The translations under genes were made by a program, and so were the position numbers. Below are positions 1-64,000 of a stretch of DNA of 64,000 nt, in pieces. The stretch covers positions 1 through 64,000 of the forward strand of contig CAXYYO010000011.1 of NCBI GenBank assembly GCA_964293305.1. The letters are read 5' to 3'. Numbering within the stretch: the stretch's first letter is position 1; every line of letters begins with the position of its first letter. A model generated the notes under the pieces. It was not told the origin of the DNA and searched no databases. It was given only the letters and a program-made list of their open reading frames with translations. The DNA comes from an uncultured bacterium. GTDB taxonomy: Bacteria > Bacteroidota > Bacteroidia > Chitinophagales > Chitinophagaceae.

Positions 1-72
1 TTTTTCAAGCAGCTGACATTCTGGGTCTTTACCTAAATTTCCACTTAGGATTACTTTATTAATGCTACGCAT
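1..72 (-). CDS. single-stranded DNA-binding protein, N-terminal fragment (gene runs off the window start)
   Basis: The reverse complement of 1-72 reads ATG CGT AGC ATT AAT AAA GTA ATC CTA AGT GGA AAT TTA GGT AAA GAC CCA GAA..., giving MRSINKVILSGNLGKDPECQLLEK. This resembles the canonical SSB N-terminus (NKVILVGNLGxDPE). Confidence 0.4.
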   Translation of the reverse strand, partial: MRSINKVILSGNLGKDPECQLLEK

Positions 73-139
73 AGTTTCCAATATTGTGCTTAATGAATCA
101 AATATAAATGGTGAAATTGACTGAACATCAATTTAAAGG

Positions 140-345
140 ATTTATGTGATTTGCCTCATTTGCGATTGCTTCGTTTCACTCGCAATGACGGATACTGCTT
201 AATCATTGCCCGTGGGGCTAATTGTCTGGATCTTGATTTATGGGATTGAATGATTTACATGATTTATTTTGCTTCGGTTCATTCGCAATAAAGGAGCGTG
301 CATCATCATTCCCCGAAGGGATATATTCCTGAATATCTTTTAAAA
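140..345. repeat. degenerate tandem duplication of a ~95-110-bp element (unit A ~140-252, unit B ~253-345) upstream of the ABC ATPase gene
   Basis: Aligning the two units by eye gives about 70% identity over ~75 nt: TGCTTCGTTTCACTCGCAATGACGGATACTGCTTAATCATTGCCCGTGGGGCTAATTGTCTGGA versus TGCTTCGGTTCATTCGCAATAAAGGAGCGTGCATCATCATTCCCCGAAGGGATATATTCCTGAA. Each unit carries a short GC-rich hairpin (GCCC-GTG-GGGC in A, CCC-GAA-GGG in B). Confidence 0.5.
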
Positions 346-470
346 TTACAGCACTAATTTGTTGCTACAGGTAAATGCAAGGGGGGTTTATGATGGATAT
401 GAAATGATTGGTGCAAATAGCTCCATTTATACTTATTGTTTATGACAATATATTTGTACAAATATTTTGA

Positions 471-1373
471 ATGAGTATTAGTGTGAGTAATTTAACCCTT
501 CAGTATGGTGCACAATATGCTATTAAGGAAATAAGTTTTGCAGTGGATAAGGCGGAGGTGGTTGGTTTTTTGGGGCCCAATGGTGCAGGTAAAAGTACTA
601 CTATGAAAATTCTTACCGGTTATCTTTCTGCTCAGGCTGGCCAAGCTCATATATGTGGGCTAAATGTACAGGAGCACCCTCTTGAAATTAAACAAAAAAT
701 TGGCTATCTGTCTGAGGCAAATCCTTTATATTATGATATGTATATCAGGGAATATTTGGGTTTTATAGCGGCTACATTTAATATATCAAATCCTAAAAAA
801 GCCATTGAGCAAGTTATTGATCTGACTGGGCTGGGGGTGGAGGCTCATAAACGCACAGGCCAGTTGAGTAAGGGTTATAAACAGCGTGTGGGCCTAGCTG
901 CTGCATTAATTCATGACCCGGAAGTGCTCATTTTGGATGAACCTACGAGTGGTCTTGACCCCAATCAAGTATTGGAAATAAGAGATATTATAAAAGAACA
1001 AGCACGTAGTAAAACCATATTATTTTCATCGCATATCCTCAGCGAAGTAGAAGCGGTGTGCAAAAGGGTACTCATTATAAATAAGGGCGTGATTGTAGCA
1101 GATGACACATTGGATAACCTCAAACAAAACTCATCTGTAGGCAGCCTGTATTTTAAATTTGATAGGATGATTACATTGGATTTTTTTGAAAGTATAAGAG
1201 GTATTTCTGCTGCGCAGAATGAAGGCAATGTTTGGGTGATATCCGGTAGCCCATTACCATTGCTTCGTAAACAAATTATTGAGAAAGCAATGCAACAAAA
1301 CATAGATATTGTATCCATAGAAAACAGGCAGCAGCAATTGGAAGATGTCTTTAGATCTTTGACGAATGTGTAG
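471..1373 (+). CDS. ABC transporter ATP-binding protein (ABC-2 type, possibly the GldA-like gliding-motility ATPase); no permease gene adjacent
   Basis: The 300-aa ORF has Walker A GPNGAGKST, an ABC signature LSKGYKQRV and Walker B LILDEPTSGLD. The N-terminus MSISVSNLTLQYG matches the GldA size and pattern. Confidence 0.85.
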   Translation: MSISVSNLTLQYGAQYAIKEISFAVDKAEVVGFLGPNGAGKSTTMKILTGYLSAQAGQAHICGLNVQEHPLEIKQKIGYLSEANPLYYDMYIREYLGFIAATFNISNPKKAIEQVIDLTGLGVEAHKRTGQLSKGYKQRVGLAAALIHDPEVLILDEPTSGLDPNQVLEIRDIIKEQARSKTILFSSHILSEVEAVCKRVLIINKGVIVADDTLDNLKQNSSVGSLYFKFDRMITLDFFESIRGISAAQNEGNVWVISGSPLPLLRKQIIEKAMQQNIDIVSIENRQQQLEDVFRSLTNV

Positions 1374-1426
1374 AAGGATTAGGCTTGTACATCAATATTT
1401 TTTCCTTATTTTATCATCCAATAAAT

Positions 1427-2998
1427 TTACTTTTTTACCATTTTGCGGGCATCTATTGCTACAAACCCTTCCTGCGAACTGAGGGTGTGTATGGCTTTAA
1501 TGTTTTCATCCCAAATGGGTAAGGTTTTGCTGATGCGTTTTTCCTGATAAGCTGTGGGTGTTAGCAGTTCAATTTCATTAAGATTGATGGCATAACCATA
1601 AGTACAGCTACAATCCTGAGATGGGCGTATCAGTTTGTTGTCTTCTATATACAAATTGCCGGCAGGCCTTGCAGTACGCACATCACTCACTAAAGGATTT
1701 TGGGTATGTGCAGTCCATTGATCTGTAAGAAAATGTGGGGCATGAAATACATAGAGTTCGTCCCAGGCACTGGCTCCATCATTCTCTTTTATGTTTGTAA
1801 ACAACCACCACTTGTCTTCATGAAAGTATAAGGTAGAATCCACTGCATGCAGGTTTTGCATAAGTACTTTTTCGAGCTCCCACCTATATGGAAAAGCAGT
1901 GGCTCTATATAGTTCTATCGTTTTGTTGGCACTGGATTCGGGTAGCATATAAATTTCGTCATTATGCTGAAAAATGAATGGATAAGAAAGGTGATAAGGT
2001 TTATCCAGTACAACCTGTGGTGAGGATGCCTGGCCCTCATCATCTATCGTTAATACACTGATATGTGCCTTCTTGGTGGCATATAAATATTCCTCAAAAA
2101 AAATGTATCGGGTGTTGTTATGAATGAATACTGAAGGGTCTGCCCAGAATGCTTTTTTTGGTGCAGTTATGCTTTTATACTTTGAAAAATCTGTGGATAC
2201 TTTTTTATCGGGTGCTGTATGATGTAGGAGTAGCCACTGCTGAAATTTTTTTCTTTTCTGAATATATCTTTTGCCTTCGGCCAATATTTTTTTGAGCAGA
2301 AACTGTAGCATCAATCCATTGCCCGGAGGGCGAAAATATCTGGTGGCTGTAAGTGCATCATTTTCTATTTTTTGTAAGGTGCCAGTACGCTGATAGGCGG
2401 CAATAACACGGCTTGCAAAAGCTGCTGCCTTCCAACAGGCTATATTTAAATTTCTATTAATATATGGCTGTGTGGAGGAATAACTTGCATACAATACTTC
2501 TGGCTTTTTAGCATTTGCATATTCTACCATTAAGCATACAGGTGTACTGCATTCTTGTTTGATAACTGCGTGTGCTACAGCACTGGCTGCCTGCGCATTA
2601 AAAAGATTTCCGGGGCCAAAATACCAAGTGCCCAGTACAGGAATTGCTTTGATCGATTCCGGTATTATTTTGCTGCTCAGATTTAAAATGCAGTGCGGCT
2701 GCCATTGTTTAATAATGGCTATATCCGTTTCGGCTGCTATAGGTAAATGTTGAATTGATGGTGGCCATTGTTTGGCAGCAAATGCATTGGGTTTGGGTTT
2801 GCTTATTTTATTTTCCAACTTTCGATACAACCTGTAAGTTAGTTCAGAAAATTGATGCGGTTTGCTATGTTTTTTTTGCTGGTGAATGATGCCTGCAAAT
2901 TTAACCCCCGGTTGTGCAGATAGCTTTTCTATACAAAGCAATAACCATGCAGGCAATTGTTTATCATACACATAAAATGCAATGGTGAAATCTGTCAT
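1427..2998 (-). CDS. hypothetical two-domain protein: N-terminal formyltransferase-like region plus C-terminal GH43/GH130-like β-propeller-like region (ADPSVF...YIFFEEY)
   Basis: The 523-aa ORF has zero intergenic distance to the upstream GT4 and is the last gene of a six-gene minus-strand operon. The C-terminal half starts with the DPS-type motif typical of 5-bladed propeller glycosidase and phosphorylase folds. Confidence 0.45.
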   Translation of the reverse strand: MTDFTIAFYVYDKQLPAWLLLCIEKLSAQPGVKFAGIIHQQKKHSKPHQFSELTYRLYRKLENKISKPKPNAFAAKQWPPSIQHLPIAAETDIAIIKQWQPHCILNLSSKIIPESIKAIPVLGTWYFGPGNLFNAQAASAVAHAVIKQECSTPVCLMVEYANAKKPEVLYASYSSTQPYINRNLNIACWKAAAFASRVIAAYQRTGTLQKIENDALTATRYFRPPGNGLMLQFLLKKILAEGKRYIQKRKKFQQWLLLHHTAPDKKVSTDFSKYKSITAPKKAFWADPSVFIHNNTRYIFFEEYLYATKKAHISVLTIDDEGQASSPQVVLDKPYHLSYPFIFQHNDEIYMLPESSANKTIELYRATAFPYRWELEKVLMQNLHAVDSTLYFHEDKWWLFTNIKENDGASAWDELYVFHAPHFLTDQWTAHTQNPLVSDVRTARPAGNLYIEDNKLIRPSQDCSCTYGYAINLNEIELLTPTAYQEKRISKTLPIWDENIKAIHTLSSQEGFVAIDARKMVKK

Positions 2999-4111
2999 TT
3001 ACCTTAATGCTTTATAAAGATCAATAATTTCATTTACCTGCTTGGTAAGTGAATAGTTATTTACAACAAATGCCCTTGCTTTATTGCTTTCTTCGAGGTA
3101 TCGTTGAGGTTCTTTTGTATAGGCACAAATAACTTGTGCAATGGCAGCAGCATTGTATGTATCAAACTTGTGGCCAATGCCGGGTATGTCTAATTGCTTG
3201 ATGCCTCCTACATTGCTTACCACTGGCACACAGCCACTACTCATGGCTTCCATAATGGCAAGTGGCAAGCCTTCAAAATCGCTGGTGAGGAGAAATATAT
3301 CAATGCGTTTATAGGCTTCTGCAGTGCTGCTCATTTTGCCAGGTAATTCAATTTTGCCAGACATACCTAATGCTTGTATTTTATTGCGCAGCATTTCATC
3401 ATCCGGTCCATCACCCACCATTAAAAATTCAATGTTAGGATTGAGTTTATGAATTTCAGCTGCTACTTCTGCCCATTTATCTACCCGCTTTTGTGGTCTA
3501 AATCTTGCTACCAAACCCACAGTAAGTTTTTCTGCAGCATTTACATTTTGCCGCTCCGGATTATGAAAAGTGGCCGTATCAATGCCATTCAATATAGTAA
3601 CTGGATGGTTGGTTTTATAAAACCATCCTTTTTGATTTTGCTTTATTATTTTACTTACTTCATGGCTTACAGAAATGATGCTATCATTTAAACCATAAGT
3701 ATAACCGCTGAGGTAGTAATTATACTTTGTATAGGAGGTTACCAGATTGTGCTCGCTGTAAATAAATTTTGTTTTACCTGCGGTAAATAATTTTGCCACA
3801 ATACCCATCCATCCGGCCACGGGTAAATGCATATGCACCATATCATATTTTCCCCTGGCGATATGTATTAAAAACCGAATGTATTCTATTAAAAATTTCC
3901 AATGTGTAATTTTATAATAATATACCTTATTGATATTTGGCGTTACATCTGGCACTAAGCCCAATTTGATATGATCTAAAATAAATAAATCACTATCCAC
4001 TTCCTTTTTAAATTCGGGTGTTTTAAAAAATTCTCGGAGCAATACTTCTGCGCCACCATAACTAAATACCCGAATAACGTGTGCTACTTTTATTTTTTTA
4101 TTCATGGACAA
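2999..4111 (-). CDS. glycosyltransferase family 4 (GT-B, retaining)
   Basis: The 370-aa ORF carries the C-terminal E-x7-E-type motif LTSDFEGLPLAIMEAMSSGCVPVVSNVGG, typical of GT4/GT1. Confidence 0.85.
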   Translation of the reverse strand: MSMNKKIKVAHVIRVFSYGGAEVLLREFFKTPEFKKEVDSDLFILDHIKLGLVPDVTPNINKVYYYKITHWKFLIEYIRFLIHIARGKYDMVHMHLPVAGWMGIVAKLFTAGKTKFIYSEHNLVTSYTKYNYYLSGYTYGLNDSIISVSHEVSKIIKQNQKGWFYKTNHPVTILNGIDTATFHNPERQNVNAAEKLTVGLVARFRPQKRVDKWAEVAAEIHKLNPNIEFLMVGDGPDDEMLRNKIQALGMSGKIELPGKMSSTAEAYKRIDIFLLTSDFEGLPLAIMEAMSSGCVPVVSNVGGIKQLDIPGIGHKFDTYNAAAIAQVICAYTKEPQRYLEESNKARAFVVNNYSLTKQVNEIIDLYKALR

Positions 4112-4125
4112 CAGCGTTAATAAAC

Positions 4126-5058
4126 TTACCTATTTACAATATCTAGGATGCGATTTTTGGTTTCATCACTAAATACCGTTTTTGTATTTTCGGCAGTATT
4201 TCTATTTTGTATTTTCATGTTGTCAATATATGCCTGCACATATTTGCTGGGTGGCAGCTCTGTAAAGTCAAGCATTTGTTGAATAAATATTTGGGGGTTG
4301 GCTACAAAATCTTCATAGCGCATTTCAAGCACATTCAAATTGAGCTTTTTGATTTCATAAGCAGCAGTATCCATCAGCTTTTTATATTGAAATGCAGTTA
4401 TTAAAGCGGGATCATTTTTTAATGTTTCTGCTTCTGCTATTTCAGCCTCGGAGTATGCACCCAGCCACCAAAGTTTGTTGATACCCATACGCTGCCAAAA
4501 ACCTACTTGAAGCCAGCTTCTTACAGTTGGAATAGGATCTCTGACGATATTGATAATTTTTGCATCGGGGAATACGCTGGTCAAAAATTCTAATCTTGCA
4601 GGGCCTGTAAATTTCATGAATAATCGCTGCCTGCCTTGGTATTTTACCATTTTTGAAAGATAGCTACGCATATAGGTTGCTTCTTCATTTGTAGCTTTTG
4701 TATCTAATAAAAATCCTCTTGAAAAATCAATGCGTGGGCCTGTAATTTTTTCCCAAAGGCCATAAAGTTCTACGGGATTAAAAATAAATAATTGGGTTAT
4801 AAAACTGCCCCAGCCTTGACGGGTGTTTTTTGAAAAACCTACATATTTCCAAAAGCGTGGAATACGCCAAATTTTATTATCAAAAAAATATCGCCACAGG
4901 CTAATGAGTGGTGTAAATTTTAGGACTTCATTATATTGGCTATGCCATCCTAACTGCTCATGCTGTATGATTATTTCAGATATGATGGTGGTACCGCTGC
5001 GTCCGCTACCAATAATGAGAATTGGCTTTTTTAGCACTGTATCTTTCACTTCATTCAT
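4126..5058 (-). CDS. sulfotransferase family protein (PAPS-dependent)
   Basis: The 310-aa ORF has an N-terminal 5'-PSB P-loop ILIIGSGRSGTTIIS. It is a paralogue of the adjacent gene. Confidence 0.75.
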   Translation of the reverse strand: MNEVKDTVLKKPILIIGSGRSGTTIISEIIIQHEQLGWHSQYNEVLKFTPLISLWRYFFDNKIWRIPRFWKYVGFSKNTRQGWGSFITQLFIFNPVELYGLWEKITGPRIDFSRGFLLDTKATNEEATYMRSYLSKMVKYQGRQRLFMKFTGPARLEFLTSVFPDAKIINIVRDPIPTVRSWLQVGFWQRMGINKLWWLGAYSEAEIAEAETLKNDPALITAFQYKKLMDTAAYEIKKLNLNVLEMRYEDFVANPQIFIQQMLDFTELPPSKYVQAYIDNMKIQNRNTAENTKTVFSDETKNRILDIVNR

Positions 5059-5073
5059 ACAACAATTGTACTT

Positions 5074-5988
5074 TTAATTGGAAGTATATGGAGCTACTAT
5101 CTCGAGAATTTTTTGTTTTGTTTCGTCTGAAATTGCTGTTTTTTCAGACTTAGCCTGTCGGTCATTTCTGTTTTTTACAGATATTTTTTCATCCATATAT
5201 TTATCAATGAGTCTGGATGATTGTAAACCTGTAAAATCTAGAATTTGGTTAATAACAGCCTTACTATCTTTTACAAAATCTTCATATCTTACAGTAAGCA
5301 TATTTGGATTCATTTTAGCTATTTCCAAATCAGTGGTTTCCATCAATTTTTTATACTGAAAAGCTGCAAATAATGCTGGGTCAGCAGCATATTTCTTTGC
5401 TTGTATGAGTTCTTCTTCATTATAAGCACCTGTCCACCAAAGTTGGTCAGTAATTTGAGTACTCCATACTACTTCCATCCAACTGCGTACTGTGGGCACC
5501 GGGCTTCTGGTAATATTTATAAAAATTGCATCTGGAAATAAGCTCATGAGGTATTCCATACGGGCTGGTCCTGTAAGTTTAAATGCAAGTCGCTTACGGT
5601 TTTGAAATTTTACTAACTTATTTAAGAAACTGCGTATAGGGCCACGCTCTTCATTGGTGGCTCTCTCATTCATCAAAAACCCTCTACTAAAATCAATGCG
5701 TGGACCAGTGAGTTTTTCCCAAAATGTATATCGCTCTATTGGTCGAAAACACATATAGTTGATGAACCCTTTATTGTTTTGGGTATTCATACCTATGTAT
5801 CTCCAATATTTGTTATCAAACAACCTACGGGCATAATTCACATAAGCGTTTTTTGGAAAAAGCTCCTGATAATTATTATGCCAAGCCAAATCTTCATGCT
5901 GAAATATGATATCACTAATAATGGTGGTACCACTGCGACCCGTACCAAATATGATGATGGGTTTTTGTAGAAATTGTTCTGTTGACAT
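5074..5988 (-). CDS. sulfotransferase family protein (PAPS-dependent), tandem paralogue
   Basis: The 304-aa ORF has IIIFGTGRSGTTIISD. It aligns along its whole length with 4126-5058 (shared RGF, KFTGPAR, PTVRSW, AFQYKKLM, RYEDFV and RN motifs). Confidence 0.75.
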   Translation of the reverse strand: MSTEQFLQKPIIIFGTGRSGTTIISDIIFQHEDLAWHNNYQELFPKNAYVNYARRLFDNKYWRYIGMNTQNNKGFINYMCFRPIERYTFWEKLTGPRIDFSRGFLMNERATNEERGPIRSFLNKLVKFQNRKRLAFKLTGPARMEYLMSLFPDAIFINITRSPVPTVRSWMEVVWSTQITDQLWWTGAYNEEELIQAKKYAADPALFAAFQYKKLMETTDLEIAKMNPNMLTVRYEDFVKDSKAVINQILDFTGLQSSRLIDKYMDEKISVKNRNDRQAKSEKTAISDETKQKILEIVAPYTSN

Positions 5989-6027
5989 AAATTGTTGCTT
6001 GATTTTTTTAGGACTTATAAATCATTA

Positions 6028-7101
6028 TTATTCTAATATTTTCCTTACTGGTTTCATACCCTCAAAGCGAAAAACACTATCCACTTTAAGGCTATCTTGA
6101 GGCCATATTGGAGAGAATTTCAAAATGTTTTTTCCTGCTTCATCCTGATCAAGATACTTCTTGATTTGTACAATAAAAGTATCCACAAATTTGCGAGCTC
6201 CTCTATCATTCATGTGTACATAATCATAAAAATAATCTGTCTTTAAAAACTCCGGATCAGATGCGTAGTGGAAATAGGGAACATTATATTGTTTCAATAT
6301 TTTCTTGAATTCCACCATAGATTTTGTATCTCCAAAAGGGGCAATATATAGGGGTGACATTACAGCTACTAATTTGATATTATTATCTAAAACTGTTGTT
6401 ATGAAGCGCTCAAACTGGTTGCGGGCAAAAGTGTCCATGTCTTTAGCATCATCAAATTCATAGGGTGGTGGTGGGCCGTCAATTCTTGTGCCTCTAAGTG
6501 CCAAGTAACCTTGTTTTACATCTGATGGATTTCCCATTTCTGTATTTGCAGACAATCCTTCAATAGTTGGAAGAATATAAGAATTGTAAGCATACAGTTT
6601 TGAAATTTGTGCTTTGCGTAGTTCCTCCGGAAAATTCATTTCTGCCACTTTTTTAAAGTCTTCATCCCTCCGAACATATGGCAAAATGGTGGAAGCCATA
6701 ACCAATCTACTGTTTTCACCACTTCTGAAAGTAAACTCCTTTGGTGTGATGTCCAATATGATTAACTTGGGTTTATACTTTGTTAATGCCATGGGCATAA
6801 TGGAAGAGTGATACAATATATTTGAATTTTGTCTGCTACAATTGAAGCAGCTTAATCCAAAACTATCTGTGAAAAGCTCTGTAACATAGGTATGCACACC
6901 TCGGCTACTACCATAAATAACAATATCTTCTTTGGGATCTTTTACACTATGGCGAAAATTTGCAATGTCACCCTGCGGTCTTTTATTATATAGTGTTTCT
7001 ACTAACGTTCCAAAAATGCGATCACACACAAAAAGAAGAACAAGAAATATAAATAACTTGAAGAAAAATTTTTTTACATCTTTTATTTCTGCTGCCGTCA
7101 T
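6028..7101 (-). CDS. DltD/AlgJ/AlgX-like SGNH-fold protein, partner of the MBOAT O-acyltransferase
   Basis: The 357-aa ORF has an N-terminal TM anchor and a C-terminal DYVHMNDRGARKF, resembling the DxxH motif of AlgJ/DltD. It lies immediately downstream of the MBOAT gene with a 18-nt gap. Confidence 0.65.
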   Translation of the reverse strand: MTAAEIKDVKKFFFKLFIFLVLLFVCDRIFGTLVETLYNKRPQGDIANFRHSVKDPKEDIVIYGSSRGVHTYVTELFTDSFGLSCFNCSRQNSNILYHSSIMPMALTKYKPKLIILDITPKEFTFRSGENSRLVMASTILPYVRRDEDFKKVAEMNFPEELRKAQISKLYAYNSYILPTIEGLSANTEMGNPSDVKQGYLALRGTRIDGPPPPYEFDDAKDMDTFARNQFERFITTVLDNNIKLVAVMSPLYIAPFGDTKSMVEFKKILKQYNVPYFHYASDPEFLKTDYFYDYVHMNDRGARKFVDTFIVQIKKYLDQDEAGKNILKFSPIWPQDSLKVDSVFRFEGMKPVRKILE

Positions 7102-7119
7102 GGAATAAATAATTATTTA

Positions 7120-8544
7120 TTAAAATTGAAAATAAAGAAATTGACTACCATTGAAAACACCAATCATTAAGATTAAAACCATAATGGCTAAATAGGATGA
7201 ATACCTAATTACAACATTATTGTTATTTAAACCCTTAACCTTCGGCAGGTATTCTTGAATTAGTTCAATTACCAAAAGAATGGCTCCTACATATAGACAA
7301 TAGTGAAATGTTATTGGTGGTTCACCCTTAAACATGTGCCCAAACTTTGCTGGATTAAATACTGTTTTGAATATATGCCAAGCGTCCTTCATGGATAAAG
7401 AGCGATAGAAAATAAGCATGGGGACATACATGAGCAGAGAAAATATTGTACCCGAAATTATTAGAGGAACTTTTGGAATCCATTTTTTTGGCTTCACCAA
7501 TTTCATATAGTATCTTTCTACAATTATCATCAAACCTGTATAAGCACCAGCACAGATATAGGTAAATGAAGGCCCATGCCAAAAACCGCTCAGTGTAAAA
7601 ATGAGCATTATGCCTACAAAAATTTTCGCCTGACTTTTTTTACCACTGGTGGTAAAAGGCAGGAAGACATAATCCCTAAACCAAGTGTAAAGAGAAATAT
7701 GCCAACGGATGACGCGTTCAGTAAAATTCTTTGCAAGTAGTGGTCTTCGGAAGTTTTCCATTAAATCGTACCCCATCACTTTGGCACTTCCAATAGCTAT
7801 ATCAGAATATCCGGAAAAATCACAATATGATTGTAGGATAAAAAAAATGCTAGCAACAAAAAGTGTAAGCCCACCGTGGTTGTAAGGATTATTGTAAACT
7901 GCATTCACATAGATTCCCATCCTGTCTGCAATTACTAATTTTTTAAAGAAACCCCACAACATTATTTTCAATCCTGCCACTACTCTGTTATATTCAAACT
8001 GTTTTTCTTCATAAAACTGGTGTATCATGTTTTGAGGGCGCTCTATCGGTCCTGCCACTAATTGTGGGAAAAACATGACATATAATGCGTAAATGCCAAA
8101 ATTTCTTTCGGGTTTATAGTTGCCACGATATATTTCGATAGTATAACTCATGGCTTGAAAAGTGTGAAATGAAAGACCTACTGGCAATGCCCACCCTATA
8201 TTTTTTATGGGATTCGTCATTTCAAAGACACCTAAAAAAGTAGATATGCCATCATTTATAAAATTGAAATATTTAAAAACACTTAAAATAAGCAGATTGG
8301 CCACGATACTGATGAGTAAATATAATTTTCGCTTTTTGCCCTTGGCATTTTCTATAAAAATACCCGCAAAATAGTCAACAATGATGGTAAAGAGCAGTAC
8401 AAAAATGTAATACCAAATGTAGTCCATATAGAAAATACAACTACTCACAAGCAGCAAAAGCCACCTGAATTTGTGGGGTATTAGAAAGTATAAACCAATA
8501 ACTATAATGAAGAAATAAATAAAAGTAAGCGAATTGAAAAGCAT
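7120..8544 (-). CDS. MBOAT family membrane-bound O-acyltransferase (AlgI/DltB-like)
   Basis: The ORF has the conserved His motif RVIRWHISLYTWFRDYVFLPF, like DltB/AlgI WHISLSTWFRDY. The likely true start is the internal Met at 8544 (MLFNSLTFIYFF, the typical MBOAT N-terminus), not the ORF-track start at 8649. Confidence 0.8.
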   Translation of the reverse strand: MLFNSLTFIYFFIIVIGLYFLIPHKFRWLLLLVSSCIFYMDYIWYYIFVLLFTIIVDYFAGIFIENAKGKKRKLYLLISIVANLLILSVFKYFNFINDGISTFLGVFEMTNPIKNIGWALPVGLSFHTFQAMSYTIEIYRGNYKPERNFGIYALYVMFFPQLVAGPIERPQNMIHQFYEEKQFEYNRVVAGLKIMLWGFFKKLVIADRMGIYVNAVYNNPYNHGGLTLFVASIFFILQSYCDFSGYSDIAIGSAKVMGYDLMENFRRPLLAKNFTERVIRWHISLYTWFRDYVFLPFTTSGKKSQAKIFVGIMLIFTLSGFWHGPSFTYICAGAYTGLMIIVERYYMKLVKPKKWIPKVPLIISGTIFSLLMYVPMLIFYRSLSMKDAWHIFKTVFNPAKFGHMFKGEPPITFHYCLYVGAILLVIELIQEYLPKVKGLNNNNVVIRYSSYLAIMVLILMIGVFNGSQFLYFQF

Positions 8545-8751
8545 GCCTATGTTTTTGGGGCGCAAACATAATGAATCTAACTCAATGAGTGAACATACGA
8601 TTTGTTTGAATGTAGCCAATATCGCCAGCCCTGTAAAGACAAACTCCAAATATCATAATACATGGAAAAAATAATTTGAAATCGATTCATTTACTTTCAA
8701 TTCCTCATTTCTCTGCATATTGCCATAATTTTTAATATAATTTATTGTAAT

Positions 8752-9552
8752 TTGTCTCTTAAACCATTAGTTAGCATATTAATTATTCATTATAACAGGC
8801 TGCATACGCTTAAAGAATGTATTGGGTTTGCCAGAACAAACATCCGATACCCCAATCTTGAATTCATCATTGCGGATGATGGCAGCCCTGCTGATGTGCA
8901 GGCAGCCATCAGACTCTTGCCTTTTGATAAATTTATACTTCCAGAAAAAAATGCCGGTCTTGGGGCCAATACAAACAATGGTTTAGCAGCTTGTAGTGGT
9001 GAATATATTTTTCAGATACAGGACGACCACTTTGTGCTTCCCGGTTTTGAAGATTTTGTAGAAAAAGCTATCAAGGTATTGCAACAGGAAAAAAATAAAG
9101 GCATCATCAGAGCATTAATCAATAAGGATTTTACATCCTTTACCATTAGCAGTGCCCATGGAATTTCTTATCGTGTTATAGATAAACCAATTTGGAAAAA
9201 TGGTTACAATGGATTTCACCAGCACTCAGAGTTGCCGCATTTTAAGCACAACAGTTATCATAAGGAGTTAGGATTATATACTGAAGGCACTGATATGATT
9301 TATATGGAAAATGAATTTTCTATTAGGTTTTTGAGAGCCAACGGATATCGCTTATTTTTTCTTATAGGATATGACAATATCTTTCATCATGCTACTGAGT
9401 TTAGTTTTAGACCTGCTATTTATAAAGGCATGACGGATTCCGGTGTATATGCCAACTTGAAAAAAACAATCAAGGAAAAGCTGCCCATACTTCGGCTTCT
9501 ACGTTTCTATTGGTGGATGATAAAATATGACCCAGTAAAAAGAAGGTATTAA
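8752..9552 (+). CDS. glycosyltransferase family 2
   Basis: The N-terminus VSILIIHYNRLHTLKEC...FIIADDGS is the GT-A DxD region. The ORF track implies a TTG start, so the start codon is uncertain. It is transcribed divergently from the minus-strand operon. Confidence 0.7.
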   Translation: MSLKPLVSILIIHYNRLHTLKECIGFARTNIRYPNLEFIIADDGSPADVQAAIRLLPFDKFILPEKNAGLGANTNNGLAACSGEYIFQIQDDHFVLPGFEDFVEKAIKVLQQEKNKGIIRALINKDFTSFTISSAHGISYRVIDKPIWKNGYNGFHQHSELPHFKHNSYHKELGLYTEGTDMIYMENEFSIRFLRANGYRLFFLIGYDNIFHHATEFSFRPAIYKGMTDSGVYANLKKTIKEKLPILRLLRFYWWMIKYDPVKRRY

Positions 9553-9824
9553 GGTTTGCCTTCTAAACTATTGCAATAAGCCAAAGAGCCTAATCTCAGC
9601 CTAATGGCTACCCCTGTTGCTTTCTCCAGTTTCCATTCTACAGCACATGCGCCTGTGAGCTTATTGGTATAAAAATTTTTAGGAAGGCTAAAAAAGGAAA
9701 AATTTTGTGGTAATGAATCCATAGCAGTTATAGGATGCATTATTGTACTATCACTTGTTCTTGATTGTGCAGTTAAACAAACTGTTGTAAAGAAAAAAAT
9801 ACAACTAAACATAAATTGCTTCAT
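9549..9824 (-). CDS. small secreted hypothetical protein with signal peptide
   Basis: The 91-aa ORF begins with a hydrophobic leader, MKQFMFSCIFFFTTVCLTAQ. It converges on the GT2 gene with a 4-nt overlap. Confidence 0.35.
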   Translation of the reverse strand: MKQFMFSCIFFFTTVCLTAQSRTSDSTIMHPITAMDSLPQNFSFFSLPKNFYTNKLTGACAVEWKLEKATGVAIRLRLGSLAYCNSLEGKP

Positions 9825-10401
9825 AGTGTAAAATTAGTGATTGGTATGCAATAGTTTTAATGAAAAATTGCAGTCATTATAAATTTTATGAAAAGATTTA
9901 AAAAAAATACGCCATCCATCCTTATGGCAGCTACTCCATTAATTACAAAAAAGAAGGATTTTTCGCCCTACGGGCAATGCCTACAAGGTAGAGATAGCTT
10001 AAAGACAAATGATTGATAAATATGATTATTACCGTTCCCACTTGAAAAGACCCGCTTGTGAAATGTTTTTATCCACACTTCATGTAGCTATTCTTTAACA
10101 TTTTGCCACTCATATATCTTTACACCTTTCAAATGGCCAATTAGGCTATAAACAATGAACGACTACACAAATTTTCTGCTTTTCCGCTTCAGACAAAGAG
10201 TAAAACCACCAGAGTTATTTACACTTTAAGTGGTCATCGATTCCAGTATTTAGATTCGTGTACACTACACAATTTCGCAGCTTTTCAGCAAACTGTTTTG
10301 CTTGGCATATAGCATATAGCCAAATGAAATCAGTCATAGCAATTTTTTAATTCATTGCACGAAAGTGCTATAAATCAAGTTTTTAAAATACCTTTTTTGT
10401 C

Positions 10402-10557
10402 ATGAAACCAATTCTCCTTATCATCATATTATCAGTAATGGGTATATGCATGATGCAAGAAATAAATCATCCCAAATTGAGCATACAATCGGTCAGCCAA
10501 AAAGAATGGGTACCGCTCATTCCTTCATCTACAGAACTCATACGCTGGCAGTGGTAA
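10402..10557 (+). CDS. candidate small ORF (51 aa) with N-terminal hydrophobic segment, upstream of the flotillin gene
   Basis: The ATG at 10402 reads MKPILLIIILSVMGICMMQEINHPKLSIQSVSQKEWVPLIPSSTELIRWQW and ends at a TAA at 10555-10557. It is absent from the ORF track and has no homology support. Confidence 0.2.
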   Translation: MKPILLIIILSVMGICMMQEINHPKLSIQSVSQKEWVPLIPSSTELIRWQW

Positions 10558-10652
10558 ATATTTTTATCAGCCAGCATAAAACTCTCTTTATTTGTATTTC
10601 TTTTTTATAACAATCAGAATAATCCATTTATTCTTCTTAAACAGTAACAATT

Positions 10653-12578
10653 ATGAATTTATTTGAAATGATTCAGTCTTATTGGTGGGTATTAGTAATT
10701 TTACTATCATTAGTATTCTACAAATTTATCCTCCGAGTTTTTTTTGGTATGGTCATAGTACCCGAGGACCGTATAGGTCTTGTAACCAAAAAATTTGTAC
10801 TTTTTGGTGCCAACAAAGAATTGCCCGATGGGCGCATTATTGCCACAAAAGGCGAAGCAGGTTTTCAGGCAAAAACTTTAGCACCGGGTCTATATTGGGG
10901 CATGTGGCCCTGGCAGTATGGTGTTGACATGCATCCATTTTCTGTTATTCCCGAAGGGAAAATAGGATTAGTATTAAGTAATGATGGCGCTGAATTGCCA
11001 ACGGGTAATATTCTAGGTAGAAAAGTTGATTGTGATAATTTTCAAGATACACAAAGGTTTCTTGAAAATAACGGTCAGAAAGGAAGGCAAACCCATTTAC
11101 TTACCCCAGGTACATATCGTATTAATTCATTTGCATTTAGTATTACACTAGCAGATATGACAATCATACAGGAAAATATGGTAGGCATAGTGACTAGTTT
11201 GGATGGTAATCCAATACGATCCGGACAAATAGCAGGTGAATCTGTTGAAGGCCATAATAACTTTCAGGATTTCGACGCTTTTCTATCAAAAAATGGTAAC
11301 AGAGGTTTACAGCCTCAGGTAATACTTGCGGGTAGTTATTTTCTCAATCCATGGGCTATTCAATTAGAACAAATACCTATGACAGATGTGTCTATTGGTC
11401 ATGTAGGTGTAATTATATCTTATATTGGTGAAGATGGTAAGGATCTTTCAGGAGATAGTTTTAAACATGGCAATATTGTAAGCAAAGGTTTTAGAGGTGT
11501 ATGGATGGATCCATTAGGGCCAGGTAAATATCCCATCAATAAATATACTATGAAATTAGAGTTGGTACCTACCACAAACTTAGTATTGAACTGGGCAAAT
11601 GCACGTAGTGAAGCACATACATTAGACAAAAATTTAAGCACCATTACCGTACGAAGTAAAGATGGATTCCCATTCAATTTAGATGTGGCACAAATTATTC
11701 ATATACCTGCAAATGAGGCACCAAAGGTGATAGCAAGATTTGGCAGTATGACAAATTTGGTGAGCCAAGTACTAGAGCCTACTATTGGTAACTATTTCCG
11801 TAATAGTGCACAGGATAGTGATGTAATTTCATTTTTAAGTACACGTAAAGAAAGACAGACCGCAGCAAAAGATCATATCCGTACCGTTTTGGATGAGTAC
11901 AATGTAAATGCAGTAGATACACTAATTGGAGATATTGTACCTCCAGAATCTCTTATGAAAACTTTAACTGATCGTAAGATTGCACAGGAGGAAGAAAAGA
12001 CTTACGAAACACAAAGAATGGCTCAAGAAAAAAGGCAGGGCATGGAGAAAGAAACTGCCATTGCAGACATGCAAAAAGAAATTGTAAAAGCACAACAAAG
12101 TGTAGAAATAGCCCAGCGTACTGCAGATGCTACCATTCGCAAGGCAGAAGGTGATGCCAGCAGTTTAAAGCTTAATGTAAGCGCAGAAGCAGAAGCTACA
12201 AAAATGCGTGCATTGGCAGAAGCAGAAGCTACAAAAGCTAGAGCGGCTGCACAAGCTGAAGCTACCAAATTGAATGCGGATGCGGATGCTACTCAAATTT
12301 CAAAAACTGGTTTGGCAGAGGCTGAAAAAATCATGGCTATTGGTAAGAGTACAGCAGAAGCATACCAACTACAAGTGGGTGCTATGGGAGGCGATAATTT
12401 CACAAAATATAAGATGATCGAAGAAATTGGTAAAGGAAATATTAAAATTATACCAGAAATACTTATAGGTGGGGGAAATAGTACTGATGGCAGCCTGAGT
12501 GGTTTGATGGGCATGCAATTGCTCCAAATGATTCAGGAAAAGAAAAAAGAGCAGGGAGAAGGAGAAGAAAAATCATAA
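10653..12578 (+). CDS. flotillin-like SPFH/band-7 family protein (YqiK/FloT-like)
   Basis: The 641-aa ORF has an N-terminal TM helix and an SPFH-like core. The C-terminal region is coiled-coil with Ala/Glu repeats (AEAEATKMRALAEAEATKARAAAQAEATK), characteristic of flotillins. Confidence 0.8.
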   Translation: MNLFEMIQSYWWVLVILLSLVFYKFILRVFFGMVIVPEDRIGLVTKKFVLFGANKELPDGRIIATKGEAGFQAKTLAPGLYWGMWPWQYGVDMHPFSVIPEGKIGLVLSNDGAELPTGNILGRKVDCDNFQDTQRFLENNGQKGRQTHLLTPGTYRINSFAFSITLADMTIIQENMVGIVTSLDGNPIRSGQIAGESVEGHNNFQDFDAFLSKNGNRGLQPQVILAGSYFLNPWAIQLEQIPMTDVSIGHVGVIISYIGEDGKDLSGDSFKHGNIVSKGFRGVWMDPLGPGKYPINKYTMKLELVPTTNLVLNWANARSEAHTLDKNLSTITVRSKDGFPFNLDVAQIIHIPANEAPKVIARFGSMTNLVSQVLEPTIGNYFRNSAQDSDVISFLSTRKERQTAAKDHIRTVLDEYNVNAVDTLIGDIVPPESLMKTLTDRKIAQEEEKTYETQRMAQEKRQGMEKETAIADMQKEIVKAQQSVEIAQRTADATIRKAEGDASSLKLNVSAEAEATKMRALAEAEATKARAAAQAEATKLNADADATQISKTGLAEAEKIMAIGKSTAEAYQLQVGAMGGDNFTKYKMIEEIGKGNIKIIPEILIGGGNSTDGSLSGLMGMQLLQMIQEKKKEQGEGEEKS

Positions 12579-12664
12579 ATATACATTCACTACCTGTTCG
12601 ATATTACCCTAATTAAAAACTGGCATACTATTCTATTGAGGAAAAGTAAATTTTAAAATTGAAA

Positions 12665-12949
12665 ATGAATAAAAACAGCAATTCTTCTTTGATACTTTGT
12701 ATCTTGATGGATATCATTGGATATGCCAGTTTTTCCTTACCCGGTTTAGCAGAATTTACAGATGTGGTATGGGCCCCCATTTCCGCTTTTGTTTTTTATA
12801 AAATTTTTGGTGGCACAAAAGGTATGCTGGGTGGTGCATTTAATTTCTTAGAAGAAATATTGCCGTTTACAGATTTCATTCCATCCTTTACTTTAATGTG
12901 GTTGTGGAATTACTTCACCAAAAAGGAAGTAGTGAAAATCGGAGAATAA
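12665..12949 (+). CDS. small membrane protein (2 predicted TM helices) co-oriented with flotillin
   Basis: The ORF is about 94 aa. An ATG at 12665 is more likely than the TTG at 12659. The hydrophobic stretches are LILCILMDIIGYASFSLPGLA and VVWAPISAFVFYKIFGG. Confidence 0.5.
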   Translation: MNKNSNSSLILCILMDIIGYASFSLPGLAEFTDVVWAPISAFVFYKIFGGTKGMLGGAFNFLEEILPFTDFIPSFTLMWLWNYFTKKEVVKIGE

Positions 12950-12962
12950 AAACCTAAAAATG

Positions 12963-12988
12963 GTCATCGATGAGGTGACTATTTTTTA
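12963..12988 (+). terminator. weak intrinsic terminator after the flotillin/small-protein pair
   Basis: A GTCATC / GATGA loop / GGTGAC stem (6 bp with one G·U) is followed by TATTTTTTATT. Confidence 0.35.
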
Positions 12989-13182
12989 TTATTCATCAAG
13001 TGTTTTCAGAATAAGTTTTTAAATATTTCAATTTCCTTTAGAAATAGTTGATTACCTATTTAGGTTGTATTTACATTTTAAAGTAGATTGATTTTTTTGA
13101 TAAATGGTTTGTTAACATTATAGATAGGCATTATTATTGTATTTGATGCCTAATTTTGCAAAAAGTATAAACATAAATTATT

Positions 13183-13884
13183 ATGAATTTTAAAAAAATC
13201 ATTTTGCCGATAGTGGCAGTAGTTTTTTCAGTTGCTTCTTATGCTCAAAGTACAGATGAAGTAATAACTAAATATCTAGCAGCTAAAGGTGGTGCAGATA
13301 ATTTGAAAAAAATCGAATCTCTTTTGATGAAAGGAAACTTAAATATCAATGGATTACAAATTCCAGTAACCATGTCAATGGTAAATGATGCAGGCATGAG
13401 AGTAGATTTTACCTTCAATGGCATGTCAGGTTTTCAAATTATTACTAAAGAAGCCGGATGGGATTTCAACCCATTTTCTGGCCAAACAAAACCCGAACCA
13501 TTAACTGCTGAAGATGTAAAAAGTAAGCAAGATGCTTTAGATATTAGGGATGATCTTTTGGATTATACTTTAAAAGGAACATCTGTAGAGTATCTAGGTA
13601 CTGAAGATGTAGAAGGAACTGAATGTCATAAGTTACTCCTCACTTTAAAGACGGGTAAACAAAAAACATATTTTATTGACGCTGATGGTTTCATGCTCGT
13701 AAAAAGCAGTGAAAAAACAACTGTAAATGGACAGGAAACAGAGGCAAATACAATGTATTCAAACTACAAAATGGTTGGTGATATTATGTTTGCACACAAT
13801 ATAGCAAGTGATATGGGGCCAATTGAAATGGAGAGTATAGAAATTAATACTCCTATTGATACATCAATGTTCAAACCAGAATAA
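13183..13884 (+). CDS. secreted hypothetical protein (signal peptide; possible LolA-like or β-sandwich fold)
   Basis: The 233-aa ORF starts MNFKKIILPIVAVVFSVASYAQ. Confidence 0.5.
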   Translation: MNFKKIILPIVAVVFSVASYAQSTDEVITKYLAAKGGADNLKKIESLLMKGNLNINGLQIPVTMSMVNDAGMRVDFTFNGMSGFQIITKEAGWDFNPFSGQTKPEPLTAEDVKSKQDALDIRDDLLDYTLKGTSVEYLGTEDVEGTECHKLLLTLKTGKQKTYFIDADGFMLVKSSEKTTVNGQETEANTMYSNYKMVGDIMFAHNIASDMGPIEMESIEINTPIDTSMFKPE

Positions 13885-13900
13885 ATTATCAAATAACAAA

Positions 13901-13935
13901 CACCCGCTTTCAAACTTCAGAAGCGGGTTTTTTGT
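13901..13935 (+). terminator. rho-independent terminator
   Basis: A CCCGCTT stem (CCCGCTTtcaaacttcagAAGCGGG) is followed by TTTTTTG. Confidence 0.8.
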
Positions 13936-13973
13936 TTCTATGTTTTCACTACTCAAACTTAAATTAAAATTTG

Positions 13974-16900
13974 ATGAAAAAATTATTACTTCTATTCTCA
14001 TTTGGTATATCGTTGACAGTAGGTGCACAAATTAATTCCAGTACATTTGGAATGATGGAGGCACGTACATTGGGCCCTGGAACCATGAGTGGGCGTATTT
14101 CAGCAATTGAAGGTGTAAATAGCGAACCTCGTATTCTATATATTGGTACAGCAGGTGGTGGAGTTTGGAAAAGCACAAATGCGGGTGCCTCATTTAAGCC
14201 TTTATTTGATAAATATTGCCAGAGTATTGGTGCTATAGCAATCGACCAAAAAAATCCCAAAAATATATATGTAGCCACAGGTGAGAGTAATATGAGAAAC
14301 TCCGTATCTATTGGTGATGGGATCTATAAATCAACAGATGGTGGCGATAACTGGACAAAAATTGGTTTAGATAGCACTGAGCATATTGCTAAAGTTGCCA
14401 TTGATCCTAATAACAGTAACATTGTTTATGTGGCAGCCCCAGGCCCTTTGTGGAGTGATAGTAAACATCGTGGTTTGTATAAAAGCAGTGATGCGGGTAA
14501 AACCTGGGAAAAAATTCTTTACATCAATGAGAAGGCCGGTTGTGCGGAAGTTGTAATAGATCCAAAAAATTCGAATATAATTTATGCCAGTACTTGGGAA
14601 TTTCGCCGTCAGCCATTTTCCTTTAATAGCGGCGGCACCGGAAGTGGCTTTTATAAGAGTACAGATGGAGGAAAAAACTGGAAAGAAATTTCAAATGGAT
14701 TGCCTGCTAAGCCCTTTGGGCGTATAGCTTTTAACATAGCACCATCAGATCCAAATAAATTGGTGGCCATTGTTGAAAGTAGCAGTACGGGTTTATATAT
14801 CAGTTCTGATGGAGGAGAAAGTTGGAAAAGCCAGAGTGCAATTCTCAATGTAGTAGCACGTCCTTTTTATTTTAGTACAATTGTAATTGATCCTAAAGAT
14901 GCAAAAAGGGTATATAGACCTGCATTTGAATTTTCATATAGTGACGATGGTGGTTATTCCTTTGCCACAGCAAGTAATGAAGGGGGATGGATACATAGCG
15001 ACATGCATGCACTATGGATAAACCCATCTAATACCAACAATATGTATGTGGGCACTGATGGAGGTGTATATATGAGTAACGACCGTGGTGCCACTTGGAT
15101 ATTCTGTGATAAATTACCTGTTGGTCAGTTTTATCATTTATCAGTTGATAACCAAAAGCCATATTATAGAGTGTATGGTGGTTTGCAGGATAATGGCAGT
15201 TGGGTAGCACCATCCTCATATCCTGGAGGAGTATCCAATGCTAAATGGGAATCATTTTATGGAGGAGATGGCTTCTGGACTCAGCCCGATCTTACTGACC
15301 CAAATATTGCTTATGCTGAGGCACAAGGTGGAAATATGGGTAGAACCGATTTAACTACCTTTAAAAGCACAAACATACAACCACAACAAGGCCCCAGCGA
15401 AGAAAAACTACGTTGGAATTGGAATACCCCAATTGTATTAGGGTTAAAGAATCCTCATAATTTATATACCGGTGCTCAATACCTTTATAAGAGTACAGAT
15501 CAAGGCCGCAATTGGACCAGAATAAGTGGCGACCTTAGCACTAATGATAAGAAAAAGCAAGAACAGGAAAAGAGTGGTGGATTAAGTGCAGACAATACAT
15601 CAGCAGAAAATCATTGTACTGTTTTTACAATAGCAGAATCACCCATTGATGAAAATATTGTATGGGCTGGCACTGATGATGGAAATATTCAATACACAAT
15701 TGATGGCGGAAAAAACTGGACTAATGTTTCTGCAAATTGGGCTGCTGCGGGAGCTGCCTCTCAAAGTTGGGTGAGCAGTATAGAACCAAGCAGGTATGAT
15801 AAGCAAACTGTTTATGTAAGCACAGAAAATCACATGTATGGTGATATGAATACTTATGCCGGTGTAAGTAGAGATATGGGTAAAACATGGACAATGTTTA
15901 AGAGCAAAGAGTTTACAGGATTTGCACATAAAGTAACAGAAGACCCTGTCAATAAAAATCTTCTTTTTCTGGGAACTGAAATGGGTCTTTTTGCATCTGT
16001 AGATGCAGGAGACAGCTGGTTTAGAATGAAAAATAATATACCTTGGCAAGCGTTAGTAAGAGATATAAAAATACATCCTTCAACCAGTGATCTAATCCTT
16101 GCCACACATGGCAGGGGTATTATTGTTGTAGATGATATCACTCTGATGCGTACACTTACACCTGAAATTGCTAAGAAAGACTTTATATTGTTTAATCAAC
16201 CTGATATGTTATTAAGAAATGGCATTTTGGGTGGAGTTGCTTTTCCACCGCAGGGTTGGGTTTCTGGCAATGCTCCTGATATTATTGCTATTCAATATTA
16301 CATGAAGGAAAGACTCAATTCAGGGGATGTTAGTATTGATATTTTAGATGCCTCCGGCAAATTGATTCAAAATATTCCTGGTAGTAAACGAAAAGGCTTA
16401 AATAAAGTATATTGGAATTTAAGGGGTAAAGGCCCTAAGACTGCAAGTGGCGGAAGTAAAGCAGATAATAGCAGCCTTATTGCTCCAATGGTACTGCCTG
16501 GTACCTATACCATAAAAGTGACCGCAGCAGGCAAATCCTATACTACTCCTGTTAAAGTAGTTCATGATGATATGAATAAAGATTTGTCTTTAGAAGGTCA
16601 AAAAGAGTTATATGAAAATGCTTTAAAACTTGCTTCATTTCATGAGCGGTTGGCTACTGTAGTAGAAGATGTTTCCAGAAAGCAATCTGTTTTAAGAATT
16701 GCTATAGATTCTTCAAAAGAAGCAAAACTAAAAAAAGCAGCTGGCGACTATTTGACTAGGCTAGAAACATTTCGTGCAACGCTATTACCCACCAGTAATA
16801 AATCTATTTTTGCTGATGAGAAAAGACTTCGTGAGGAAATAAGTGAAGTATATATCGCCCTTTGCTTTAAGGAAGCTGCTCTAAGTAATACTGAACTGCT

Positions 16901-17138
16901 ATCTGTAAGTCGCTTAGCTGATTCAATCAATGTAACAGAAACAAGGCACAAAACTCTGATGGCAGAATTGAATAGCAAATTGGGAAGTAAATTAGAGAAA
17001 GCGGGTTATAGTCTAGCTGTTTATCATTCGAACTATTTAAATCAAAATACGAATGAAGCTGCTGGTTTTGCACAAAATACATCAGCAAGTCAATCTGGAA
17101 TTTTGACTAGAAATTTTTTCAGAAATTTTCAATTTTAA
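13974..17138 (+). CDS. large secreted BNR/Asp-box repeat protein (sortilin/VPS10- or GH74-like double β-propeller)
   Basis: The ~1054-aa ORF has a signal peptide and at least nine S-x-D-x-G-x-x-W repeats (STDGGDNW, SSDAGKTW, STDGGKNW, SSDGGESW, SNDRGATW, STDQGRNW, TIDGGKNW, SRDMGKTW, SVDAGDSW). The start is probably the ATG at 13974. Confidence 0.75.
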   Translation: MKKLLLLFSFGISLTVGAQINSSTFGMMEARTLGPGTMSGRISAIEGVNSEPRILYIGTAGGGVWKSTNAGASFKPLFDKYCQSIGAIAIDQKNPKNIYVATGESNMRNSVSIGDGIYKSTDGGDNWTKIGLDSTEHIAKVAIDPNNSNIVYVAAPGPLWSDSKHRGLYKSSDAGKTWEKILYINEKAGCAEVVIDPKNSNIIYASTWEFRRQPFSFNSGGTGSGFYKSTDGGKNWKEISNGLPAKPFGRIAFNIAPSDPNKLVAIVESSSTGLYISSDGGESWKSQSAILNVVARPFYFSTIVIDPKDAKRVYRPAFEFSYSDDGGYSFATASNEGGWIHSDMHALWINPSNTNNMYVGTDGGVYMSNDRGATWIFCDKLPVGQFYHLSVDNQKPYYRVYGGLQDNGSWVAPSSYPGGVSNAKWESFYGGDGFWTQPDLTDPNIAYAEAQGGNMGRTDLTTFKSTNIQPQQGPSEEKLRWNWNTPIVLGLKNPHNLYTGAQYLYKSTDQGRNWTRISGDLSTNDKKKQEQEKSGGLSADNTSAENHCTVFTIAESPIDENIVWAGTDDGNIQYTIDGGKNWTNVSANWAAAGAASQSWVSSIEPSRYDKQTVYVSTENHMYGDMNTYAGVSRDMGKTWTMFKSKEFTGFAHKVTEDPVNKNLLFLGTEMGLFASVDAGDSWFRMKNNIPWQALVRDIKIHPSTSDLILATHGRGIIVVDDITLMRTLTPEIAKKDFILFNQPDMLLRNGILGGVAFPPQGWVSGNAPDIIAIQYYMKERLNSGDVSIDILDASGKLIQNIPGSKRKGLNKVYWNLRGKGPKTASGGSKADNSSLIAPMVLPGTYTIKVTAAGKSYTTPVKVVHDDMNKDLSLEGQKELYENALKLASFHERLATVVEDVSRKQSVLRIAIDSSKEAKLKKAAGDYLTRLETFRATLLPTSNKSIFADEKRLREEISEVYIALCFKEAALSNTELLSVSRLADSINVTETRHKTLMAELNSKLGSKLEKAGYSLAVYHSNYLNQNTNEAAGFAQNTSASQSGILTRNFFRNFQF

Positions 17139-17170
17139 ATCAAAAAATATTTTAAGTCAAACAATAAGAT

Positions 17171-17208
17171 AAAAAAAAAGCGGCTTCTATAGGGCCGCTT
17201 TTTTTTTA
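17171..17208 (+). terminator. rho-independent terminator (bidirectional-looking: A-run, hairpin, T-run)
   Basis: AAAAAAAAAGCGGCttctatagGGCCGCTTTTTTTTT. Confidence 0.8.
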
Positions 17209-17272
17209 TAATCAGACTGTAAAATAATATTTTAATCATGATATAAAAAATGAATCTTTAGCTTAGCCGCCA

Positions 17273-18505
17273 ATGCAGTTATCTTTTTTCCTTGCACAAA
17301 GGTTGTCGTTTAATAAACAGAAAAGTTTTAGTCGTTTCATTATACGATTAGCCACTGCTGCAACAGCTTTGAGTGTGGCTGCCATGATTCTTACCCTGAG
17401 TTTTGTAAATGGGTTTCAACAGGCCATCAGTGAAAAAGTATTTCATTTCTGGGGTCATTTGAGGGTGCAGGAATATGAACCAGATAAAGCACTTATTGCA
17501 GAAGAAACACCTGTGCCTTATAGTGACAGCATTTACAAAATTATCAAAACTCAAGATGGGATTTTATCGGTAAATGTGTTTGCTACTAAAAGTGCTGTTA
17601 TTGAAAATAAAAAGGATATTGAAGGTGTGCTACTCAAAGGTGTAAGCAACTCGTATAGCAGTAAACAAATGGAGCCTTTTTTTCAGTCAGGTAAATGGCT
17701 TGATTTTACAGATAGTTTTTATAGTCGGGATATTGTAATAAGCAGCTATATAGCCGATAGGCTACATATAAAAAAAGGAGATGCTATTCCTGTGTATTTT
17801 ATACAACCTGATGCGGGGAGTGCTACAGTTCGCTCCTTAAATGTATGTGGTATTTATAAGACAGGTATTGAAGAATATGATAAACTTTTTGCTATTTGTG
17901 ATATTAGATTGATTCAACAGATGTATCACTGGGAGAACAATGAAATTGGTGGTTTTGAAGTTTTGCTGAATGATTATACAAAAATAGACACTATAAATAG
18001 GCAATTGTATAGCAACCTGCCTGATAGATGGATAAGCCGTACTATAAAGGAAGTTTATCCAAACATTTTTGACTGGTTAGAAATAATGAATGTAAACAGG
18101 AATGTGATTTTTATTGTAATGGCAATTGTTGCTATCATCAACTTAGTAACCTGTTTGTTGATCTTAATTTTAGAAAGAACACGCATGATAGGGGTATTGA
18201 AATCATTAGGTGCCAGAGATGGTTTTATACAATCAGTGTTTTTATATAATGCATTATTCATTACCGGGTTTGGAACTTTTTTAGGATTATTGTTTGGTGT
18301 AGGTATAACGATGCTACAACAGGCTACAGGGTTTATAAAATTAGATGAGTCTGCCTATTATGTAAGCTCTGCACCAGTAGTTTTATATGCTTGGCAAGTA
18401 ATATTAGTATGCATAGCTACTATCGTGGTTTGTCTTCTTGCATTATTGCTTCCTTTAATTTTAATAAAGAAAGTATCTCCAGTAAAGGCCATTCAGTTTA
18501 GATAG
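17273..18505 (+). CDS. LolC/LolE-family (FtsX-like) ABC transporter permease
   Basis: The 410-aa ORF has an N-terminal TM helix, a large periplasmic domain and three C-terminal TM helices, with a MacB/FtsX-like end (...KKVSPVKAIQFR). Confidence 0.75.
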   Translation: MQLSFFLAQRLSFNKQKSFSRFIIRLATAATALSVAAMILTLSFVNGFQQAISEKVFHFWGHLRVQEYEPDKALIAEETPVPYSDSIYKIIKTQDGILSVNVFATKSAVIENKKDIEGVLLKGVSNSYSSKQMEPFFQSGKWLDFTDSFYSRDIVISSYIADRLHIKKGDAIPVYFIQPDAGSATVRSLNVCGIYKTGIEEYDKLFAICDIRLIQQMYHWENNEIGGFEVLLNDYTKIDTINRQLYSNLPDRWISRTIKEVYPNIFDWLEIMNVNRNVIFIVMAIVAIINLVTCLLILILERTRMIGVLKSLGARDGFIQSVFLYNALFITGFGTFLGLLFGVGITMLQQATGFIKLDESAYYVSSAPVVLYAWQVILVCIATIVVCLLALLLPLILIKKVSPVKAIQFR

Positions 18506-18514
18506 ATTATACAA

Positions 18515-18570
18515 GAGTGTAACACTCTAAAGAACATAGAATATTGCGAAGTCAGAGACTTCGCAATATT
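18515..18570. other. two consecutive stem-loops between lolE-like and mgtE; the second is a perfect 14-bp inverted repeat
   Basis: The first is AGAGTGTaACACTCT at 18515-18529. The second is AATATTGCGAAGTC-aga-GACTTCGCAATATT at 18540-18570. Neither is followed by a T-run. Confidence 0.5.
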
Positions 18571-18787
18571 TCACATTCCACCCAAATGATGCACCAGAAT
18601 TTTATTGCAAAGCCAAAACGCTTCATACCTATTCATTTGAAAACAATGGTTGACTTTTAAATAGATTACTATTCTTTCAGCCAAAAATTAACTTCGAGCA
18701 TTTATCTATATTGCCTTTCAACTTTTCCTAACAAAGTCAACTAGATCATCTTGGTGCAACATTCTCAATATCATTTACTTTGCATGC

Positions 18788-20194
18788 ATGAGTTTTGCAC
18801 CACTACCCATTTCCATTCAAGATCAGTTCATCAACCTGATGCAGATAAATGATGCTGCCGGCATTAGGGTATTTCTCAACAATCAGAATATTAGTGATGT
18901 AGCTATACTTGTCAATGACAATCCCGAATATGAAGCGCAGATTATGGGTAATATGTTTATCAATAGGGCGGCTAAAGTATTTAAGTTGTTAGATTTTGCG
19001 CAGCAAAAAGATATTATAAAAGCATTGCCTAATTTTAAAACAGCTGAGTTGCTAAATGAGTTACCTACAGATGACCGTACTGATTTTTTTGAAGATTTAC
19101 CCAAAGAAGTTATAAGGGATCTAATCAAATTATTAGAACCAGAAGAAAGAAAAATAGCCTTGCAATCACTTGGATATCCAGAGGATAGTGTAGGCAGGTT
19201 AATGACACCGGATTATGTATTTGTATATGTAAATGATAGTGTGGAGGATGTTTTTCAAACTATTCGTAGGCATGCCAGAGGTACTGAAACTATTGATGTA
19301 ATTTATGTAATTAATGAACAAGGTCAGTTAGTGGATGACCTGCGTATTAGAGATATTATTTTAGCATCACCCGACAAGCGAATTGAGCAATTAATAGACC
19401 ATCGTTTTGTAGCATTAAATGCCAATGCAGATCAGGAAGAAGCGGCTACTGTTTTTAAGATGAATAATAGGGTGGCACTGCCTGTAACCGATGATTACAA
19501 TATGCTATTGGGTATTGTTACCATAGATGATATGTTATGGGTTGCTGATGAGGAGTTTAGTGAAGACATACAAAAAATAGGTGGCACTGCGGCTTTGAAT
19601 GAGCCCTATTTAGATATCCCTTTTTTTACATTGATAAAGAAAAGAGTAGGCTGGTTGATTGTATTATTTATTGGTGAAATGCTTACTGCAACTGCCATGG
19701 CATTTTTTAGTGATGAAATAGAGAAGGCGGTGGTGTTGTCCATATTTGTTCCATTGATTATAAGTACGGGTGGCAACAGTGGTAGTCAAGCTTCTACATT
19801 AATTATACAAGCGCTGGCTTTAGGGGATATTGCTATTGATGACTGGTGGCGGGTGATGCGGCGGGAGATATATAGTGGGATAGTTTTGGGAGGTATATTA
19901 GGTATTGTAGGGTTTTTTAGAATTATGGTTTGGCATTATATGATGCAGCAAGGAATGATAGAAGATATATATGGTGCATATTGGCTGCCTGTTGGTTTTG
20001 TAGTGGGTTTGTCGTTAGTTGGTGTAGTACTTTGGGGTACTCTTACAGGGAGTATGTTGCCTATATTTTTAAAAAAATGTGGAGCGGATCCGGCGGTGTC
20101 ATCGGCACCATTTGTAGCAACATTGGTAGATGTAACTGGGTTACTCATCTACTTTTCGTTAGCGTGGGTATTTTTGAAGGGGCTGCTGCTGTAG
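18788..20194 (+). CDS. mgtE: magnesium transporter MgtE
   Basis: The 468-aa ORF has an N-terminal MgtE_N region, tandem CBS-like regions and a C-terminal 5-TM MgtE domain (GNSGSQ...DVTG). Confidence 0.85.
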   Translation: MSFAPLPISIQDQFINLMQINDAAGIRVFLNNQNISDVAILVNDNPEYEAQIMGNMFINRAAKVFKLLDFAQQKDIIKALPNFKTAELLNELPTDDRTDFFEDLPKEVIRDLIKLLEPEERKIALQSLGYPEDSVGRLMTPDYVFVYVNDSVEDVFQTIRRHARGTETIDVIYVINEQGQLVDDLRIRDIILASPDKRIEQLIDHRFVALNANADQEEAATVFKMNNRVALPVTDDYNMLLGIVTIDDMLWVADEEFSEDIQKIGGTAALNEPYLDIPFFTLIKKRVGWLIVLFIGEMLTATAMAFFSDEIEKAVVLSIFVPLIISTGGNSGSQASTLIIQALALGDIAIDDWWRVMRREIYSGIVLGGILGIVGFFRIMVWHYMMQQGMIEDIYGAYWLPVGFVVGLSLVGVVLWGTLTGSMLPIFLKKCGADPAVSSAPFVATLVDVTGLLIYFSLAWVFLKGLLL

Positions 20195-20318
20195 CAAGGT
20201 ATGGAAAGATATTGAAGTTGAATATTGTTTTTTTGCATTATAAGGATAAAGACTTCATTGAATAACTGAAAATAAAGAAGCACATAAAAATTTCAATTTT
20301 ACTCTAAGTGAAAAGAAA

Positions 20319-20795
20319 ATGAATATGTCGATAGAATATACTCCGGAGCAAATATGGAAAAAAATTACATGGTATTGTCAGTACCAAGAAAGATGTCATA
20401 CCGAGGTATTACAAAAATTAAAATTGATAGGTGTATGGCAAAAAGAACAGGATGCTATACTTTGTAAATTGATACAAGAAAATTATATCAATGAAGAAAG
20501 GTTTGCCATGCAGTATGCCGGTGGTAAATTTCGAATGAAGCAATGGGGAAAAGTAAAAATAAAATATGGGTTATTGCAGAAGGGAGTAAGTGTTTATAAT
20601 ATTCAAAAAGCTTTACTATCAATTTCCGATGATGATTATGAGGAAACAATACTCAAACTGGCTCAAAAAAAATGGAAGCTACAAAAAGGTGCTGTCCACA
20701 TTAGGAAAAGAAATTGCTATAGCTATTTACAACAGTGTGGATATGAAAACCAGCATATATTGAATGTTTTAGGGGTTATTGAAGCAACAAAATAA
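20319..20795 (+). CDS. recX: regulatory protein RecX
   Basis: The 158-aa ORF has the RecX-family helical repeat pattern (ITWYCQYQERCHTEVLQKL...). Confidence 0.7.
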   Translation: MNMSIEYTPEQIWKKITWYCQYQERCHTEVLQKLKLIGVWQKEQDAILCKLIQENYINEERFAMQYAGGKFRMKQWGKVKIKYGLLQKGVSVYNIQKALLSISDDDYEETILKLAQKKWKLQKGAVHIRKRNCYSYLQQCGYENQHILNVLGVIEATK

Positions 20796-21011
20796 AACAA
20801 GATTCGGGATGGACTTTTTTATTTCTGCCTTTTTTTATCTTCTCCAGAAACAACTAAAACCAACTGCTAAAATGGTAATGGCGATAAGAAAATCAGTACA
20901 CATACTTTAGATACATTTAGAGAAAGGTTATGTACTAAGCTCGGAGTGCAAACTATAGCAGGCATTATTCTGGAAGCCATCCGAAGAAAAATTATACAGC
21001 GCTAAGAAAAA

Positions 21012-21788
21012 TTATTTACCTGTAAACAAAGCTTTTCTTTTTTCCAAAAATGCAGATACACCTTCATGCATATCGGCAGTATTAAAACATTGGCCAAACA
21101 AGTTTATTTCTTTTTCAAAGCCATTTTCAGTTTCATCATATACTGCGTTTGCAGCTGCAATACAAGCAGCTATAGCAATTGGTGCTTTTGTGTTGATGAG
21201 TGTAAGCAATTCTTTTGCCTTTGGCAATAATTCTTCGGAAGTTGTTATATAGTTTATCAGTCCATATTGCAGTGCAGCTGTGGCATCTATCATACCTCCG
21301 CTCATTAATAATTCTAAAGCCCTTCCTTTACCTATAAGTTGAACTAAGCGCTGTGTGCCCCCATAGCCGGGTATTAATCCAAGATTGACCTCTGGTTGTC
21401 CAAATTTTGCTTGTGCCACAGCAATCCTGAAATGACAGCTCATAGCTAATTCACATCCGCCACCGAGAGTAAATCCATTGATAGCCGCCAATACCGGTTT
21501 ACTGCATTTCTCAATTTTAAAAAATGTTTCATGGCCACGTCGGCTCAATGCTTTTGCTTCTTCTACAGTATGATTACTAAATTCAGCAATATCAGCACCT
21601 GCTACAAATGCTTTTGGGCCGGCACCTGTTATGATTACTGAACGAATACTGCCATCAGATTCCACCTGATCAAAAGCGGTATTCAAATCATCAAATACAG
21701 CTTTGTTGAGTGCGTTTAATTTATCAGGACGATTAATAGTGATGGTGCAAATACTATTTTCAATTTCAACAAGTAGTGTAGTGTACAT
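21012..21788 (-). CDS. enoyl-CoA hydratase/isomerase (crotonase) family protein
   Basis: The 258-aa ORF has ITINRPDKLNALN, an AFVAGADI oxyanion-hole region and GGGCELAM. Confidence 0.9.
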   Translation of the reverse strand: MYTTLLVEIENSICTITINRPDKLNALNKAVFDDLNTAFDQVESDGSIRSVIITGAGPKAFVAGADIAEFSNHTVEEAKALSRRGHETFFKIEKCSKPVLAAINGFTLGGGCELAMSCHFRIAVAQAKFGQPEVNLGLIPGYGGTQRLVQLIGKGRALELLMSGGMIDATAALQYGLINYITTSEELLPKAKELLTLINTKAPIAIAACIAAANAVYDETENGFEKEINLFGQCFNTADMHEGVSAFLEKRKALFTGK

Positions 21789-22042
21789 AAAAATTTATTC
21801 TGGTCAAAAATAATGGAATGTAAATGGCAAGTACAGCAAATTTTTTTATTGATTGTTCAGCTAACTGCTAAACTATTGTTGAAGTGCAATATTGATAACT
21901 ATTTTAATTTTCTTGGCTCAGGAAATGGAAAACATTATTTGGAAAATATTGATTACATAAAATAGCCACTCAGCATTTATTTTTGATGATAGATTTCCAT
22001 CTAAAAAATTGATGGTATAAAACATTTCTCTATTTTCACGCA

Positions 22043-22606
22043 GTGAAAGAAAATTCCTCTATTATATTAGCTATTGATCCCGGTACGGTCATAATGGGAT
22101 ACGCCATTTTAGAAGAAAAACAAAAAAAACCTGTTTTGGTTACAATGGGTGTTTTAAAACTAGCAAGTACAAAAGACATTTATGCAAGACTAGAAAAAAT
22201 TTATAGTTTAGTGTCTGACCTTATAAAAAAATATAACCCTACAAGCTTTGCAATAGAAGCTCCATTTTTTGGAAAAAATGTACAGAGTATGTTAAAGCTA
22301 GGACGTGCTCAGGGTGTGGCCATAGCAGCTTCAATGCAAGCCGGTATTGGTGTGTCTGAATATTCTCCAAAGAAAGTAAAGTTAGCTGTTACCGGTAATG
22401 GAAATGCGGCAAAAGAGCAGGTGTGGAAAATGCTGCAACACCAAATGAATATTGAAGAAAAGCCACAATATTTTGATGCTACAGACGCACTTGCTGTGGC
22501 ACTTTGTCATTACTACGAACTCAATGGACCACTAGCCAAGCAAGGAAAAGGATTTAAAAGTTGGGATGATTTTATCCAGAAAAACAGCCACAGAATTTCA
22601 TCATAG
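22043..22606 (+). CDS. ruvC: crossover junction endodeoxyribonuclease RuvC
   Basis: It carries ILAIDPGTVIMGYAIL at the catalytic Asp region. The ORF-track start at 22043 is GTG. Confidence 0.85.
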   Translation: MKENSSIILAIDPGTVIMGYAILEEKQKKPVLVTMGVLKLASTKDIYARLEKIYSLVSDLIKKYNPTSFAIEAPFFGKNVQSMLKLGRAQGVAIAASMQAGIGVSEYSPKKVKLAVTGNGNAAKEQVWKMLQHQMNIEEKPQYFDATDALAVALCHYYELNGPLAKQGKGFKSWDDFIQKNSHRISS

Positions 22607-23038
22607 TGCTGCTATAGCTGCTATGATTTTTTGCTGGGTAGCCAGCATTTCTTCCTGAGATAATTTTAATTTAGACCTTGTAAAATTCAAATCATCTGCA
22701 CTATTTATTGGCACCAAATGTACATGCGCATGTGGTACTTCAAGACCAATAACAGCAATGCCACACCGGCGGCAAGGCATGGTAAGTTCAATGGCTTTAG
22801 CAATCGGTTTTGCAAATGCAAATAATTTTGCAAGTGTATCATCAGACACATCAAAAATTTTATCTGTTTCTACTTTTGGTACCACTAAAACATGTCCATT
22901 AACCAGTGGAAAAATATCTAAGAAAGCATAAAATAATTCATCTTCCGCTATATTGTAAGATGGAATTTCTCCGCTAATAATTTTTGAAAATATACTCATC
23001 TTGATTTTGCTTACTGCTTTATAAACTGATATCTTCAA
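22601..23038 (-). CDS. HIT family (histidine triad) hydrolase
   Basis: It has the HAHVHLVP histidine triad. It overlaps the ruvC 3' end by 6 nt (convergent) and the greA 3' end by 20 nt. Confidence 0.85.
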   Translation of the reverse strand: MKISVYKAVSKIKMSIFSKIISGEIPSYNIAEDELFYAFLDIFPLVNGHVLVVPKVETDKIFDVSDDTLAKLFAFAKPIAKAIELTMPCRRCGIAVIGLEVPHAHVHLVPINSADDLNFTRSKLKLSQEEMLATQQKIIAAIAAL

Positions 23039-23492
23039 TTTTAAATTTTAGCATACCATTGGGCACCTGCACCTCCGCAATTTCCCCTTTCTGCTTTCCC
23101 ATTAAACCCTTGCCAATAGGAGAGGAGGCAGATATTTTTCCCGCTTTTAAGTCTGCTTCCTTTTCACCAACCACCTGATAGGTAATCGTTTTTTTGGTAC
23201 CCAAATTTGTGATGGTTACTTTGGTTAATAAAGAAACTTTACTCGTATCAATATTGCTACTATCTACGATGCGTGCATTGGCAATCTGGCTTTCTAATAA
23301 TTTAATTTTTGCTTCCAGCATACCCTGTGCTTCTTTTGCGGCATCATATTCTGCATTCTCTTTTAAGTCCCCTTTTTCTCTTGCTTCTGCTATTGCCCTA
23401 GAGGCAGCAGGACGTTCTACCCCTTTCATTCGTTGTAAGTCTTCACGCATTTTTTCGAATGCTTCTTCTGACACATATACTGCATCACTCAT
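23019..23492 (-). CDS. greA: transcription elongation factor GreA
   Basis: The 157-aa product from the internal Met reads MSDAVYVSEEAFEKMREDL... The ORF-track N-terminal extension (MQRCKTIVALYFFCHFKDRKI) is rejected. Confidence 0.85.
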   Translation of the reverse strand: MSDAVYVSEEAFEKMREDLQRMKGVERPAASRAIAEAREKGDLKENAEYDAAKEAQGMLEAKIKLLESQIANARIVDSSNIDTSKVSLLTKVTITNLGTKKTITYQVVGEKEADLKAGKISASSPIGKGLMGKQKGEIAEVQVPNGMLKFKIEDISL

Positions 23493-23515
23493 AATCTTTC
23501 TATCTTTAAAATGAC

Positions 23516-23551
23516 AAAAAAAATACAACGCTACAATTGTTTTGCAGCGTT
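23516..23551 (-). terminator. intrinsic terminator on the minus strand, ~24 nt upstream of the greA start (candidate greA leader attenuator and/or rsmE terminator)
   Basis: On the plus strand the sequence is AAAAAAA(23516-23522)TACAACGCTacaattgttttgcAGCGTTG. On the minus strand this is a 7-bp stem, CAACGCT/AGCGTTG, followed by U7. Confidence 0.6.
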
Positions 23552-23625
23552 GCACTTAAACAAAAATAGGATTTTAGCAATTGTATCCAAAAAAAAATAC
23601 AGATGTTAGCATTTGATTTAATGCT

Positions 23626-24330
23626 TTATAATTTTGATAAACATATAATTGCGGTAAGCGCAGCCGTTTCTGTGCGTAGTCTATTCGTTCCAAAATGTAT
23701 CGGTTCAAAATTGTGCTCAATAGCGAGTTGTGTTTCTTCTAAAGTAAAATCGCCCTCCGGTCCAATAGCAATCATTATCGCCGCAGGCATACCTATTTCA
23801 TGTATATGTTTTTTATTCCCATCATTACAATGTGCAATCAGTTTTTGCCCTTGAAAATCATTACTACAAAAAAATGCTTTAGTGCTTTGCGGCATGGATA
23901 ATACTGGCAGACGTACTTGTTTGCTTTGTAGCATTGCAGATATAATAATCTGCTTAAACCGATCTACTTTAAAATGTTGTTTTTCGGTTCTATTACATAT
24001 AAGGGGAATGAATTGTTGGATGCCAATTTCAGTTGCTTTTTCTATCAACCATTCAATTCTGCTTTGGTTTTTTAGTAAGGAAACAGCCAGCACAATATTT
24101 TGATTGGGTGCTTCTGTAAATGATGATTTGATAATACTAACTGTTCCGGTTTTTTTTGCTGCTGATACTACTACACAAGTATGTAAAAAACCTCGACCAT
24201 CCGTTAATTCTATTTGGTCTTTTGCTTGCAAACGCAATACCTGAAATGCATGTTTTGCTGTAAGTTCACTCAATTCAAAAATTGTATTTGAAGGAGTTAT
24301 GTCCGGTTCATAAAATATTGGTAAAGACAT
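23626..24330 (-). CDS. rsmE: 16S rRNA (uracil1498-N3)-methyltransferase RsmE
   Basis: The 234-aa ORF shows the RsmE family pattern, with N-terminal PUA-like and C-terminal SPOUT regions (...IAIGPEGDFT). Confidence 0.8.
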   Translation of the reverse strand: MSLPIFYEPDITPSNTIFELSELTAKHAFQVLRLQAKDQIELTDGRGFLHTCVVVSAAKKTGTVSIIKSSFTEAPNQNIVLAVSLLKNQSRIEWLIEKATEIGIQQFIPLICNRTEKQHFKVDRFKQIIISAMLQSKQVRLPVLSMPQSTKAFFCSNDFQGQKLIAHCNDGNKKHIHEIGMPAAIMIAIGPEGDFTLEETQLAIEHNFEPIHFGTNRLRTETAALTAIICLSKL

Positions 24331-24464
24331 GTATAATGTTATGTTGGTATTAGATTCATTTTTCCGAATTGGGTAAAATTTATATAAAAATAACTATGTA
24401 AGCAACGGATAAAACTAGCTAAAATCACCAAAAAATATTTGACCATCAGCTTGCCTGCTCCTTT

Positions 24465-24971
24465 TTAAAATAAAGTCTGAATGCCATTTTTTATACGAAA
24501 TTCATGTTGTAGCAGCCACTTTTTTCGCATCAATCCACCTGCATATCCTGTTAAAGATTTATTACTACCTATCACCCTGTGGCAGGGTACAATAATGGCA
24601 ATTTTATTTTTGCCATTCGTAGTGCCTACTGCACGTACTGCTTTTTCATCACCTACTTGTTTAGCTATTTGAAGATAAGATGTTGTAGTGCCAAAAGGTA
24701 TGCTGAGTAACTCACCCCAAACCTTTTGTTGAAATGATGTGCCTTCTTGGTGTACCGGTATAGAAAACGCTCTTCTTTTCCCATTAAAATATTCAATCAA
24801 TTGTTCCGTACATTGATGTATTACTTCGCTTACACCAGGCTCACCATGTATCATTTGCTGCATGGTATCTACAAATGAAATTTCTGTAATATAATGTTCT
24901 GTAGCACCTATCAGTAGCAATCCCGCCGGACTTTGATAATAGGTGTAGTACACTCCGGTTATTGTTTGCAT
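24465..24971 (-). CDS. ogt: methylated-DNA--protein-cysteine methyltransferase (Ogt/MGMT)
   Basis: It has the active-site PCHRVIG motif. Confidence 0.85.
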   Translation of the reverse strand: MQTITGVYYTYYQSPAGLLLIGATEHYITEISFVDTMQQMIHGEPGVSEVIHQCTEQLIEYFNGKRRAFSIPVHQEGTSFQQKVWGELLSIPFGTTTSYLQIAKQVGDEKAVRAVGTTNGKNKIAIIVPCHRVIGSNKSLTGYAGGLMRKKWLLQHEFRIKNGIQTLF

Positions 24972-24977
24972 AAAATA

Positions 24978-25307
24978 TTATCCCATTTTACTTCCATTTG
25001 GCACACTACGCTCAGGCTGCAGCAATACTACTTCATTTGCATCATCATATAAACCAAGTACCAAACATTCACTATAAAAATTTGCTATTTGTTTTACAGG
25101 AAAATTAACGACTGCTATTACTTGCCTTTGTAGCAAGCTGTTAGTATCGTAATATTTAGTGATTTGTGCTGATGATTTTTTTACACCCATTGCCCCAAAG
25201 TCAATTGTGAGTTGATATGCAGGTTTTCTAGCTTTTGGAAAAGTTTCCACTGCTATGATAGTACCACAACGAATATCCACTTTTTCAAAATCTGCCCATT
25301 CAATCAT
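24978..25307 (-). CDS. tRNA-binding protein (CsaA/EMAP-II-like OB-fold domain)
   Basis: The 109-aa ORF has DIRCGTIIAVETFPKARKPAYQLTIDFG, typical of the CsaA/MetG C-terminal tRNA-binding domain. Confidence 0.75.
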   Translation of the reverse strand: MIEWADFEKVDIRCGTIIAVETFPKARKPAYQLTIDFGAMGVKKSSAQITKYYDTNSLLQRQVIAVVNFPVKQIANFYSECLVLGLYDDANEVVLLQPERSVPNGSKMG

Positions 25308-25376
25308 TTTATTTGTTTATTCTGTTTTTTATTTTCATTTTGCGGGCTCAATGTACAAACAAATAAATATTTTTTT

Positions 25377-25790
25377 ATGATAAGACATGCTACAGCCGTG
25401 TGGATGGGAACCGGAAAAGAAGGTAATGGTAATTTAAGTACCCAAAGTGGTACCCTCACAAATACGCATTATTCCTATAAAAGCAGATTTGAAGATGGAG
25501 ATGGTACCAATCCTGAAGAGTTAATAGCAGCAGCGCATGCCGGTTGCTTTTGTATGAAGTTAAGTTTTGTACTTGGTGCCGCTGGTTTTACACCGGAAAA
25601 GCTACAATGCACAGCTCATATTACTTTAGAAAATGGGGCCGTTACTGCATCACATTTGGTGCTACAAGCAGCGGTGCCGGGTATAAGCAAGGAAGCGTTT
25701 GACACCTGTGCTACTGAAGCCAAGGAAAATTGTCCAATTAGTAAATTATTAAATGCGGCAATTAGTTTGGACGCTACGCTAAATGCTTAA
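25377..25790 (+). CDS. OsmC/Ohr family peroxiredoxin-like protein
   Basis: The 137-aa product starts at the internal ATG at 25377 (MIRHATAVWMGTG...). It has conserved Cys residues in HAGCF and ENCPIS. The ORF-track 5' extension overlaps the upstream convergent gene and is rejected. Confidence 0.8.
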   Translation: MIRHATAVWMGTGKEGNGNLSTQSGTLTNTHYSYKSRFEDGDGTNPEELIAAAHAGCFCMKLSFVLGAAGFTPEKLQCTAHITLENGAVTASHLVLQAAVPGISKEAFDTCATEAKENCPISKLLNAAISLDATLNA

Positions 25791-25798
25791 TATTTTCT

Positions 25799-26248
25799 AT
25801 GTCCAATGAAATTATTATAAGAAAAGCTGGTTTTGCTGATGCAGCTGAAGCAGCTTTTCTATTTGATCAATATCGCATGTTTTATGAGCAGCCCACTGAT
25901 ATAAAAGGTGCTAAGCGATTTATCAGTGAAAGGCTGCAACTCAAGGACAGCGCAGTATTTCTAGCCTATATAGGAGGACAGGCTGTTGCGTTTACACAGT
26001 TATATCCCATCTTTACATCAGTTGGCATGCAGCGCAGTTGGCTTTTGAATGATTTATTTGTAATGGAATCTGCAAGAGGGAACAAAGTAGCTACGCATTT
26101 ATTAGAAGCTGCCAAGCTTTTTGCAAAAAGTACCAACAGCAAATGGCTGCTATTACAAACTGCTGACAATAACTTCAATGCACAGGCATTGTATGAAAAA
26201 GACGGTTGGAAAAAACAATCTGATTTTTTCTATCAATATGATTTATAA
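25799..26248 (+). CDS. GNAT family N-acetyltransferase
   Basis: The 149-aa ORF has an acetyl-CoA binding-type core (LLLQTADNNFNAQALYEKDGW). Confidence 0.7.
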   Translation: MSNEIIIRKAGFADAAEAAFLFDQYRMFYEQPTDIKGAKRFISERLQLKDSAVFLAYIGGQAVAFTQLYPIFTSVGMQRSWLLNDLFVMESARGNKVATHLLEAAKLFAKSTNSKWLLLQTADNNFNAQALYEKDGWKKQSDFFYQYDL

Positions 26249-26405
26249 ACAGCATGTACGTTCATATTGATTTTGTTTTATTTGAGACATTTGTAAATGT
26301 TCAAACCCCCTTCAAATAGTTTTGGAAATACTTATCATCAGTTAGAAGTATTTATTGTATTTGTTTAAATTCATATTTATATGAAAAACAGTGATAAGCT
26401 TTTTT

Positions 26406-26421
26406 TATACCAATTGGTATA
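26406..26421. promoter_or_regulatory. perfect 16-bp palindrome TATACCAATTGGTATA in the 690-bp AT-rich intergenic region
   Basis: It is seen directly in the sequence. It is a candidate dimeric-regulator operator about 520 bp upstream of 26941. Confidence 0.3.
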
Positions 26422-26940
26422 GCAAAGAGTGAATAGGTCAAAATAGCTGAAATCCAATTTTTGGGCTTGGAGGCAACCATAAAACTCACATCTTTACTAC
26501 CGCACTTGGGCATTGCATCAGGTTTTTTTTCTTGCCCCCTCTGTTTCTATATTAGCAATTGATTTTGTATAATCACTTTCGCAGGCCTGAAGCTTTCATA
26601 ACGTATTTATTTTCTTCAGGTATGGATTGTTAAGCAATGAAAATGCAGAAGATAACTGCCGAATATGAATAACATTTGTCAGCATGATGATTTGCAAATT
26701 GTCAGAAAAAAATGAGTTGTTGGTATATAAAACGAAAGGATAAATAATGCTCAACAATTAGTAAATCTAATTATTTTATATACGAAAAGGAGTAGCTAAA
26801 ATAACTCGATGTTTTGAACATTAACTATGAAAGAACTTACAGCTTGGGTAAGAAAAATATGCTATATGAAATGTTTCATTTAAAGTCAACTATTATTGTA
26901 AATATTAATTCTTTATTTCGCAAAACTAAATTTTTTAAAA

Positions 26941-27369
26941 ATGAAAAAAATTTCTTCTCAATGCTTACTCTTATTAATGGCAGTTTCATTGTTTTTTTCT
27001 CAATCTGGCTATGCAGCTACAGCAGGGTTTGTAACCGAAACTATAGGGGATCAAACAAAACAAACTTCTAGCAGTAATGAGCAGGTAACAACAGATGCCA
27101 AAACTTATTTTAAAAATCTCTCTGCTAAAGAAAAAAAACTTAAAACAAAAGAAGCTAAGCAGGCACTAAAAGAGTATAAAAAAGAAAAAAAAGCAGGAAG
27201 TAAAAAGGAAACTGACCAACTATTATTGATTTTAATTGCTATCCTTATACCGCCACTTGCAGTCTATTTACATGAAGATGAAATCAATGGAAAATTTTGG
27301 TTGGATCTAATTCTTACATTATTGTTCTACATACCTGGATTGATTTATGCGCTGATTGTAATTTTATAA
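26941..27369 (+). CDS. signal peptide plus Lys/Glu-rich linker fused to a C-terminal YqaE/Pmp3 (UPF0057) proteolipid domain
   Basis: The 142-aa ORF has the leader MKKISSQCLLLLMAVSLFFSQSGYA and a KEKKLKTKEAKQALKEYKKEKKAGSKKE linker. Two C-terminal TM helices (LLILIAILIPPLAVYLH...FWLDLILTLLFYIPGLIYALIVIL) match the Pmp3 pattern. Confidence 0.6.
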   Translation: MKKISSQCLLLLMAVSLFFSQSGYAATAGFVTETIGDQTKQTSSSNEQVTTDAKTYFKNLSAKEKKLKTKEAKQALKEYKKEKKAGSKKETDQLLLILIAILIPPLAVYLHEDEINGKFWLDLILTLLFYIPGLIYALIVIL

Positions 27370-27386
27370 GCAAAACATAATACACT

Positions 27387-27419
27387 GGAGGCTCATAAAT
27401 TTGAGCCTCTATGTTTTTC
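27387..27419 (+). terminator. rho-independent terminator
   Basis: GGAGGCTCAtaaatttGAGCCTCtatgTTTTT. Confidence 0.7.
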
Positions 27420-27628
27420 TACTATCATCCAAAAAAATCATTTCGTATTTTTATTTTATTGCAGATATTGGTATAATGCATAAAAGCCAACTGCTTTACA
27501 GACAGAATATAAAAATAACATGGAAACATGAAATAATTGGAGTCTGATTCAAAACTTATAAATCATTTACAGACCACTTTAGAAACTTACTAATATTAAT
27601 TATTTCATCTCACTATCTTCGTGCTTGA

Positions 27629-28555
27629 ATGAAAGCAGTTGTATATAAATCAACAGGAAGTTGGTATGTGGTAAAAACGGAGGACACAAAATTTTTTAAG
27701 GCAAGGATTAAAGGTGTATTAAAATTGGATGCCATTACAAGTACAAATCCAATTGCTGTGGGTGACTGGGTAAATATAGAACCCGAAGATACTGCCGAAC
27801 AAACCATGATCATTACTGAAATTTTTGATCGGCATAACTATGTAGTAAGAAGTAGCCCCCAGCAGCATAGGGAGCGTCACATAGTGGCAAGCAATATAGA
27901 TCAGGCTTTATTAATTGCCACACTACGAGAACCCAAAACATCTACAGGATTCATAGATCGCTTTTTAATATCCTGCGAAGCAAGCCATATACCTGCACAA
28001 ATTATTCTGAATAAAATTGATGTGCAAAGAGAAAAAGAAAAACAACTTGCCACTTATATAAAATCTGTATATGAACCATTGGGCTATCCCGTTCATTTTG
28101 CCTCCTTTCAATTGAAGCAGGGTACTGAAAACTTACTGCATTTATTGCAAGATAAAACAACACTTTTAAGTGGTCCAAGCGGTGTGGGCAAATCAACATT
28201 TATTAACCTGATTTTGCCGGGCACATCTATTAGAACGATGGAAGTAAGCAATTGGAGTGGAAAAGGTATGCATACTACCACATTTGCCGAAATGTATGAC
28301 CTGCCAAGTGGAGGTAAAATCATTGACACACCCGGCCTTAGGGAGTTTGGTATTACAGATTTAGATAAGAGAGAACTGAGTCATTATTTTCCCGAAATGA
28401 GGTCAATACTTCAGAATTGCCAATTCAATAATTGTATCCATGTTAATGAGCCTGATTGTGCCATACAAAAAGCAGTTTATAGTAAAACAATTGCAGTAGA
28501 GCGGTATATTAGTTATCGCAATATTTTGGATTCAATGGAAGAAAAGAAATATTAA
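27629..28555 (+). CDS. rsgA: ribosome small subunit-dependent GTPase A (RsgA/YjeQ)
   Basis: The ORF has an N-terminal OB fold, a circularly permuted GTPase (NKIDV...LSGPSGVGKST...DTPG) and a C-terminal zinc finger CQFNNCIHVNEPDC. Confidence 0.9.
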   Translation: MKAVVYKSTGSWYVVKTEDTKFFKARIKGVLKLDAITSTNPIAVGDWVNIEPEDTAEQTMIITEIFDRHNYVVRSSPQQHRERHIVASNIDQALLIATLREPKTSTGFIDRFLISCEASHIPAQIILNKIDVQREKEKQLATYIKSVYEPLGYPVHFASFQLKQGTENLLHLLQDKTTLLSGPSGVGKSTFINLILPGTSIRTMEVSNWSGKGMHTTTFAEMYDLPSGGKIIDTPGLREFGITDLDKRELSHYFPEMRSILQNCQFNNCIHVNEPDCAIQKAVYSKTIAVERYISYRNILDSMEEKKY

Positions 28556-28571
28556 TTGATGATTCCAATAA

Positions 28572-31526
28572 CTATTCATCATTCGATTTATTAATATCCA
28601 CCTGCAATAAAAATTGGAACAAATCCTCTTTTGCGGGTATCTCCAATTTCTTTCTCAATCTGTACCTGCCAATTTCTACTCCCCGTACAGATATACTCAT
28701 AAGGTGGGCTATTTCTTTGGTAGATAAATTCATTCTTAAATAGGCACATAGTTTTAATTCATGGGCAGTAATGCCGGGGTATTTTTTCTTTAGGGTTAAT
28801 AAATAATCCCTATGCAATTTATTAAAAAGTAATGAGAATTGTTCCCATTCATCCCCTTCGTTTAACTGCTCTGCAAGGCTCCGCAATAGTTTATTGATAT
28901 CAGCAGTTTCTATACTTCCCAAACCTGATGCCTGTGGCTGTTTGAGTCTGTTTAATTCATCTTTAAACTTTACAAGAAATTCTTTTTTCTGTACTAAATT
29001 CATAGCAGTAGATGCCAACTCGGCATTCTTAAATTCAATTTCTGCTTCTAATTTCTCATTTCGTATGCGAATCATTTCTTTCTCAGATTGCTCCAATTCA
29101 AGTTGGTGCATAGTAGTAATCTGTTTTTGTTCTTCTTCATATTTTTTTCGCTGCGCAATCATTTTCAACTCCTGTTTACGCTTAAGCTTTGTCTCTCTCC
29201 ATTTCCAAAAATAATAAAGTGCAAAAATGAAAGCTAATACATATACAATCCATGCTAGCACGCTATCGTACCATGCAGGTGAGATTGTTATTGGATACAC
29301 AGCAATAGCAGATTCTGCACCCAGATTATTTCTGGCTTTCACCATAAATGAATAATCACCAGGTGGAATATTGGTATAATCTTTAAAAGTTGTTTTTGAC
29401 CAACCGCTCCAATCATCATCAAATCCTTCTAACTGAAAGCTATATTCCATATTGTCTGCAGTTTCAAACGCAGCAGATGCATATTCGAAATGAAATGAAT
29501 TCCATTTATATGATATTTTACTTTCAAGTATTTGCTTTGGATCATTGAGGTATTCGAAACCACTAAATAATAATGAATCTTTAATATTTTTTGCCACTGC
29601 TTTACTTATAAATACTTCTGGCTTGTATGCATTTGCAGTGTACTTTTCAAAATTGATATGAAAAAATCCGTCAGCGCTAGCTACAATAATATTTTTCCTG
29701 TTCATAGGGAAAATATTTTCAAAACCACTCAGTACTTTACCGGTAAGCTCAGAGATATAGACAATTTCATTTTTATCTTTCTCTACCATTCCCAATTGTT
29801 TTTCATGTACAAACCAAAGGTTTCCCTCTGCGTCCACATTGATATATCGAATGCTAATGTTTCCAAAAATCTTTTTAAAAAAGGGAGAAGCTTCAAATTT
29901 GTTTGTTGAAGTATTGTAAGTGTATATGCCTTCTGTGGTGGCTACCACTGTTTGATTGGCTATTGAGAAAACATGATTATCAAGATTAGATGGCAATCCA
30001 TTTTCAGCCGTATAAACTTTTACAGACTTATCAATTAAATTGATTTTAAACACACCTCTGTAAGGATGCGAAACCCAAACTGCATTTAATGTGGAATCAT
30101 AGACTACAAAGCGAGATGAAGCATTTACTTGAAGGGATGTAGCGGCCAATTGAAACCCATTATCACTTTCAGTAAAAAAGGAAATACCCTCATAATTACC
30201 ACCAACAATACTATAAGGCTCTGCATTTATCGTCATTGGCTTAACCATCCAATAGCCAGAATTTCCATCCAATTGAATTAAGCTATTATTTACAACTTCG
30301 TACAGTCCATTATCAGTACCTAAAAATAAATGATTCTTTATTGTATCCAAATGCCAGCTAAGGCCATCAGTAAGTTTTGTGGGTGATGCCGTATATTGGC
30401 TTATGTCATCATTGGCATTTACTGACAAATGATAAACCCCATTTGCTAGGGCAAAATATAATTGATTTTTGAAGCATGCACTCGAATATCCGGCCGCTCC
30501 ATTAAACACATTTGGGCTTATCTTTTTTACAGCATCATTCCAGCCTAAAAAAGAAATACCATTGTCTAAGGCAGCCCAAATATTTTGATGTCTATCTGCA
30601 AAAACATATTTTACATCATTACTCAATAAATTATTTCCTTTTGTGTAAGTGCCAACCACGTTGCCAGATTTATCTGCTTGTATAATGCCATTATCATAAG
30701 TGCCTACAAGAATGTTATCATTTGAAATTTCAATACTGCTTGTAAAATATTGATTATTACTTACACCATTTCCGTTTAGTAAAAATGGCACCAATGTAGA
30801 TTGTGAAAATAGGAAAAGCCCATTTTGTACAGTAGTAATAAGGCTACCTGCCAAGTAGGGAGTTATGCTGGTAATTTTAAAATTAGTGGGTAAGTTCTCC
30901 TTAGCATTTATTGTACTCCAACCACCACTACGAAATACAACTATGCCTTTTGATTTATCTTGTGCTATTACTTGATTGCCATCAATTCCTAAAAAATCCC
31001 ATCCTGCTGCACTAGTGTACACAGATACTTTGCCATCATGAAAATGAAATATTCTCGTGGTTGATCTAAAAAAAACTTCCTCATCTACAATGGCAATATT
31101 CCAGATATCTGCAAAATCAAGATCATTTTTAGGTATAAGTTTTAGGAGTGAAGTGTAAATTAACTGTCCCTGATTCCCTGGTTCAAAATAGCCAAGCTCA
31201 TCCTGCCCCCCGGCATATAATCTACCCTTCTTATCAAAGGCAATAAACCTAACAATTGTTTTGTTAGGAAGAGGAATTGTTTTCCAGGATACCCCATCAT
31301 ACACCAATACGCCTTCATTGTTGGCAAAATACATACGCCCCTTCTTGTCTTGGCAGGCTACCCAGTTTTGAGTACCTGCGTTGTAATCATATTTTGTATA
31401 ATGATTTGAGTTTATCGTTCCTAACAATGCTTGACTGCTTATTGAGGTATATAAAAGTAAAAAAAGAATTAAAAAAATGGATGAAAGCCATTTTTGAAAC
31501 CCGAATAAAAACAGTTTTATATGCAT
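28572..31526 (-). CDS. membrane-bound regulator with two periplasmic β-propellers, a Y_Y_Y domain, one TM helix and a LuxR-type HTH (Bacteroidota 'two-component regulator propeller' family)
   Basis: The 984-aa ORF has a signal peptide and a TM helix (AWIVYVLAFIFALYYFWKW) followed by a coiled coil. The C-terminal GerE/LuxR HTH reads ELKLCAYLRMNLSTKEIAHLMSISVRGVEIGRYRLRKKL. It is divergent from the β-glucan locus. Confidence 0.8.
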   Translation of the reverse strand: MHIKLFLFGFQKWLSSIFLILFLLLYTSISSQALLGTINSNHYTKYDYNAGTQNWVACQDKKGRMYFANNEGVLVYDGVSWKTIPLPNKTIVRFIAFDKKGRLYAGGQDELGYFEPGNQGQLIYTSLLKLIPKNDLDFADIWNIAIVDEEVFFRSTTRIFHFHDGKVSVYTSAAGWDFLGIDGNQVIAQDKSKGIVVFRSGGWSTINAKENLPTNFKITSITPYLAGSLITTVQNGLFLFSQSTLVPFLLNGNGVSNNQYFTSSIEISNDNILVGTYDNGIIQADKSGNVVGTYTKGNNLLSNDVKYVFADRHQNIWAALDNGISFLGWNDAVKKISPNVFNGAAGYSSACFKNQLYFALANGVYHLSVNANDDISQYTASPTKLTDGLSWHLDTIKNHLFLGTDNGLYEVVNNSLIQLDGNSGYWMVKPMTINAEPYSIVGGNYEGISFFTESDNGFQLAATSLQVNASSRFVVYDSTLNAVWVSHPYRGVFKINLIDKSVKVYTAENGLPSNLDNHVFSIANQTVVATTEGIYTYNTSTNKFEASPFFKKIFGNISIRYINVDAEGNLWFVHEKQLGMVEKDKNEIVYISELTGKVLSGFENIFPMNRKNIIVASADGFFHINFEKYTANAYKPEVFISKAVAKNIKDSLLFSGFEYLNDPKQILESKISYKWNSFHFEYASAAFETADNMEYSFQLEGFDDDWSGWSKTTFKDYTNIPPGDYSFMVKARNNLGAESAIAVYPITISPAWYDSVLAWIVYVLAFIFALYYFWKWRETKLKRKQELKMIAQRKKYEEEQKQITTMHQLELEQSEKEMIRIRNEKLEAEIEFKNAELASTAMNLVQKKEFLVKFKDELNRLKQPQASGLGSIETADINKLLRSLAEQLNEGDEWEQFSLLFNKLHRDYLLTLKKKYPGITAHELKLCAYLRMNLSTKEIAHLMSISVRGVEIGRYRLRKKLEIPAKEDLFQFLLQVDINKSNDE

Positions 31527-31806
31527 GATGTACCCATGATGTAGTTGAAATTGGTCAAAAATAAGGGCATTAGTTAAATGTTGTAGATGGGTTGTAGCCT
31601 ATTTTTTGGTAGTAGCATACGTTGAATTTTAAGTTTGCAGCCTAATATTATTTAAAATATTAAACAAACGATTGCAGCATTTCCTACACGGTTACTTTCA
31701 CAACATCAATATGGCAGCTATACATATTGATGGATAATGTAAAGTCCAATTGTCATGCTTGTTGTATGTTTTAGATAAAACTAAATTATTAAAAATTACT
31801 CCTTTT

Positions 31807-34800
31807 ATGAAGAAGATTTCGACGCTTGTTTGTCTCCTAGTATGTACTCAAATGCTATTTGCTCAGCAAGATATTATTACTGTCAAACATGGTGCCGATG
31901 GCCACCGATTAACAGTAAATGGAAAAGATTTTATTGTTAATGGTATGAACTGGGATTATTTTCCAATTGGTACTAACTTCACCTATAGTCTTTGGAATCA
32001 ACCTGCAGATATCATCAAAGCTGCTTTAGATTATGAAATGCCCTTGCTAAAAAATATGGGTATAAATACTATTCGTCAATATACAGGAGTACCAGCAAAG
32101 TGGATTAAATATATATATGAAGAATATGGAATTTATACAATGCTCAATCACAGTTTTGGAAGATATGGTCTTACTCTAAGCGGAGCTTGGTTTCCAAATA
32201 CAAACTACTCTGATCCAAGAGTAAGTGAATTATTAATTAAAGAAGTAAAAGCAATGACTGAGGAATATAAAAATACTCCTGGTTTATTATTATTTCTATT
32301 GGGCAATGAAAATAACTATGGTCTTTTTTGGAGAGGGGCTGAAACAGAAGATATGCCGCAGGAAGACAGGCAATCTACAAAAGATGCCTTCTATCTATAT
32401 AAACTATTTAACGATGCCGTTAAGGAAATGAAATCTATCGACAAAAACCATCCAATGGCTATTTGTAATGGAGATTTACTCTTCTCAGAAATTATAGCAA
32501 AAGAGTGTACTGACATTGATATACTTGGTATTAACTCATATAGAGGAATCAGTTTTACAGATTTATACCAAAAGGCAGCAAAAACAATCAACAAACCTGT
32601 TGTATTAACTGAGTTTGGCGCAGATGCCTACAATGCACAAGGCAATAGCGAAGACCAAGAATACCAAGCAAAAGTTTTGGTGAAAAACTGGAAAGAAATA
32701 TATGCTAATGTGGCCGGTATGGGAAATGCCGGAAACAGTATTGGAGGATTTACCTTTCAGTTTAGCGATGGCTGGTGGAAAACAGGACAAACTGTAAACT
32801 TAGATGAGCATGATCCAGCAGCTTCTTGGTCAAATGGTGGATATCAAAATGACTTTGTAAAAGGTGAAAACAATATGAATGAGGAGTGGTTTGGTATCTG
32901 TGCAAAAGGACCAAACAACGAAAGAGGTATATATCAATTATATCCTCGTGCTGCATATTATGCATTGAAAGAATTACATGAGTTTAATCCATACAGTGAT
33001 GCTGCAAAAACGCAGATTAATGTCATTGATAATATACAAATTACTGATGCAGCTTTAAGAGCCAGAGGTGATAAAGCAGCTCTAGATGCAGAACAAAAAA
33101 GTAAAGTCTATTTAAGTGATTTGCAAGCAAATTTTACAACTTATAACACAGGCGGTTCTTTGATTTCAACACCAAAGGAAGCTGACCCTGCAAACAACGG
33201 TTATCCAAACCGTTTGGGCTTTGACCATATGCAGTCATTCAATATTGGTATTACAGCCAAACCTGCTCCAAACATGACAGCTAATGTACAGTTTAATGTA
33301 TTGGGAAATGTAGCTGAAAATCCAATAGATGAAGTATTTTATGAGAATAGAGGAAGAAGAATAACAGTAAGTACTCCAACTGGCCCTCAACAAATAAATT
33401 CTAACAATAGGGTGCAGTTATATAGAGCAAGTTATACTTGGGATACCAAGTATTTTAACGTAAATGGTTTTTATCGTACCGGTCATTATCATTGGGGATA
33501 TGAAGGGGATTTCTTTGGTCTTTATCCGGAAGCAAACTACGGACCAAATATTGATATATATAATGGCGATGCCCCTTCTGGTTTTGAAATAAAAGGCAAG
33601 AAATTTTTAGACGGTTTTAAATTAGCTTTTGGACCTGAATTGTGGTGGGGAGCAAACCCGGCAGTATTATTGAAATATTCCAAAAAACTGGCTGGATTTC
33701 AGGTGTCAACAGTTTTTCATGAAGACCTTACTCAGCGTTCTGGCATTCAAAGTTCCATAGCAATACCGCAACCCAAAACAAGAAGACTTTCTCTGGCTAT
33801 CGAAAGAAAAGCAGGTAAAGTTGGTGTATCAGTTGGTGGCTTATGGGCAGGCCAACCATTGAATGGCCGCACTTTCCAAGTGGTAAGAGGCACAAAAGAT
33901 AATTATGAAATATTTCAAGACCAGATAAAAGCAGAGGATAATTTTGGTGGTAAGGTAAAATTGACCTACGAAGGTGGAGTTTTCAAATGGTATGCATCAG
34001 GAGCTGCAATGGGTTTAGTAGCAAATGGTGGTTATGATAATACAAAAACATATACCGGATGGAGATTGAAAGATAATGGAAGCGGAAATATGTATAATTT
34101 CCTTTCTGGCTTTACAGTTAATGTGGGTAAAATTCAAATAGCTCCAAATTTCTTATGGCAGAAACCAATTGAAGGACCTATTCCAACAGACGTGCCTGCT
34201 CCGGGTCGTGCAAGAAATATTCAAGATGATCCTTTTTCTGTAAGAATAAATAGAGAAACAGTAGCTGGAGAACTATTATTGACTTATGATCCAACCCCTG
34301 GTACTTGGATGTATGAATGGGATAATGACAGAGCAGAAGATGCAAAATTTGCTATGAGTCTTGACTTTGTATATAGACATTTACCAACTACTCAAGATGC
34401 TGCTATTGGTATTCTTGCAAATGGACGTACCACATTCGCATTTCCCGGTGCTGCACCGGCTTTAGACCTTTGGGAAACAAACCTGAGAATGGTATCTAAA
34501 ATAAATCCCGAATTTGGTATAATAGGGAATATTTATGTAGGAAATGGTCAAGCAAATGGTAGCAATGCCAGAACCATTGATAGGTTTGGTGGAGACATTA
34601 GAACTATTTATAAAAAAGTAAAATTAATGGGTGTAGCAAAGTTCAATGATTGGGGCCCTTTTGACTATCATAGGGACTTTAACCTTACATTCCCATTACA
34701 GCTAATGTTAGATTTATCTACCGAATTGGGCAAGCCAGATTGGTTTCTTTTACCAGGCACTCGCCTAGGAGTAAGAGGTACATACAGAACACTTGATAAA

Positions 34801-34935
34801 TATTCACCACGATACGCACCTACATACACAGTAGGCCCAGACGGAAACCCTGTACCAGATCCAAATGCAATAGGCTACCCCAATGGCAATGAGTGGGAAA
34901 TAAGGACTTACATACAAATAAACATAGGCAAATAA
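31807..34935 (+). CDS. secreted clan GH-A (GH5-like, TIM-barrel) glycoside hydrolase domain fused to a ~640-aa C-terminal β-strand-rich, porin-like region
   Basis: The start is at the internal Met (MKKISTLVCLLVCTQMLFAQ signal). The catalytic-acid motif is LLFLLGNENNYG and the nucleophile motif is VVLTEFGADAY. The C-terminal half is Gly/Asn/Tyr-rich with alternating amphipathic strands (KVKLTYEGGVFKWYASG, RLSLAIERKAGKVGVSVGG). Confidence 0.6.
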   Translation: MKKISTLVCLLVCTQMLFAQQDIITVKHGADGHRLTVNGKDFIVNGMNWDYFPIGTNFTYSLWNQPADIIKAALDYEMPLLKNMGINTIRQYTGVPAKWIKYIYEEYGIYTMLNHSFGRYGLTLSGAWFPNTNYSDPRVSELLIKEVKAMTEEYKNTPGLLLFLLGNENNYGLFWRGAETEDMPQEDRQSTKDAFYLYKLFNDAVKEMKSIDKNHPMAICNGDLLFSEIIAKECTDIDILGINSYRGISFTDLYQKAAKTINKPVVLTEFGADAYNAQGNSEDQEYQAKVLVKNWKEIYANVAGMGNAGNSIGGFTFQFSDGWWKTGQTVNLDEHDPAASWSNGGYQNDFVKGENNMNEEWFGICAKGPNNERGIYQLYPRAAYYALKELHEFNPYSDAAKTQINVIDNIQITDAALRARGDKAALDAEQKSKVYLSDLQANFTTYNTGGSLISTPKEADPANNGYPNRLGFDHMQSFNIGITAKPAPNMTANVQFNVLGNVAENPIDEVFYENRGRRITVSTPTGPQQINSNNRVQLYRASYTWDTKYFNVNGFYRTGHYHWGYEGDFFGLYPEANYGPNIDIYNGDAPSGFEIKGKKFLDGFKLAFGPELWWGANPAVLLKYSKKLAGFQVSTVFHEDLTQRSGIQSSIAIPQPKTRRLSLAIERKAGKVGVSVGGLWAGQPLNGRTFQVVRGTKDNYEIFQDQIKAEDNFGGKVKLTYEGGVFKWYASGAAMGLVANGGYDNTKTYTGWRLKDNGSGNMYNFLSGFTVNVGKIQIAPNFLWQKPIEGPIPTDVPAPGRARNIQDDPFSVRINRETVAGELLLTYDPTPGTWMYEWDNDRAEDAKFAMSLDFVYRHLPTTQDAAIGILANGRTTFAFPGAAPALDLWETNLRMVSKINPEFGIIGNIYVGNGQANGSNARTIDRFGGDIRTIYKKVKLMGVAKFNDWGPFDYHRDFNLTFPLQLMLDLSTELGKPDWFLLPGTRLGVRGTYRTLDKYSPRYAPTYTVGPDGNPVPDPNAIGYPNGNEWEIRTYIQINIGK

Positions 34936-34942
34936 TTTCTAT

Positions 34943-36805
34943 ATGAAAAAGAACATAAATAAACATTTCATCGTATTAGCACTGCTAGCTCTGACCATAG
35001 GATGTAAAAGAGAGCTGTCCGACTTAGAATCTGCAGCATATCCAACAACATCCGCAGTTTTCTTGGACGATTTTACCGGAGACCTTATCTATGCTGCATT
35101 TGGTGGCTCAGATGTAAGAGCATTTCAAGTAGTAAAAGAAGATACTTATGGCGGTTCTGCTGCCGCAATGCGTTTTGATGTGCCGGATGAAAATAGCCCA
35201 AAAGGCGCATTTGCAGGAGGTGCATTCTTTAGCAGAACAGGAAGGGACCTCACGGGATACAATGCACTTACATTTTATGTAAGAGCATCACAACCGGTAA
35301 ATATTGGTGTAGTTGGATTTGGTAATGATTTTGGCGAATCAAAATATGTAACTTCCATTAGTGGGGTACCTGCAAATACAAACTGGCAGAAGGTAATTAT
35401 TCCAATTCCAGACGCTTCAAAACTTTCTGCGGAAAGAGGTTTGTTTTATATTTCAGCAGGTGCATTAAATGGAAGAGGTTATACCATTTGGGTGGATGAA
35501 TTACAATTTGAAAACCTTTCAAATCTTTCACCTGTTACAGGTCTGATTGCATTGGGTAAGGATAGTGTAATAAATGGTGCAGAAAATGAAAGCACATATA
35601 GCACTGGCGCTTTTCAAGCAAGCGCTAATTTACCTTCAGGTATCAACCAAGTTGTAAATACTACCGCAAATTTTTTCACTCTAATTGCTTCAAACTCAAG
35701 TGTAGCAAGTGTAACAGAGAACGGTATAATTACAGTACTTGATTCAGGTCAATCCATCATCACTGCAAAACTTGGTGATCAAGACGCAAAAGGTAGCATT
35801 ACTATCAATGGTGTTGGTGCGGGAATAAAGCCTGCCACAATTGCTCCTGTGCCTTCTTATGATCCGGCAAATGTCATATCAATGTATTCAAATGTTTATC
35901 CAAATGAACCGATAGATACTTGGAATACAAGATGGTTGTATTCTACTGCTGAAAATGATTTCATCAGCCTATATGGTGATGATGTAATCAAATACAGAAG
36001 TTTGAATTTTGTAGGTATAGAATTTACATCCCAACCAATAGATGCTACTGAAATGACAAATTTCCGTATGAATATATGGACACCAGACCCTACTAATTTA
36101 CCAAATAATTTTAAAGTATTGTTAGTTGATTTTGGTGCAAATGGTGTGTTTGGCGGAGGTGATGATGCATCCTCGGAGCTTACATTTACAAGTCCTCTAT
36201 TAGTAACAAATAATTGGGTTACTATTGATGTGCCATTAAGTAGTTTTACTACATTAACTACAAGAGCACATTTAGCACAGTTAGTACTTTCAGGTACTTT
36301 ACCAAACGTTTTTGTAGACAACGTATTGTTCCATAAAATTTCATCAGAACCTACAGTTGCTGCACCTGTTCCAACTTATAATTCAGCAGACCTATTATCC
36401 ATTTTAAGTGATAGTTATACAAATCTGGCTGGAACAGATTTCAATCCAAATTGGGGTCAGGCTACTGTAGTTTCTCAAAAACCTATTGCAGGAAATAATA
36501 CACTTGTATATAAAGGATTAAACTATCAAGGTACACAGTTTGCCTCTGCACAAAATGTATCCGATAAAACATATCTGCACCTTGACTATTATACTACAAA
36601 TTCAACCAGTTTGAAAGTATATTTGATTAGTGCAGGTCCTGCGGAAAAACCCTATACACTCACAGTGCCATCAGGGTCTGGATGGAGAAGCGTTGATATA
36701 CCGTTATCATCATTTGCACCCACCGTGGATTTAACCAAGGTGATACAGATGAAATTTGATGGCAATGGAGATATTTACCTAGACAATATCTTATTTAGAA
36801 AATAA
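34943..36805 (+). CDS. surface lipoprotein with an N-terminal β-sandwich domain, a Big_2-like Ig domain and two CBM-like repeats (candidate surface glycan-binding protein)
   Basis: It has a lipoprotein signal ending in a Cys (LALLALTIGCKRE). Two internal repeats share ...Y(D/N)xA(N/D)(V/L)(I/L)S(M/I)(Y/L)S(N/D)xY...W...IEF(T)...(M/H)...W. It is homologous to 49810-52158 throughout. Confidence 0.65.
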   Translation: MKKNINKHFIVLALLALTIGCKRELSDLESAAYPTTSAVFLDDFTGDLIYAAFGGSDVRAFQVVKEDTYGGSAAAMRFDVPDENSPKGAFAGGAFFSRTGRDLTGYNALTFYVRASQPVNIGVVGFGNDFGESKYVTSISGVPANTNWQKVIIPIPDASKLSAERGLFYISAGALNGRGYTIWVDELQFENLSNLSPVTGLIALGKDSVINGAENESTYSTGAFQASANLPSGINQVVNTTANFFTLIASNSSVASVTENGIITVLDSGQSIITAKLGDQDAKGSITINGVGAGIKPATIAPVPSYDPANVISMYSNVYPNEPIDTWNTRWLYSTAENDFISLYGDDVIKYRSLNFVGIEFTSQPIDATEMTNFRMNIWTPDPTNLPNNFKVLLVDFGANGVFGGGDDASSELTFTSPLLVTNNWVTIDVPLSSFTTLTTRAHLAQLVLSGTLPNVFVDNVLFHKISSEPTVAAPVPTYNSADLLSILSDSYTNLAGTDFNPNWGQATVVSQKPIAGNNTLVYKGLNYQGTQFASAQNVSDKTYLHLDYYTTNSTSLKVYLISAGPAEKPYTLTVPSGSGWRSVDIPLSSFAPTVDLTKVIQMKFDGNGDIYLDNILFRK

Positions 36806-36832
36806 TTTTCATCATAGCAAATAATCATTCAA

Positions 36833-37675
36833 ATGAAAGCAATTTATAAAATTTTTAATCGTACACATGCACTACAATATACATTATTGTTTGCATTAGT
36901 TGGCTTATTTTCAAACTGTAAAAAAGAAAGCAAACAAACATTACTTGAAAGATCATACAAATTAGTGTGGAGTGATGATTTTGATGGAATAGCTGGCACG
37001 GCCCCTGATGGTGCAAAATGGACTTATGATATCGGTGCAGGGGGTTGGGGAAATCAAGAGTTACAGTATTATAGTAATAGTACAGAAAACGTATCTCATG
37101 ATGGATTTGGCAACTTACTTATAACAGCTACAAACAAAGGTACTGGTGGTGCTCCATTCACTTCTGGGCGAATAAAAACACAAGGTTTGTTTGGCCAAGC
37201 TTATGGAAGAATTGAGGCAAGATTAAAAACTCCGTCTGGCCCAGGTATTTGGCCTGCTTTCTGGATGCTTGGTGAAGATATCACAACAAATCCATGGCCG
37301 GCATGTGGGGAAATAGATATCATGGAATTAAGGGGTCAAGAGCCATATATCATAAATGGTACTTTACATGGTCCCGGCTATTCTGGTGGCAATTCTGTAA
37401 CAAAAACATATACACTTACAGAAGGCAGATTTGATACAGACTATCACATTTATGCCGTAGAATGGGGCACAGACTATATTGATTTCTTTGTGGATGATTA
37501 TTTATATAATCGTCTTACCCCAGCTGATCTTGCAGGTGAGTGGGTGTATAATAAACCATTCTTTTTAATTTTAAATATAGCAGTGGGCGGTACTTATGTT
37601 GGCTTCCCCACTTCAGGCACATCATTCCCTCAATCTATGGTTATAGACTATGTAAGGGTTTATGATGAACAATAA
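36833..37675 (+). CDS. GH16 family β-glucanase (laminarinase-like) lipoprotein
   Basis: It has the GH16 catalytic motif E-I-D-I-M-E (CGEIDIMELRG) and a lipoprotein signal (LFALVGLFSNCKKE). Confidence 0.85.
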   Translation: MKAIYKIFNRTHALQYTLLFALVGLFSNCKKESKQTLLERSYKLVWSDDFDGIAGTAPDGAKWTYDIGAGGWGNQELQYYSNSTENVSHDGFGNLLITATNKGTGGAPFTSGRIKTQGLFGQAYGRIEARLKTPSGPGIWPAFWMLGEDITTNPWPACGEIDIMELRGQEPYIINGTLHGPGYSGGNSVTKTYTLTEGRFDTDYHIYAVEWGTDYIDFFVDDYLYNRLTPADLAGEWVYNKPFFLILNIAVGGTYVGFPTSGTSFPQSMVIDYVRVYDEQ

Positions 37676-37797
37676 ATCCTGTTAAAAACTTTAGGAGTTG
37701 ATAAGATACTTTTCAACTCCTTTTTTATGAATTAATTTTTCAACCCTATTCTCTTAACTATCTCTTCTCTAACAAAAATTACACTGACGAATATTAA

Positions 37798-40700
37798 TTG
37801 TACATGACCACTACGATGCTTGAAACAGTTGAAATAAACAACGAAGCGTTTTTTAAAATTTCTGATACGGATGCTATGCGCCCATTCTTTATGAGCATTG
37901 TGAGCAATTCGGATCATTGGATGTTTGTATCTAGCAATGGAGGAATTTCCGCAGGAAGAAAAAATCCTGACAATGCATTCTTCCCTTATTATACAGATGA
38001 TAAAATAACCGAGCATGCAGAAAACACAGGCAGCAAAACGATATTTCAAATCAGTAAAGGAGGCACTACCTATTTATGGGAGCCATTTTCCAATCGGGGC
38101 GAAGGCCGTTATGATATTACCAGAAATATTTATCAAAATAAGTGGACAAATAAGGTACTCTTTGAAGAAATAAATCTTGACCTTCATCTTACATTCCAAT
38201 ATGAATGGAACAGTAGTAATCTATTTGGATTTGTAAAACAATCTAGGTTATTTAATAACTCCACTGAAACCATAGATGTAAAATTGGTAGATGGTTTTCA
38301 GAATATCATTCCAGCTGGTGTACCCTGCGATTTACAAACAAAAACCAGTAATCTGGCTGATGCTTATAAACGGTCAGAACTACTGCCAGCATTGGGTATT
38401 GGCATTTTTGCATTGAGTGCAATCATAGTTGATAAAGCTGAACCAGCAGAAGCACTTAAAGCAAATATTGCATGGAGTGTAGGTTTAGATAATGCGGTTT
38501 ATCTTCTTTCCCCCAACCAACTCAAAGCTTTCAGACAAAATCAAAATATATATCAAGAAGAGGATATAAAAGGAGAGAAGGGAAGCTATTTGGTAGTAAG
38601 TAATTTATCCCTTGAAGCAGGAGTACAAAAGCACTGGATGGTGATTGGTAACCTGAACCAAAATCATTCCGCGTTAGCGGCATTGTCAAACCAAATTTCT
38701 ACTGACAATGATCTGAAACATAAAATACTTGCAGATATTGAAGCGGGTACACATCAGTTAAAACAGTTGACTGGAGCGGCAGACAGTTTTCAATATACCG
38801 CTGATAAACTAAATGATACTAGGCATTTTTCCAATGTATTATTCAATATAATGCGTGGGGGTATCTTTGACAATAATTATCAAATACACAAAAAAGATTT
38901 TTTACAATATCTCCAAAAAGCAAATAAAATAGTATATCAAACTGTACAACCTGAGTTATCAAATCTTGCGGATGAATTTTCACTTTTTGGATTAAAAAAT
39001 ATTGCAGCAGCTTCGTTAAATCCTGATTTTATTAGACTGGCCACAGAATATCTGCCTCTAAAATTTAGCCGCAGACATGGTGACCCAAGTAGACCATGGA
39101 ACCAGTTTTCAATAAATATTAAAAACGAAAATGATGGGTCAGAAATATTAGATTATCAGGGTAATTGGCGAGACCTATTTCAAAATTGGGAGGCACTGGC
39201 CTACTCCTATCCCTCTTTTATTGAAGGCATGATTTCTAAGTTTTTAAATGCCACTACTTTTGAAGGGTATAATCCATATCGTGTTACAAAAGATGGCTTT
39301 GACTGGGAAACGATAGAACCTGATAATCCCTGGAGTTATATTGGCTACTGGGGCGATCATCAAATTATTTATTTATTAAAATTTTTAGAATTTTCAGAAC
39401 AACTGGATGCAGGTTCAATATCAAAAATGTTGGCAAAAAGGAATTTTGTATATGCCAATGTGCCTTATAAAATTAAGGCATATCAAGACATTGTAAAGCA
39501 TCCAAAAGACACTATCGAATTTGATCACCTTAATGAGAAAAATATACATGTAAGGATACAAGCAATGGGAGCAGACGGGGCATTGCTACAAAATCTTTCC
39601 GGTGAAATATATCGGGTAAATTTCCTAGAGAAAATACTGGCAACGCTACTCTCAAAATTATCGAATTTTATACCGGAAGCTGGCATTTGGATGAATACAC
39701 AAAGGCCAGAAGGGAATGATGCCAACAATGCATTAGTGGGCAATGGAGTATCCATGGTTACTCTATGCTATCTCCGAAGATTTTTAAAATTTTTACAGCC
39801 TGTACTTGCCAATATTGCAAAGCAAAATATTCCAATATCAAAAGAGCTTTATACGCTCTTTAATGATCTATCAAATATCTTTTCAAACAACCTAACATTA
39901 CTCTCTGCGCCTATTTCTGATAAGGATAGAAAAATCATAACTGATGCATTGGGTGAAGCAGGAAGTGCATATCGAATCCAGATTTATGAGCATGGTTTTT
40001 CTGCTGAAATGAAGGAAGTATCCGGTGCTGAACTCATTTCACTTGTTAATCATTCAATACAATTTGCAGAGCACACAATAAGAGCTAATAAAAGAAAGGA
40101 TGGTTTATATCATGCCTACAATCTTTTGAGTTTTGATGGAGAAGCAGTTCGCATTGCTTACCTCAGTGAAATGTTAGAAGGGCAGGTGGCTGTGCTAAGT
40201 TCAGGTCTGCTTTCTCCAAAAGAAAATGCTGAAGTATTAGAAGCATTAAAGAATAGTGCATTATACAGAGCAGAGCAAAACAGCTATATCCTATATCCCA
40301 ATAAATCATTACTAAAATTTTCAGAAAGAAATACGATACCCAATACAGCTGTACAAAATTCAGAGCTACTTAAGAAACTATTAAATGACAATAGTACGGC
40401 TATCCTAGAAAAAGATATAAATGGCCAGTATCATTTCAATGGCAATTTTAAAAATGCAGGCGATTTATTGATTGGTTTAAATAGACTAAGTGCAAAATAT
40501 CAATTGCTTGTAGCCAAGGAAAAAAGCATTGTTCTACAAATATTTGAAGACGTTTTCAATCACAAAGAATTTACTGGAAGGTCGGGTACATTCTATGGTT
40601 ATGAAGGCTTGGGTTCTATATACTGGCATATGGTTTCAAAATTGGGAGTGGCGGCTATGGAAGTTTGTTTGCAGGCCATTCAAGATAATGCAGATGGGGA

Positions 40701-41223
40701 GATTGTATCAAAACTCATTGCTCAGTATTATGATGTAAAAGCCGGAATTGGTGTGCACAAATCTCCACAGGTTTTTGGAGCATTTCCTATTACTCCTTAT
40801 TCGCATACGCCTTTTAATAAAGGTGCACAACAACCGGGCATGACTGGTCAGGTAAAAGAAGATATTTTATGCCGCATTGGCGAACTTGGTATAAAACTTA
40901 AAGATGGTTATCTCAAATTTGAACCACGATTATTATTTGCAGCCGAATTTTTGACACCTAAAAGTACCGCTACATTTGTACTTTCTGATGGTAGTATAAA
41001 AGAGATTTCAATGCCAGAAAATAGTTTGGCTTTTTCTATTTGTCAGCTGCCTGTTATCTATACAAAATCCCAACAAAATAAAATAGAAGTACATCATTCA
41101 AATGGTGCCATAGAATCATTTGAAGGTAATACATTGAATGCAGATATCAGTACTAAGATCTTTCAAAGAACTGGAGAAATTATTACACTCATTGTTCACA
41201 TCAATACAGACATTTTGCGATAA
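37798..41223 (+). CDS. large (1141 aa) signal-less, predicted cytoplasmic protein; candidate glycoside phosphorylase (GH94/GH149/GH161-like), function unverified
   Basis: No N-terminal hydrophobic segment is present. It sits inside the β-glucan locus and its stop overlaps the downstream GH17 start (TAATG). No family signature was confidently recognised by eye. Confidence 0.35.
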   Translation: MYMTTTMLETVEINNEAFFKISDTDAMRPFFMSIVSNSDHWMFVSSNGGISAGRKNPDNAFFPYYTDDKITEHAENTGSKTIFQISKGGTTYLWEPFSNRGEGRYDITRNIYQNKWTNKVLFEEINLDLHLTFQYEWNSSNLFGFVKQSRLFNNSTETIDVKLVDGFQNIIPAGVPCDLQTKTSNLADAYKRSELLPALGIGIFALSAIIVDKAEPAEALKANIAWSVGLDNAVYLLSPNQLKAFRQNQNIYQEEDIKGEKGSYLVVSNLSLEAGVQKHWMVIGNLNQNHSALAALSNQISTDNDLKHKILADIEAGTHQLKQLTGAADSFQYTADKLNDTRHFSNVLFNIMRGGIFDNNYQIHKKDFLQYLQKANKIVYQTVQPELSNLADEFSLFGLKNIAAASLNPDFIRLATEYLPLKFSRRHGDPSRPWNQFSINIKNENDGSEILDYQGNWRDLFQNWEALAYSYPSFIEGMISKFLNATTFEGYNPYRVTKDGFDWETIEPDNPWSYIGYWGDHQIIYLLKFLEFSEQLDAGSISKMLAKRNFVYANVPYKIKAYQDIVKHPKDTIEFDHLNEKNIHVRIQAMGADGALLQNLSGEIYRVNFLEKILATLLSKLSNFIPEAGIWMNTQRPEGNDANNALVGNGVSMVTLCYLRRFLKFLQPVLANIAKQNIPISKELYTLFNDLSNIFSNNLTLLSAPISDKDRKIITDALGEAGSAYRIQIYEHGFSAEMKEVSGAELISLVNHSIQFAEHTIRANKRKDGLYHAYNLLSFDGEAVRIAYLSEMLEGQVAVLSSGLLSPKENAEVLEALKNSALYRAEQNSYILYPNKSLLKFSERNTIPNTAVQNSELLKKLLNDNSTAILEKDINGQYHFNGNFKNAGDLLIGLNRLSAKYQLLVAKEKSIVLQIFEDVFNHKEFTGRSGTFYGYEGLGSIYWHMVSKLGVAAMEVCLQAIQDNADGEIVSKLIAQYYDVKAGIGVHKSPQVFGAFPITPYSHTPFNKGAQQPGMTGQVKEDILCRIGELGIKLKDGYLKFEPRLLFAAEFLTPKSTATFVLSDGSIKEISMPENSLAFSICQLPVIYTKSQQNKIEVHHSNGAIESFEGNTLNADISTKIFQRTGEIITLIVHINTDILR

Positions 41224-42473
41224 TGAGCAAACTGTCATCCATCATATTAATTTGCATAATGGCCTGCGCTTGCGGCTATGGTTCAAAGATTGATTCTGTA
41301 GAAAGAACGGCTGCAGAAATTTTGGGCGATAAAAACTATCAAGCAATATGTTATGGAGGATACAGATCCACCACAAGAGATGTAGCCCCAACAGTGGCAG
41401 AAATAAAAGAAGATTTAAAAATATTATCCGCACTAAACTTTAAGATTTTAAGAACATACAATGTCTATTTGCCAGAGATAAATAACCTGCTTCAAGCCAT
41501 TGCGGAGCTAAAAAAAGAAATCTCAAATTTTGAAATGTATGTAATGATGGGTACATGGATTGATTGTAAAAATGCATGGACAAGTGCAGCTCCTATTCAT
41601 ACAGAAGAAAGTGATAAAAACGCAACAGAAATAGCAACAGCTGTACAGTTGGCCAATCAATACCCTGATATTGTAAAAATTATTGCCGTAGGCAATGAAG
41701 CAATGGTAAACTGGGCTACAGGATATTATGTTACTCCAGATATCATCCTAAAATGGGTTACCCATTTACAAACACTGAAACAGGAAAATAAGTTGCCAAA
41801 AGATTTATGGATAACTAGTTCTGACAATTTTGCCTCTTGGGGTGGCGGTGGAAATGAATATCATGTACCTGCATTGGAGGCGCTTGTAAAAGCTGTTGAT
41901 TATATATCTGTGCATACCTACCCCATGCATGATACACATTACAACCCTGCCTTTTGGGGCGTAAAAGTATCTGAGCAAAAGCTTAGTAATAAACAGCAGA
42001 TTGATGCTGCTATGCTGCGTGCAAAATGGTATGCAGTAGCACAATATGACAGTGTAGTATCTTACATAAAGTCAATAGGTGTAGAAAAACCTGTACATAT
42101 TGGAGAAACGGGCTGGGCATCAGTATGTAATGAACTGTATGGTCCAAATGGTTCAATGGCTGTGGATGAATACAAATCTGCACAGTATTATCATTTAATA
42201 AGGGACTGGTCAAATGCAAATAATATAAGTTGTTTTTTCTTTGAAGCTTTTGATGAAAGCTGGAAGAATAGTGCAAATCCAATGCATTCAGAAAATCATT
42301 TTGGTTTAATCAATTTACAATCCGAAGCAAAATATGCTCTTTGGCACCAGGTAGATGCAGGAGCGTTAAAAGGCTTAAGTAGAAATGGCATGCCCATTTC
42401 CAAAACATATAATGGTAATGATACCCTTTTATGGAAAGATGTACTAACGCCAAAAAAAATATTAAATGATTAA
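41223..42473 (+). CDS. GH17 family β-1,3-glucanase/transglycosylase lipoprotein
   Basis: It has a lipoprotein signal (IILICIMACACGYGSK). The GH17 catalytic motifs are IAVGNEAMVNW (acid/base) and HIGETGWAS (nucleophile). Confidence 0.8.
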   Translation: MSKLSSIILICIMACACGYGSKIDSVERTAAEILGDKNYQAICYGGYRSTTRDVAPTVAEIKEDLKILSALNFKILRTYNVYLPEINNLLQAIAELKKEISNFEMYVMMGTWIDCKNAWTSAAPIHTEESDKNATEIATAVQLANQYPDIVKIIAVGNEAMVNWATGYYVTPDIILKWVTHLQTLKQENKLPKDLWITSSDNFASWGGGGNEYHVPALEALVKAVDYISVHTYPMHDTHYNPAFWGVKVSEQKLSNKQQIDAAMLRAKWYAVAQYDSVVSYIKSIGVEKPVHIGETGWASVCNELYGPNGSMAVDEYKSAQYYHLIRDWSNANNISCFFFEAFDESWKNSANPMHSENHFGLINLQSEAKYALWHQVDAGALKGLSRNGMPISKTYNGNDTLLWKDVLTPKKILND

Positions 42474-44019
42474 AATGCTAAAAGTCCAACACTACCATAA
42501 AAAAATTGTATCGTATTTAATTTTTGTGTTTATGATGATCACTACAATTACAAGCTGCACCGGTAATGAAACATTCACAACAGAAGTATATGAAACAGCT
42601 GCAAATGGTAATGCCTTAACGCTAATCACTGATCAATCTTCAAAGGAAGCACCAATAGAAATAACCATAAACCCAGAAGAAAAATATCAAACCATTACAG
42701 GATTTGGTGGTTCGTTTACACAAGCTACTGCTACCCTGCTCAATCAAATGAGTGATACAAATCGTAAAAAAATTTTAGCAGCATATTTTGGTGATGATGG
42801 TGCAAGATATTCATTAACCAGAACCCATATCAACTCCTGCGATTTCTCTACTCACAATTATGCCTATGCTAATGAGCCCGGAGATACTGCACTCAATAGC
42901 TTTTCCATTGATGAGGATAGAAAAGCATTAATCCCAATAATTAAACAAGCTATGAGCCTTTCAACCGAAGGGTTTAAAATAATATCATCACCTTGGTCAG
43001 CACCACCTTGGATGAAAGATAATAATGATTGGAGAGGTGGAAAACTATTGCCACAATACAACAATACATGGGCCAAGTACTTTGCAAAGTATTTAGATGC
43101 CTATAAAAAAGAGGGTATTGATATATGGGGTATCACTGTAGAAAACGAGCCCTTGGGTAATGGAAAGAATTGGGAAAGTATGGATTTTTCTCCTGAGGAA
43201 ATGACAGCATTTGTAAAAGATTTTCTAGGTCCCTATCTCGAAAACAATGGCCATGCCTCCGTAAAGATTTTAGGCTATGATCAAAACCGTGGGGATGCTT
43301 TAAAACAATGGGCAGATGTAATGTATGCTACTGAATCGTCTTCAAAATATTTTTCAGGAATGGCGGTACATTGGTATGCCAGTACTTATGATGTATTTCC
43401 TGAATCATTACAACATACTTATGAAAAAGCCCCACAAAAATATATCATCAATACAGAGGCTTGCATAGATGCCGATGTACCACATTGGAAAGATGACAAT
43501 TGGTATTGGAGCAAGGAAGCCACAGATTGGGGTTGGGATTGGGCAAGTGAAGCAGAAAAATATTTGCATCCAAAGTATGCCCCAGTATTTCGATATGCCA
43601 ATGATATAATCGGGTGTTTAAACAACAGGGTAGATGGATGGATAGATTGGAATATGGTTTTAGATAAACAGGGTGGCCCAAACTGGTTTAAGAACTGGTG
43701 TACAGCTCCTGTAATTGTAGATACAACCACAGATGAAGTTTATTTTACACCACTATTTTATACCCTTTCCCATTTTAGTAAATTCATAAGACCCGGTGCT
43801 GTAAGAATTGGGTTCACAAATCAAGATAGTTCATTACAAGTTACTGCTGCGCAGAATCCGGATGGCTCCATGGCCATTGTACTTTTTAACCCAACAGAAA
43901 ACGATAAAAATTATAATATCACCTTCGGTGAAAAAAAAATAGCTAGCATCATTCACGGAAAAGCAATACAAACCGTAGTCATAAAAAAATCAAATCAAAC
44001 AAGCAATGACAAAAAGTAA
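42466..44019 (+). CDS. GH30 family glycoside hydrolase (β-1,6-glucanase-like) lipoprotein
   Basis: It has the GH30 hallmarks TITGFGGSFT and SPWSAPPWMK, the acid/base ITVENEP and a lipoprotein signal (ITTITSCTG). It overlaps the neighbouring genes by 8 nt and 14 nt. Confidence 0.8.
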   Translation: MIKMLKVQHYHKKIVSYLIFVFMMITTITSCTGNETFTTEVYETAANGNALTLITDQSSKEAPIEITINPEEKYQTITGFGGSFTQATATLLNQMSDTNRKKILAAYFGDDGARYSLTRTHINSCDFSTHNYAYANEPGDTALNSFSIDEDRKALIPIIKQAMSLSTEGFKIISSPWSAPPWMKDNNDWRGGKLLPQYNNTWAKYFAKYLDAYKKEGIDIWGITVENEPLGNGKNWESMDFSPEEMTAFVKDFLGPYLENNGHASVKILGYDQNRGDALKQWADVMYATESSSKYFSGMAVHWYASTYDVFPESLQHTYEKAPQKYIINTEACIDADVPHWKDDNWYWSKEATDWGWDWASEAEKYLHPKYAPVFRYANDIIGCLNNRVDGWIDWNMVLDKQGGPNWFKNWCTAPVIVDTTTDEVYFTPLFYTLSHFSKFIRPGAVRIGFTNQDSSLQVTAAQNPDGSMAIVLFNPTENDKNYNITFGEKKIASIIHGKAIQTVVIKKSNQTSNDKK

Positions 44020-45448
44020 AACAGATCCAAAAGACATTGTGCCTTTTGGGCAGAAAGTAGCTTTTGGTGCCGGCAATCTTACCAATCAACTATTACCGGC
44101 GGCCTTAGGTGTATTTATGTTTTTCTTAGTAGTAGGCTTTGGTATGAATCCTACAAAAGCTGGTATCCTTGCTGCCATACCAAGATTTATTGATGCCATT
44201 CTCGATCCTATCATGGGATATATCTCAGACAATACAAGGTCCAAATGGGGTCGTAGAAAACCTTATATTTTTGGAGGTGCTATCATTACGGGATTGTCTT
44301 TTATACTCATGTGGCAATTAAAAATACCTGTAGAAGGAAATAATAATGAAACGTATAATTTCATTTACTTCCTTATCATGTCTGTGGTTTTTTATTTAGG
44401 GTATACTGTTTTTGCAGCACCATTAATAGGGTTAGGATATGAAATGACACCAGACTATAATGAGCGTACTCGGTTAATGGCCATGAGCCAAATTATGGGT
44501 CAAATAGCATGGATGATTGCACCTTGGTTTTGGTTTCTTATTTCTAGGCCTGAAATATTTCCAAATGCCCCTACAGGTGTAAGACAACTCTCTGTTTGGG
44601 TAGGTGTATTGTGTTTGATAATGGGTATAATGCCAGCTATCTTTTGCAAAGAGGTTGATCAAGCTAATCTACAGGGTCAAACAAAATTATCTATGAAAGA
44701 TTTAGTTGCCAATATGAAACATTTTTTTGGCGACATTAAAAAAACAATCACTAACAAACCATTCTTACGACTATGTGGAGCTACTTTTTTAGTATTTAAT
44801 GGATTTCAAATAGTGGCACAGTTTGCCTTCTTCATCATTATCTTTTATATGTATAATGGAGATCAGGCAGCGGCAGGTCAGTGGCCAGCATGGTTTGGAA
44901 CTGTAAGTGCTTTAGTTACTGCTACTTTGGTTATTCCAATCATCACATACATGTCCACAAAAATTGGTAAGAGAAACGCATTTATTGTTTCTACTATTAT
45001 ATCCATTGTTGGATATTCACTTAAATGGTTTGGATTTTCACCGGGCAATCCTTGGTTAATGTTTATGCCCATACCATTGATGTCATTTGGTATAGGTGGT
45101 TTATTCACTTTAATGATGAGTATGACTGCTGATGTATGTGATTATGATGAATTAAAAAATGGAATGCCACGCAAAGAAGCATTGTTTGGCGCAGTGTACT
45201 GGTGGATGGTTAAATTAGGAACATCATTAGCATTGTTTATAAGTGGAGTGGTACTGAGCAGCGTTGGGTTTGATCAAAACGCCAAAGAACAATCAGCATC
45301 TGCTATAACTGCACTGCGTATGGCTGATGTTATTGTGCCATCAATAGCAGGGCTGCTTGCCATTGTAGTAATGTGGGGATATAATATTTCTGAAAAAAGA
45401 GCCATTGAAATCAGAGAAGAATTAATCATTAGAAGAGGTAAATTATAA
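44006..45448 (+). CDS. GPH family (MFS_2; glycoside-pentoside-hexuronide:cation) symporter
   Basis: The 480-aa ORF has about 12 TM helices. The GPH signature is DPIMGYISDNTRSKWGRRKPYIFGGA (D-x3-R...GRR-P). Confidence 0.8.
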   Translation: MTKSKTDPKDIVPFGQKVAFGAGNLTNQLLPAALGVFMFFLVVGFGMNPTKAGILAAIPRFIDAILDPIMGYISDNTRSKWGRRKPYIFGGAIITGLSFILMWQLKIPVEGNNNETYNFIYFLIMSVVFYLGYTVFAAPLIGLGYEMTPDYNERTRLMAMSQIMGQIAWMIAPWFWFLISRPEIFPNAPTGVRQLSVWVGVLCLIMGIMPAIFCKEVDQANLQGQTKLSMKDLVANMKHFFGDIKKTITNKPFLRLCGATFLVFNGFQIVAQFAFFIIIFYMYNGDQAAAGQWPAWFGTVSALVTATLVIPIITYMSTKIGKRNAFIVSTIISIVGYSLKWFGFSPGNPWLMFMPIPLMSFGIGGLFTLMMSMTADVCDYDELKNGMPRKEALFGAVYWWMVKLGTSLALFISGVVLSSVGFDQNAKEQSASAITALRMADVIVPSIAGLLAIVVMWGYNISEKRAIEIREELIIRRGKL

Positions 45449-45470
45449 ATTTAAAATAAATTTTCAATAC

Positions 45471-47813
45471 ATGTCAAACCATACAGGATCAGTTGCTAAA
45501 GTACCCATGATTCAAAAAATAGCTTTCGGACTTGGCATGCTTGCCAATCAAATGTTTCCGGCAGCTTTGGGCATATTCATGGTAGTGCTGGTAGAAGATT
45601 TAAAATTTCCTGCATGGATGTGGGGTTTCTTATTTTTTGTACCACGCATATTTGATGCTTTTGTAGATCCCATCATGGGTTTTATAACTGACAATACCAA
45701 GTCAAAGTGGGGAAGAAGAAGGCAGTATGTATTTGCTGGTGCCATTCTAATGGGCATTTCATTTATTGCCATGTGGCAGCTATACAGAGAAAATGGTATT
45801 GATTATAATTTCATTTATTTCCTCATCTGGTCTTTTCTGTTTTATTTAGGATTATCAATATTCAGTGTACCTTATGTAGCCATGGGATATGAAATGAGTG
45901 ACGATTTTCATGAGCGCACAAGTATCATGGCCATTTCCCAATGGATTGGTCATTGGGCTTGGGTTATAGCACCTTGGTTTTGGGTGGTTATGTATGATAA
46001 AGGGTGGTTTGTAAATGCCGATACAGCCACAAGAACGCTGGCTATATGGGTAGGTGTGGTTTGTATGCTACTCGCCATGACGCCTGCCTTTTTTATTAAA
46101 AGTAAATCTACATTAAACGAAGAGAGTTATACACCATTAAGTATGAAAACAATTGGTGGTAGTCTCAAAGAAATATTTGAAAGTTTTAAAGAAGCATTCA
46201 AGCTTAAAGCATTTAGAAAACTCTGTATAGCTACATTTTTTATCTTCAATGCATTCAACACAGTAGCAGGGTTTACTTTCTTCATTGTTGTATATCATTT
46301 GTTTGGCGGCAAAGCAGAAGATGCGGGTATCTGGCCTACATTATTTGGTAGTGTGGGTGCATTGGTTACTACATTTATTGTTATTCCAATAGTCTCTTTT
46401 ATTTCAAAGAAAATGGGTAAAAAATCTGCGTTCTTGTTATGTCAGGGCATATCCATTCTTGGTTATATTATGTTGTGGTTTTTCTTTATCCCGGGCAAGC
46501 CATATATGTTTCTTTTTGCATTACCATTTTTCTCTTTTGGCATAGGAAGTTTATTTACTTTGATGATGAGTATGACCGCAGATGTATGCGATATGGATGA
46601 ACTTTCATCAGGAAAAAGAAGGGAAGGAATTTTTGGTGCTATCTATTGGTGGATGGTGAAATTTGGGTTTGCCATTGCAGGTTTATTAACCGGAGTTATT
46701 ATGTCTGGGGTTGGCTTTGTGCCGGGTGCAGACACACAGGCAGATGGCGCTATTACAGGGCTACGATTATTTTTCTCAGGCATACCCATTGCAGGTACAT
46801 TAATAGCCATGTGGGTAATGCGAAATTATGATTTGAATGAAGAAAAAGCTAGAGAAATAAAAGCAGAATTAGATAGAAGAAAAGCTAGTCCAAAAATATC
46901 TTCTGGATACCAGGCCGGAAATTTGTGGCAGAGAGCAAGCCATCTTCAACTGCCTCATTTTACAGGAGCCCCCTTACAGCAAATGACTGAAGATAAAATT
47001 AAAGAAATGTTTGCCTTTCAACTAAAAAAAGGAGTACATGGTCTATGTTTTAGTCCTTATCTTGAAGGTCAAGATGCAGGGGATATATTGATTGAATCAG
47101 AAACAAAAGCAAGGGTGGAAATTGTGGCGCCTCATACCCAGTGGGTCCGTTCTTTCTCAACTACAGCAGGTCATGAAATCATTCCATCATTTGCAAAAGA
47201 AAAAGGACTGAAAACAGTAGCCGGGGCATGGATAAGTAATGATAAATTGCAAAATGAAAAAGAAATTGCAAACCTTATACAACTTGCAAAAGCGGGTAAA
47301 GTTGATATAGCAACAGTAGGCAATGAAGTTTTGCTGCGCAATGAATTAAATACAGCTGATCTTGTAGCATATATTAACAAGGTAAAGGAAGCAGTACATC
47401 CGGTGCCGGTTAGTTATGTTGATGCCTATTTTCAATGGATAGAACATCCGGAGTTGATAGATGCTTGCGATATGGTGATGATAAATTGCTATCCATTCTG
47501 GGAGGGTTCATCAATCGAAAATAGCTTGGATGATTTACGAAAAATGTATTTACTGATGAAGCAATCTGCTCCAAATAAAAAAGTTATTATTGCAGAAACC
47601 GGATGGCCAAGTGAAGGGGATAATATAAATAATGCAACACCCTCTACGCTGAATGCTCAAAAATATTTTCTAGCAGTACAGGAATGGGCTATCAAAGAAA
47701 ATATTGAGCTCTTCTATTTTTCATCTTTTGATGAAACATGGAAAATAAAACAAGAAGGAGCATTGGGAGCTAGATGGGGCATTTGGAATAAGGATGAAAA
47801 ATTAAAATATTAA
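45471..47813 (+). CDS. GPH family symporter (aa ~1-470) fused in frame to a C-terminal GH17 domain (aa ~490-780)
   Basis: The N-terminal half has ~12 TM helices and the signature DPIMGFITDNTKSKWGRRRQYVFAGA. The C-terminal half has the GH17 motifs ATVGNEVLLRN and IIAETGWPSEGD. It is closely paralogous to 47828-48724, and both end ...WGIW(N/D)K.E.LKY. Confidence 0.75.
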   Translation: MSNHTGSVAKVPMIQKIAFGLGMLANQMFPAALGIFMVVLVEDLKFPAWMWGFLFFVPRIFDAFVDPIMGFITDNTKSKWGRRRQYVFAGAILMGISFIAMWQLYRENGIDYNFIYFLIWSFLFYLGLSIFSVPYVAMGYEMSDDFHERTSIMAISQWIGHWAWVIAPWFWVVMYDKGWFVNADTATRTLAIWVGVVCMLLAMTPAFFIKSKSTLNEESYTPLSMKTIGGSLKEIFESFKEAFKLKAFRKLCIATFFIFNAFNTVAGFTFFIVVYHLFGGKAEDAGIWPTLFGSVGALVTTFIVIPIVSFISKKMGKKSAFLLCQGISILGYIMLWFFFIPGKPYMFLFALPFFSFGIGSLFTLMMSMTADVCDMDELSSGKRREGIFGAIYWWMVKFGFAIAGLLTGVIMSGVGFVPGADTQADGAITGLRLFFSGIPIAGTLIAMWVMRNYDLNEEKAREIKAELDRRKASPKISSGYQAGNLWQRASHLQLPHFTGAPLQQMTEDKIKEMFAFQLKKGVHGLCFSPYLEGQDAGDILIESETKARVEIVAPHTQWVRSFSTTAGHEIIPSFAKEKGLKTVAGAWISNDKLQNEKEIANLIQLAKAGKVDIATVGNEVLLRNELNTADLVAYINKVKEAVHPVPVSYVDAYFQWIEHPELIDACDMVMINCYPFWEGSSIENSLDDLRKMYLLMKQSAPNKKVIIAETGWPSEGDNINNATPSTLNAQKYFLAVQEWAIKENIELFYFSSFDETWKIKQEGALGARWGIWNKDEKLKY

Positions 47814-47827
47814 ATCAACACATATAT

Positions 47828-48724
47828 ATGTCATTTAGAAAAGAAAACATATTATCACTTCGGCCAGATTCAGCAAGTAGCTATGTAGCCGGTGAATCAG
47901 AAGATACGCTTAAAGATTTATTTGCAGAAATAATGCAAAATGGGGTACATGGATTTTGTTTCAGTTTATATGAAGATGGACAAAAACCGGGTGATATCAT
48001 TTCTGAGGCACAGGTGCGTCGCCGCATGAATATCTTAAAGCCGCATACAAAATGGATACGTTCATTTTCCTGCACAGAGGGAAATGAATGGATACCTCGA
48101 ATAGCTAAAGAAATGGGCATTAAAACCCTAGTAGGTGCATGGCTTGGCAATGATCCTGAAATTAATAAAAGAGAAATTGAAGGATTACTTCAGTTAGCCA
48201 AAGAAGGTTTGGTAGATATTGCTGCGGTGGGCAATGAAGTGATGTACAGAAAAGATCTTACCGAAGATGAATTACTCGAATTCATCCACCATGTAAAATC
48301 TGAAATACCACATATACCCGTTGGCTATGTAGATGCATATTATGAGTTTTCTCATAGACATAGAATTACAGAAGCTTGCGATGTTATACTCTGCAATTGT
48401 TATCCATTCTGGGAAGGATGCCCCATTGATAATTCATTGGATTATATGAAGCAAATGTATTATCAAGCCAAAGCGGCAGCCAATGGAAAGGAAGTAATCA
48501 TAACAGAAACGGGCTGGCCAAGTATGGGTGAAACGCTCAAAGGCTCTGTACCATCAGAAAAAAGTTCAAGAGATTATTTTATTAATACACAATTATGGTC
48601 AGCCAATGATAATATACCCACATTCTATTTTTCATCTTTTGATGAGTCTTGGAAGGTAGGGGCGGAAGGTGTGGTAGGCGCTTACTGGGGCATTTGGGAT
48701 AAGCATGAAAATCTGAAATACTAA
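47828..48724 (+). CDS. GH17 family protein without signal peptide (predicted cytoplasmic)
   Basis: The 298-aa ORF has AAVGNEVMYRK and IITETGWPSMGE. The N-terminus MSFRKENILSLRPDSASSYVAGESED has no hydrophobic leader. Confidence 0.8.
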   Translation: MSFRKENILSLRPDSASSYVAGESEDTLKDLFAEIMQNGVHGFCFSLYEDGQKPGDIISEAQVRRRMNILKPHTKWIRSFSCTEGNEWIPRIAKEMGIKTLVGAWLGNDPEINKREIEGLLQLAKEGLVDIAAVGNEVMYRKDLTEDELLEFIHHVKSEIPHIPVGYVDAYYEFSHRHRITEACDVILCNCYPFWEGCPIDNSLDYMKQMYYQAKAAANGKEVIITETGWPSMGETLKGSVPSEKSSRDYFINTQLWSANDNIPTFYFSSFDESWKVGAEGVVGAYWGIWDKHENLKY

Positions 48725-48726
48725 GC

Positions 48727-49668
48727 ATGAATTTTTTTGATCAATATGGCTTGAAGCCTGCAAAAGCAATTTGCTATTCCGGGTTTAGAAATGGGCAGCA
48801 GCCGGGCAGCATCTATCCGTCTTATGAGGAGGTGAAAGAAGATTTGTTATTACTTCAAAACGAATGGAAATATCTTCGCTTATATGATTGTGATACTCAT
48901 GCGCAAACAGTTCTTGATGTTATTCATAAAGAACAGTTTGATTTTAAAATAATGCTTGGGGCGTATATAGAAGCTGAAATGAATAATTTTGGTTGCCCTT
49001 GGGGGGGTGGTGTTTTTGAGGAAAAGCAATTGGAAGTAAATGCTCTACGCAATGAGCAGAAAATAAAACAACTCATTGAATACGCAAATCAGTTTCCCGA
49101 TATTATTTTTTCCTTATCTGTGGGCAATGAGGCTTGTGTTGATTGGACAGATCATTTTGTGCCTGTAAGCAAAGTAGCTGAGTATGCCAATTTGGTAAAG
49201 AAAAATGCCAAACAGCCAGTTACATTCTGCGAAAACTATTTGCCTTGGATCAATCAATTGAAGCCTGCCATTGAAGCATTTGATTTTATATCCATACATA
49301 CTTACCCAGTATGGGAGTATAAGCATATTCATGAATCAATAGAATATACAAAGCAAAATTATTATGCTGTAGCTAATCAATTTCCTGATAAAATTGTTAC
49401 CATAACAGAAGCTGGATGGGCTACCAATTCAAATGGAAGAGGTATAAACCCAGAGCATGTGAATGAAGAAAATCAAAAGATATATTTTGAAAGTCTGATG
49501 GAATGGAGTGAAAAGGAAAAAATATTGACCTGTTTTTTTGAAGCATTTGATGAACCTTGGAAAGGCTCAAATCATCCTATGGAACCAGAAAAGCACTGGG
49601 GATTATTTAGGGAAAATAGAAGTCCTAAGTTGTCAATGCAGCACAAAAATATCCTCACTTTTAATTAA
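48727..49668 (+). CDS. GH17 family protein without signal peptide (predicted cytoplasmic)
   Basis: The 313-aa ORF has LSVGNEACVDW and TITEAGWATNS. The N-terminus MNFFDQYGLKPAKAICYSGFRNGQQPG has no leader. There is a 2-nt gap from the upstream gene. Confidence 0.75.
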   Translation: MNFFDQYGLKPAKAICYSGFRNGQQPGSIYPSYEEVKEDLLLLQNEWKYLRLYDCDTHAQTVLDVIHKEQFDFKIMLGAYIEAEMNNFGCPWGGGVFEEKQLEVNALRNEQKIKQLIEYANQFPDIIFSLSVGNEACVDWTDHFVPVSKVAEYANLVKKNAKQPVTFCENYLPWINQLKPAIEAFDFISIHTYPVWEYKHIHESIEYTKQNYYAVANQFPDKIVTITEAGWATNSNGRGINPEHVNEENQKIYFESLMEWSEKEKILTCFFEAFDEPWKGSNHPMEPEKHWGLFRENRSPKLSMQHKNILTFN

Positions 49669-49809
49669 ATATTTTTATGAAATATTTTCTACAAACAGAA
49701 GCATCAAAATGCTTAGAAAAAATTGGAAAGGCTCCGCCTTAATTGTCTTTCTGCAATTATCGAACCCTCTGTACTTAAAAACGTTTTTCCACTATTTAAA
49801 AAATAAACT

Positions 49810-52158
49810 ATGTTTAAAAAATTTACATGCATGCTCAGCCTTCTGGTATTTGCCTTATCAGCAAATGCACAGTTGGTAGTATTTTCGGATGATTATGCTC
49901 CAGGCGTAACATTCGCAGCTTTTGGTGGCTCCACCAACACACTTTCTATTGACAATAGTCAAAGTTATTCAGGTACTTCTTCTCTAAAAATACCTGTTAC
50001 TGCCGGCTATACAGGTGGTGCATTAGTAGCCCCTGCACCCACAGATTTAAGCGCTTACACAGCACTCACATTTTGGGCAAAAAATGATAATCCAGCATTC
50101 AAATTAGATGGTGTGGGTATTGCCAACAATGCAACCACTACCGTATATGCAGTAGAGCGCAATGGTGTAGTGCTATCAGCTACATGGACCAAGTATTATA
50201 TCCCAATTCCTGTTGCTTCAAAGCTTACTGCAGAAACTGGTCTATTCCATTTTGCAGAAGGAGCTGGTGAGGGTGCATATAATATTTGGATAGATGATAT
50301 TCAATATGAAAATGTATCAAGTATCCTCTTAGGAACCCCAACTGCAGCATTTGCTACTGAATCAATTACAAAAGCTGCCGGAGAAGGATTTAATCCAAAT
50401 GGTACCGTTTCTACTTATCCTATTGTAGCAGAAGGTGCCATGCAAACTGCTAGACCTTATTTTACATGGATGAGTTCAAATAGTGCTGTAGCAACCATCG
50501 ACAACTTAGGAGCTGGTACAGCAGTAGCACAAGGTACAGCTACCATATCAGCCATGCTGGGAACTATTGCCGCAGCAGGCAGTCTTACTGTAAATGTTAC
50601 AGCTCCATTGGAACAACCTTCAGCACCTGCGCCTACTCCTCCTGCTAGAAATACTACTGATGTAATTTCACTTTTCAGTAATGCATATTCAAATAACGCG
50701 GTGGATACTTGGTCAACAGGTTGGAGTAGTGGCAATCATAAATACACAGAATTGCAGATAGCTGGTAACGATACAAAAAAATATGAACTCTATCATTTTG
50801 CCGGAATTGAATTCTTTGCAGCTCCAGTTGATGCTACAAATATGGAATTTATGCATTTAGATGTTTGGACATCTAATGGTACAAGCCTTGATGTTAGGTT
50901 GGTAGATTTTACTGGTGTTTCACCCACCGAAGCTACAGTTACAAGTGCAACAGCAACTGGTCAATGGGTTGCTTTAGATATTCCGCTTAGCAGTTTCACA
51001 ACACTAAGTTCAAGATCAAAATTGTCCCAAATGCTTTTATTGGTTCCACCAAGCACTTCGGCAACATATTTTGTAGATAACATATACTTCTACAAGGGAG
51101 GTGGTTCTATGGGTTCTGAACCAACAACAGCAGCCCCAACACCTACAGGAAACCCAGAAGGTGTTATATCTTTATTTAGCAACGCCTATACAAATGAACC
51201 GGTAGATACATGGTCTGCACCATGGGATCAAGCTGATGTAGCTGATGTACAAGTGGCAGGTGATGATACAAAAAAATACACCAATCTAACATTTGCAGGT
51301 ATAGAGTTTACAACTAATCAAATTGATGCTTCAACAATGGATTATTATCATGTTGATATCTGGACACCAGATGCTACAAATTTTAATATCAAGTTAGTTG
51401 ATTTTGGTGCTGATGGAGCTTATGCCGGTGGAGATGATACTGAATCTGAATTATCTTTTACACCTACACTTAGTGGATGGGTTAGTTATGATATTCCTTT
51501 GGCAGACTTTACCGCACTAGCATCAAGAGCACACCTTGCACAGATGTTATTTATATCTTCTACCAGCACAGTTTATGTAGATAATGTTTACTTCTATAAC
51601 AAACTACTTCCTGTAAGCTTTAGCGGCTTTAATGTAAGTAAGAAAGGAAACACTTCATTACTAAAATGGAGTACCGCTACTGAAATAAATAATAAAGGAT
51701 TTGCAGTAGAAAGAAGTACAGATGGCAATAGTTGGAAAGAAATATTATTTGTAAAATCAACTGTTGTAAACAGTACTTCAACAAATAACTATACTGCTAC
51801 AGATGCTTTACCAATACAAGGCAAGAATTATTATCGTATCAAACAAGTAGATCTTGATGGAAAGTCAACCATCACCAATGTACAGAGTTTAGACTTCGAT
51901 AAAATTGGAAACATTTTCTCTGTATATCCAAATCCGGTTAGAAATATCATGAATATCAAACTGGGTCAGATACAAAATAATGCAGTGAGTTACCAATTGA
52001 TGAGCAGTAATGGTAAAGTAGTATTGAATGGTAAATTTGATAAGCAACTGTCCCTTACAAGCCAAACTTTAAATGTAAGTAATTTGGCACACGGCACATA
52101 TATCATGATGCTTGCTGATGGTAGTCAAAAACAAACAATGACAATCATTATCAATTAA
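49810..52158 (+). CDS. T9SS-secreted paralogue of the 34943-36805 glycan-binding protein (β-sandwich + Big_2 + two CBM-like repeats + T9SS type-A C-terminal sorting domain)
   Basis: It has a signal peptide (MFKKFTCMLSLLVFALSANAQ). The repeats are RNTTDVISLFSNAYSNNAVDTWS... and NPEGVISLFSNAYTNEPVDTWS... The C-terminal ~80 aa carry the T9SS CTD hallmark SVYPNPVRN and end ...GTYIMMLADGSQKQTMTIIIN. Confidence 0.75.
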   Translation: MFKKFTCMLSLLVFALSANAQLVVFSDDYAPGVTFAAFGGSTNTLSIDNSQSYSGTSSLKIPVTAGYTGGALVAPAPTDLSAYTALTFWAKNDNPAFKLDGVGIANNATTTVYAVERNGVVLSATWTKYYIPIPVASKLTAETGLFHFAEGAGEGAYNIWIDDIQYENVSSILLGTPTAAFATESITKAAGEGFNPNGTVSTYPIVAEGAMQTARPYFTWMSSNSAVATIDNLGAGTAVAQGTATISAMLGTIAAAGSLTVNVTAPLEQPSAPAPTPPARNTTDVISLFSNAYSNNAVDTWSTGWSSGNHKYTELQIAGNDTKKYELYHFAGIEFFAAPVDATNMEFMHLDVWTSNGTSLDVRLVDFTGVSPTEATVTSATATGQWVALDIPLSSFTTLSSRSKLSQMLLLVPPSTSATYFVDNIYFYKGGGSMGSEPTTAAPTPTGNPEGVISLFSNAYTNEPVDTWSAPWDQADVADVQVAGDDTKKYTNLTFAGIEFTTNQIDASTMDYYHVDIWTPDATNFNIKLVDFGADGAYAGGDDTESELSFTPTLSGWVSYDIPLADFTALASRAHLAQMLFISSTSTVYVDNVYFYNKLLPVSFSGFNVSKKGNTSLLKWSTATEINNKGFAVERSTDGNSWKEILFVKSTVVNSTSTNNYTATDALPIQGKNYYRIKQVDLDGKSTITNVQSLDFDKIGNIFSVYPNPVRNIMNIKLGQIQNNAVSYQLMSSNGKVVLNGKFDKQLSLTSQTLNVSNLAHGTYIMMLADGSQKQTMTIIIN

Positions 52159-52226
52159 GTTAGAAAATAAAATTCACCATTTTTTGGTGAAAAAATATTG
52201 CTGAAATAGATTCAGATAATATGTAG

Positions 52227-52258
52227 AGAGGCTGTCTTTTTAGGCAGCCTCTTTTTTT
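52227..52258 (+). terminator. rho-independent terminator closing the β-glucan locus
   Basis: AGAGGCTGtctttttaggCAGCCTCTTTTTTT. Confidence 0.8.
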
Positions 52259-52352
52259 ACTGATTAATGAGTTGTATGGTATAAATTTATAATTCATTGA
52301 GAAAAATCTCATCATAATTTTTTTTACTTTTATTTTATCCTAATATAACAAG

Positions 52353-52853
52353 ATGGAAACAATTAAACTTAGACCCTGGCATATGGAAGATGCAGGCCCA
52401 CTTTCAATTATGGCCAATAATAAAAAGATATGGGATAATGTGAGAGATCGACTTCCAAACCCCTACACCCTAGAGGATGCAAAAGCATGGATTGCCTCCA
52501 CAAAAAAAGAAAAACCAGCCTTGAATTTTTGTATTGAATATGATGGATGGATAGCTGGTAGTGCAGGTATTCTTTTACAGGATGATATATATAGAAAATC
52601 TGCAGAGGTGGGCTATTTTATTGCAGAGCCATACTGGGGTAAGGGAATAGCAACAAAAGCGCTACAGATATTGCTGGAATATACACAAAATAATTTTGAT
52701 TTCGTTCGGATTTATGCAACCACCTTTGCTCACAATCATGCGTCTCAACAAGTGCTTCGCAAGAATAATTTTTATTTAGAATCTATTCGCAGAAAAGCAA
52801 CCTTTAAGAATGATACTTTAATGGATGATATGGTTTGGGTAAAGTGGTTATAA
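52353..52853 (+). CDS. GNAT family N-acetyltransferase (RimJ/RimL-like)
   Basis: The 166-aa ORF has GYFIAEPYWGKGIATKAL, a typical GNAT motif A region. Confidence 0.75.
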   Translation: METIKLRPWHMEDAGPLSIMANNKKIWDNVRDRLPNPYTLEDAKAWIASTKKEKPALNFCIEYDGWIAGSAGILLQDDIYRKSAEVGYFIAEPYWGKGIATKALQILLEYTQNNFDFVRIYATTFAHNHASQQVLRKNNFYLESIRRKATFKNDTLMDDMVWVKWL

Positions 52854-52880
52854 AATGTTGAAATCAAATATTACAGGTTG

Positions 52881-53369
52881 TCAAATCTGGTCATCTTTAT
52901 ATGACCATAAACGAAACTGTACCAAGTGGTGTAATGCGTGTTTATAAAGTAAATGAACATTGTCTTCATAATTGAGCCACCCAAAAATTGGATTAAGTGT
53001 GATGTGGTTTTTGTCAGACTTAAAACTATTAAAAAATAGATCAGATTCTACAATCAATGCTGCCAAAGCAAGTTCCATATTTTTATGCTTCACAGGAGCG
53101 GGTTCATCAGGCAGAAAAGCGCTTTTTGTATTTTCCCGAAATGGCTTGTTGTTTCTTAAAAATGATTGCATTTTTTCAATATGATCTTCCGATGTCAATA
53201 AAACTATATTGGGCATAGTACCAGATGCTATGCGATATGCATCAGAAAAATGCTCCACCATTTGCTGTGCATTCAATACACCCCAAGTACCTTTTGCAGT
53301 GGGTGATAATGATGATAAAAGCCTGCTGAAGTCATTTTGCAGAAAACCAGTTTTGGCTATTACATCCAT
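52881..53369 (-). CDS. hypothetical protein (DinB/YfiT-like four-helix-bundle family possible)
   Basis: The 162-aa ORF has no signal peptide and carries an HxxxH-type pair (YKHALHHLVQF). Confidence 0.35.
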   Translation of the reverse strand: MDVIAKTGFLQNDFSRLLSSLSPTAKGTWGVLNAQQMVEHFSDAYRIASGTMPNIVLLTSEDHIEKMQSFLRNNKPFRENTKSAFLPDEPAPVKHKNMELALAALIVESDLFFNSFKSDKNHITLNPIFGWLNYEDNVHLLYKHALHHLVQFRLWSYKDDQI

Positions 53370-53381
53370 TTATATGTTTAT

Positions 53382-54302
53382 TTAACGTAGCAGTTCACAA
53401 GGTTTAATACCAGTATATTTTTTAAATGCTGCTGAAAAATGTGATATTGAAGAGTATCCCAGCATGATGGAAACTTCCGTAACATTACATCCTTTCTCAT
53501 TTAATAAAGTTTGTGCATACTCCATTCTTTTTTGCTGATAAAAATCAAAAATGGTGGTGCCATAAATTTCTTTAAATCCTTTTTTTAGATAACATTCATT
53601 CATTGCCACCTTCCGGCTCAATTCTTTTATAGTGATAGGATCGCCTAAATTATTTAATAATATATCTTTTGCTTTGTAGATCCGGTTTCTGCCTTCCTGA
53701 TCTGAAAGAAATTTGCAGGTAAACTGAATTTCTTTTTTTTCTTGGATACATTCTAAACTATACAACAATAACTCTTGAGATTTACCCAATAGAAATATCT
53801 TTTCTAAAGCTCCTTCATATTGATGAGTATCCAACTGCTGAAGCAATGTGCGCTTTCGCTGGCAAAGCAAAAAAGTTTTTGAAAAGGATTGATGATGTTT
53901 AAATGACAATAATTGCTCTCTTTCATCATCAAGATTGGGCTGCTGAAAAAATTGTATTAAAGTATTTGCAGTAAAGCGGAACGAATATAGATTGATGCTT
54001 TCCTGATGATGTGTACAAATCTTATTCGAATCTGCGCAATAATGACATACTTCTGCGTCACAATATTTATTGCCTAAAAGGCAGTACCTAATTTCTAAAT
54101 AATTCTTAGATTTATCTGTTGGATGTGTAGAATAGATCAATAAGCCCATGTCAATAGGAGCAGGTTCATTTTTTCTGGCACTTAATTTATTTAATGCATA
54201 ATGAGGGCCTCCAGGTATTATCATTTCATCCTGCTTTAATACAATGTACTTTTCCTCTATATGTGGAAAGCTTATATTGTATAACAAGTGTAATTGAGCC
54301 AT
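53382..54302 (-). CDS. AraC family transcriptional regulator
   Basis: The C-terminal AraC HTH pair reads ...IKELSRKVAMNECYLKKGFKEIYGTT...LGYSSISHFSAAFKKYTGIKPCELLR. Confidence 0.85.
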   Translation of the reverse strand: MAQLHLLYNISFPHIEEKYIVLKQDEMIIPGGPHYALNKLSARKNEPAPIDMGLLIYSTHPTDKSKNYLEIRYCLLGNKYCDAEVCHYCADSNKICTHHQESINLYSFRFTANTLIQFFQQPNLDDEREQLLSFKHHQSFSKTFLLCQRKRTLLQQLDTHQYEGALEKIFLLGKSQELLLYSLECIQEKKEIQFTCKFLSDQEGRNRIYKAKDILLNNLGDPITIKELSRKVAMNECYLKKGFKEIYGTTIFDFYQQKRMEYAQTLLNEKGCNVTEVSIMLGYSSISHFSAAFKKYTGIKPCELLR

Positions 54303-54516
54303 AATGATGCAAAAATAATTACATAATCTAAGATATAATGAATGACGGGTAAGCTAATTGTCATAAATTCATACACCTTCTACTTTTAGTGGAACTAATA
54401 GAATATTTCTTACGTAAAAGATGAACAATTCATCTTGTAGCTATACAAAACATGAATTGAGAATTCATCTGTTGGTTTTAGAAGATGAATGTATTTACCA
54501 AAATTTAATATATCCT

Positions 54517-54978
54517 TTACATGCCTGGAAACATAGGTCTTGCAATACCCTCTCTAAATGGCCAAGGCACAACTGCTAAAATAAGAATCAATGCCAATAT
54601 ATAAAACACTGCCGTACGTTTTGCATTGCCCGATTTTTTTAAACTTATATGTCCTACTGTTATAAAAATTATTGCAAGTAGCATACCTGTTATATGCTCT
54701 ACAGCCCAAAATCTGGAGAAAGAATCTTGCATAATAGCACCAAAACTTCCTTTTTGCTCTAGCATAACTTTTAGACCTACAGTTTCACTAAAATAATATT
54801 GATACAATCCTATAATCAAAGTAATATGAGAAAAGATAAGCAGGTATTTGCTGAGGTTTAGTTTTACTTTATCTCTAAATAGACCAGCTATGTTTACAAT
54901 TAAAAGAATAAGAATAATCCAGCGTAAAATGTTGTGTAAATGCAATAATCCAGTCGCCATATTTTTTTTTGCAAACAT
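54517..54978 (-). CDS. hypothetical integral membrane protein (4 predicted TM helices)
   Basis: It is hydrophobic throughout. The start is either the Met at 54978 or the one at 54960 (MATGLL...). Confidence 0.45.
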   Translation of the reverse strand: MFAKKNMATGLLHLHNILRWIILILLIVNIAGLFRDKVKLNLSKYLLIFSHITLIIGLYQYYFSETVGLKVMLEQKGSFGAIMQDSFSRFWAVEHITGMLLAIIFITVGHISLKKSGNAKRTAVFYILALILILAVVPWPFREGIARPMFPGM

Positions 54979-55290
54979 AGAGTATTACATAATTCGTATG
55001 ATCATGTTTTTAGATATAAGACATCAAACCCAAAACCATATATTATAATATAGTTTTAATTCTTAAAATTTAAATCAATCATCTTTCATTATTAAGGCCA
55101 AATTGAAGCAACAAATCATACATTTAATGAGTATATGAAAACTTTAATTTTAATACCGATAGGAGAAAAGCTCTTGCCTTCATAATTTTTTTGAGTTCTT
55201 GAATCTTTAAGAAATTAATCATATTATAGATTTATATTGCCCAACTCCGCACTACTAGAAAACAAATAATTATTCATTCAAAAAAATTAA

Positions 55291-56727
55291 ATGATGAAAA
55301 AAGTACATGCACTGCACTTGGCCTCCACAATGTGGTTGTGTTTAATGGCATTGATTACAAATGCACAGACTCCCACCGTTTCGCTTCCACTTTTTATAAG
55401 CGGGCTTGCCTCCCCTGTTAAGCTTACAAACGCAAACGACAACAGTAATCGCCTGTTTGTAGTAGAACAGGATGGCAAAATAAAAATCATTAGGAATGGG
55501 GTTGTACAATCAAAGCCTTTTCTTGATATTTCCAGTAAAACTAATGAGAATGGCGAACAGGGTTTATTGAGCTTGGCCTTTCCTCCAAAGTACAAACAGC
55601 ATGGTTATTTTTTCATTTATTATACTGACTTAAGTGGCAATGTTACTGTGGCCCGGTATCAGGTAAGCAAAGCAAATGCAGACTCTGCATTATTGAGTTC
55701 GGAACGAATTCTATTTAATCTTCCAAAGCCGGGTGGTTTTACAAATCACAATGGTGGCGATATATTCTTTGGGAAGGACAATTTTCTATACATCACAATA
55801 GGCGATGGTGGAGATGGTGGAGATCCATTTAATAATGCTCAGAATGGCAATGTTTTTTTTGGCAAAATGCTTAGGGTAAATGTAGCTACCAATACTGCAC
55901 CATACTATACCATACCCGCAAGTAATCCCTATATAAATGATCCTAACGTAAAAGATGAAATTTATGCAGTAGGCTTACGCAATCCATGGAGGTGGAGTTT
56001 TGATAGGCTTACCGGAGATGTATGGATTGCTGATGTAGGTCAGGATAAGAGGGAAGAAGTGAATTTTTTGACAGCTGCAAATGCAAAGGGTGCTAACTAT
56101 GGATGGCGTTGCTACGAAGGAAGTATAGGTTATAACCTTACGGGATGTGGCTCAAGTACTAATTATGTATTTCCGATTTTTGACTATTCACACAACCTGA
56201 GTACAGGTGGATTTAGCATCACCGGAGGTTTTGTATATAGAGGTACACAGTATCCTGCTTTGCAGGGATATTATTTGTGTGCTGATTATATCACTTCAAA
56301 GCTTTGGAAAATAAATCCAAATGGTAGTGGTGGATGGAATGTAGTTCGTCAAAACTGTCCTAGTGGTATAGCGAGCTTTGGCGAAGATGAAGATGGTGAA
56401 ATGTATGCTGTAAGTACTAGTGGCAAAATTTATAAGGTAACTGTCATTCCTGAACCTTTAGTAGCTGCACAAACAGGAATCTTCGGCTCAACACAACAAT
56501 TAATATATCCTACCCTTATTCAAAACAATCAGGTGAATATTTTGCTGAATGGTAGTTTTCAAAATGTTCGCATTACAAACATGAATGGACAAATTGTTTT
56601 ACAGCAGAATATTGCCCATCAAACTGGTGTATTGAAGTTAATATTGCCCAACTTAAATAAAGGAGTTTATATCGTTCAACTGATTGGTGAAAACGCCATT
56701 AAGCAAGAGAAAGTAATAGTGGAATAA
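55291..56727 (+). CDS. PQQ-dependent sugar dehydrogenase (soluble glucose/sorbosone dehydrogenase-like β-propeller) with T9SS C-terminal sorting domain
   Basis: It has a signal peptide and the sGDH-type motifs EQGLLSLAFPP, HNGGDIFFGKDNFLYITIGDGGDGGDP and GLRNPWRWSFD. The C-terminal ~75 aa (IYPTLIQNN...VYIVQL...) are T9SS CTD-like. Confidence 0.75.
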   Translation: MMKKVHALHLASTMWLCLMALITNAQTPTVSLPLFISGLASPVKLTNANDNSNRLFVVEQDGKIKIIRNGVVQSKPFLDISSKTNENGEQGLLSLAFPPKYKQHGYFFIYYTDLSGNVTVARYQVSKANADSALLSSERILFNLPKPGGFTNHNGGDIFFGKDNFLYITIGDGGDGGDPFNNAQNGNVFFGKMLRVNVATNTAPYYTIPASNPYINDPNVKDEIYAVGLRNPWRWSFDRLTGDVWIADVGQDKREEVNFLTAANAKGANYGWRCYEGSIGYNLTGCGSSTNYVFPIFDYSHNLSTGGFSITGGFVYRGTQYPALQGYYLCADYITSKLWKINPNGSGGWNVVRQNCPSGIASFGEDEDGEMYAVSTSGKIYKVTVIPEPLVAAQTGIFGSTQQLIYPTLIQNNQVNILLNGSFQNVRITNMNGQIVLQQNIAHQTGVLKLILPNLNKGVYIVQLIGENAIKQEKVIVE

Positions 56728-56826
56728 TGCGTTTAGAAAACATAGCATTGAAATTAGATATTTATGGATGATTTATATAATAGTTATAATATTATTTTTC
56801 TATTACCCCATACAAAGTTATCTCCA

Positions 56827-56868
56827 CAAAAAAATCGCCCATCGATTAAGATGGGCGATTTATATTTT
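56827..56868. terminator. bidirectional intrinsic terminator between the convergent genes
   Basis: AAAAAAATCGCCCATCgattaaGATGGGCGATTTATATTTT, a perfect 10-bp stem. Confidence 0.8.
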
Positions 56869-56888
56869 AAGGGTTAAACTATAAAATC

Positions 56889-58295
56889 TTACTTTGTCAT
56901 ATCTAACATTGTCCAACCTTTCCACCAATCAGCATTATCAGTTCCACATGCACCTCTGTAAGCAACTGGTGTAAGTGTAGATAATTTTGAACTGGTAAAT
57001 GAAGCACCCGAAAGAAGAGGACTTCCTACCTTTGGAGTAAAGTCAGGATTGGTATAATTAAAAGCATTGGTTAATGCTACTTCATCATTCGTTGTGTAAA
57101 TTGTATTACTGTTTGAAACATCAGTAAACCAGTTTGTAAAATCTTGTGTAGTCCATCCAGTGGGCGATGAGGAACTAGCAGCATAACTTAATGGCGTATT
57201 GCTTCCTGCTATCACATTATTTTGTAGTAGCATAGAACCAGTGCCAATATTCAAATCAGTAGGTGTGCCCTTACTACCATCTAACAAGATACCGGTTGGA
57301 TATCCCATAAATACTGAATTGAAAATAGAAATGCTTGTATTACGACGTAAATGTGCGCCAGAGCCGTAGTTTGAACTACCCACATTTGTCAAAGATTGGC
57401 GTGGTCCTATAATGGTGATATTACTATATACCGCAGTGGTAAGCGGCGTTATTGTACTACCATTAGCATCATTATCACTCTCAAAACCATTACTTTTTGA
57501 AATATCTGCTACAGCACTATCTCTTAATACGATAACCCATTGTACAGTTCCACTGTAACCATTGTCAGTATCTAAATCATCATCTAATGTACTTGCAATC
57601 ACCAAATGTCTTAAATCTACCGAACCTCCAAAGCATTCAACACCATCATCATTTGCTTTGAATATTTCTACATAATCAATACTGGTTCCTTTACCTACAC
57701 CAGCCAATGTAAGGCTATTGATTTCATTATCTGGCAAATAGGCGTATCCAGCATATTCAATCCTTACATAACGTTGTATTCCACTGTTGTCGTTATTGTC
57801 TACACCGCCATACACACCAAGTTGTTCGGCATTATTAATGCCACCTTCAATAGAACCAATACCCTGTGTGCCATTAAAAGATGCGTTGGTAGTGGCATTA
57901 CCCAATATTATAATACCACCCCAGTCACCACGGCTAGGTAAGGATTCATCACTTGTAAAAATGATGGGCTTATCTTTTGTGCCGTCTGCAATGATTTTTG
58001 CACCTCTAGTAATCACCAATGTACCTCTGGAAGTAACACCTTTTTCTCCATGAATTTCTGTACCTGGCTCTATCGTTAATGTAGCTCCATTGATTACATA
58101 CACAATGCCACGTATTTGGTAGATATTTCCTGCTTTCAAAGTACGATCAGCAGAAATTTTTCCTTCTAATACTAATTGCTCTTCAATTTCATTGCCACCT
58201 CCGTTATCTGGAGTGCCATCTACTTCAATTTTTCTGCAACTCCACTGCATCGTGATAATGCTAAGAATCAAAGAATAAATAATTGTTTTTTTCAT
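56889..58295 (-). CDS. lipoprotein with parallel β-helix-like repeats, encoded immediately downstream of the TonB-dependent receptor
   Basis: The 468-aa ORF has a lipobox (ITMQWSCRK) and repetitive short β-strand segments (NITIIG, NNVIAG, Gly/Asn/Thr/Asp-rich). Confidence 0.5.
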   Translation of the reverse strand: MKKTIIYSLILSIITMQWSCRKIEVDGTPDNGGGNEIEEQLVLEGKISADRTLKAGNIYQIRGIVYVINGATLTIEPGTEIHGEKGVTSRGTLVITRGAKIIADGTKDKPIIFTSDESLPSRGDWGGIIILGNATTNASFNGTQGIGSIEGGINNAEQLGVYGGVDNNDNSGIQRYVRIEYAGYAYLPDNEINSLTLAGVGKGTSIDYVEIFKANDDGVECFGGSVDLRHLVIASTLDDDLDTDNGYSGTVQWVIVLRDSAVADISKSNGFESDNDANGSTITPLTTAVYSNITIIGPRQSLTNVGSSNYGSGAHLRRNTSISIFNSVFMGYPTGILLDGSKGTPTDLNIGTGSMLLQNNVIAGSNTPLSYAASSSSPTGWTTQDFTNWFTDVSNSNTIYTTNDEVALTNAFNYTNPDFTPKVGSPLLSGASFTSSKLSTLTPVAYRGACGTDNADWWKGWTMLDMTK

Positions 58296-58327
58296 TTTTC
58301 TAGTCTATAATTTTATTTTATATATTT

Positions 58328-61138
58328 CTATTTGATAGTATAAGCAAAACTGATGGAAACATTAGTGCCATATACTCTGCGTAATGCCAAGGCATCAAGA
58401 TCTGGAGAATAAGTTTTGGTGTTATCTAAGTCATGATAAAAGTTTGCGGGTCTGTTGAAAATATCAGAGATATTCAATTTTATTTCACCATTTCCCTGCA
58501 TTAATTTCTTCGAAACTTGTAAGTCTAATAAAGGACGTGGTGCTTCCCAAATAGGAGGAAGCTGTTCATTACCCACGTACAATATTCTTCTTCCTACTAC
58601 ATTAAATAATGCTGTGGTATATAATCCGAGTTCTTCTACATCATATTGCAAACCTGCGTTTATCAAGTAAGGACTTTGACCCTGCATTGGTCTATTCAAT
58701 GTTTGTTCATCAAACTTTACTCTGTTATACATATATGATACGTTACCTTGTACTGTAAATCGTTTAAATGATGGCCACATATCTAATTTTTTTCTAAATT
58801 CTAACTCTGCACCATAAGTAGTAGCAGACGCTGCATTTAAGAAATTAAATGTACTGCTGCTACCTGCTCCACTTTGATTAAAGGCAACTTCGATTGGGTT
58901 TTGAAAATATTTATAAAAAAGACCTACAGTAATCATTTCACCTGCACGTGGGTACCATTCATACCTCAAATCGACATTTGTAATTCTTGTACGCTTGATG
59001 GATGGATTTCCTATGATGGTGGCACCTACTTCAAAATCGTAGAATGCAAGGTTCGTAAGCTCTCTAAACTCCGGACGAACAACGGTTTGAGATAAGGCCA
59101 ATCTCAAATTGGTTTGCTGATTCAATTTTGCAGTAGCATTTATGGCGGGTAAAAAATCACCTACTTTGCTATATGAGTATCGAGGGTCAGATGACTGAGT
59201 GCTGCCTACCAACTGGTCATAATTTTCGTAACGGAGGCCCCATACTATACGCAGCCAATCAGTAAAATTGTTGTCCAATTGAATATATCCAGCATTCATG
59301 ATTGTATTTGCTAAATATCTGAAGTTGATGTCTGTATTCAAATCAAAATGAAACTGATTGGCATCTGTTCCAAAATTTTCTGGAGCAAAAATTTCATTTT
59401 CCGGAAGACTAAGTAATGATTTATTATCCTGTGGCAAATAAATACTGAAAGGTTTAGAATCAAACAAACGATCTTTTACCAATAGCGAATACCCTGCTTT
59501 TATGCTTTGCTTATTGTTTAGCCAATTGAAATTCTTTACAATGTCAGCACCTGCACTATAGTTGTATTCATTTAAGAATGAATAAAATACATTTCCTGAT
59601 TTTTGTGATAAGGCTGGGCCTAGAAATGCATAATAAGGACTTCCCGCTGCGGTTATATCTTGATTGTATTGTAAGCGTTGTTGTCTAGGAATATATTGGT
59701 CTAATATGGTAAAACTACCATACCAATTTAGCTGAAATTTTAAGTTTGGAATATTATGCTCCCCTTTTAATTGAGTATTAAAAAAAGTATTTGACTTAAA
59801 ACCTGTTTCCGTTGCTTTAATATTTTCACCATTGATAGGATCTCTTTCAAAATCTTTACCTGTACGCAATATGGTATAATCTGTAGCATTTACGTTTATC
59901 AAATTTTTAAAACTAATCTTATTATAATTATTGAGTTTTAAAGAAAAATTAGCCAATGCTCCTGCTAATACATCTGTTGCATATTTGTTATTAAAATAAT
60001 CAAAACTAGCATCAGGTTTACCGTCGTTGATATTAAAAAATCTGTTCTCAAATTCGAGATTTTTCACACTTCTATTGTAAGTGATGGCAGCTATGCCACC
60101 TAAATCTTTGCCAAAAAGACGGGTACTGAACCCACCACTCATTTGTAAATTTTGGCCAAGGGCAGACGCTGCATTATTTTTTGATTGTGTATTCCAGCTA
60201 TTACCCACAATACCTACACCCAAATTATTTTTATCTTGCTGTGATAGGTTTGCAAACGCTGTCTTAGTAGGAAAATCTGGGGATAGACCACGAAGGCCGT
60301 TATCATATCCTAAAAAATCTGTGGATGCACCTGGGTAGGTATAAAAATCTTTACCCAAAGTGTTGGTATTAATACTTGTGCCCAAAAGAATGGTGAAAAA
60401 ATTACGTGTAGGCACATCTTTAGTATTTATCTGTACCAACCCACCTGCCCATTCTGCTGAGTATTCCGGTATAAAAGTTTTATTTACTATAATATTATCA
60501 ACCATGGTGGCTGGAAAAATATCATAGGAAAATGTTTTGCGATCCGGCTCGGTGCTACTTAATAATATACCATTTAGCATTGCTTGATTATAACGGTCTC
60601 CTAAGCCACGAATTACAAGATAACGGCCTTCCTGTATGGACAAACCGGTTACTCTTTTTAAGGCATCGGCAGTACTTTTATCTGGTGATCTCTTAATAGA
60701 TTCTGCACTGATAACCTGCGCAACGGCATTGGTGTTTTTCTGGAAAGTTATCAATGCATTTGTGGTCTCTTTTTTTGCTGAAGATGATTTTACAGTTACA
60801 TCGGTTAAATTATTTCCTGCTTGTACAAGTACAATGTCCAATGTTTGTTCTTCGGTAGTCTTAATCTCTATTCCACTTATTTTCTTAGTGGCAAAACCTA
60901 CATAACTTACTTCAAGTTCATAATTTGTACCTACAGGCAATTTTAGCGTATAGCGTCCTTCAATATCTGTAGTGGTGCCACGTTTGGTGGTTGCTTCCTT
61001 AACACTTACCCCGGCTAAAGGCTTATTATTATTGTCTAAAATTTTTCCGGTAAGAATACCGTTTGTTGATTGAGAAAAGGTAGATAAGGATATAAATAGA
61101 AAACTAAAAATACCTATCATTTGTATTAATCTTAACAT
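58328..61138 (-). CDS. TonB-dependent outer-membrane receptor with an N-terminal carboxypeptidase-regulatory-like domain (SusC-type architecture, no SusD partner)
   Basis: The 936-aa ORF has a signal peptide, a CarbopepD_reg-like region (ILTGKILDNNNKPLAGVSVKE...DIEGRYTL), a plug region and a long β-barrel. Confidence 0.8.
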   Translation of the reverse strand: MLRLIQMIGIFSFLFISLSTFSQSTNGILTGKILDNNNKPLAGVSVKEATTKRGTTTDIEGRYTLKLPVGTNYELEVSYVGFATKKISGIEIKTTEEQTLDIVLVQAGNNLTDVTVKSSSAKKETTNALITFQKNTNAVAQVISAESIKRSPDKSTADALKRVTGLSIQEGRYLVIRGLGDRYNQAMLNGILLSSTEPDRKTFSYDIFPATMVDNIIVNKTFIPEYSAEWAGGLVQINTKDVPTRNFFTILLGTSINTNTLGKDFYTYPGASTDFLGYDNGLRGLSPDFPTKTAFANLSQQDKNNLGVGIVGNSWNTQSKNNAASALGQNLQMSGGFSTRLFGKDLGGIAAITYNRSVKNLEFENRFFNINDGKPDASFDYFNNKYATDVLAGALANFSLKLNNYNKISFKNLINVNATDYTILRTGKDFERDPINGENIKATETGFKSNTFFNTQLKGEHNIPNLKFQLNWYGSFTILDQYIPRQQRLQYNQDITAAGSPYYAFLGPALSQKSGNVFYSFLNEYNYSAGADIVKNFNWLNNKQSIKAGYSLLVKDRLFDSKPFSIYLPQDNKSLLSLPENEIFAPENFGTDANQFHFDLNTDINFRYLANTIMNAGYIQLDNNFTDWLRIVWGLRYENYDQLVGSTQSSDPRYSYSKVGDFLPAINATAKLNQQTNLRLALSQTVVRPEFRELTNLAFYDFEVGATIIGNPSIKRTRITNVDLRYEWYPRAGEMITVGLFYKYFQNPIEVAFNQSGAGSSSTFNFLNAASATTYGAELEFRKKLDMWPSFKRFTVQGNVSYMYNRVKFDEQTLNRPMQGQSPYLINAGLQYDVEELGLYTTALFNVVGRRILYVGNEQLPPIWEAPRPLLDLQVSKKLMQGNGEIKLNISDIFNRPANFYHDLDNTKTYSPDLDALALRRVYGTNVSISFAYTIK

Positions 61139-61378
61139 AGCATGTTATTTGGCCGCAAAGGTCAAATTCCATTGTTATCAAATTGTTAAGCAATTGTTAC
61201 CAAAACATTATAAAACGGTTTATTCACAATGTGAAGAAATTAAAATATGTGTTATGATAAGTGCCTGAAATGCATACCAACAAAGGGGATTCTCTTTAAT
61301 GAATGCATTCAGACTTAAGCAGAAATGCATGATTTCTAATTCATCAAAAAATAAAGAAAAATTGGTTTTTTGATTAAA

Positions 61379-63319
61379 CTAAATTCTGCCAGCTACTATT
61401 TCATCTACCACCGAAGGATCTAGCAATGTGGTGATATCACCCAGATTTGTAATATCCTGTTCGGCAATCTTCCGCAATATGCGGCGCATTATTTTTCCAC
61501 TTCTTGTTTTTGGTAGCCCGGTTACAAACTGTATTTTATCAGGTTTGGCAATGGGCCCTATAATTTTTGAAACGGTATGAGCAATATCCTGTTTGCCCAA
61601 TCCTTCATTGCCATGATGCCCCGTGTAAATTACAAACGCATAAATGCCCTGACCTTTTATATCATGAGGGTATCCTACTACAGCACTTTCTACAACTCCT
61701 GCATGCATGTTTATGGCATTTTCTACCTCTGCTGTGCCAATACGATGGCCACTTACATTTAGAACATCATCCACTCGGCCTGTAATTCTGTAATTACCAT
61801 TTATATCTCTCAAGGCACCATCACCCGTAAAATATAATTGCTCATAGGTAGCAAAATAATTTTGCTTGCACCGCTCATGATTGCCATATGTGGTACGTAG
61901 TATGCCAGGCCATGGTGCTTTAATACAAAGGTTGCCCCTTGTAATACCATCATCATCTGGAATCGTTATTTCTTCCCCTTTTTCATTCACCAAAATGGGT
62001 TGTACTCCGGGCATGGGTAAACTGGCCCATGAGGGTATGCCAGGAGTAACACCTGCCATATTTGAAATCATGATACCACCAGTTTCCGTTTGCCACCAAG
62101 TATCTACTATTGGGCAATTTTTTCTTCCTATATTTTCATCATACCAATGCCATGCTTCTTCATTGATAGGTTCTCCTACGGTGCCTAATGTGGTTAGTGA
62201 ATTCAAGTTTTTATCCGTGAGTGGCTCTTTTCCAAAACACATTAAACTTCTGATGGCAGTGGGTGCTGTGTATAAAATATTTACTTTATGCTTCTGTACT
62301 ATTTCCCAAAATCTTCCTGCATCCGGCCAAGTAGGAATTCCTTCAAACATCATTGTGGTGGCACCTGCACAAAGAGGGCCATACAAGATATAACTATGCC
62401 CGGTAATCCAACCAATATCTGCTGTGCAGAAATGTACTGAACCCGGCTTATACTGAAATACGTTTACGAAAGTATAAGTAGCCCACACCATGTATCCTGC
62501 ACAGGTATGTACTACACCTTTTGGCTTACCGGTAGAGCCACTGGTATATAAAATAAATAGTGGGTCCTCGGCATCCATTGTGGCTGCTATGAGTGCACCG
62601 GCATTAGAATCTGCATTTAGCATTTCTTCTGCATGTTCCATTTCGTCTTCCCACCAAATGTCTCTCCCTTTTATCATACTAACAGGAGTACGGGTACGGG
62701 TGTACACTATTACCTTGCTCACTGTTTTATTTCCTATTAAGGCAGTGTCAATGGTGTCTTTAAGAGGAATAATTTTATTACCTCTGTAAGCTCCATCGCA
62801 TGTTATAATACAGGTAGCGGCTGCATCTTCAAGCCTATCAGCAATACTCTGTGCGCTAAAGCCGCCAAATATTACGGAATGAATAGCCCCAATACGTGCA
62901 CAGCCTAAAATGGCATAAGCCAGTTCCGGCACCATCCCCATATAAATACATACACGGTCACCTTTTTTTACCCCATTATTTAATAGCATTTGAGCTACCT
63001 GGCAAACCCTCAAGTGAAGCCTTCTATATGTTACTGTACGCACCCTTTCACTAGGATCATTCGATTCCCATATAATGGCAGGTTCATCAGCTTTATCATG
63101 TAAATGTCTGTCAATACAATTTTCTGTAATATTCAGTTTGGCATCCTTAAACCATTCTACTTTTGGATCTGTAAAATTCCAATCTAACACTTTGGACCAA
63201 GGTGCTTTCCAATGAAATGATTCAGCAACTTTAGCCCAAAATTGCTCCGGGTTTTCAATGCTATCTTGATAATCTTTTTTGTATGCCTCAAGAGATGTTA
63301 TCTGAAATGGATAGGCCAT
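61379..63319 (-). CDS. acs: acetyl-coenzyme A synthetase (acetate--CoA ligase)
   Basis: The 646-aa ORF has the Acs N-terminus YKKDYQDSIENPEQFW, the AMP-binding motif YTSGSTGKPKGV and a C-terminal PKTRSGKIMRR. Confidence 0.9.
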   Translation of the reverse strand: MAYPFQITSLEAYKKDYQDSIENPEQFWAKVAESFHWKAPWSKVLDWNFTDPKVEWFKDAKLNITENCIDRHLHDKADEPAIIWESNDPSERVRTVTYRRLHLRVCQVAQMLLNNGVKKGDRVCIYMGMVPELAYAILGCARIGAIHSVIFGGFSAQSIADRLEDAAATCIITCDGAYRGNKIIPLKDTIDTALIGNKTVSKVIVYTRTRTPVSMIKGRDIWWEDEMEHAEEMLNADSNAGALIAATMDAEDPLFILYTSGSTGKPKGVVHTCAGYMVWATYTFVNVFQYKPGSVHFCTADIGWITGHSYILYGPLCAGATTMMFEGIPTWPDAGRFWEIVQKHKVNILYTAPTAIRSLMCFGKEPLTDKNLNSLTTLGTVGEPINEEAWHWYDENIGRKNCPIVDTWWQTETGGIMISNMAGVTPGIPSWASLPMPGVQPILVNEKGEEITIPDDDGITRGNLCIKAPWPGILRTTYGNHERCKQNYFATYEQLYFTGDGALRDINGNYRITGRVDDVLNVSGHRIGTAEVENAINMHAGVVESAVVGYPHDIKGQGIYAFVIYTGHHGNEGLGKQDIAHTVSKIIGPIAKPDKIQFVTGLPKTRSGKIMRRILRKIAEQDITNLGDITTLLDPSVVDEIVAGRI

Positions 63320-63522
63320 TTTTTTTTGGGTAAATGTAAGTGGGATATGTAGATATTTTAAAAGACTTATTATTGATTTTTGCTAAACCGAATTTCTATT
63401 TCGCATTCAGTCGAAAATTGTGTGCAATTGTATCATGCAATCATGAAACTTGAATAATTGCCTTAAATCAAAATATAGTTCTATTTTTACTTTTCCTTAA
63501 TTATAAAAGCAGATTAAATAAT

Positions 63523-64000
63523 ATGAATAGAATAGTAATTTTTTTTTTGCTATGCGCAATGAATACATATTCTCAAACAATTGATCCATCCTATGTATCC
63601 TTTGATTTTCAGCCAGGTGAAAAAACTTTATTTGAGGATAAGTTTCTATATACAGCTAACGAAAAAATTACCGACCATTGGGATTTTATGGATGGTGGTG
63701 GTGCAGCATCACTAAAAATAGTAGATAGTGAGTTTGTAATGAGTTTTGATGCTTACTATACTAGGCTTAAGCCAAAAATATTTGGCAACAAAACTTTGCC
63801 AGATGATTTTACAATTGAATATGATGCCTGGTTGGATGAAGCATATGATAGTAACCCCAGTGTATATATTACTTTTGAATTGGCTGATGGTACTAGGCTA
63901 CCCATTGTTACACCAAGTCGGGATGGACTTAGAGTAATATTACCCAATAACGAAGTCATAAGTAAAGAAAATCCTGCTGAATATTATTCCTCAAAATTTT
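63523..64000 (+). CDS. secreted hypothetical protein, 5' partial (runs off the window end)
   Basis: The ATG at 63523 is followed by the signal peptide MNRIVIFFLLCAMNTYSQ, and the frame stays open to position 64000. The overlapping track ORFs 63746-63937(+) and 63756-63959(-) are in other frames and are rejected. Confidence 0.55.
   Translation, partial: MNRIVIFFLLCAMNTYSQTIDPSYVSFDFQPGEKTLFEDKFLYTANEKITDHWDFMDGGGAASLKIVDSEFVMSFDAYYTRLKPKIFGNKTLPDDFTIEYDAWLDEAYDSNPSVYITFELADGTRLPIVTPSRDGLRVILPNNEVISKENPAEYYSSKF

Follow-up and report, generated by a model that had tools for sequence, protein, structure and literature searches.

A conserved operon of Parafilimonas with two paralogous sulfotransferases predicted to tailor a sulfated, O-acylated cell-surface glycan

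Polysaccharides that carry sulfate are uncommon among bacteria. NodH, LpsS/KpsS and Stf0, enzymes with an Arg-type 5'-PSB, are known to sulfate glycoconjugate precursors in the cytoplasm in a PAPS-dependent manner, and two-component periplasmic O-acylation is known from AlgI/AlgJ/AlgX (alginate), PatA/PatB (peptidoglycan), WssH/WssI (cellulose) and DltB/DltD (teichoic acid). The sulfated exopolysaccharide synechan of Synechocystis sp. PCC 6803 is encoded by the xss cluster, which is of the Wzx/Wzy type and carries two Sulfotransfer-family sulfotransferases among its glycosyltransferases (PMC8205485). Sulfated capsular polysaccharide (CPS) clusters have been published for the marine Gammaproteobacteria Cobetia marina KMM 1449 (PMC11766843) and Vibrio sp. 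KMM 8419, whose CPS is 3-O-sulfated and 4-O-acetylated, both on one sugar (PMC11641403); these are ABC-transporter (Kps) capsule loci of 70–80 genes with cysDNC inside (PMC11641403, PMC11766843). The original prediction for the locus described here, which listed only rhizobial NodH-type and KPS sulfation and cyanobacterial exopolysaccharides as known cases, was therefore incomplete in this respect. The enzyme types and the pathway logic considered below are ordinary, and clusters for sulfated, even for sulfated and O-acetylated, bacterial polysaccharides are already known. In the literature searched, no report was found of a sulfated polysaccharide from Bacteroidota or of a sulfated glycan from the genera considered here.

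The locus lies in a 64-kb stretch of DNA (the window) from Parafilimonas (Chitinophagaceae, Bacteroidota), a soil or freshwater bacterium. As first proposed, six closely spaced genes form a minus-strand operon at positions 1427–8649, which is adjoined by a divergent GT2 gene:

7120–8544, minus strand: MBOAT-family membrane O-acyltransferase (AlgI/PatA/DltB-like), first gene of the operon
6028–7101, minus strand: membrane-anchored SGNH-fold protein, predicted to act with the MBOAT protein in acyl transfer in the periplasm
5074–5988, minus strand: ST_a, cytoplasmic PAPS-type sulfotransferase, 304 aa (Sulfotransfer_3 and Sulfotransfer_1)
4126–5058, minus strand: ST_b, cytoplasmic PAPS-type sulfotransferase, 310 aa (Sulfotransfer_3 and Sulfotransfer_1)
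2999–4111, minus strand: GT4 glycosyltransferase (GT-B, retaining; Glycos_transf_1 and Glyco_transf_4), always downstream of both sulfotransferases
1427–2998, minus strand: two-domain cytoplasmic protein with a formyltransferase-like fold and a propeller (Foldseek; Pfam GINT1_N)
8752–9552, plus strand, divergent: GT2 glycosyltransferase (GT-A; Glycos_transf_2)

Judged from their sequences, ST_a and ST_b are most likely PAPS-dependent sulfotransferases. ST_a scores 64.1 bits with Pfam Sulfotransfer_3 (PF13469, gathering threshold 27 bits) and 35.8 bits with Sulfotransfer_1 (PF00685, 22 bits), and ST_b scores 67.5 and 39 bits, which is above both thresholds, so that the sulfotransferase placement holds against that in another P-loop family. 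The two proteins are paralogues (50% identity). Across 20 sequences, both paralogues included, G17 and G19-R20-S21-G22-T23-T24 of the 5'-PSB (ST_b numbering), corresponding to the loop GxGRSGTT (GRSGTTIIS in the original assignment), are invariant, as are R173...S181 of the 3'-PB; the first segment aligns with PRSGTT and the second with VRDGRASVHS (RD...S) of TPST1. No signal peptide or transmembrane segment is evident in the N-terminal sequences, and no NCBIfam family matches either protein. ST_b is very remote from any characterised enzyme, its best PDB sequence match being entry 2z6v (E 1.6e-3), which we take to be a mycobacterial Stf-type sulfotransferase. Both proteins are so far from characterised enzymes (best PDB E about 1e-3) that homology does not reveal the acceptor. 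Orthologues of ST_b share 59–67% identity across genera, and each related locus that covers the place of ST_a has an orthologue there, intact copies scoring 400–475 bits. Wherever a locus extends far enough, both genes occur in this order, a few copies being frameshifted, and the fact that the duplication is ancient and was retained in every covering locus argues for two non-redundant activities. The operon is of value as a candidate first example from Bacteroidota and as a source of uncharacterised, putative carbohydrate sulfotransferases.

The longest open reading frame of the MBOAT gene extends to a TTG at 8649, where the gene had at first been taken to begin, but the start is more probably the ATG at 8544 (MLFNS...); the orthologues have 473 aa. 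The family assignment itself stands, with 81.4 bits for Pfam MBOAT (PF03062, cut-off 27), DltB as the nearest solved structures (E 5e-21), and a translation that shows a WHISL histidine motif and an FWHG motif, the conserved catalytic histidine being present; the NCBIfam DltB model is reached with 126 bits, under its cut-off of 375. Adjacent to it is encoded the extracytoplasmic SGNH partner that had been anticipated, with an N-terminal anchor helix and invariant GSSR (block I Ser) and DxxH (block V Asp/His) blocks, as in two-component systems. No Pfam or NCBIfam model matches this partner, DltD, AlgJ and PatB-type models included; its family is small and clade-restricted, and wherever a locus extends to the neighbouring gene, that gene encodes an MBOAT protein. 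A Dlt system (DltB/DltD D-alanylation) was considered and rejected, there being neither a DltD-family match nor DltA and DltC genes.

The GT4 and GT2 assignments were likewise upheld by Pfam. The GT4 protein scores 98.4 bits with Glycos_transf_1 and 40.5 bits with Glyco_transf_4 and has BshA GlcNAc transferases as nearest solved structures (E 2e-18), but it reaches no NCBIfam equivalog (BshA model 97 bits versus a cut-off of 273.7). The GT2 protein (Glycos_transf_2, 59.6 bits; DDGS and QDDH motifs) was found only in this contig (L001) among the fetched loci, where it sits at the place that in most related loci is taken by genes for an initiating transferase and Glf. What had been called a two-domain unknown has indeed two domains, and these can now be named. 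Its C-terminal half is a five-bladed beta-propeller of the GH130/GH43 type (Pfam GINT1_N, 163 bits), and its N-terminal half matches the ArnA formyltransferase fold in Foldseek (E 2e-7), with no Pfam match, Formyl_trans_N included, and an hhalign probability of only 2% with PurN. In a by-eye alignment, which is not rigorous, the motif region reads GTWYFGPG versus GAFNLHGS in ArnA, which suggests that the Asn and His of the catalytic Asn-His-Asp triad, a mark of sugar/tRNA formyltransferases together with an HxSLLP motif, are lost and that this domain is probably catalytically degenerate. Identity with plant GINT1 was rejected: that GlcN(Ac)-inositolphosphorylceramide transferase has a GT64 catalytic domain, whereas the protein here has GINT1_N without GT64 or any other further Pfam domain and an ArnA-like fold instead. 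The name GINT1 carries no functional information here; the other relatives compared were GH130 mannoside phosphorylases/synthases. The gene is an accessory one that recurs with modules of one GT4 and two sulfotransferases.

The window holds no initiating phosphotransferase (none of the polyprenyl-phosphate glycosylphosphotransferase type by tblastn), no Glf, CysQ, UDP-glucose dehydrogenase or exporter, no homologue of Wzx, Wzy or Wzc and no such Pfam domain in reading frames of at least 150 aa. Genes for PAPS synthesis (cysDN/cysC; ATP sulfurylase and APS kinase) were found neither in the window nor in about 9 kb of contig past its end. The window thus encodes an incomplete pathway, a module that would serve for tailoring and partial assembly only.

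It is mainly because of the comparison with other genomes that the sulfated-glycan reading is supported. We compared 40 species-level loci from Chitinophagaceae, a few of them fragments or with frameshifted copies, and in all 40 the order ST_a-ST_b-GT4 is kept where the locus is long enough. This trio occurs in three contexts: with a polyprenyl-phosphate sugar-phosphate transferase and a UDP-galactopyranose mutase, in CysQ clusters, and in Wzc-Wzx-Wzy loci. In about 22 loci, genes for Glf and a polyprenyl glycosylphosphotransferase (TIGR03025 275 bits, just under the cut-off of 295.55; RfbP-type model 183 bits versus 330) are divergent from MBOAT-SGNH-ST_a-ST_b-GT4, and in one (L021) they directly adjoin ST_a, without the MBOAT pair. 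Five loci (L002, L003, L007, L019 and L047) also have CysQ, UDP-glucose dehydrogenase, additional GT4s and between one and three more sulfotransferases, the larger clusters holding up to five sulfotransferases; CysQ, the PAP phosphatase, scores 279 bits versus an NCBIfam equivalog cut-off of 228.8. The Wzx and Wzy genes of a synechan-type pathway, which are missing from the window, are present in Limnovirga soli KCS-6 (L032) and four metagenome-assembled genomes (L024, L035, L036 and L038), where Wzc, Wzx and Wzy are interleaved with three further sulfotransferases in the order Wzc-ST-Wzx-ST-ST-Wzy-ST_a-ST_b-GT4, with variations (ST_a was not detected in L035, and one extra sulfotransferase is missing in L038). 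The MBOAT-SGNH pair lies directly upstream of ST_a in about 24 loci, and in at least 11 of these the stop codon of the SGNH gene and the start of ST_a overlap, which suggests coupled expression. This does not mean that sulfation and acylation must go together: in Ilyomonas the trio stands alone among housekeeping genes, the pair being about 9 kb off or absent from the fetched flanks, and in L004 the pair stands alone. A stand-alone set of a GINT-like gene, GT4 and two sulfotransferases is found in L046.

We therefore consider it probable (roughly 0.7) that the genes of the operon tailor, and in part assemble, an O-acylated, sulfated glycan of the cell surface whose synthesis takes place on a polyprenyl-phosphate carrier. 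At the cytoplasmic face the GT4, possibly with the GT2 and the propeller protein, would extend a lipid-linked sugar whose initiating transferase would be encoded in another part of the genome; ST_a and ST_b, with PAPS as donor, would place sulfate on two different hydroxyls of the sugar unit, which would then be flipped and polymerised or ligated; and the MBOAT protein would move an acyl group, most likely acetyl, across the inner membrane to the SGNH protein, which would O-acylate the glycan in the periplasm. Acceptor, donor sugars and order of the steps are those that we infer, and the final product may be an exopolysaccharide (EPS) or capsule, an O-antigen, or an oligosaccharide linked to protein or lipid. 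The CysQ, glycosylphosphotransferase, Glf, UDP-glucose dehydrogenase and Wzc/Wzx/Wzy genes of the orthologous loci lend independent support to the sulfated polysaccharide originally predicted. The chances are even that the ST_a-ST_b-GT4 cassette indicates a glycosaminoglycan-like surface polysaccharide that is rich in sulfate and shared across the clade, in Chitinophagaceae of soil and freshwater. That reading draws on the up to five sulfotransferases and on the UDP-glucuronate and galactofuranose supply in related loci.

It is doubtful that the product is instead a short sulfated oligosaccharide moved en bloc (such as a unit of the LPS O-antigen or core, or the outer portion of the general protein O-glycan of Bacteroidota) and not a secreted polymer. 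The Parafilimonas-type clusters, which have a single initiating transferase and one to three GT4s but lack Wzy, Wzc and an exporter, would fit, as would the 59–67% identity of the trio across genera, which is above typical conservation of capsule or O-antigen genes. Bacteroidota O-glycans are, moreover, commonly acetylated; sulfate, however, is absent from the modifications named in a 2025 review of them, and the Limnovirga-type loci hold the trio together with Wzx, Wzy and a Wzc of the PCP-2a tyrosine-kinase type, the hallmark of high-molecular-weight EPS or CPS. That the MBOAT-SGNH pair acts on another substrate (peptidoglycan as PatA/PatB, or another polymer) and is merely co-located and co-transcribed with the trio is improbable in view of its position next to ST_a and of the overlapping genes, and because the SGNH family is tiny and clade-confined, unlike a housekeeping peptidoglycan O-acetyltransferase. 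Still more improbable is that the product of the GT4 and the two sulfotransferases would be a glycolipid or a small glycoside bearing sulfate and not a carrier-linked glycan, for which mycobacterial trehalose-2-sulfate lipids and BshA-type glycosylation of small molecules would be the analogues. The Ilyomonas trio and the L046 set, without glycan-assembly genes in the fetched flanks, the BshA structures and the 2z6v match could be so read, but similarity to BshA is generic for GT4 enzymes, the trio adjoins, in about 22 loci, a polyprenyl glycosylphosphotransferase and, in five or six, Wzx/Wzy/Wzc, and most loci couple it to an acylation pair of the periplasm. That both sulfotransferases are inactive, or that their fold serves another reaction, for which their remoteness from characterised enzymes and the lack of PAPS genes in the window might speak, is hardly credible given the invariant PAPS-binding residues of both paralogues, the bona fide CysQ inside orthologous clusters and the strong purifying conservation (at least about 60% identity across genera).

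If the reading of a clade-wide, glycosaminoglycan-like polysaccharide is true, this would be, as far as the literature searched shows, the first sulfated-polysaccharide pathway described in Bacteroidota, and its paired carbohydrate sulfotransferases and its SGNH acyltransferases would each represent a family not characterised before. With NodH, LpsS/KpsS and Stf0 the operon shares cytoplasmic enzymes of the PAPS type (motifs were compared with TPST1 only), but no significant sequence relationship of these to ST_a or ST_b was detected. With the Alg, Pat, Wss and Dlt systems it shares an MBOAT gene beside one for an SGNH-fold protein with N-terminal anchor and a Ser/His/Asp-type active site; it differs in being without DltA/DltC, AlgF and WssF/G genes and in its presumed substrate, a sulfated heteroglycan. 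The synechan cluster resembles the Limnovirga-type loci in combining sulfotransferases with a Wzx/Wzy pathway, but it belongs to another phylum; in the window Wzx, Wzy and PCP genes are unlinked, and the product of the operon is a predicted one; for xss, no MBOAT/SGNH pair is described and acetyl is not mentioned (PMC8205485), whereas the operon here has the pair. The Vibrio and Cobetia clusters likewise have sulfotransferases and glycosyltransferases, and they contain both CysQ and PAPS genes, whereas here there is CysQ only, and only in the loci of relatives. The module described here has 6–7 genes and is linked in relatives to Und-P and Wzx-Wzy, and where those clusters have a single cytoplasmic acyltransferase, it has two-component acylation by MBOAT and SGNH proteins.

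The six genes of 1427-8649 all lie on the minus strand, with intergenic gaps of 0, 14, 15, 39 and 18 nt, as the original prediction had it (gaps of 0-39 nt), and its family calls for the MBOAT, GT4 and GT2 genes agree with the Pfam matches. The features are as follows (Pfam cut-offs: Sulfotransfer_3, 27 bits; Sulfotransfer_1, 22 bits):

7120-8649, minus strand: MBOAT protein (Pfam MBOAT, 81.4 bits)
6028-7101, minus strand: SGNH protein, 357 aa, general SGNH fold
5074-5988, minus strand: ST_a (Sulfotransfer_3, 64.1 bits; Sulfotransfer_1, 35.8 bits)
4126-5058, minus strand: ST_b (Sulfotransfer_3, 67.5 bits; Sulfotransfer_1, 39 bits)
2999-4111, minus strand: GT4 glycosyltransferase (Pfam Glycos_transf_1 and Glyco_transf_4)
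1427-2998, minus strand: GINT-like protein (GINT1_N at residues 282-491, 163 bits)
8752-9552, plus strand: GT2 glycosyltransferase, 266 aa (Pfam Glycos_transf_2)

The longest ORF of the MBOAT gene begins at TTG 8649; since its orthologues have 473 aa and begin with MLFNS, the start is likely the ATG at 8544. A scan for sigma-70 promoters and terminators returned 48 sites versus 46.5 expected, with a consensus that does not cover Bacteroidota promoters, and Rfam and tRNA scans of the whole window gave no match. In the stretch 9549-10652, a 91-aa minus-strand ORF with a signal peptide-like N-terminus overlaps the GT2 stop, and about 830 nt without an ORF of at least 80 aa lie between this ORF and a Band 7 gene.

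ST_a and ST_b, which are paralogues with 50% identity, had been predicted to be sulfotransferases, and this held: both score above the Pfam cut-offs with their PAPS-binding motifs intact. By their profiles they are sulfotransferase-family members, since the search places them there and not in a different P-loop family. In an alignment of the two with 18 orthologues from other genera, the 5'-phosphosulfate loop (G17, G19-R20-S21-G22-T23-T24) and the 3'-phosphate motif (R173 ... S181) are invariant, and in the family profile both PAPS-binding segments match PRSGTT and RD...S of human TPST1. Judged by sequence, the family is remote from every solved or curated enzyme: neither protein matches an NCBIfam family, and the best match among PDB sequences (E 1.6e-3) is entry 2z6v, whose deposited name is 'putative uncharacterized protein'. 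Its size is modest, with 82 matches at E <= 1e-30 and 1326 at E <= 1e-3 among 1.84 billion representatives of 50% identity clusters.

The MBOAT protein and the adjacent SGNH protein are predicted to form the standard two-component arrangement for periplasmic O-acylation. The nearest solved relatives of the former are DltB proteins (E 5e-21); its score on the NCBIfam DltB equivalog, 126 versus 375 bits, is nevertheless far under the cut-off. The SGNH protein has no match in Pfam, NCBIfam or PDB sequences, and only 19 relatives were detectable in a search of 5.8 billion proteins. Invariant among these are D59, G64-S65-S66-R67, H296 and N298, the last two within the DxxH-type block DYVHMN. Thus, of the MBOAT/DltD-like pair originally proposed, the MBOAT-SGNH pair stands, but membership in DltD does not: there is no DltD profile match, only a general SGNH fold, and neither DltA nor DltC is present, which rules out a Dlt system.

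The decisive evidence for the interpretation is the comparative context. A pattern scan with one genome per GTDB species yielded 40 loci, and the ORFs of all fetched loci were compared with the window proteins and extra queries. All 40 come from Chitinophagaceae (Parafilimonas, Ilyomonas, Limnovirga and unnamed MAGs), the family of Bacteroidota to which Parafilimonas belongs. The order ST_a-ST_b-GT4 is constant in each locus of sufficient length; a few copies carry frameshifts or are fragments, and in L035, a Limnovirga-type locus, ST_a was not detected.

Three architectures can be distinguished. In the first, the Parafilimonas type, which about 22 loci show, that of P. terrae DSM 28286 among them, genes for UDP-galactopyranose mutase (Glf) and a small polyprenyl glycosylphosphotransferase are divergent from MBOAT-SGNH-ST_a-ST_b-GT4. 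This transferase reaches 275 bits on TIGR03025, just below the cut-off of 295.55, and 183 bits on the RfbP-type model (cut-off 330). In one locus of this type, L021, Glf and the phosphotransferase adjoin ST_a and the MBOAT pair is missing. Extended loci of this type (L002, L003, L007, L019 and L047) add the PAP phosphatase CysQ (279 bits on TIGR01331, above the cut-off of 228.8), more GT4s, a GINT-like protein, up to three more sulfotransferases and UDP-glucose dehydrogenase (Ugd). One of them, L047 33-16946 (GCA_048222875.1; L002 is the same cluster), comprises in 17 kb five sulfotransferases, three GT4s, CysQ, Ugd, Glf, the initiating transferase, MBOAT-SGNH and the GINT-like protein, with no flippase, polymerase or exporter in the cluster; its content suggests a heavily sulfated, uronic-acid-containing glycan.

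The second architecture, the Limnovirga type, is found in L032 (L. soli KCS-6), L024, L035, L036, L038 and the fragment L030, usually in the order Wzc - ST - Wzx - ST - ST - Wzy - ST_a - ST_b - GT4 as assigned by Pfam and homologue search. In L032 (435-12158), from a cultured type strain, five sulfotransferase-family genes are interspersed among those of the core Wzx/Wzy machinery. In the third, the Ilyomonas type, the ST_a-ST_b-GT4 trio is isolated, flanked by mutS and thioredoxin/mdh genes, and in some genomes the MBOAT-SGNH pair is found about 9 kb away. The window locus is a variant of the Parafilimonas type, with GT2 in place of Glf and the phosphotransferase and with the GINT-like gene directly after GT4; the nearest genome is that of an uncultured Parafilimonas sp. 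MAG, whose ST_b is 96% identical. In reverse complement, the window makes up most of an 89-kb metagenome contig, ENA ERZ24875810 NODE_46.

What had been called a two-domain unknown can be described further: the GINT-like protein (AlphaFold model, pLDDT 90) combines a formyltransferase-like fold with a GINT1_N propeller. Its N-terminal half, for which there is no Pfam match, resembles the formyltransferase domain of ArnA and Met-tRNA formyltransferase (Foldseek E 2e-7). With hhalign the expected segment was aligned to E. coli PurN at only 2% probability, which is uninformative, and a non-rigorous manual alignment suggests that the catalytic Asn and His have been lost. No GT64 domain accompanies GINT1_N, which is a GH130/GH43-like propeller; despite the Pfam name the protein is therefore not a GINT1 orthologue. 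A link to sphingolipid or inositol-lipid glycosylation, to which this name and an Inositol_P gene in relatives might point, fails as well, because the Inositol_P gene is CysQ by NCBIfam equivalog. The family has more than 1900 relatives, mostly in Chitinophagaceae and also in Proteobacteria. The protein recurs together with GT4 and two sulfotransferases in L046 and L047; in L046 (8001-12739) these four genes stand alone among unrelated ones, so the propeller protein travels with its own module of one GT4 and two sulfotransferases. It could plausibly act as an accessory enzyme of glycan processing or glycosyl transfer.

Other parts of such a pathway were searched for by Pfam of ORFs of at least 150 aa and by tblastn and phmmer with orthologues: no initiating transferase, Glf, CysQ, Ugd, Wzx, Wzy, Wzc or PAPS synthesis gene (cysDN/cysC) was found in the 64 kb window or in the approximately 9 kb of contig beyond its end. 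Elsewhere the window contains housekeeping genes, genes for T9SS cargo and a locus for beta-glucan utilisation. The laminarin-type beta-glucan locus (31750-49668, plus strand) encodes a GH2-like TIM-barrel protein, GH16, GH30, two MFS_2 transporters and GH17-like proteins; within it, the ORF 45471-47813 (plus strand; 780 aa) is unusual in fusing a GH17-like domain to the C-terminus of an MFS_2 sugar transporter. Cargo proteins with Por_Secre_tail are a Big_2 protein (49810-52158, plus strand) and a glucose/sorbosone dehydrogenase (55291-56727, plus strand), and their sorting domains agree with the placement in Bacteroidota. Also on the plus strand are a 641-aa SPFH/Band 7 protein (10653-12578), whose long, Ala/Glu/Lys-rich C-terminal half is probably a coiled coil, and a 1055-aa Sortilin/BNR-repeat protein (13971-17138), the latter likewise in keeping with a Bacteroidota origin. 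A gldA-like ABC ATPase gene (471-1373, plus strand; 381 bits versus a TIGR03522 cut-off of 402.6, just below) is convergent with the operon end. It probably has no functional link with the operon, and a connection to gliding motility is unsupported: the adjacency is found only in the nearest relative (L006) and is absent from other loci.

We consider it probable (about 0.7) that the operon is a module through which a surface glycan linked to polyprenyl phosphate receives a doubly sulfated sugar unit and is later O-acylated in the periplasm. Shown for it are membership in families and folds, intact motifs and, in relatives, conserved linkage to glycan-assembly, CysQ and Wzx/Wzy/Wzc genes. ST_a and ST_b would sulfate the sugar unit in the cytoplasm, ahead of flipping, since neither has a signal peptide or a transmembrane segment, and they may act at different positions, because the paralogues are universally co-retained. 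The MBOAT-SGNH pair would then O-acylate the glycan, the acyl group being most likely acetyl by analogy with the AlgI and PatA systems. That the product is not an exopolysaccharide or capsule but a short sulfated glycan (O-antigen, core or protein O-glycan) is unlikely: the compact Parafilimonas clusters, which have no polymerase, would fit, but the Limnovirga-type loci carry Wzx/Wzy/Wzc and sulfate is absent from known Bacteroidota O-glycans. It is somewhat less probable that the MBOAT pair acts on an unrelated substrate; in at least 11 loci of the Parafilimonas type the stop of the SGNH gene overlaps the start of ST_a. A sulfated glycolipid or small molecule as product is very improbable, the trio lying beside glycan-assembly or Wzx/Wzy/Wzc genes in many relatives. 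That ST_a and ST_b are inactive is hardly to be expected.

To our knowledge, very few bacterial carbohydrate sulfotransferases of known acceptor exist. Such enzymes are wanted for the enzymatic or microbial making of heparin-, chondroitin- and fucoidan-like sulfated polysaccharides. The family described here is compact, soluble and conserved, and its members are carried by at least three non-pathogenic type strains in culture (Parafilimonas terrae DSM 28286, Limnovirga soli KCS-6 and Ilyomonas limi 17mud1-8); the prediction is therefore directly testable, and the L032 locus of L. soli KCS-6 would make an excellent experimental system. If the prediction is true, the abundant Chitinophagaceae of soil and freshwater would bear an anionic, sulfated polymer on their surface, with effects on the binding of cations, the formation of biofilms and aggregates, the adsorption of phages and the sulfur content of soil organic matter, and bacterial polysaccharide sulfation would extend past cyanobacteria and a few marine Proteobacteria.

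Searches for literature on sulfotransferases or sulfated glycans in Chitinophagaceae, Parafilimonas, Ilyomonas and Limnovirga returned nothing relevant. As far as the literature was searched, there appears to be no prior description of a polysaccharide sulfation pathway in Bacteroidota, of the sulfotransferase subfamily with its fixed ST-ST-GT4 cassette, of the small SGNH family, or of the association with a formyltransferase-like and GH130-like protein. Sulfated polysaccharide loci as such, including those combined with O-acetylation, are already known in kind, since three cases are documented: in Synechocystis, sulfotransferases lie inside the locus for synechan (PMC8205485); in Cobetia marina, the capsular polysaccharide cluster contains cysNC, cysD and cysQ together with sulfotransferases (PMC11766843); and in Vibrio sp. 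KMM 8419, the capsular polysaccharide is both sulfated and O-acetylated, with sulfotransferases in its polysaccharide locus (PMC11641403).

Follow-up and report, generated by a model that had tools for sequence, protein, structure and literature searches.

A laminarin utilization cluster without SusC/SusD that begins with a predicted glycosidase-β-barrel fusion, a candidate for passage of β-glucan across the outer membrane

Few fluxes of fixed carbon in aquatic systems are larger than that through laminarin, and the SusC/SusD pair serves as the marker of its uptake by Bacteroidota. How, then, could laminarin enter a cell through a gene cluster that has the appropriate enzymes but no such pair? 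We have analysed a cluster of this kind in 64,000 nucleotides of DNA (the window) from an uncultured bacterium; this is a portion of a metagenome contig and not a whole genome, and the nearest named relatives of the contig belong to the Chitinophagaceae. Protein families were called using Pfam and NCBIfam, with PDB sequence matches for the weak cases, and localization was assigned by reading N-termini by eye together with hydropathy, rather than with dedicated predictors.

Eleven genes, all on the + strand, run from 31807 to 52158 (Table 1). The start at 31807 is an ATG within an ORF that opens with TTG at 31750. A terminator-like hairpin lies at the end of the run; two such sites were observed where 0.3 would be expected. 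The arrangement predicted from the sequence, in which one co-directional run is flanked by a divergent regulator and a terminator, is confirmed by ORF calling and the hairpin search. Annotation with Pfam and NCBIfam upheld every family in that original prediction, i.e. the clan GH-A enzyme, GH16, GH30, four GH17 domains and two GPH/MFS symporters, with PDB matches in support. The two CBM-type proteins are paralogous as proposed (33% identity over about 630 aa, E = 3e-89 by BLASTP), and a synteny search found the same gene order in most of 80 related genome loci, picked by similarity to the protein encoded by the first gene. Like a PUL, the locus combines co-localized CAZymes with proteins that bind glycans at the surface and with a regulator of its own, and it is very probably a catabolic laminarin cluster of known type with cytoplasmic end-processing.

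Table 1. Coordinates of the features of the cluster within the window, with the basis of each assignment.
Feature	Position	Strand	Basis
BguR-type membrane-spanning one-component regulator	28572..31526	-	Pfam, hydropathy, synteny
Divergent control region, putative operator and promoter	31527..31806	.	TGTAG / GATGTAG repeats, then TTTTTTGG
1042-aa secreted GH158-like/outer-membrane β-barrel fusion (predicted)	31807..34935	+	Pfam, signal, model
Predicted ~600-aa outer-membrane β-barrel, about 24-26 strands, undescribed family	33133..34932	+	AF2, fold matches
620-aa lipoprotein with repeated CBM-like modules, presumed surface glycan-binding	34943..36805	+	Lipobox LTIGC, weak Pfam
GH16 endo-β-1,3-glucanase lipoprotein	36833..37675	+	Pfam 81.9 bits, lipobox LFSNC
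GH149 β-1,3-glucan/oligosaccharide phosphorylase, no signal peptide (cytoplasmic)	37798..41223	+	NCBIfam, PDB
GH17 lipoprotein, orthologue of endo-β-1,3-glucanase FbGH17A	41223..42473	+	PDB 6FCG, signal with Cys
GH30 (GH30_1-like, glucosylceramidase-like) with lipoprotein signal	42466..44019	+	Pfam, PDB matches
GPH/MFS_2 sugar:cation symporter, stand-alone	44006..45448	+	Pfam 230 bits
GPH/MFS_2 symporter with C-terminal GH17 (FbGH17B type)	45471..47813	+	Pfam, NCBIfam TIGR00792
Signal-less GH17	47828..48724	+	Pfam 39.3 bits, PDB 4WTP
Signal-less GH17, FbGH17A-like paralogue	48727..49668	+	PDB 6FCG E 1.7e-25, Pfam 23.4 bits
782-aa secreted CBM-repeat protein, Big_2 and T9SS C-terminal sorting domain	49810..52158	+	Pfam, NCBIfam
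Intrinsic-terminator-like hairpin, end of gene run	52225..52254	+	13-bp stem, 6 GC pairs, T-run

The regulator begins with a signal/TM segment, followed by a Reg_prop β-propeller (33 bits), a Y_Y_Y domain (52 bits), one TM segment at residues 755-773 and a C-terminal GerE/LuxR HTH domain that scores 17.7 bits, below the Pfam cut-off. No kinase or receiver domain (HisKA, HATPase or REC) was found by Pfam. The propeller/Y_Y_Y/LuxR composition that had been proposed is thus borne out by Pfam and hydropathy. Allowing for the weak GerE match, the predicted architecture is that of BguR, a membrane one-component regulator of β-glucan utilization (bioRxiv 10.64898/2026.01.10.698779, Bartosik et al. 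2026), with which it shares the signal peptide, β-propeller, Y_Y_Y domain, single TM segment, GerE HTH, lack of phosphorelay domains and position beside a laminarin cluster. Deletion of BguR in F. agariphila abolishes growth on laminarin (bioRxiv 10.64898/2026.01.10.698779). The regulator here differs in being divergently transcribed, and its binding to the TGTAG repeats is only putative. These repeats lie with TTTTTTGG at about 31520-31620, and similar repeats are found 5′ of the orthologous first gene in five related loci (L005, L008, L030, L046 and L084); the region is a putative operator and promoter. Homologous regulators adjoin the same cluster in 28 of the 44 loci with full flanks, and the median identity to the regulators of related loci is about 28%.

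The proteins of the surface and periplasm are consistent with an attack on branched β-1,3-glucan. The CBM-like lipoprotein has weak Pfam matches to CBM_11, Big-like and SGBP_B_XBD; it carries a lipoprotein signal, while its paralogue at the end of the run has an SPI signal and a T9SS domain. The GH16 translation contains the EIDIME motif, and the GH17 lipoprotein matches the crystal structure of FbGH17A (PDB 6FCG) with E = 1.7e-162. The GH30 protein matches GH30 and GH30C with 267.8 bits in Pfam, and is presumed to be an exo-β-1,6-glucosidase cutting off side chains. FbGH30, in the same cluster position, has demonstrated activity (PMC6246565).

Four domains can be assigned to GH17, by either Pfam or their match to 6FCG. 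Two score 47.0 and 39.3 bits, and the GH17 lipoprotein (23.0 bits) and the FbGH17A-like paralogue (23.4 bits) fall under the cut-off of 28.2 bits and both match 6FCG. In the fused symporter MFS_2 covers residues 19-457 and GH17 residues 684-780. The GH17 domain comes after TM12 of a full-length GPH-type MFS; no TM segment lies beyond residue ~457, and the domain is predicted to be cytoplasmic. The stand-alone symporter is 49% identical to the MFS half of the fusion, and the first free GH17 protein is 50% identical to the fused GH17 domain. An MFS-GH17 fusion (FbGH17B) has already been described (PMC6246565). The expectation that three of the four GH17 domains are cytoplasmic is supported by inference from signal-less N-termini and topology. 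From its sequence, the 1141-aa signal-less protein left unnamed in the original prediction is a GH149 phosphorylase, matching the NCBIfam equivalog NF058639 over residues 7-1136 (1688 bits, cut-off 1150) and the Pro_7066 structure (PDB 6HQ6) with 1430 bits; its true start is likely the ATG at 37816. The presence of a cytoplasmic phosphorylase strengthens the reading that import is followed by cytoplasmic processing, and with the GPH symporters and cytoplasmic GH17 enzymes of the locus this is the best reading.

It had also been suggested that part of the locus might synthesize or remodel an intracellular or periplasmic β-glucan, GH17 enzymes being the transglycosylases of NdvB-type cyclic β-glucan synthases. 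Such a pathway, leading to a cytoplasmic storage glucan or a periplasmic cyclic one, would draw on GH17 transglycosylases and on GH149, whose reaction is reversible. An NdvB-type synthase combines GT84, a GH17 transglycosylase and a GH94-type phosphorylase in one large membrane protein. No GT domain was found in any gene of the cluster, the GT84 and GH94-type modules are absent, and each GH17 domain is either a small protein of its own or part of a symporter fusion. Pfam and NCBIfam identify no glycosyltransferase or synthase in the locus or next to it, so that biosynthesis is unsupported there; the only GTs of the window, a GT4 and a small GT2, belong to an unrelated glycan cluster at a distance of over 22 kb. 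The first free GH17 protein is closest to β-1,3-glucanosyltransferases, the nearest being fungal (PDB 4WTP, E = 8e-33), its Muricauda counterpart MlGH17B is a transglycosylase making β-1,6-branched oligosaccharides for which the authors speculate on storage (PMC13188888), and GH149 is reversible in vitro (PMC5827456), all of which would suit synthesis. Yet external laminarin induces the orthologous cluster as a whole and FbGH17B acts as an exo-glucosidase (PMC6246565), and the F. agariphila regulator is needed for growth on laminarin (bioRxiv 10.64898/2026.01.10.698779). We consider an anabolic locus improbable; a side role of the cytoplasmic GH17 transglycosylase in making branched storage oligosaccharides, on which others have speculated in print, is conceivable.

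For a catabolic cluster the question of outer membrane passage is then central. Verified SusC/SusD pairs of related loci served to build two HMMs, one for the Plug domain and one for SusD, which were run on all ORFs of the window. No SusD-like ORF was found among these, and the Plug HMM found a single TonB-dependent receptor, at 58328-61138 on the - strand. This was rejected as a SusC; it carries OMP_b-brl_3, TIGR04056 matches its N-terminus only, and its partner is a Beta_helix_4 protein. Pfam, NCBIfam and the HMMs reveal no adjacent susC/susD of the canonical Sus-like PUL in the locus or the 64-kb window, and none lies in the 9.3 kb beyond it, supporting the original view of a β-1,3/1,6-glucan (laminarin) locus without its own pair.

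The first gene suggests how passage might be achieved. An SPI signal (residues 1-21) precedes a GH158-like clan GH-A catalytic TIM barrel at about residues 24-390, in which the predicted catalytic residues are E168 (acid/base, in NEN) and E269 (nucleophile); in Pfam this domain gives a weak match to Glyco_hydro_2_C, i.e. a clan GH-A TIM barrel. A helix and linker at about 400-476 lead to the C-terminal domain, for which a β-barrel had been suspected. AF2 models this domain confidently (pLDDT 91.6; the full-length model is poor, with pLDDT 57), and every one of its top fold matches is an outer-membrane barrel. Hydrophobic and polar side chains alternate along the predicted strands. As modelled, the protein has the signal peptide, closed antiparallel barrel, lipid-facing hydrophobic face and predicted membrane localization of outer-membrane barrels in general. 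The hallmark of a TonB-dependent transporter or SusC is an N-terminal Plug domain inside a 22-strand barrel, and a Plug domain is absent from this barrel.

A transmembrane antiparallel β-barrel is the fold of AlgE, PgaA, BcsC, chitoporin, maltoporin, LptD, FimD/PapC and TonB-dependent transporters, and several of these conduct glycans. Conceivably the fusion could be part of an exopolysaccharide export system, as an AlgE/BcsC/PgaA-like secretin with a periplasmic hydrolase like BcsZ or PslG. The fold matches do not single out such secretins, since much the same scores are obtained with porins, TonB-dependent transporters, ushers and LptD. Moreover, a synthase, co-polymerase and TPR scaffold are absent nearby, and the genes that invariably adjoin the fusion encode a CBM-type binding protein and a GH16; beyond these come catabolic enzymes and importers. 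Export is thus very improbable.

The barrel gene, the CBM lipoprotein and GH16 form a triad that is present in every locus with enough downstream sequence (63/63), and one 6.5-Mb genome retains only the regulator and the triad. At least 594 stretches of species-representative genomes were confirmed to contain relatives. No other protein of the cluster is as well conserved as the fusion (median identity 65-68%, compared with 28-63% for the others), a ranking biased by selection of the loci with this protein. Fusion homologues also occur in β-glucan operons of Myxococcota, together with an ABC importer and GH1, GH16 and GH3 enzymes, and no TonB-dependent receptor was found in those operons. We know of no use of SusC/SusD systems by Myxococcota. 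LptD-LptE and SusC-SusD provide precedents for a large barrel with a lipoprotein partner. It is quite possible, if short of probable, that the barrel is the route across the outer membrane. More tentatively, the fusion and CBM lipoprotein could constitute a new class of outer membrane glycan entry device, enzyme-gated and TonB-independent, bringing β-1,3-glucan into the periplasm in Myxococcota and in Bacteroidota that lack SusC/SusD for it.

We note that a barrel with 24-26 strands would have to carry a plug or lid, neither of which was identified; it could serve only as a membrane anchor.

Import might instead be performed by a co-regulated SusC/SusD pair elsewhere, like those of PUL 1 and PUL 3 in Formosa B, with the barrel only anchoring an endo-β-1,3-glucanase. 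The contig covers a small part of the genome, and in 4 of the 80 related loci a verified pair lies within 10 kb, beside the triad. In Formosa B laminarin induces two pairs at separate loci (PUL 1 and PUL 3), with 'selfish' periplasmic uptake (PMC6246565). On the other hand, the remaining 76 loci are without SusC/SusD within 10 kb, and the same fusion is found inside complete β-glucan operons of Myxococcota. A ~600-aa barrel with 65% median identity across orders far exceeds the need for a lipid anchor, and other surface enzymes of the locus are anchored simply as lipoproteins. We regard uptake by a distant pair as a serious contender that falls somewhat short of likely. Since four related loci carry SusC/SusD by the triad and Formosa B induces pairs elsewhere, the fusion coexists with SusCD in some genomes and is not a plain substitute for it.

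Taken as a whole, the likely explanation is a laminarin utilization cluster of the Formosa 'PUL 2'/Muricauda type, operating by the following route. By analogy with the F. agariphila experiment, the BguR-type sensor would detect periplasmic β-glucan and activate the divergent operon. Judging from families and signals, the CBM lipoprotein and its T9SS-anchored paralogue would bind laminarin, and the GH16 lipoprotein would cut it. Fragments may then pass the outer membrane through or next to the fusion barrel, probably with its invariant lipoprotein partner, while the fused, putative endo-β-1,3-glucanase domain trims the chain at the channel; here the barrel fold comes from modelling, and the channel role and the membrane side of the enzyme are inferred. 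The GH17A-type endo-glucanase and the GH30_1-like β-1,6-glucosidase, whose Formosa orthologues are active, would debranch and shorten the oligosaccharides. These would be imported by the two GPH symporters and converted by the fused GH17, the two free GH17 enzymes and GH149 to glucose and glucose-1-phosphate in the cytoplasm.

The cluster is known in outline, and the copy in the window mainly extends its host range to a Chitinophagaceae-like and probably non-marine organism. The useful lead is the first gene, the most conserved and annotated as 'GH2' or hypothetical. The enzyme-barrel fusion seems to be unrecognized in the published work on these clusters that we consulted; in the Muricauda lutaonensis paper the first gene was taken as a soluble 'GH2 β-glycosidase' and its C-terminal domain was undiscussed. 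The Formosa protein at the equivalent position (an orthologue by gene order, without sequence comparison) ranks with the PUL proteins that laminarin induces most strongly in the membrane fraction (196-fold, 1.19 %riBAQ; PMC6246565). The fusion offers a testable answer to outer-membrane crossing in SusCD-less laminarin clusters. If it is an entry device such clusters would be self-sufficient, and surveys that count SusC/SusD may miss an uptake route.

The non-canonical type of locus first envisaged is not supported as novel, as the same SusC/SusD-less order has been published. In Formosa sp. Hel1_33_131 'laminarin PUL 2' (FORMB_24670-24750; Unfried et al. 2018, PMC6246565, Table S3) the order is GH2-like hypothetical, hypothetical, GH16, PKD, GH149, GH17A, GH30, MFS-GH17, GH17, with no SusC/SusD in the published list. 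All of its proteins are laminarin-induced in proteomes, and FbGH30, FbGH17A and FbGH17B were assayed as a debranch/endo/exo cascade (PMC6246565). The cluster in the window has the same order and families from the GH2/GH158-like protein to GH17, orthology being based on gene order and related flavobacterial loci without direct sequence comparison. It has in addition a stand-alone GPH symporter and two cytoplasmic GH17 enzymes encoded by free genes, so that split and fused copies of the MFS/GH17 module are both present. It also has a terminal T9SS-anchored CBM protein in place of the internal PKD protein. The hosts differ as well, that of the window being Chitinophagaceae-like and that of PUL 2 a marine flavobacterium.

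The cluster of Muricauda lutaonensis (with MlGH17A and MlGH17B) comprises a LuxR-type regulator, 'GH2', GH16, GH149, a GH17 lipoprotein, GH30_1, MFS and a cytoplasmic GH17 (PMC13188888, PMC11005184), again with no SusC/SusD in the published list (PMC13188888); its authors discuss cytoplasmic processing and possible storage oligosaccharides (PMC13188888, PMC11005184). Its GH30 is without a signal peptide, whereas that of the window has a lipoprotein signal. The MFS-GH17, cytoplasmic GH17 and GH149 of the Formosa and Muricauda counterparts have been described or assayed, and a 2018 paper had remarked on Bacteroidetes GH149 'CAZyme clusters lacking susCD' (PMC5827456). The 1,3GUL of Bacteroides uniformis has SusC/SusD with an HTCS regulator, a BuGH158 lipoprotein with an Ig-like domain and periplasmic end-processing by GH3 (PMC7157763). 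Both loci are dedicated to β-1,3-glucan, with a surface GH16, an endo-laminarinase of GH158 type (in the window a putative, GH158-like one) and surface glycan-binding proteins; the present locus, by contrast, lacks SusC/SusD, carries its GH158-like domain in a barrel fusion, and would complete processing in the cytoplasm with GH17 and GH149.

ORF calling with Pfam and NCBIfam profile searches bore out almost throughout the original prediction of a unidirectional β-glucan cluster with a divergent regulator. The run on the + strand spans 31807-52158, its junctions being short or overlapping, and is closed by a hairpin (see table). Two of the four GH17 assignments score under the Pfam cut-off, but are secure because they match the crystal structure of the Formosa enzyme FbGH17A (6FCG; E 1.7e-162 and 1.7e-25). 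The two CBM proteins of the locus are true paralogues (E 3e-89). The 1141-aa protein, which the prediction left unnamed, is assigned by sequence as a β-1,3-glucan phosphorylase of family GH149: its score of 1688 bits on the NF058639 equivalog model exceeds the NCBIfam cut-off of 1150, and its match to 6HQ6, the structure of Pro_7066, reaches 1430 bits.

Features of the locus, of its surroundings and of two myxococcal loci
Feature	Position	Strand	Description
Glycan-biosynthesis cluster	1427-9552		GT4, two sulfotransferases, MBOAT acyltransferase, small GT2
Sortilin-type protein	13971-17138	+	1055 aa; Sortilin-Vps10 and BNR/Asp-box repeats
Divergent regulator	28572-31526		Reg_prop, Y_Y_Y, one transmembrane segment, weak GerE match
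Repeats between regulator and operon	31520-31620		TGTAG / GATGTAG(T) repeats, then TTTTTTGG
Run gene 1	31807-34935	+	1042 aa, secreted; weak GH2-type TIM-barrel match
Run gene 2		+	620-aa lipoprotein; weak CBM matches
Run gene 3		+	GH16 lipoprotein with EIDIME motif
Run gene 4		+	1141 aa, signal-less; GH149
Run gene 5		+	GH17 lipoprotein
Run gene 6		+	GH30 with lipoprotein signal
Run gene 7	44006-45448	+	GPH/MFS_2 symporter, stand-alone
Run gene 8	45471-47813	+	Second GPH/MFS_2 symporter, GH17 domain at C-terminus
Run gene 9	47828-48724	+	GH17, signal-less
Run gene 10		+	GH17, signal-less
Run gene 11		+	782 aa, secreted; Big_2 and T9SS sorting domain
Closing hairpin	52225-52254		13-bp stem and T-run
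GSDH	55291-56727	+	Glucose/sorbosone dehydrogenase; T9SS C-terminal sorting domain
Receptor's partner	within 56889-61138	-	468-aa lipoprotein, Beta_helix_4 family
TonB-dependent receptor	58328-61138	-	936 aa; CarboxypepD_reg, Plug, OMP_b-brl_3
Fusion gene in L085 (Myxococcota)	8001-11315		Operon: ROK regulator, GH16, SBP_bac_5 ABC importer, GH1, GH3
Fusion gene in L086 (Myxococcota)	8001-11219		GH1, GH16, ROK regulator

Three of the GH17 domains, and the GH149 protein, carry no signal peptide. The MFS-GH17 fusion shares ~50% identity with the stand-alone symporter in one half and with the first free GH17 in the other, so that the window holds split (genes 7 and 9) and fused (gene 8) copies of one module in tandem (44006-48724). 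In related loci the module is usually either split or fused. Both termini of GPH transporters are cytoplasmic. The transporter part of the fusion is a complete GPH type; the fusion point comes after its TM12, and no hydrophobic segment lies beyond. This and the signal-less free paralogue favour placing the fused GH17 domain in the cytoplasm, as had been predicted for the cytoplasm-facing GH17 enzymes. A cytoplasmic GH149 phosphorylase fits a catabolic role for this end of the pathway. The original prediction had also allowed a biosynthetic role like that of NdvB. We consider this improbable; the locus has no synthase, and the only glycosyltransferases of the window lie in an unrelated cluster at 1.4-9.6 kb.

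HMMs for SusC and SusD were built from Pfam-verified proteins in related loci and run on every ORF of the window. No SusD was found, and the only TonB-dependent receptor is that at 58328-61138; the cluster itself contains no SusC- or SusD-like gene. Nor was either present in the 9.3 kb past the right end of the window on the same metagenome contig (89,196 bp; ENA ERZ24875810 NODE_46), a stretch that encodes OmpA, T9SS proteins and a two-component pair. The defining SusC/SusD pair is missing from the cluster, as originally stated. The lone receptor and its 468-aa partner were considered as the missing pair and rejected. They are of the OMP_b-brl_3 and Beta_helix_4 types respectively, the SusC model TIGR04056 covers only the N-terminus of the receptor, and both are encoded on the opposite strand with unrelated genes (GNAT, an AraC regulator and GSDH) between them and the cluster. 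Their domain content places them as a non-SusC/SusD type of pair.

The suggestion that the C-terminus of the first gene product resembles a β-barrel proved right. This domain of ~600 residues has no meaningful match in Pfam (E≤1) or among PDB sequences (profile search, E≤10), and the model of the full-length protein was poor (pLDDT 57). Re-modelled alone using the collected distant relatives, the domain gave a mean pLDDT of 91.6 and a pTM of 0.89, with ~26 long antiparallel strands in which hydrophobic and polar residues alternate. It contains 11% glycine and zero cysteine, and the protein carries an SPI signal. The Formosa counterpart by gene order showed 196-fold induction in the membrane fraction (PMC6246565). 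The model supports an outer membrane barrel, fused to a predicted enzyme, the GH158-like N-terminal domain. AlgE was the top fold match among many equally distant barrels; this is the sole basis for reading the fusion as an export secretin, which we regard as very improbable indeed.

The family of the first gene product is very large, with >5500 matches, and at least 594 stretches of species-representative genomes were confirmed as relatives. Among the matches listed, relatives of 61-78% identity occur in Chitinophagales, Flavobacteriales, Bacteroidales, Cytophagales, Saprospirales and Balneolales. The nearest named homologues among them are from Chitinophagaceae and Ferruginibacter (74-78% identity), and the taxonomic placement is based on these. 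Some distant relatives consist of the barrel domain alone (~560-620 aa), with no glycosidase domain (P0164, P0232, P0159 and P0182), while P0241 has an extra N-terminal CBM_4_9 and P0124 a longer N-terminal extension.

Eighty genome loci were retrieved with the first gene product, and annotated using the window proteins as queries. Barrel protein, CBM lipoprotein and GH16 follow one another in that order in all 63 loci with at least 3.5 kb downstream. Where at least 8 kb was available on both sides (44 loci), GH149 was present in 36, GH30 in 32 and a BguR-like regulator in 28, and a SusC-like gene in only two. One 6.5-Mb genome keeps the regulator and this triad and nothing else of the cluster. 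Over the 80 loci the barrel protein is the most conserved of the cluster (median identity 67.6% for its N-terminal domain and 65.0% for the barrel), a figure that is inflated, this protein having served to rank the loci. The corresponding values are 63% for GH30, 59% for GH17A, 58% for GH149, 55% for GH16, ~50% for MFS, 42% for the CBM lipoprotein and 28% for the regulator.

The main alternative is that import is performed by SusC/SusD pairs elsewhere in the genome, the barrel being a mere anchor; we judge this a serious possibility, if somewhat short of an even chance. It accords with the biology of Formosa, whose laminarin-induced SusC/SusD pairs are those of PUL 1 and PUL 3, elsewhere in its genome (PMC6246565). 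A Pfam-verified SusC/SusD pair is present in four of the 80 loci, all flavobacterial, lying upstream of the triad in two and downstream in two (L045, L055, L064 and L078), so that both systems coexist in some genomes; this too speaks for the alternative. Against it, a nearby SusC/SusD pair is rare, and a barrel of 600 aa is costly and conserved where a lipid anchor would suffice. The enzyme-barrel fusion is also present in Myxococcota and Bradymonadia. In Corallococcus coralloides its operon comprises a ROK regulator, GH16, an SBP_bac_5 ABC importer, GH1 and GH3, with no TonB-dependent receptor, and a second myxobacterial locus is similar; these operons also argue against the alternative. Two small conserved ORFs follow the fusion gene in both L085 and L086. 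We note that import through the barrel and by SusC/SusD pairs elsewhere are not mutually exclusive.

In the pathway that we propose, the CBM proteins would bind laminarin at the cell surface, where GH16 would cut it, and the fragments would cross the outer membrane via the barrel. The latter probably partners the invariant lipoprotein, as SusC does SusD or LptD does LptE. The GH158-like domain would shorten the chain, which GH17A and GH30 would go on to process while it is still outside the cytoplasm. Import by the GPH symporters would then bring the sugar to the cytoplasmic GH17 enzymes for hydrolysis or disproportionation, and phosphorolysis by GH149 would yield glucose-1-phosphate. We found no description of a GH158 or GH2 barrel fusion in the open-access literature, and one may exist elsewhere; the fusion is a concrete candidate for glycan entry independent of SusCD.

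The regulator has, from its predicted domains, the architecture of the one-component β-glucan regulator BguR. A k-mer search upstream of the first gene found TGTAG-type repeats that are only partly shared among the loci. They recur in L005, L008, L030, L046 and L084 (i.e. loci with a divergent regulator), while flavobacterial loci share CTATACATTA and GTGTATGTTTTTTGTAG instead. These motifs are suggestive, and may be a putative BguR operator.

Elsewhere in the window, the product of the glycan-biosynthesis cluster may be a sulfated or sphingolipid-linked glycan; one of its proteins matches the N-terminal domain of eukaryotic glucosamine inositolphosphorylceramide transferase (GINT1_N, E 1e-47). 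The sortilin-type gene has a LolA-like gene just before it and one for an FtsX-type permease after it. The sorting domain of GSDH predicts secretion or attachment to the surface.

The locus shares the described gene content and regulator architecture of known systems. PUL 2 of Formosa Hel1_33_131 (FORMB_24670-24750; Unfried et al. 2018, Table S3, PMC6246565) encodes in order a hypothetical protein (elsewhere 'GH2 family'), a second hypothetical, GH16, PKD, GH149, GH17, GH30, MFS with GH17, and GH17. Its published gene list contains no SusC/SusD, its induction is laminarin-specific, and its three-step cascade comprises debranching by FbGH30, endo-cleavage by FbGH17A and exo-cleavage by FbGH17B, the MFS-fused domain. 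Kuhaudomlarp et al. (2018, PMC5827456) placed Bacteroidetes GH149 in 'CAZyme clusters lacking susCD-like gene pairs', and described cytoplasmic GH17 for proteobacterial type II clusters. A Muricauda cluster reported in 2026 (PMC13188888) contains LuxR, 'GH2', GH16, GH149, the lipoprotein MlGH17A, GH30_1, MFS and the cytoplasmic transglycosylase MlGH17B; its authors speculated on storage oligosaccharides, the second idea of the original prediction. Deletion of BguR abolished growth of F. agariphila on laminarin (bioRxiv 10.64898/2026.01.10.698779). The original interpretation is thus borne out in part: a laminarin locus lacking SusC/SusD, with cytoplasmic processing, stands as the most likely reading, the NdvB-like part is improbable for want of a synthase, and novelty is forestalled by the Formosa and Muricauda reports; together with those on GH149 and BguR, they make this locus a further case of a known laminarin cluster.

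Follow-up and report, generated by a model that had tools for sequence, protein, structure and literature searches.

The gene at positions 37,804 to 41,223 on the forward strand of the analysed stretch of DNA (the window, 64,000 nucleotides in all) encodes a member of family GH149, clan GH-Q, and its sequence supports the prediction that the product is an inverting β-1,3-glucan phosphorylase. The protein is an ordinary member of this already known family and lies in a typical Bacteroidota laminarin operon. The reading that best accounts for the evidence as a whole, and which we hold to be very probable, is that of a cytoplasmic phosphorylase serving this operon, in which the one anomalous residue, G637, most likely stems from a sequence error. 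The main outcome is a settled annotation: a 1139-residue protein, labelled 'hypothetical' in public sources and lacking a Pfam model, becomes a textbook GH149 enzyme of a laminarin-type operon.

Family assignment

The protein matches the NCBIfam equivalog NF058639 (GH149) with 1687.8 bits, well over the cut-off of 1150, and the alignment pairs residues 5-1134 with positions 6-1134 of the 1134 positions in the profile. The crystal structure of Pro_7066 (PDB 6HQ6) is matched by phmmer in one stretch over residues 6-1133 (1430 bits), with 58.1% identity over 1126 columns. A Pfam scan of the same open reading frame returned noise only (best E 0.12); Pfam lacks a GH149 model. An earlier note on this DNA had placed the protein in an unknown family, which holds for Pfam only, as NCBIfam and the PDB both identify it as GH149. 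The guess made in the same note, a GH94/GH149/GH161-like phosphorylase, was right, and the profile, the alignment to 6HQ6 and the predicted fold specify GH149; no match to a non-carbohydrate-active family was found.

An AlphaFold2 model derived from an alignment of 23 sequences is of moderate quality (mean pLDDT 67.7, pTM 0.54). Structure prediction followed by a structural search, as the earlier note had proposed, ranked 6HQ6 first (Foldseek, E 3.7e-96, TM 0.50), with GH161 and GH94 phosphorylases next; the quality of the model sufficed to retrieve 6HQ6 and the clan, but not to gauge what G637 would do to the structure. Confidence in the model is low in the most conserved segments, the catalytic loop included. 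Because the model is only moderate, the argument for the domain architecture is carried by the sequence alignment.

GH94, GH149 and GH161 share a fold within clan GH-Q, and an assignment to GH94 or GH161 instead of GH149 could point to Foldseek matches with GH161 (E ~1e-27) and GH94 (E ~1e-19) as well as to GH161 chains retrieved by phmmer (E ~9e-10). These matches, however, rank tens of orders of magnitude below those to GH149, and identity in the structural alignments is 8-14% compared with 56% for GH149. The sequence similarity to GH161 is confined to N-terminal residues 39-203, and no full-length GH161 sequence match was found; in the structural alignment, identity to GH161 is 14%. For GH94, neither a chain at E ≤ 0.01 by phmmer nor a Pfam domain even at E ≤ 1 was detected in the protein. 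Membership of either sister family is thus exceedingly unlikely, and the protein is treated as GH149 throughout.

Reading frame and start codon

The large open reading frame to which the earlier note drew attention (37,798-41,223, + strand) is listed mechanically from a TTG at 37,798, which gives 1141 aa, and the probability of so long an open frame arising by chance is ~1e-37 at the composition of the window (35.8% GC, stop probability 0.072 per codon). Two codons further on, an ATG at 37,804 opens a frame of 1139 aa plus stop. This ATG appears the likelier start, because it is the one used in the public gene calls for P0001 and P0271, each 1139 aa long, and because the alignment to NF058639 begins at residue 5 of the ATG-started protein, which pairs with profile position 6. 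Nothing apart from the single odd residue G637 suggests that the frame is open by chance or belongs to a pseudogene, and against it stand the length of the frame, the uninterrupted full-length match to both NF058639 and 6HQ6, and homologues that number in the thousands; the probability of such an origin is negligible.

Active site

Pro_7066 (PDB 6HQ6/6HQ8) has been shown to be a β-1,3-glucan phosphorylase that acts on G2 to G6 and longer substrates, and it is one of two GH149 enzymes, the other being EgP1, for which phosphate-dependent cleavage of β-1,3-gluco-oligosaccharides to α-glucose 1-phosphate has been shown (PMC5827456). Its D653 is the predicted catalytic Asp, and WND is the conserved motif of the catalytic loop (PMC6771811). 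The active-site residues of Pro_7066 map to identical residues in the window protein: R470/D471 correspond to R456/D457, the RD motif that recognises the sugar 1-phosphate, N652/D653 to N638/D639, E951 to E934, and H959 to H942, the phosphate-recognition His. D639 is therefore the counterpart of D653 and the predicted catalytic Asp of the kind that the earlier note had proposed to look for. The mapped residues are invariant in 23 relatives, and at least 135 of the 150 distant representatives retain them.

An anomalous glycine in the catalytic loop

Alignment to Pro_7066 and other homologues places the catalytic-loop motif at 39,712-39,720 (+ strand), where the W-N-D of the family reads G637-N638-D639 (GGG AAT GAT), the glycine being encoded by GGG at 39,712-39,714. 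Tryptophan occupies this position in 349 of 349 comparable homologues, made up of 120/120 close homologues, 81/81 GH149-bearing loci (80 genome loci and a Logan contig) and 148/148 alignable representatives at 50% identity. P0001, otherwise identical to the window protein over 1139 residues, has W637; base 39,712 is G in the window and T in the Logan contig, and four other contigs from the same population encode W637. Compared with two mutually concordant assemblies from that population, the window differs at six of 64,000 bases, too few for a firm argument for error; transversions make up five of the six differences, and none of the three coding changes is synonymous. The G allele is also deposited as P0271, an NCBI/ENA protein identical to the window protein with G637 included. 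A 44-nt pattern spanning base 39,712, with G or T permitted, had no match in the genome and metagenome contig collections scanned, which thus contain neither allele.

G637 is probably an error in the deposited sequence, in which case the organism's enzyme would be a normal, active GH149. We favour this reading because otherwise identical assemblies have tryptophan, and because the six differences, taken as a pattern, look more like random error than like polymorphism that has passed through selection.

The residue could instead be real in this strain. A recent mutation would then have removed the aromatic platform of the -1 subsite beside the catalytic Asp, leaving the enzyme without activity or severely impaired, and the breakdown of oligosaccharides would fall to the cytoplasmic GH17 hydrolases. 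P0271 carries the same residue, and the codon is a clean GGG within an otherwise intact, full-length frame. Impairment itself would be consistent with the invariance of the Trp in every comparable homologue, its place in the WND motif (PMC6771811), and the listing of its equivalent in cellobiose phosphorylase from C. gilvus (CgCBP), Trp488, as a sugar-binding residue (PMC5501786); a literature search for mutagenesis of the WND Trp in GH94 found none, and a search for the residue in PMC6484121 had no hit. A genuine inactivating mutation has to be set against the four same-population contigs that encode W, against window-specific differences that resemble error in being mostly transversions and, where coding, all non-synonymous, and against the lack of any sign of decay, as the 1139 residues hold no frameshift, stop or second substitution. 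We regard it as unlikely, though likelier than the other alternatives. Taken literally, the encoded enzyme with G637 may be poorly active or inactive; the glycine lowers confidence in activity and not in homology, because the Trp is a functional feature and CAZy families are defined by sequence similarity.

There is a slight chance that the Gly637 allele is genuine and the enzyme still in use, which would make it a natural clan GH-Q phosphorylase devoid of the Trp platform beside its catalytic Asp. In that event an enlarged donor or acceptor pocket might take 6-O-branched or otherwise decorated glucosyl units, and the balance between phosphorolysis and hydrolysis might also shift. Sequence error remains the preferred explanation. 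Base 39,712 should nevertheless be verified before the gene is cloned for biocatalysis, or before 'functional' GH149 genes are counted in MAGs, because the deposited sequence has a substitution at an invariant active-site Trp.

Cellular location

The N-terminal 60 residues of the GH149 protein, which begins MTTTMLETVEINNEAFFKISDTD, are polar. The best 10-residue Kyte-Doolittle mean within them is 1.3, compared with 2.6-3.2 for the secreted neighbours, and no N-terminal hydrophobic segment or signal peptide was seen. The protein had been described as signal-less from the outset, and both this low hydrophobicity and the homology to a soluble enzyme bear the description out; on these grounds it would work in the cytoplasm.

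Operon and neighbouring genes

The operon runs in the order GH149, GH17A, GH30, MFS, MFS-GH17, GH17, GH17-like. Ahead of it lie the genes for GH16, a GH2-like protein, a CBM-like lipoprotein and a regulator of the BguR type. The same arrangement recurs in most of the 80 Bacteroidota genomes examined, and the Pfam and 6FCG matches to GH16, GH17A, GH30, MFS and MFS-GH17 around GH149 agree with the β-glucan locus that the earlier note had recognised.

The stop codon of GH149 (TAA, 41,221-41,223) overlaps the start codon of GH17A (ATG, 41,223-41,225) as TAATG at 41,221-41,225 on the + strand, so that one nucleotide is common to both genes, just as the earlier note had read it. The same 1-nt junction occurs in eight loci including the window, and in five loci the genes overlap by 4 nt (ATGA). 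GH17A directly follows GH149 in 70 of 80 related loci, with junctions that overlap or mostly measure 16 nt or less; this adjacency and the overlapping or very short junctions support the co-expression of GH149 with GH17 proposed at the outset. The two genes would share a transcript, and their translation is probably coupled through the TAATG.

GH17A (41,223-42,473, + strand, 416 aa) is an endo-β-1,3-glucanase lipoprotein orthologous to FbGH17A (PDB 6FCG), which it matches over residues 26-410 with 544 bits (E 1.7e-162); its Pfam GH17 match is below threshold (23 against 28.2 bits). Translated from the ATG at 41,223 the protein carries the lipoprotein signal MSKLSSIILICIMAC, and this start is supported because orthologues carry lipoprotein signals at the same place; one public gene call begins at 41,259 and loses the signal peptide. 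Together with the match to 6FCG, the signal identifies the GH17 lipoprotein gene that had been noted next to GH149.

Further downstream on the + strand, the GH30 gene (42,466-44,019; Pfam PF02055, 267.8 bits) shares its first 8 nt with the end of GH17A and encodes an endo-1,6-β-glucanase-like protein with a lipoprotein-type signal, its match to NCBIfam NF053856 (248 bits) lying under the equivalog cut-off. It is followed by a GPH-family MFS sugar:cation symporter (44,006-45,448; Pfam MFS_2, 230 bits; TIGR00792, 200.5 bits, under the cut-off of 231.35 bits) and by an MFS(GPH)-GH17 fusion (45,471-47,813), with MFS_2 at residues 19-457 and GH17 at residues 684-780, in which residue 161 is H in the window and Q in the other assemblies. 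Two small GH17/GH17-like genes of 298 aa and 313 aa (47,828-49,668) give Pfam GH17 scores of 39.3 bits and 23.4 bits, the latter below threshold, and both lack a signal peptide.

Upstream of GH149, the GH16 endo-β-glucanase gene (36,833-37,675, + strand; Pfam PF00722, 81.9 bits) encodes a protein with a lipoprotein-type signal. The 128-nt gap between GH16 and GH149 holds a 9-bp hairpin, AGGAGUUGA/UCAACUCCU, with a U run behind it (37,693-37,728, + strand; −14.2 kcal/mol, z −3.1). The element looks like a terminator or attenuator and was missed by a consensus scan because its loop exceeds 8 nt; it bears on whether GH149 and GH16 share a transcript. A scan for sigma-70 promoters gave 70 sites, compared with 76.5 expected.

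Two further genes at 31,750-36,805 (+ strand) encode a secreted protein of 1061 aa with a GH2-like clan GH-A TIM barrel and weak similarity to GH158, and a lipoprotein of 620 aa with weak Ig-like/CBM-like matches; a homologue of the first lies upstream of GH149 in 48 of the 80 loci, and one of the second in 49. A SusC/SusD pair was considered for these two proteins and rejected, as they contain no Plug, TonB-receptor or SusD domains and the first has the GH-A TIM barrel. The divergent BguR-type regulator (28,572-31,526, − strand, 984 aa) consists of propeller repeats, a Y_Y_Y domain and a weak C-terminal GerE/LuxR helix-turn-helix, and no kinase or receiver domains were found in it. In Formosa agariphila, BguR is a laminarin-responsive activator (bioRxiv 10.64898/2026.01.10.698779).

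Proposed role

The GH149 enzyme probably serves to break down imported laminari-oligosaccharides by phosphorolysis in the cytoplasm, yielding glucose 1-phosphate. Laminarin-type β-1,3/1,6-glucan would be cut outside the cytoplasm by the secreted lipoproteins GH16, GH17A (endo-β-1,3) and GH30 (β-1,6 debranching), and the oligosaccharides would be taken up by the operon's two GPH-type MFS symporters. With inorganic phosphate, GH149 would take off the non-reducing glucose to give α-glucose 1-phosphate and a chain one unit shorter; D639 would act as the general acid, R456/D457 and E934 would hold the glucosyl unit, and H942 together with a GMTGQ loop would hold the phosphate. Compared with hydrolysis followed by a kinase, this route would save one ATP per glucose, and remaining chains would be hydrolysed by the signal-less GH17 domains.

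The enzyme might also work mainly in the synthetic direction in vivo, turning glucose 1-phosphate into a β-1,3-glucan reserve inside the cell. This proposal runs against the phosphate levels of the cytoplasm, which generally favour phosphorolysis, and against the company the gene keeps: its operon encodes secreted endo-glucanases, a debranching enzyme and importers of sugar, and adjoins the gene for a BguR-type regulator, BguR being laminarin-responsive in F. agariphila. In its favour, GH149 is reversible and Pro_7066 builds chains up to DP 11 in vitro (PMC5827456), and a storage role has been speculated for the products of cytoplasmic GH17B in Muricauda (PMC13188888). A mainly synthetic role is very improbable on balance. 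The assignment of this protein to GH149, in a laminarin-type operon, lends support to the idea that energy-saving phosphorolysis in the cytoplasm is standard in the use of β-glucans by Bacteroidota, well beyond marine Flavobacteriaceae.

Comparison with known systems

The window protein resembles Pro_7066 in that one continuous alignment spans the N-terminal β-sandwich, the helical linker, the (α/α)6 barrel with its Dom1 and Dom2 insertions, and the C-terminal jelly roll, and like Pro_7066 it is of the Bacteroidota type. It differs in the replacement of W651 of the WND motif by Gly and in the loss of most of the surface oligosaccharide-binding site, where only K831 and Y993 of eight residues are kept; E994 is changed to Asp, and E838, Y841, E982, E990 and R1062 are changed to A, N, G, A and F. 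The paramylon-acting eukaryotic GH149 enzyme belongs to the same family and would share the reaction and the conserved active-site residues; unlike the window protein, it is eukaryotic and its substrate, paramylon, is an endogenous store. It shares only 45% identity with Pro_7066 and has a preference for short acceptors (PMC5827456).

More remote in sequence are the GH161 β-1,3-glucan phosphorylases (PDB 9QQK, 9GY9) and the GH94 laminaribiose phosphorylase PsLBP (PDB 6GGY), which have the clan GH-Q fold in common with the window protein; the clan as a whole retains the catalytic Asp, the residues of the -1 subsite and the phosphate-binding His. GH94 enzymes lack Dom1 and Dom2 and are disaccharide-specific (PMC6771811), and GH161, unlike GH149, needs substrates of DP 3 or more.

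At the level of the locus, the laminarin loci of Formosa spp. (PMC6246565), of F. agariphila with BguR (bioRxiv 10.64898/2026.01.10.698779) and of Muricauda (PMC13188888) have the same gene set in the same order: regulator, GH2-like, CBM-like, GH16, GH149, GH17A, GH30, MFS or MFS-GH17, GH17. The comparison includes the Formosa sp. Hel1_33_131 MAG (L041), and the MFS-GH17 fusion has the architecture of FbGH17B of Formosa (PMC6246565). In contrast to the marine Flavobacteriia loci, no SusC/SusD pair is visible at the window locus in the Pfam/NCBIfam scan, and the host is nearest to Chitinophagaceae/Saprospiraceae-type MAGs (at most 69% identity) rather than to Flavobacteriaceae.

Identification of a GH149 phosphorylase

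The open reading frame at 37798-41223 (+) is present as first described, with a TTG start and 1141 codons, and the chance probability of an open frame of this length is about 1e-37 (35.8% GC window; stop frequency 0.072 per codon). Two codons past the TTG lies an ATG at 37804, which yields a protein of 1139 aa. This is the length of both public gene products, the homologue P0001 and the deposited NCBI/ENA protein P0271, and residue 5 of the shorter protein pairs with position 6 of the NCBIfam profile NF058639; 37804 is therefore taken as the start. No hydrophobic segment is present at the N-terminus, MTTTMLETVEINNEAFFKISDTD..., in agreement with the proposed absence of a signal peptide: 10-residue hydropathy means reach at most 1.3 there, whereas the signal peptides of the GH16, GH17A, GH30 and 620-aa neighbours give 2.6-3.2.

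The earlier note was unable to place the protein because Pfam has no model for it, and a Pfam scan returns noise only. 'Unknown family' is thus correct for Pfam but not for NCBIfam or the PDB, both of which give GH149. The curated equivalog NF058639 ('1,3-beta-D-glucan phosphorylase, GH149 family') is covered over its whole profile at 1687.8 bits (cut-off 1150 bits), and a PDB sequence search matches the characterised bacterial GH149 enzyme Pro_7066 (6HQ6/6HQ8) at 1430 bits in one stretch, residues 6-1133. Realignment to the Pro_7066 chain, reconstructed from the printed search alignments, gives 58.1% identity across 1126 columns. An AlphaFold2 model built from a 23-sequence input is of moderate quality only (pLDDT 67.7, pTM 0.54), and its best fold match is again 6HQ6 (E 3.7e-96). 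Next come GH161 beta-1,3-glucan phosphorylases (~1e-27), and after these the GH94 phosphorylases of laminaribiose, cellobiose, chitobiose and cellodextrin; all of these enzymes belong to clan GH-Q. GH149 has many members: at least 8000 homologues score below E 1e-10 in a 90%-clustered database (every one of the 8000 candidates scored), and among representatives at 50% identity 888 score below 1e-30. Phosphorolysis of beta-1,3-gluco-oligosaccharides has been demonstrated experimentally for Pro_7066 and for Euglena EgP1 (PMC5827456). Of the GH94/GH149/GH161-like beta-1,3-glucan or oligosaccharide phosphorylases proposed in the earlier note, the gene product is, as predicted from the NF058639 and 6HQ6 matches, a GH149 enzyme.

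Glycine at an invariant tryptophan, a probable sequence error

The active site of Pro_7066 comprises the WND catalytic loop W651/N652/D653, with D653 as the catalytic residue, the RD motif R470/D471, E951 and H959 (PMC6771811). In the realignment, R456/D457, N638/D639, E934 and H942 are identical to their counterparts, and the sole mismatch among these elements is G637 (codon GGG, 39712-39714 (+)) in place of W651. The tryptophan is found in all 120 closest homologues, in 81/81 GH149-bearing loci (80 genome loci and a Logan contig) and in every one of the 148 alignable representatives, which are 35-54% identical; two seeming exceptions in the distant set are fragments that are unaligned in this region. 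In C. gilvus cellobiose phosphorylase the corresponding residue, Trp488, is listed among those that bind sugar, and it is kept even in a GH161 enzyme (PMC5501786). The surface oligosaccharide-binding site of Pro_7066, in contrast, is mostly not kept: K831 and Y993 are retained and E994 is replaced by Asp, while A, N, G, A and F stand in place of E838, Y841, E982, E990 and R1062, respectively. According to the authors who described it, conservation of the site is limited to close relatives of Pro_7066 (PMC6771811).

Is G637 genuine? P0001, which is found on four contigs, equals the window protein save for a tryptophan at 637. Logan ERR13598997_568 and ENA ERZ24875810 NODE_46, two further assemblies from the same population, are mutually concordant where they overlap, and the whole window was compared with both. 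Relative to these, the window carries six base differences in 64,000, three of them intergenic (10260 T>G, 10262 T>A and 58305 T>C) and three coding: 39712 T>G (W637G), 45953 A>T (Q161H in the MFS-GH17 fusion) and 57775 A>T (L174Q in a minus-strand beta-helix protein gene). Natural variation between close strains is usually rich in transitions and synonymous changes. Here, transversions make up five of the six differences, and none of the three coding changes is synonymous, a pattern that looks like random consensus error in the deposited contig, though the events are few. In favour of a real allele, a cluster look-up showed that P0271, from an 88,893-bp contig, matches the window protein at every residue, also at G637; the glycine hence stands in the public record and was not introduced by the window file. 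Set against the tryptophan of the otherwise identical P0001 and the character of the six differences, a real allele appears rather unlikely, and G637 is probably a sequence error. Were it real, the -1 subsite would be expected to be crippled. The deposited sequence may thus encode an inactive enzyme, or be wrong at an invariant active-site residue.

Organisation and regulation of the beta-glucan locus

The plus-strand genes of the locus are tightly packed, with overlaps or gaps of at most 27 nt, except for 128 nt that separate GH16 from GH149. The first encodes a secreted 1061-aa protein (31750-34935) that has a clan GH-A TIM barrel at its N-terminus and only weakly resembles GH2 (Pfam, 30.6 bits; PDB, E 1e-4) and, weaker still, GH158 (9ORO, E 0.023; 6PAL, E 0.096). 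The greater part of the protein is without assignment, and homologues in Muricauda laminarin loci are annotated as GH2 (PMC13188888). It is followed by a 620-aa lipoprotein (34943-36805) whose Ig-like, CBM11 and SGBP_B matches all fall below threshold and for which no relative was found in the PDB; it may bind beta-glucan, similar to the unclassified CBM protein of the BguR preprint (bioRxiv 10.64898/2026.01.10.698779).

Next come GH16 (36833-37675; Pfam), GH149 (37804-41223) and the 416-aa GH17A (41223-42473), a close orthologue of the crystallised Formosa endo-laminarinase FbGH17A (6FCG, E 1.7e-162). Downstream lie an endo-1,6-beta-glucanase-like GH30 (42466-44019) and a GPH-type MFS symporter (44006-45448), both assigned by Pfam, with NCBIfam matches below cut-off, and a fusion of a 12-TM GPH-type transporter to a C-terminal GH17 domain (45471-47813), with the architecture of Formosa FbGH17B (PMC6246565). 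The last two genes, 2 nt apart, encode small GH17 or GH17-like proteins of 298 aa (47828-48724) and 313 aa (48727-49668), whose lack of signal peptides implies cytoplasmic beta-1,3-glucosidases or transglycosylases beside the phosphorylase.

Directly downstream of the operon, a protein with a T9SS C-terminal sorting domain (Por_Secre_tail), Big_2 and a weak CBM11-like match (49810-52158 (+)) may be an accessory protein secreted to bind or degrade glucan; a second Por_Secre_tail protein lies at 55291-56727 (+). A non-SusC TonB-dependent receptor (CarboxypepD_reg/Plug/OMP_b-brl_3) is encoded at ~58328-61138 (-), about 9 kb downstream of the locus.

GH149 and GH17A are joined as the earlier note had it: the TAA at 41221-41223 gives its final A to the ATG at 41223-41225. 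One gene caller places the GH17A start at 41259, but lipoprotein signals open all orthologous GH17A proteins of related loci, which favours 41223. The GH149/GH17A junction is TAATG in eight loci (window included), ATGA in five and elsewhere mostly at most 16 nt, and translational coupling via TAATG is plausible. The GH16-GH149 gap contains a hairpin (37693-37728 (+); 9-bp stem followed by UUUUUU; -14.2 kcal/mol, z -3.1) that may act as a terminator or attenuator of GH16-derived transcripts, dividing the locus into two transcription units.

Divergent from the operon and upstream of it, a 984-aa regulator (28572-31526 (-)) carries propeller repeats and a Y_Y_Y domain, with a weak GerE HTH (17.7 bits) at the C-terminus; HisKA, HATPase and receiver domains were not found in the domain scan. 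This architecture matches that of BguR, which spans the membrane and is a one-component regulator of a laminarin PUL (bioRxiv 10.64898/2026.01.10.698779).

A proposed route for laminarin use

From the locus findings and the cited papers we infer that a laminarin-type glucan would be cut and debranched by secreted or periplasmic GH16, GH17A and GH30, and that the oligosaccharides would be taken in by the GPH symporters. The signal-less GH149 would act on their non-reducing ends, releasing alpha-glucose 1-phosphate by phosphorolysis; this product could enter glycolysis via phosphoglucomutase with no ATP spent, while the cytoplasmic GH17 domains would hydrolyse the leftover oligosaccharide. GH149 and GH17A would be co-produced and work in separate compartments.

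Comparison with known laminarin loci

The GH149 alignment was used to retrieve 80 genome loci of Bacteroidota, whose hosts include Chitinophagaceae, Saprospiraceae, Flavobacterium, Formosa, Winogradskyella and Balneola. GH17A directly follows GH149 in 70 of them; GH16 is present in 68, GH30 in 61 and the MFS-GH17 fusion in 56. A GH2-like gene of the 1061-aa type lies upstream of GH16-GH149 in 48/80, a 620-aa-like gene stands beside the GH2-like gene in 49, and a regulator of the 984-aa type adjoins 25. The window host is a Chitinophagales/Saprospirales-like bacterium, and the nearest GH149 in species-representative genomes is 69% identical. The locus (28572-49668) contains no SusC/SusD pair and otherwise mirrors flavobacterial laminarin PULs.

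Specific to the window are this host with a locus devoid of SusC/SusD, and the G637 substitution. Everything found for the GH149 gene and its locus has already been described: the family, its structure and its presence in Bacteroidetes polysaccharide utilisation loci (PMC5827456, PMC6771811), laminarin loci in which GH149 occurs alongside GH17A, GH30 and the MFS-GH17 fusion (PMC6246565, PMC13188888), and the BguR-type regulator (bioRxiv 10.64898/2026.01.10.698779).

Follow-up and report, generated by a model that had tools for sequence, protein, structure and literature searches.

A GPH-type transporter joined to a GH17 domain in a putative laminarin utilization cluster

Laminarin is among the largest carbohydrate pools of the ocean, and a transporter bearing its own glycosidase would be an elegant coupling of uptake and breakdown. 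The 64,000-nucleotide stretch of DNA analysed here (the window), from an uncultured Chitinophagaceae bacterium, contains an open reading frame of this kind, a sugar:cation symporter followed by a family 17 glycoside hydrolase. The locus raises the questions of whether the fusion is genuine and recent, on which side of the membrane the enzyme lies, and what the protein does alongside its neighbours. Features are on the forward strand except where stated.

Architecture of the fusion protein

The fusion gene (45471..47813) starts with ATG and runs as a single unbroken frame of 780 residues, as the original prediction had described, in which Pfam recognizes MFS_2 at residues 19–457 (E = 4e-64) and GH17 (PF00332) at residues 684–780 (E = 3.5e-12, exceeding the gathering score). 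The accompanying worry that a frameshift or indel had created the frame is dispelled by its presence in hundreds of independent assemblies. Over 120 clusters of full-length homologues, at 67–94% identity, and one exact match come from such assemblies. A relative was found in at least 581 species genomes, and the fused gene in 77 of the 80 loci inspected; the fusion is therefore real and no assembly artefact.

The transporter half (residues 1–455; 45471..46835) was delineated with AlphaFold2, Foldseek, phmmer and a positive-inside count. It has 12 transmembrane helices in the AlphaFold2 model of the whole protein (mean pLDDT 80), and aligns with and superposes on the melibiose-type carrier MelB end to end, with a Foldseek TM-score of 0.83 normalised to the target and a phmmer match of residues 11–472 to MelB (PDB 4m64). 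The MFS_2 profile and the MelB-like 12-helix fold with cytoplasmic termini are the features that define the GPH family (TC 2.A.2), and the predicted carrier type thus stands. Its motif had been given as D-x3-R followed by GRRR: GRRR lies in a loop at residues 81–84, but no literal D-x3-R was found in the fusion protein, where the conserved helix-II motif is D62-x3-D66, with both aspartates invariant and aligned to MelB D55 and D59.

An amphipathic helix (residues 457–472), which also terminates the tails of unfused MFS genes, and a short disordered connector (residues 473–478, pLDDT below 50) follow the transporter (together 46836..46904). The linker of about 20 residues proposed originally belongs, for the most part, to the N-terminal extension of the GH17 module itself: the start of a free-standing paralogue, MSFRKENILSL, aligns with fused residues ~477–490, and the true connector is therefore modelled as only about 3–8 residues long, approximately 6. 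At a pTM of 0.56, the model is not a reliable guide to how the two domains lie relative to each other.

The GH17 module (residues ~479–780; 46905..47810), delineated from its match to RmBgt17A (PDB 4wtp), consists of the N-terminal extension and a (β/α)8 barrel, whose eight β/α strands are modelled at residues 522–762. Strands 613–618 and 704–710 terminate at the acid/base E619 in VGNEV (codon 47325–47327) and the nucleophile E709 in ETGWPS (codon 47595–47597), respectively, the layout of GH17 in clan GH-A, with GNE after β4 and ETGWP after β7. Both motifs, glutamates included, are invariant in 47 homologues. The domain is complete and has these two motifs, as first described; its catalytic residues are intact, and it is predicted to be catalytically competent. 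A W677–E678 pair is present and invariant among the homologues, and Leu622 (codon 47334–47336) occupies the transglycosylase-signature position three residues after the acid/base.

Free paralogue, age and distribution of the fusion

The next gene (47828..48724) encodes the free-standing GH17 paralogue, of 298 residues and without a signal peptide, in which VGNEVMYR places a tyrosine at the acid/base+3 position; it occupies the position of Formosa FORMB_24750. It shares the C-terminal WGIW(N/D)K.E.LKY with the fused domain, as had been noticed, at 50% identity over 275 residues. The adjacency of two paralogues with a common C-terminal motif had been taken to indicate that the fusion, or the free copy, arose by recent fusion or fission in this lineage, and such an event, or a frameshift in the assembly, now seems virtually inconceivable. 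The two copies are only 50% identical, fused and free copies form distinct clades in which each joins its own kind across orders and phyla, and the pair occurs together in 61 of 66 Bacteroidota-type loci, in 11 of 14 Burkholderiales loci and in Formosa; the many independent assemblies that carry the fused frame argue against it equally. These observations point to an ancient duplication and fusion, after which the pair has been co-conserved with a diagnostic residue difference, position +3 being other than tyrosine in 74 of 78 fused domains and tyrosine in 60 of 73 free paralogues. Bootstrap values in the quick neighbour-joining tree of the GH17 copies are only moderate (16/30 for the fused clade, 9/30 for the free clade), and the case for an ancient origin therefore leans just as much on the identity of 50% and on the conservation of the two copies as a pair. 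Tyrosine or phenylalanine at this position in fused domains was not tied to a missing free copy, as compensation for its absence would predict, 6 of 7 such cases also having a free, tyrosine-bearing one.

The three unfused loci (L050, L053 and L073) all retain a GH17 of the free clade, and the transporters of L050 and L053 nest among the fused halves (the placement of that in L073 is less resolved), which argues for loss of the domain elsewhere and against a recent event here. Fission of a fused gene in the Flagellimonas/Muricauda and Maribacter loci was considered and rejected: because the GH17 belongs to the free clade and the transporter nests among fused halves, the fused domain was deleted, not split off, a secondary loss in Muricauda and Maribacter.

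Marine Flavobacteriia are far from the only carriers of the fusion, which also occurs in Chitinophagales, Saprospirales, Cytophagales, Balneolales and Burkholderiales. In addition, a second GPH–GH17 fusion family was encountered, with a transporter half unrelated to that of the window; it is probably of separate origin, which suggests that the architecture evolved more than once. One of its loci adjoins genes for glucokinase, G6PD and PGI.

Gene cluster, topology and proposed function

The cluster opens with a GH2-like protein (31750..34935) in the position of Formosa FORMB_24670, next to a divergently transcribed Y_Y_Y/Reg_prop regulator (28572..31526, reverse strand). A GH16 lipoprotein (36833..37675) and a GH149 β-1,3-oligoglucan phosphorylase (37798..41223; match to 6hq6, 1431 bits, E = 0) follow. 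For the next two genes the evidence includes conserved synteny: an endo-laminarinase-type GH17 with a lipoprotein-like N-terminus (GH17A, 41223..42473; Pfam GH17 below the gathering score) in the position of FbGH17A and MlGH17A, and a GH30 with a lipoprotein-like signal (42466..44019) in the position of FbGH30, a β-1,6-glucosidase. A stand-alone MFS_2 transporter of 480 residues (44006..45448), which belongs to a separate paralogue lineage and shares 49% identity with the transporter half of the fusion, precedes the fusion gene. Beyond the free GH17 lie a third GH17-like gene, GH17c (48727..49668; 313 residues, closest to FbGH17A, PDB 6fcg), which 13 of the 66 Bacteroidota-type loci and 7 of the 14 from Burkholderiales possess, and a T9SS-sorted secreted protein with Big_2 and Por_Secre_tail domains (49810..52158), the last gene before a strong intrinsic-terminator-like hairpin with a 13-bp stem and T run (52225..52254) that closes the cluster. 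The GH149–GH17A–GH30–fusion–free GH17 context is conserved at this locus. Lipoprotein-type signals are carried by GH16, GH17A and GH30; GH149, the free GH17 and GH17c lack signal peptides. Rfam and tRNA scans of the whole window gave no matches, and a sigma-70 promoter scan, whose model is not applicable to Bacteroidota, returned chance-level counts (71 found, 69.9 expected).

We propose, with a probability of roughly 0.8, that the product of the fusion gene performs inner-membrane uptake for a cluster that utilizes laminarin, a β-1,3-glucan. Laminari-oligosaccharides released by the lipoproteins GH16, GH17A and GH30 would be brought in by the MelB-type cation symporter and cut, as they emerge, by the cytoplasmic GH17 domain on its connector of about six residues; the remaining cytoplasmic enzymes, namely the free tyrosine-bearing GH17, GH17c and the GH149 phosphorylase, would complete the breakdown. 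Three elements of this account are inferred: the transported substrate, the precedence of transport over cleavage, and how the work is shared with the free paralogue. Exo-β-1,3-glucosidase activity and induction by laminarin are carried over solely from the Formosa orthologue and would apply here by analogy.

This proposal depends on the side of the membrane on which the GH17 domain lies. Both termini of MelB are cytoplasmic, and the match of the transporter half extends along the full length of that protein. Inside loops of the fusion protein hold ~35 lysines and arginines, against ~6 in outside loops; no hydrophobic segment was found past residue 460 and no thirteenth transmembrane segment between helix 12 and the barrel, where the maximum 19-residue Kyte–Doolittle hydropathy is 0.89. 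The domain is thus almost certainly cytoplasmic, as originally placed, judging from both the model and the residue counts. Were it periplasmic, oligosaccharides would be cut to glucose before uptake, and the wording of the study of the Formosa protein points to cleavage before transport (PMC6246565). Such an arrangement is nevertheless highly improbable given the even number of helices with both termini inside, the strong positive-inside bias, the absence of an added hydrophobic segment and the lack of a signal peptide in the free version of this module.

Whether cleavage is purely hydrolytic is not certain, because the solved GH17 structure that lies nearest is that of a transglycosylase, and the free paralogue, too, has a transglycosylase as its closest characterised protein. 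The tethered domain might act mainly as a disproportionating or branching β-1,3-glucanosyltransferase, remodelling oligosaccharides after import so that they can be stored or passed to the GH149 phosphorylase, as could be argued from its best solved-structure match, the transglycosylase RmBgt17A, from the invariant W–E pair required for transfer, and from the suggestion by the authors of the MlGH17B study that FbGH17B may have undetected transglycosylase activity (PMC11005184). However, of the tyrosine and Trp–Glu signature of GH17 β-1,3-glucanosyltransferases, the tyrosine (Y102 in RmBgt17A, Y136 in MlGH17B) is replaced by Leu622, as it is by other residues in nearly all fused domains, and is found instead in the neighbouring free paralogue; FbGH17B also released glucose in assays (PMC6246565). 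A predominantly transferase role is accordingly rather unlikely. Scarcely credible is a system for β-glucan biosynthesis and export, with the MFS half exporting the products of a GH17 transferase: although proteobacterial cyclic-glucan synthases join GH17 transferases to GT2 or membrane domains and the GH149 reaction is reversible, the cluster holds no GT2, the surrounding genes encode lipoprotein glycosidases with catabolic roles (GH16, GH17A and GH30), and a related second-family locus adjoins the glucokinase, G6PD and PGI genes. Moreover, laminarin serves as a growth substrate and induces the orthologous cluster of Formosa (PMC6246565). Uptake followed by cytoplasmic cleavage therefore remains the preferred account. 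A broader version of it can be offered only tentatively: the GH17 tethered at the cytoplasmic face would act after transport, the architecture would have arisen on two or more occasions from unrelated GPH carriers, and a tethered hydrolase of Leu/Met type would work with a free transglycosylase of Tyr type and with the GH149 phosphorylase as the cytoplasmic equivalent, for β-1,3-glucan, of the MalQ/MalP maltodextrin pathway.

Comparison with known systems

The original prediction knew of no characterised fusion of a GPH carrier to GH17. FORMB_24740 (FbGH17B; GenBank AOR29491) from laminarin PUL 2 of Formosa sp. Hel1_33_131 had, however, been expressed and assayed in 2018 by Unfried et al. (PMC6246565), who discussed it as a transporter joined to a CAZyme and presented this MFS–GH17 fusion as common among marine Flavobacteriia. 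It is annotated to the cytoplasmic membrane with 12 transmembrane helices, is induced by laminarin and, as an exo-β-1,3-glucosidase, turns debranched laminarin and oligosaccharides into glucose (PMC6246565). The fusion of the window shares its two-domain architecture and catalytic motifs and is collinear with it end to end at 65% identity (780 and 778 residues, 6 gaps), which identifies it as an FbGH17B orthologue, a genuine member of a widespread and already known family. Neither protein has tyrosine at the acid/base+3 position: the Formosa protein that we compared carries methionine, as published for FbGH17B (PMC11005184), and that of the window leucine. The order GH2–GH16–GH149–GH17A–GH30–MFS::GH17–GH17 is common to the window and FORMB_24670–24750; the window alone has the extra stand-alone MFS_2 upstream and the third cytoplasmic GH17-like gene downstream. 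Its host differs from the marine Formosa, the best named relatives being Chitinophagaceae metagenome-assembled genomes at 70–74% identity. As both the protein family and the idea of coupling uptake to cleavage were published in 2018, the window adds a further orthologue and is no discovery.

MlGH17B of Muricauda lutaonensis (PMC11005184), a free β-1,3-glucanosyltransglycosylase, falls in the sub-clade of the window's free gene, which it resembles in length (about 295 residues), in the lack of a signal peptide and in the tyrosine at +3. The comparison was made through its published features and the free-standing GH17 gene at locus L050 of Flagellimonas (= Muricauda), which follows an unfused MFS gene in the gene position of MlGH17B and is 63% identical to the free copy of the window. 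MlGH17B is not a counterpart of the fused domain; the Muricauda-type transporter is unfused.

For the GH17 half, the closest solved structure is RmBgt17A, the β-1,3-glucanosyltransferase of Rhizomucor miehei (E = 2e-31 in the sequence comparison and 1e-38 when the family profile is used; TM-score 0.86, r.m.s.d. 2.3 Å), which shares the catalytic glutamates and the W–E pair but is a secreted fungal enzyme with 28% identity and Tyr102 in place of Leu622. MelB (PDB 4m64 and 7l16), the GPH prototype, has the same 12-helix fold as the transporter half, but is about 18% identical and lacks a C-terminal enzyme domain. Of the carboxylates at its cation and sugar sites (D55, D59, D124 and D19), D55 and D59 are kept as D62 and D66 of the fusion; the sugar-binding D19 is matched by Gln27 and the cation-site D124 by Ser132, and MelB K18 by Asn26. 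The sugar and cation specificity of MelB are therefore not transferable.

Fusions of the NdvB/NdvC type, which have a biosynthetic role, pair an N-terminal GH17 with a glycosyltransferase or other membrane domain. Pseudomonas NdvB/Glt1 (GH17–GT2) and Bradyrhizobium NdvC/Glt20 likewise join a GH17 of the transferase-like group to a membrane-associated module (Glt1 and Glt20 are named in PMC11005184), whereas the fusion of the window has a GPH carrier as its partner and lies in a catabolic cluster.

Architecture and topology of the fused protein

The gene at 45471..47813 (+) is a single unbroken ORF of 780 codons. In Pfam, residues 19–457 of its product match MFS_2 (PF13347, E 4e-64) and residues 684–780 match GH17 (PF00332, 47 bits; cut-off 28.2). 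The AlphaFold2 model, built with 47 homologues as input (mean pLDDT 80.4, pTM 0.56), contains twelve long membrane helices in its N-terminal part, followed by a short helix (residues 457–472), six positions of very low confidence (residues 473–478) and a C-terminal eight-stranded β/α barrel. Barrel strand 613–618 runs into E619 of the VGNEV motif, and E709 of ETGWPS lies within strand 704–710; E619, E709, GNE, ETGW and W677–E678 show no variation across the 47 homologues. The Pfam domains, the barrel, both glutamates and the continuous reading frame bear out the single transporter–GH17 ORF of the original prediction. The GPH motif proposed for the transporter half needs amendment in its D-x3-R part, helix II reading instead D62-x3-D66, the counterpart of D55/D59 in the GPH prototype MelB. 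The starts of free-standing GH17 paralogues align with fused residues ~477–490, and the amphipathic helix before the junction is also the end of unfused MFS genes; most of what had been taken for a linker of about 20 residues is therefore the N-terminal extension of the GH17 module, and the MFS and GH17 genes are joined nearly end to end.

A hydropathy scan identified eleven strongly hydrophobic segments, besides which the Trp-rich TM5 (residues 150–174), a helix in the structure model, is counted. The predicted cytoplasmic loops carry about 35 Lys and Arg residues, versus about 6 in the remaining loops, and no thirteenth membrane segment was found, the maximum 19-residue Kyte–Doolittle hydropathy past residue 460 being 0.89. 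The alignment with MelB spans residues 11–472, and superposition on MelB structures gives a TM-score of 0.83. Both termini of MelB are cytoplasmic. Because of this match, the charge bias and the lack of a thirteenth segment, the GH17 domain almost certainly lies on the cytoplasmic side, upholding the proposed inner-face placement. Among the enzymes of the surrounding cluster, GH16, GH17A and GH30 have lipoprotein-type signals, whereas GH149, the free GH17 and GH17c (a third GH17-like protein) are without signal peptides, a split that points to two compartments. Trimming would be periplasmic or take place on the cell surface, with import and cytoplasmic processing to follow; an order of uptake then cleavage is favoured.

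The Formosa precedent and the gene cluster

The fusion FbGH17B (FORMB_24740) of Formosa sp. Hel1_33_131 consists of an N-terminal 12-helix MFS transporter and a C-terminal GH17 domain; the expressed enzyme hydrolysed debranched laminarin, and also the oligosaccharides that FbGH17A produces, yielding glucose (Unfried et al. 2018, PMC6246565). The same study found the MFS–GH17 fusion to be common in marine Flavobacteriia by BLAST and treated it as a transporter–CAZyme fusion (PMC6246565); FORMB_24740 is annotated as a cytoplasmic membrane protein with 12 TMH and is induced by laminarin (PMC6246565 supplement). The window protein is 65% identical over its full length to P0152, the protein recovered from that strain (780 versus 778 aa, six gaps), in which Met lies three positions past the acid/base Glu (acid/base+3), in agreement with published FbGH17B.

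The Formosa gene order is GH2 (24670), GH16, GH16, PKD, GH149 (24710), GH17A (24720), GH30 (24730), MFS (24740) and GH17 (24750) (PMC6246565 supplement). It is matched in the window by a GH2-like protein (31750–34935), GH16 (36833–37675), GH149 (37798–41223; 1431 bits against 6hq6, a phosphorylase of known structure), a GH17A-type lipoprotein (41223–42473), GH30 (42466–44019), the fusion in the position of FORMB_24740, and a free GH17 (47828..48724). This adjoining paralogue, 298 aa long and 50% identical to the fused domain over 275 residues, shares its C-terminal motif, as originally described. The window fusion is thus already known: its orthologue has been published and characterised biochemically, and the two gene clusters are orthologous as well. 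The earlier remark of being aware of no characterised GPH–GH17 fusion is superseded by the expression and assay of FbGH17B in 2018 (PMC6246565).

The genes overlap by 1 nt (GH149/GH17A, 41223), 8 nt (GH17A/GH30, 42466–42473) and 14 nt (GH30/MFS, 44006–44019), and spacers of 22 nt (MFS–fusion), 14 nt (fusion–free GH17) and 2 nt (free GH17–GH17c) follow, as would fit one operon whose genes are translationally coupled. Unlike the Formosa cluster, the window has an extra stand-alone MFS_2 gene directly upstream of the fusion (44006–45448, +). Its product shares 49% identity with the fused half and represents a paralogue lineage of its own, present in only two Saprospirales-type loci (L009, L073) among 80 examined. 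GH17c (48727–49668, +) has as its closest solved relative FbGH17A, a periplasmic endo-laminarinase (6fcg, E 2e-25). If an endo-type enzyme works in the cytoplasm, as it apparently does here, oligosaccharides of some length should be present there. The last cluster gene (49810–52158, +), with a strong terminator-like hairpin on its 3' side (52225–52254), encodes a T9SS-sorted protein of 782 aa. Its motif ~'VISLFSNAY(S/T)N..VDTWS..W....AG(N/D)DTKKY...FAGIEF' occurs twice (about residues 283–330 and 447–495), which suggests tandem carbohydrate-binding-like modules, although self-BLAST (E 1e-5) did not pick the repeat up. On the reverse strand, a TonB-dependent receptor (58328–61138; domains CarboxypepD_reg and Plug) and the 468-aa protein after it (56889–58295), which has no Pfam hit, may be the SusC/SusD-like pair absent from the glucan cluster itself.

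Authenticity, spread and a second fusion family

Among 5.8 billion proteins searched, an exact match and more than 120 full-length clusters (67–94% identity) were found, all with both Pfam domains and stemming from many independent assemblies. When one genome was scanned for each species, a relative turned up in at least 581 of them, and the gene is fused in 77 of the best 80 loci, including isolates of Lacinutrix, Winogradskyella, Algoriphagus, Flavobacterium filum and Rubrivivax albus. These observations rule out an assembly artefact.

Beyond marine Flavobacteriia, the fusion occurs in Chitinophagaceae, Saprospiraceae/Lewinellaceae, Cyclobacteriaceae, other Cytophagales and Balneolales, and in Burkholderiales (among them Rubrivivax, Hydrogenophaga, Variovorax, Rhodoferax and Rhizobacter). 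The Burkholderiales proteins are 61–65% identical to the window protein and their loci have 56–73% G+C, versus 36% in the window, which suggests inter-phylum transfer. These loci (L019, L024, L026, L029, L033, L036–L038, L044, L048, L051, L056, L072 and L076, including isolate Rubrivivax albus ICH-3) deviate in gene order, the free GH17 and GH17c lying either upstream or on the other strand, and have Leu at acid/base+3 in both GH17 copies.

With the GH17 module alone as query, 1072 representatives of many architectures were retrieved library-wide at E ≤ 1e-30. One of them, P0250 (796 aa), unites an N-terminal GH30 with a C-terminal GH17 of the same sub-clade, whereas in the window the two enzymes are separate neighbouring genes. 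A second MFS_2::GH17 family comprises P0264 (763 aa; L081:8001-10292) and P0245 (L082:10-1731), which are 52% identical to each other and have the same join point as the window protein, to which they are about 25% identical in the transporter half and 42% in the GH17 half. Members of the main family are more conserved in their transporter half (66–81%) than in their GH17 half (47–61%), and this reversal suggests that P0264 and P0245 probably have a different GPH carrier and a fusion of independent origin. The family comes from high-GC bacteria; the P0264 locus (69.5% G+C) encodes GH81, two GH16, two GH17, glucokinase, G6PD and PGI.

Divergence of the fused and free GH17 domains

The best solved relative of the fused GH17 half is the Rhizomucor miehei transglycosylase RmBgt17A (E 2e-31 by sequence, 1e-38 by family profile; TM-score 0.86). 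MlGH17B residues important for transfer are Tyr136 (RmBgt17A Tyr102), Trp191 and Glu192, and FbGH17B has Met in place of that Tyr (MlGH17B paper). At this acid/base+3 position, the fused copies (n=78) have Leu (51), Met (9), His (7), Gln (4), Phe (3) or Tyr (4), and the free copies (n=73) Tyr (60) or Leu (13, mostly Burkholderiales); the W–E pair is invariant in both classes. The window agrees with this pattern: its fused copy (VGNEVLLR) has Leu622 at this position, its free copy (VGNEVMYR) a Tyr. This single signature residue fits a tethered hydrolase beside a free transglycosylase.

The original prediction took the adjacent paralogues as a sign of recent fusion or fission. A neighbour-joining tree built from GH17 modules (78 fused, 74 free) unites every free copy in one clade and 71 of the 78 fused copies in another, with moderate exact-clade bootstrap (free 16/30, fused 9/30); each of the two copies in the window groups with its own class. 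Fused and free copies from the same genome are on average 55% identical, not above the between-genome value, and both copies are present in 61 of the 66 Bacteroidota-type and 11 of the 14 Burkholderiales loci, as well as in Formosa. The separate clades, this co-occurrence and the 50% identity of the window's copies rule out a recent event; the pair is ancient. The seven remaining fused copies (L011, L042, L045, L049, L054, L066 and L079), outside both clades, combine ordinary MFS halves (72–81%) with unusually divergent GH17 halves (47–54% identity) and retain Tyr or Phe at acid/base+3; domain replacement and gene conversion are possibilities.

An unfused MFS gene (472–480 aa) is directly followed by a GH17 gene in Flagellimonas (= Muricauda; L050), Maribacter (L053) and Saprospiraceae (L073). 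Splitting of a fused gene is rejected for these loci: their GH17 falls within the free clade, and the L050 and L053 MFS proteins branch inside the fused MFS halves (the placement of L073 is less resolved), so the tethered domain was lost in those lineages. By its gene position in Muricauda, the transglycosylase MlGH17B therefore groups with the window's free GH17 rather than with the fused domain, and loss of the tethered domain explains the published MFS + MlGH17B arrangement. To the known fusion the analysis makes modest additions: the cytoplasmic placement predicted for its GH17 domain, an ancient, signature-differentiated pair, its phylogenetic breadth and a probable second origin.
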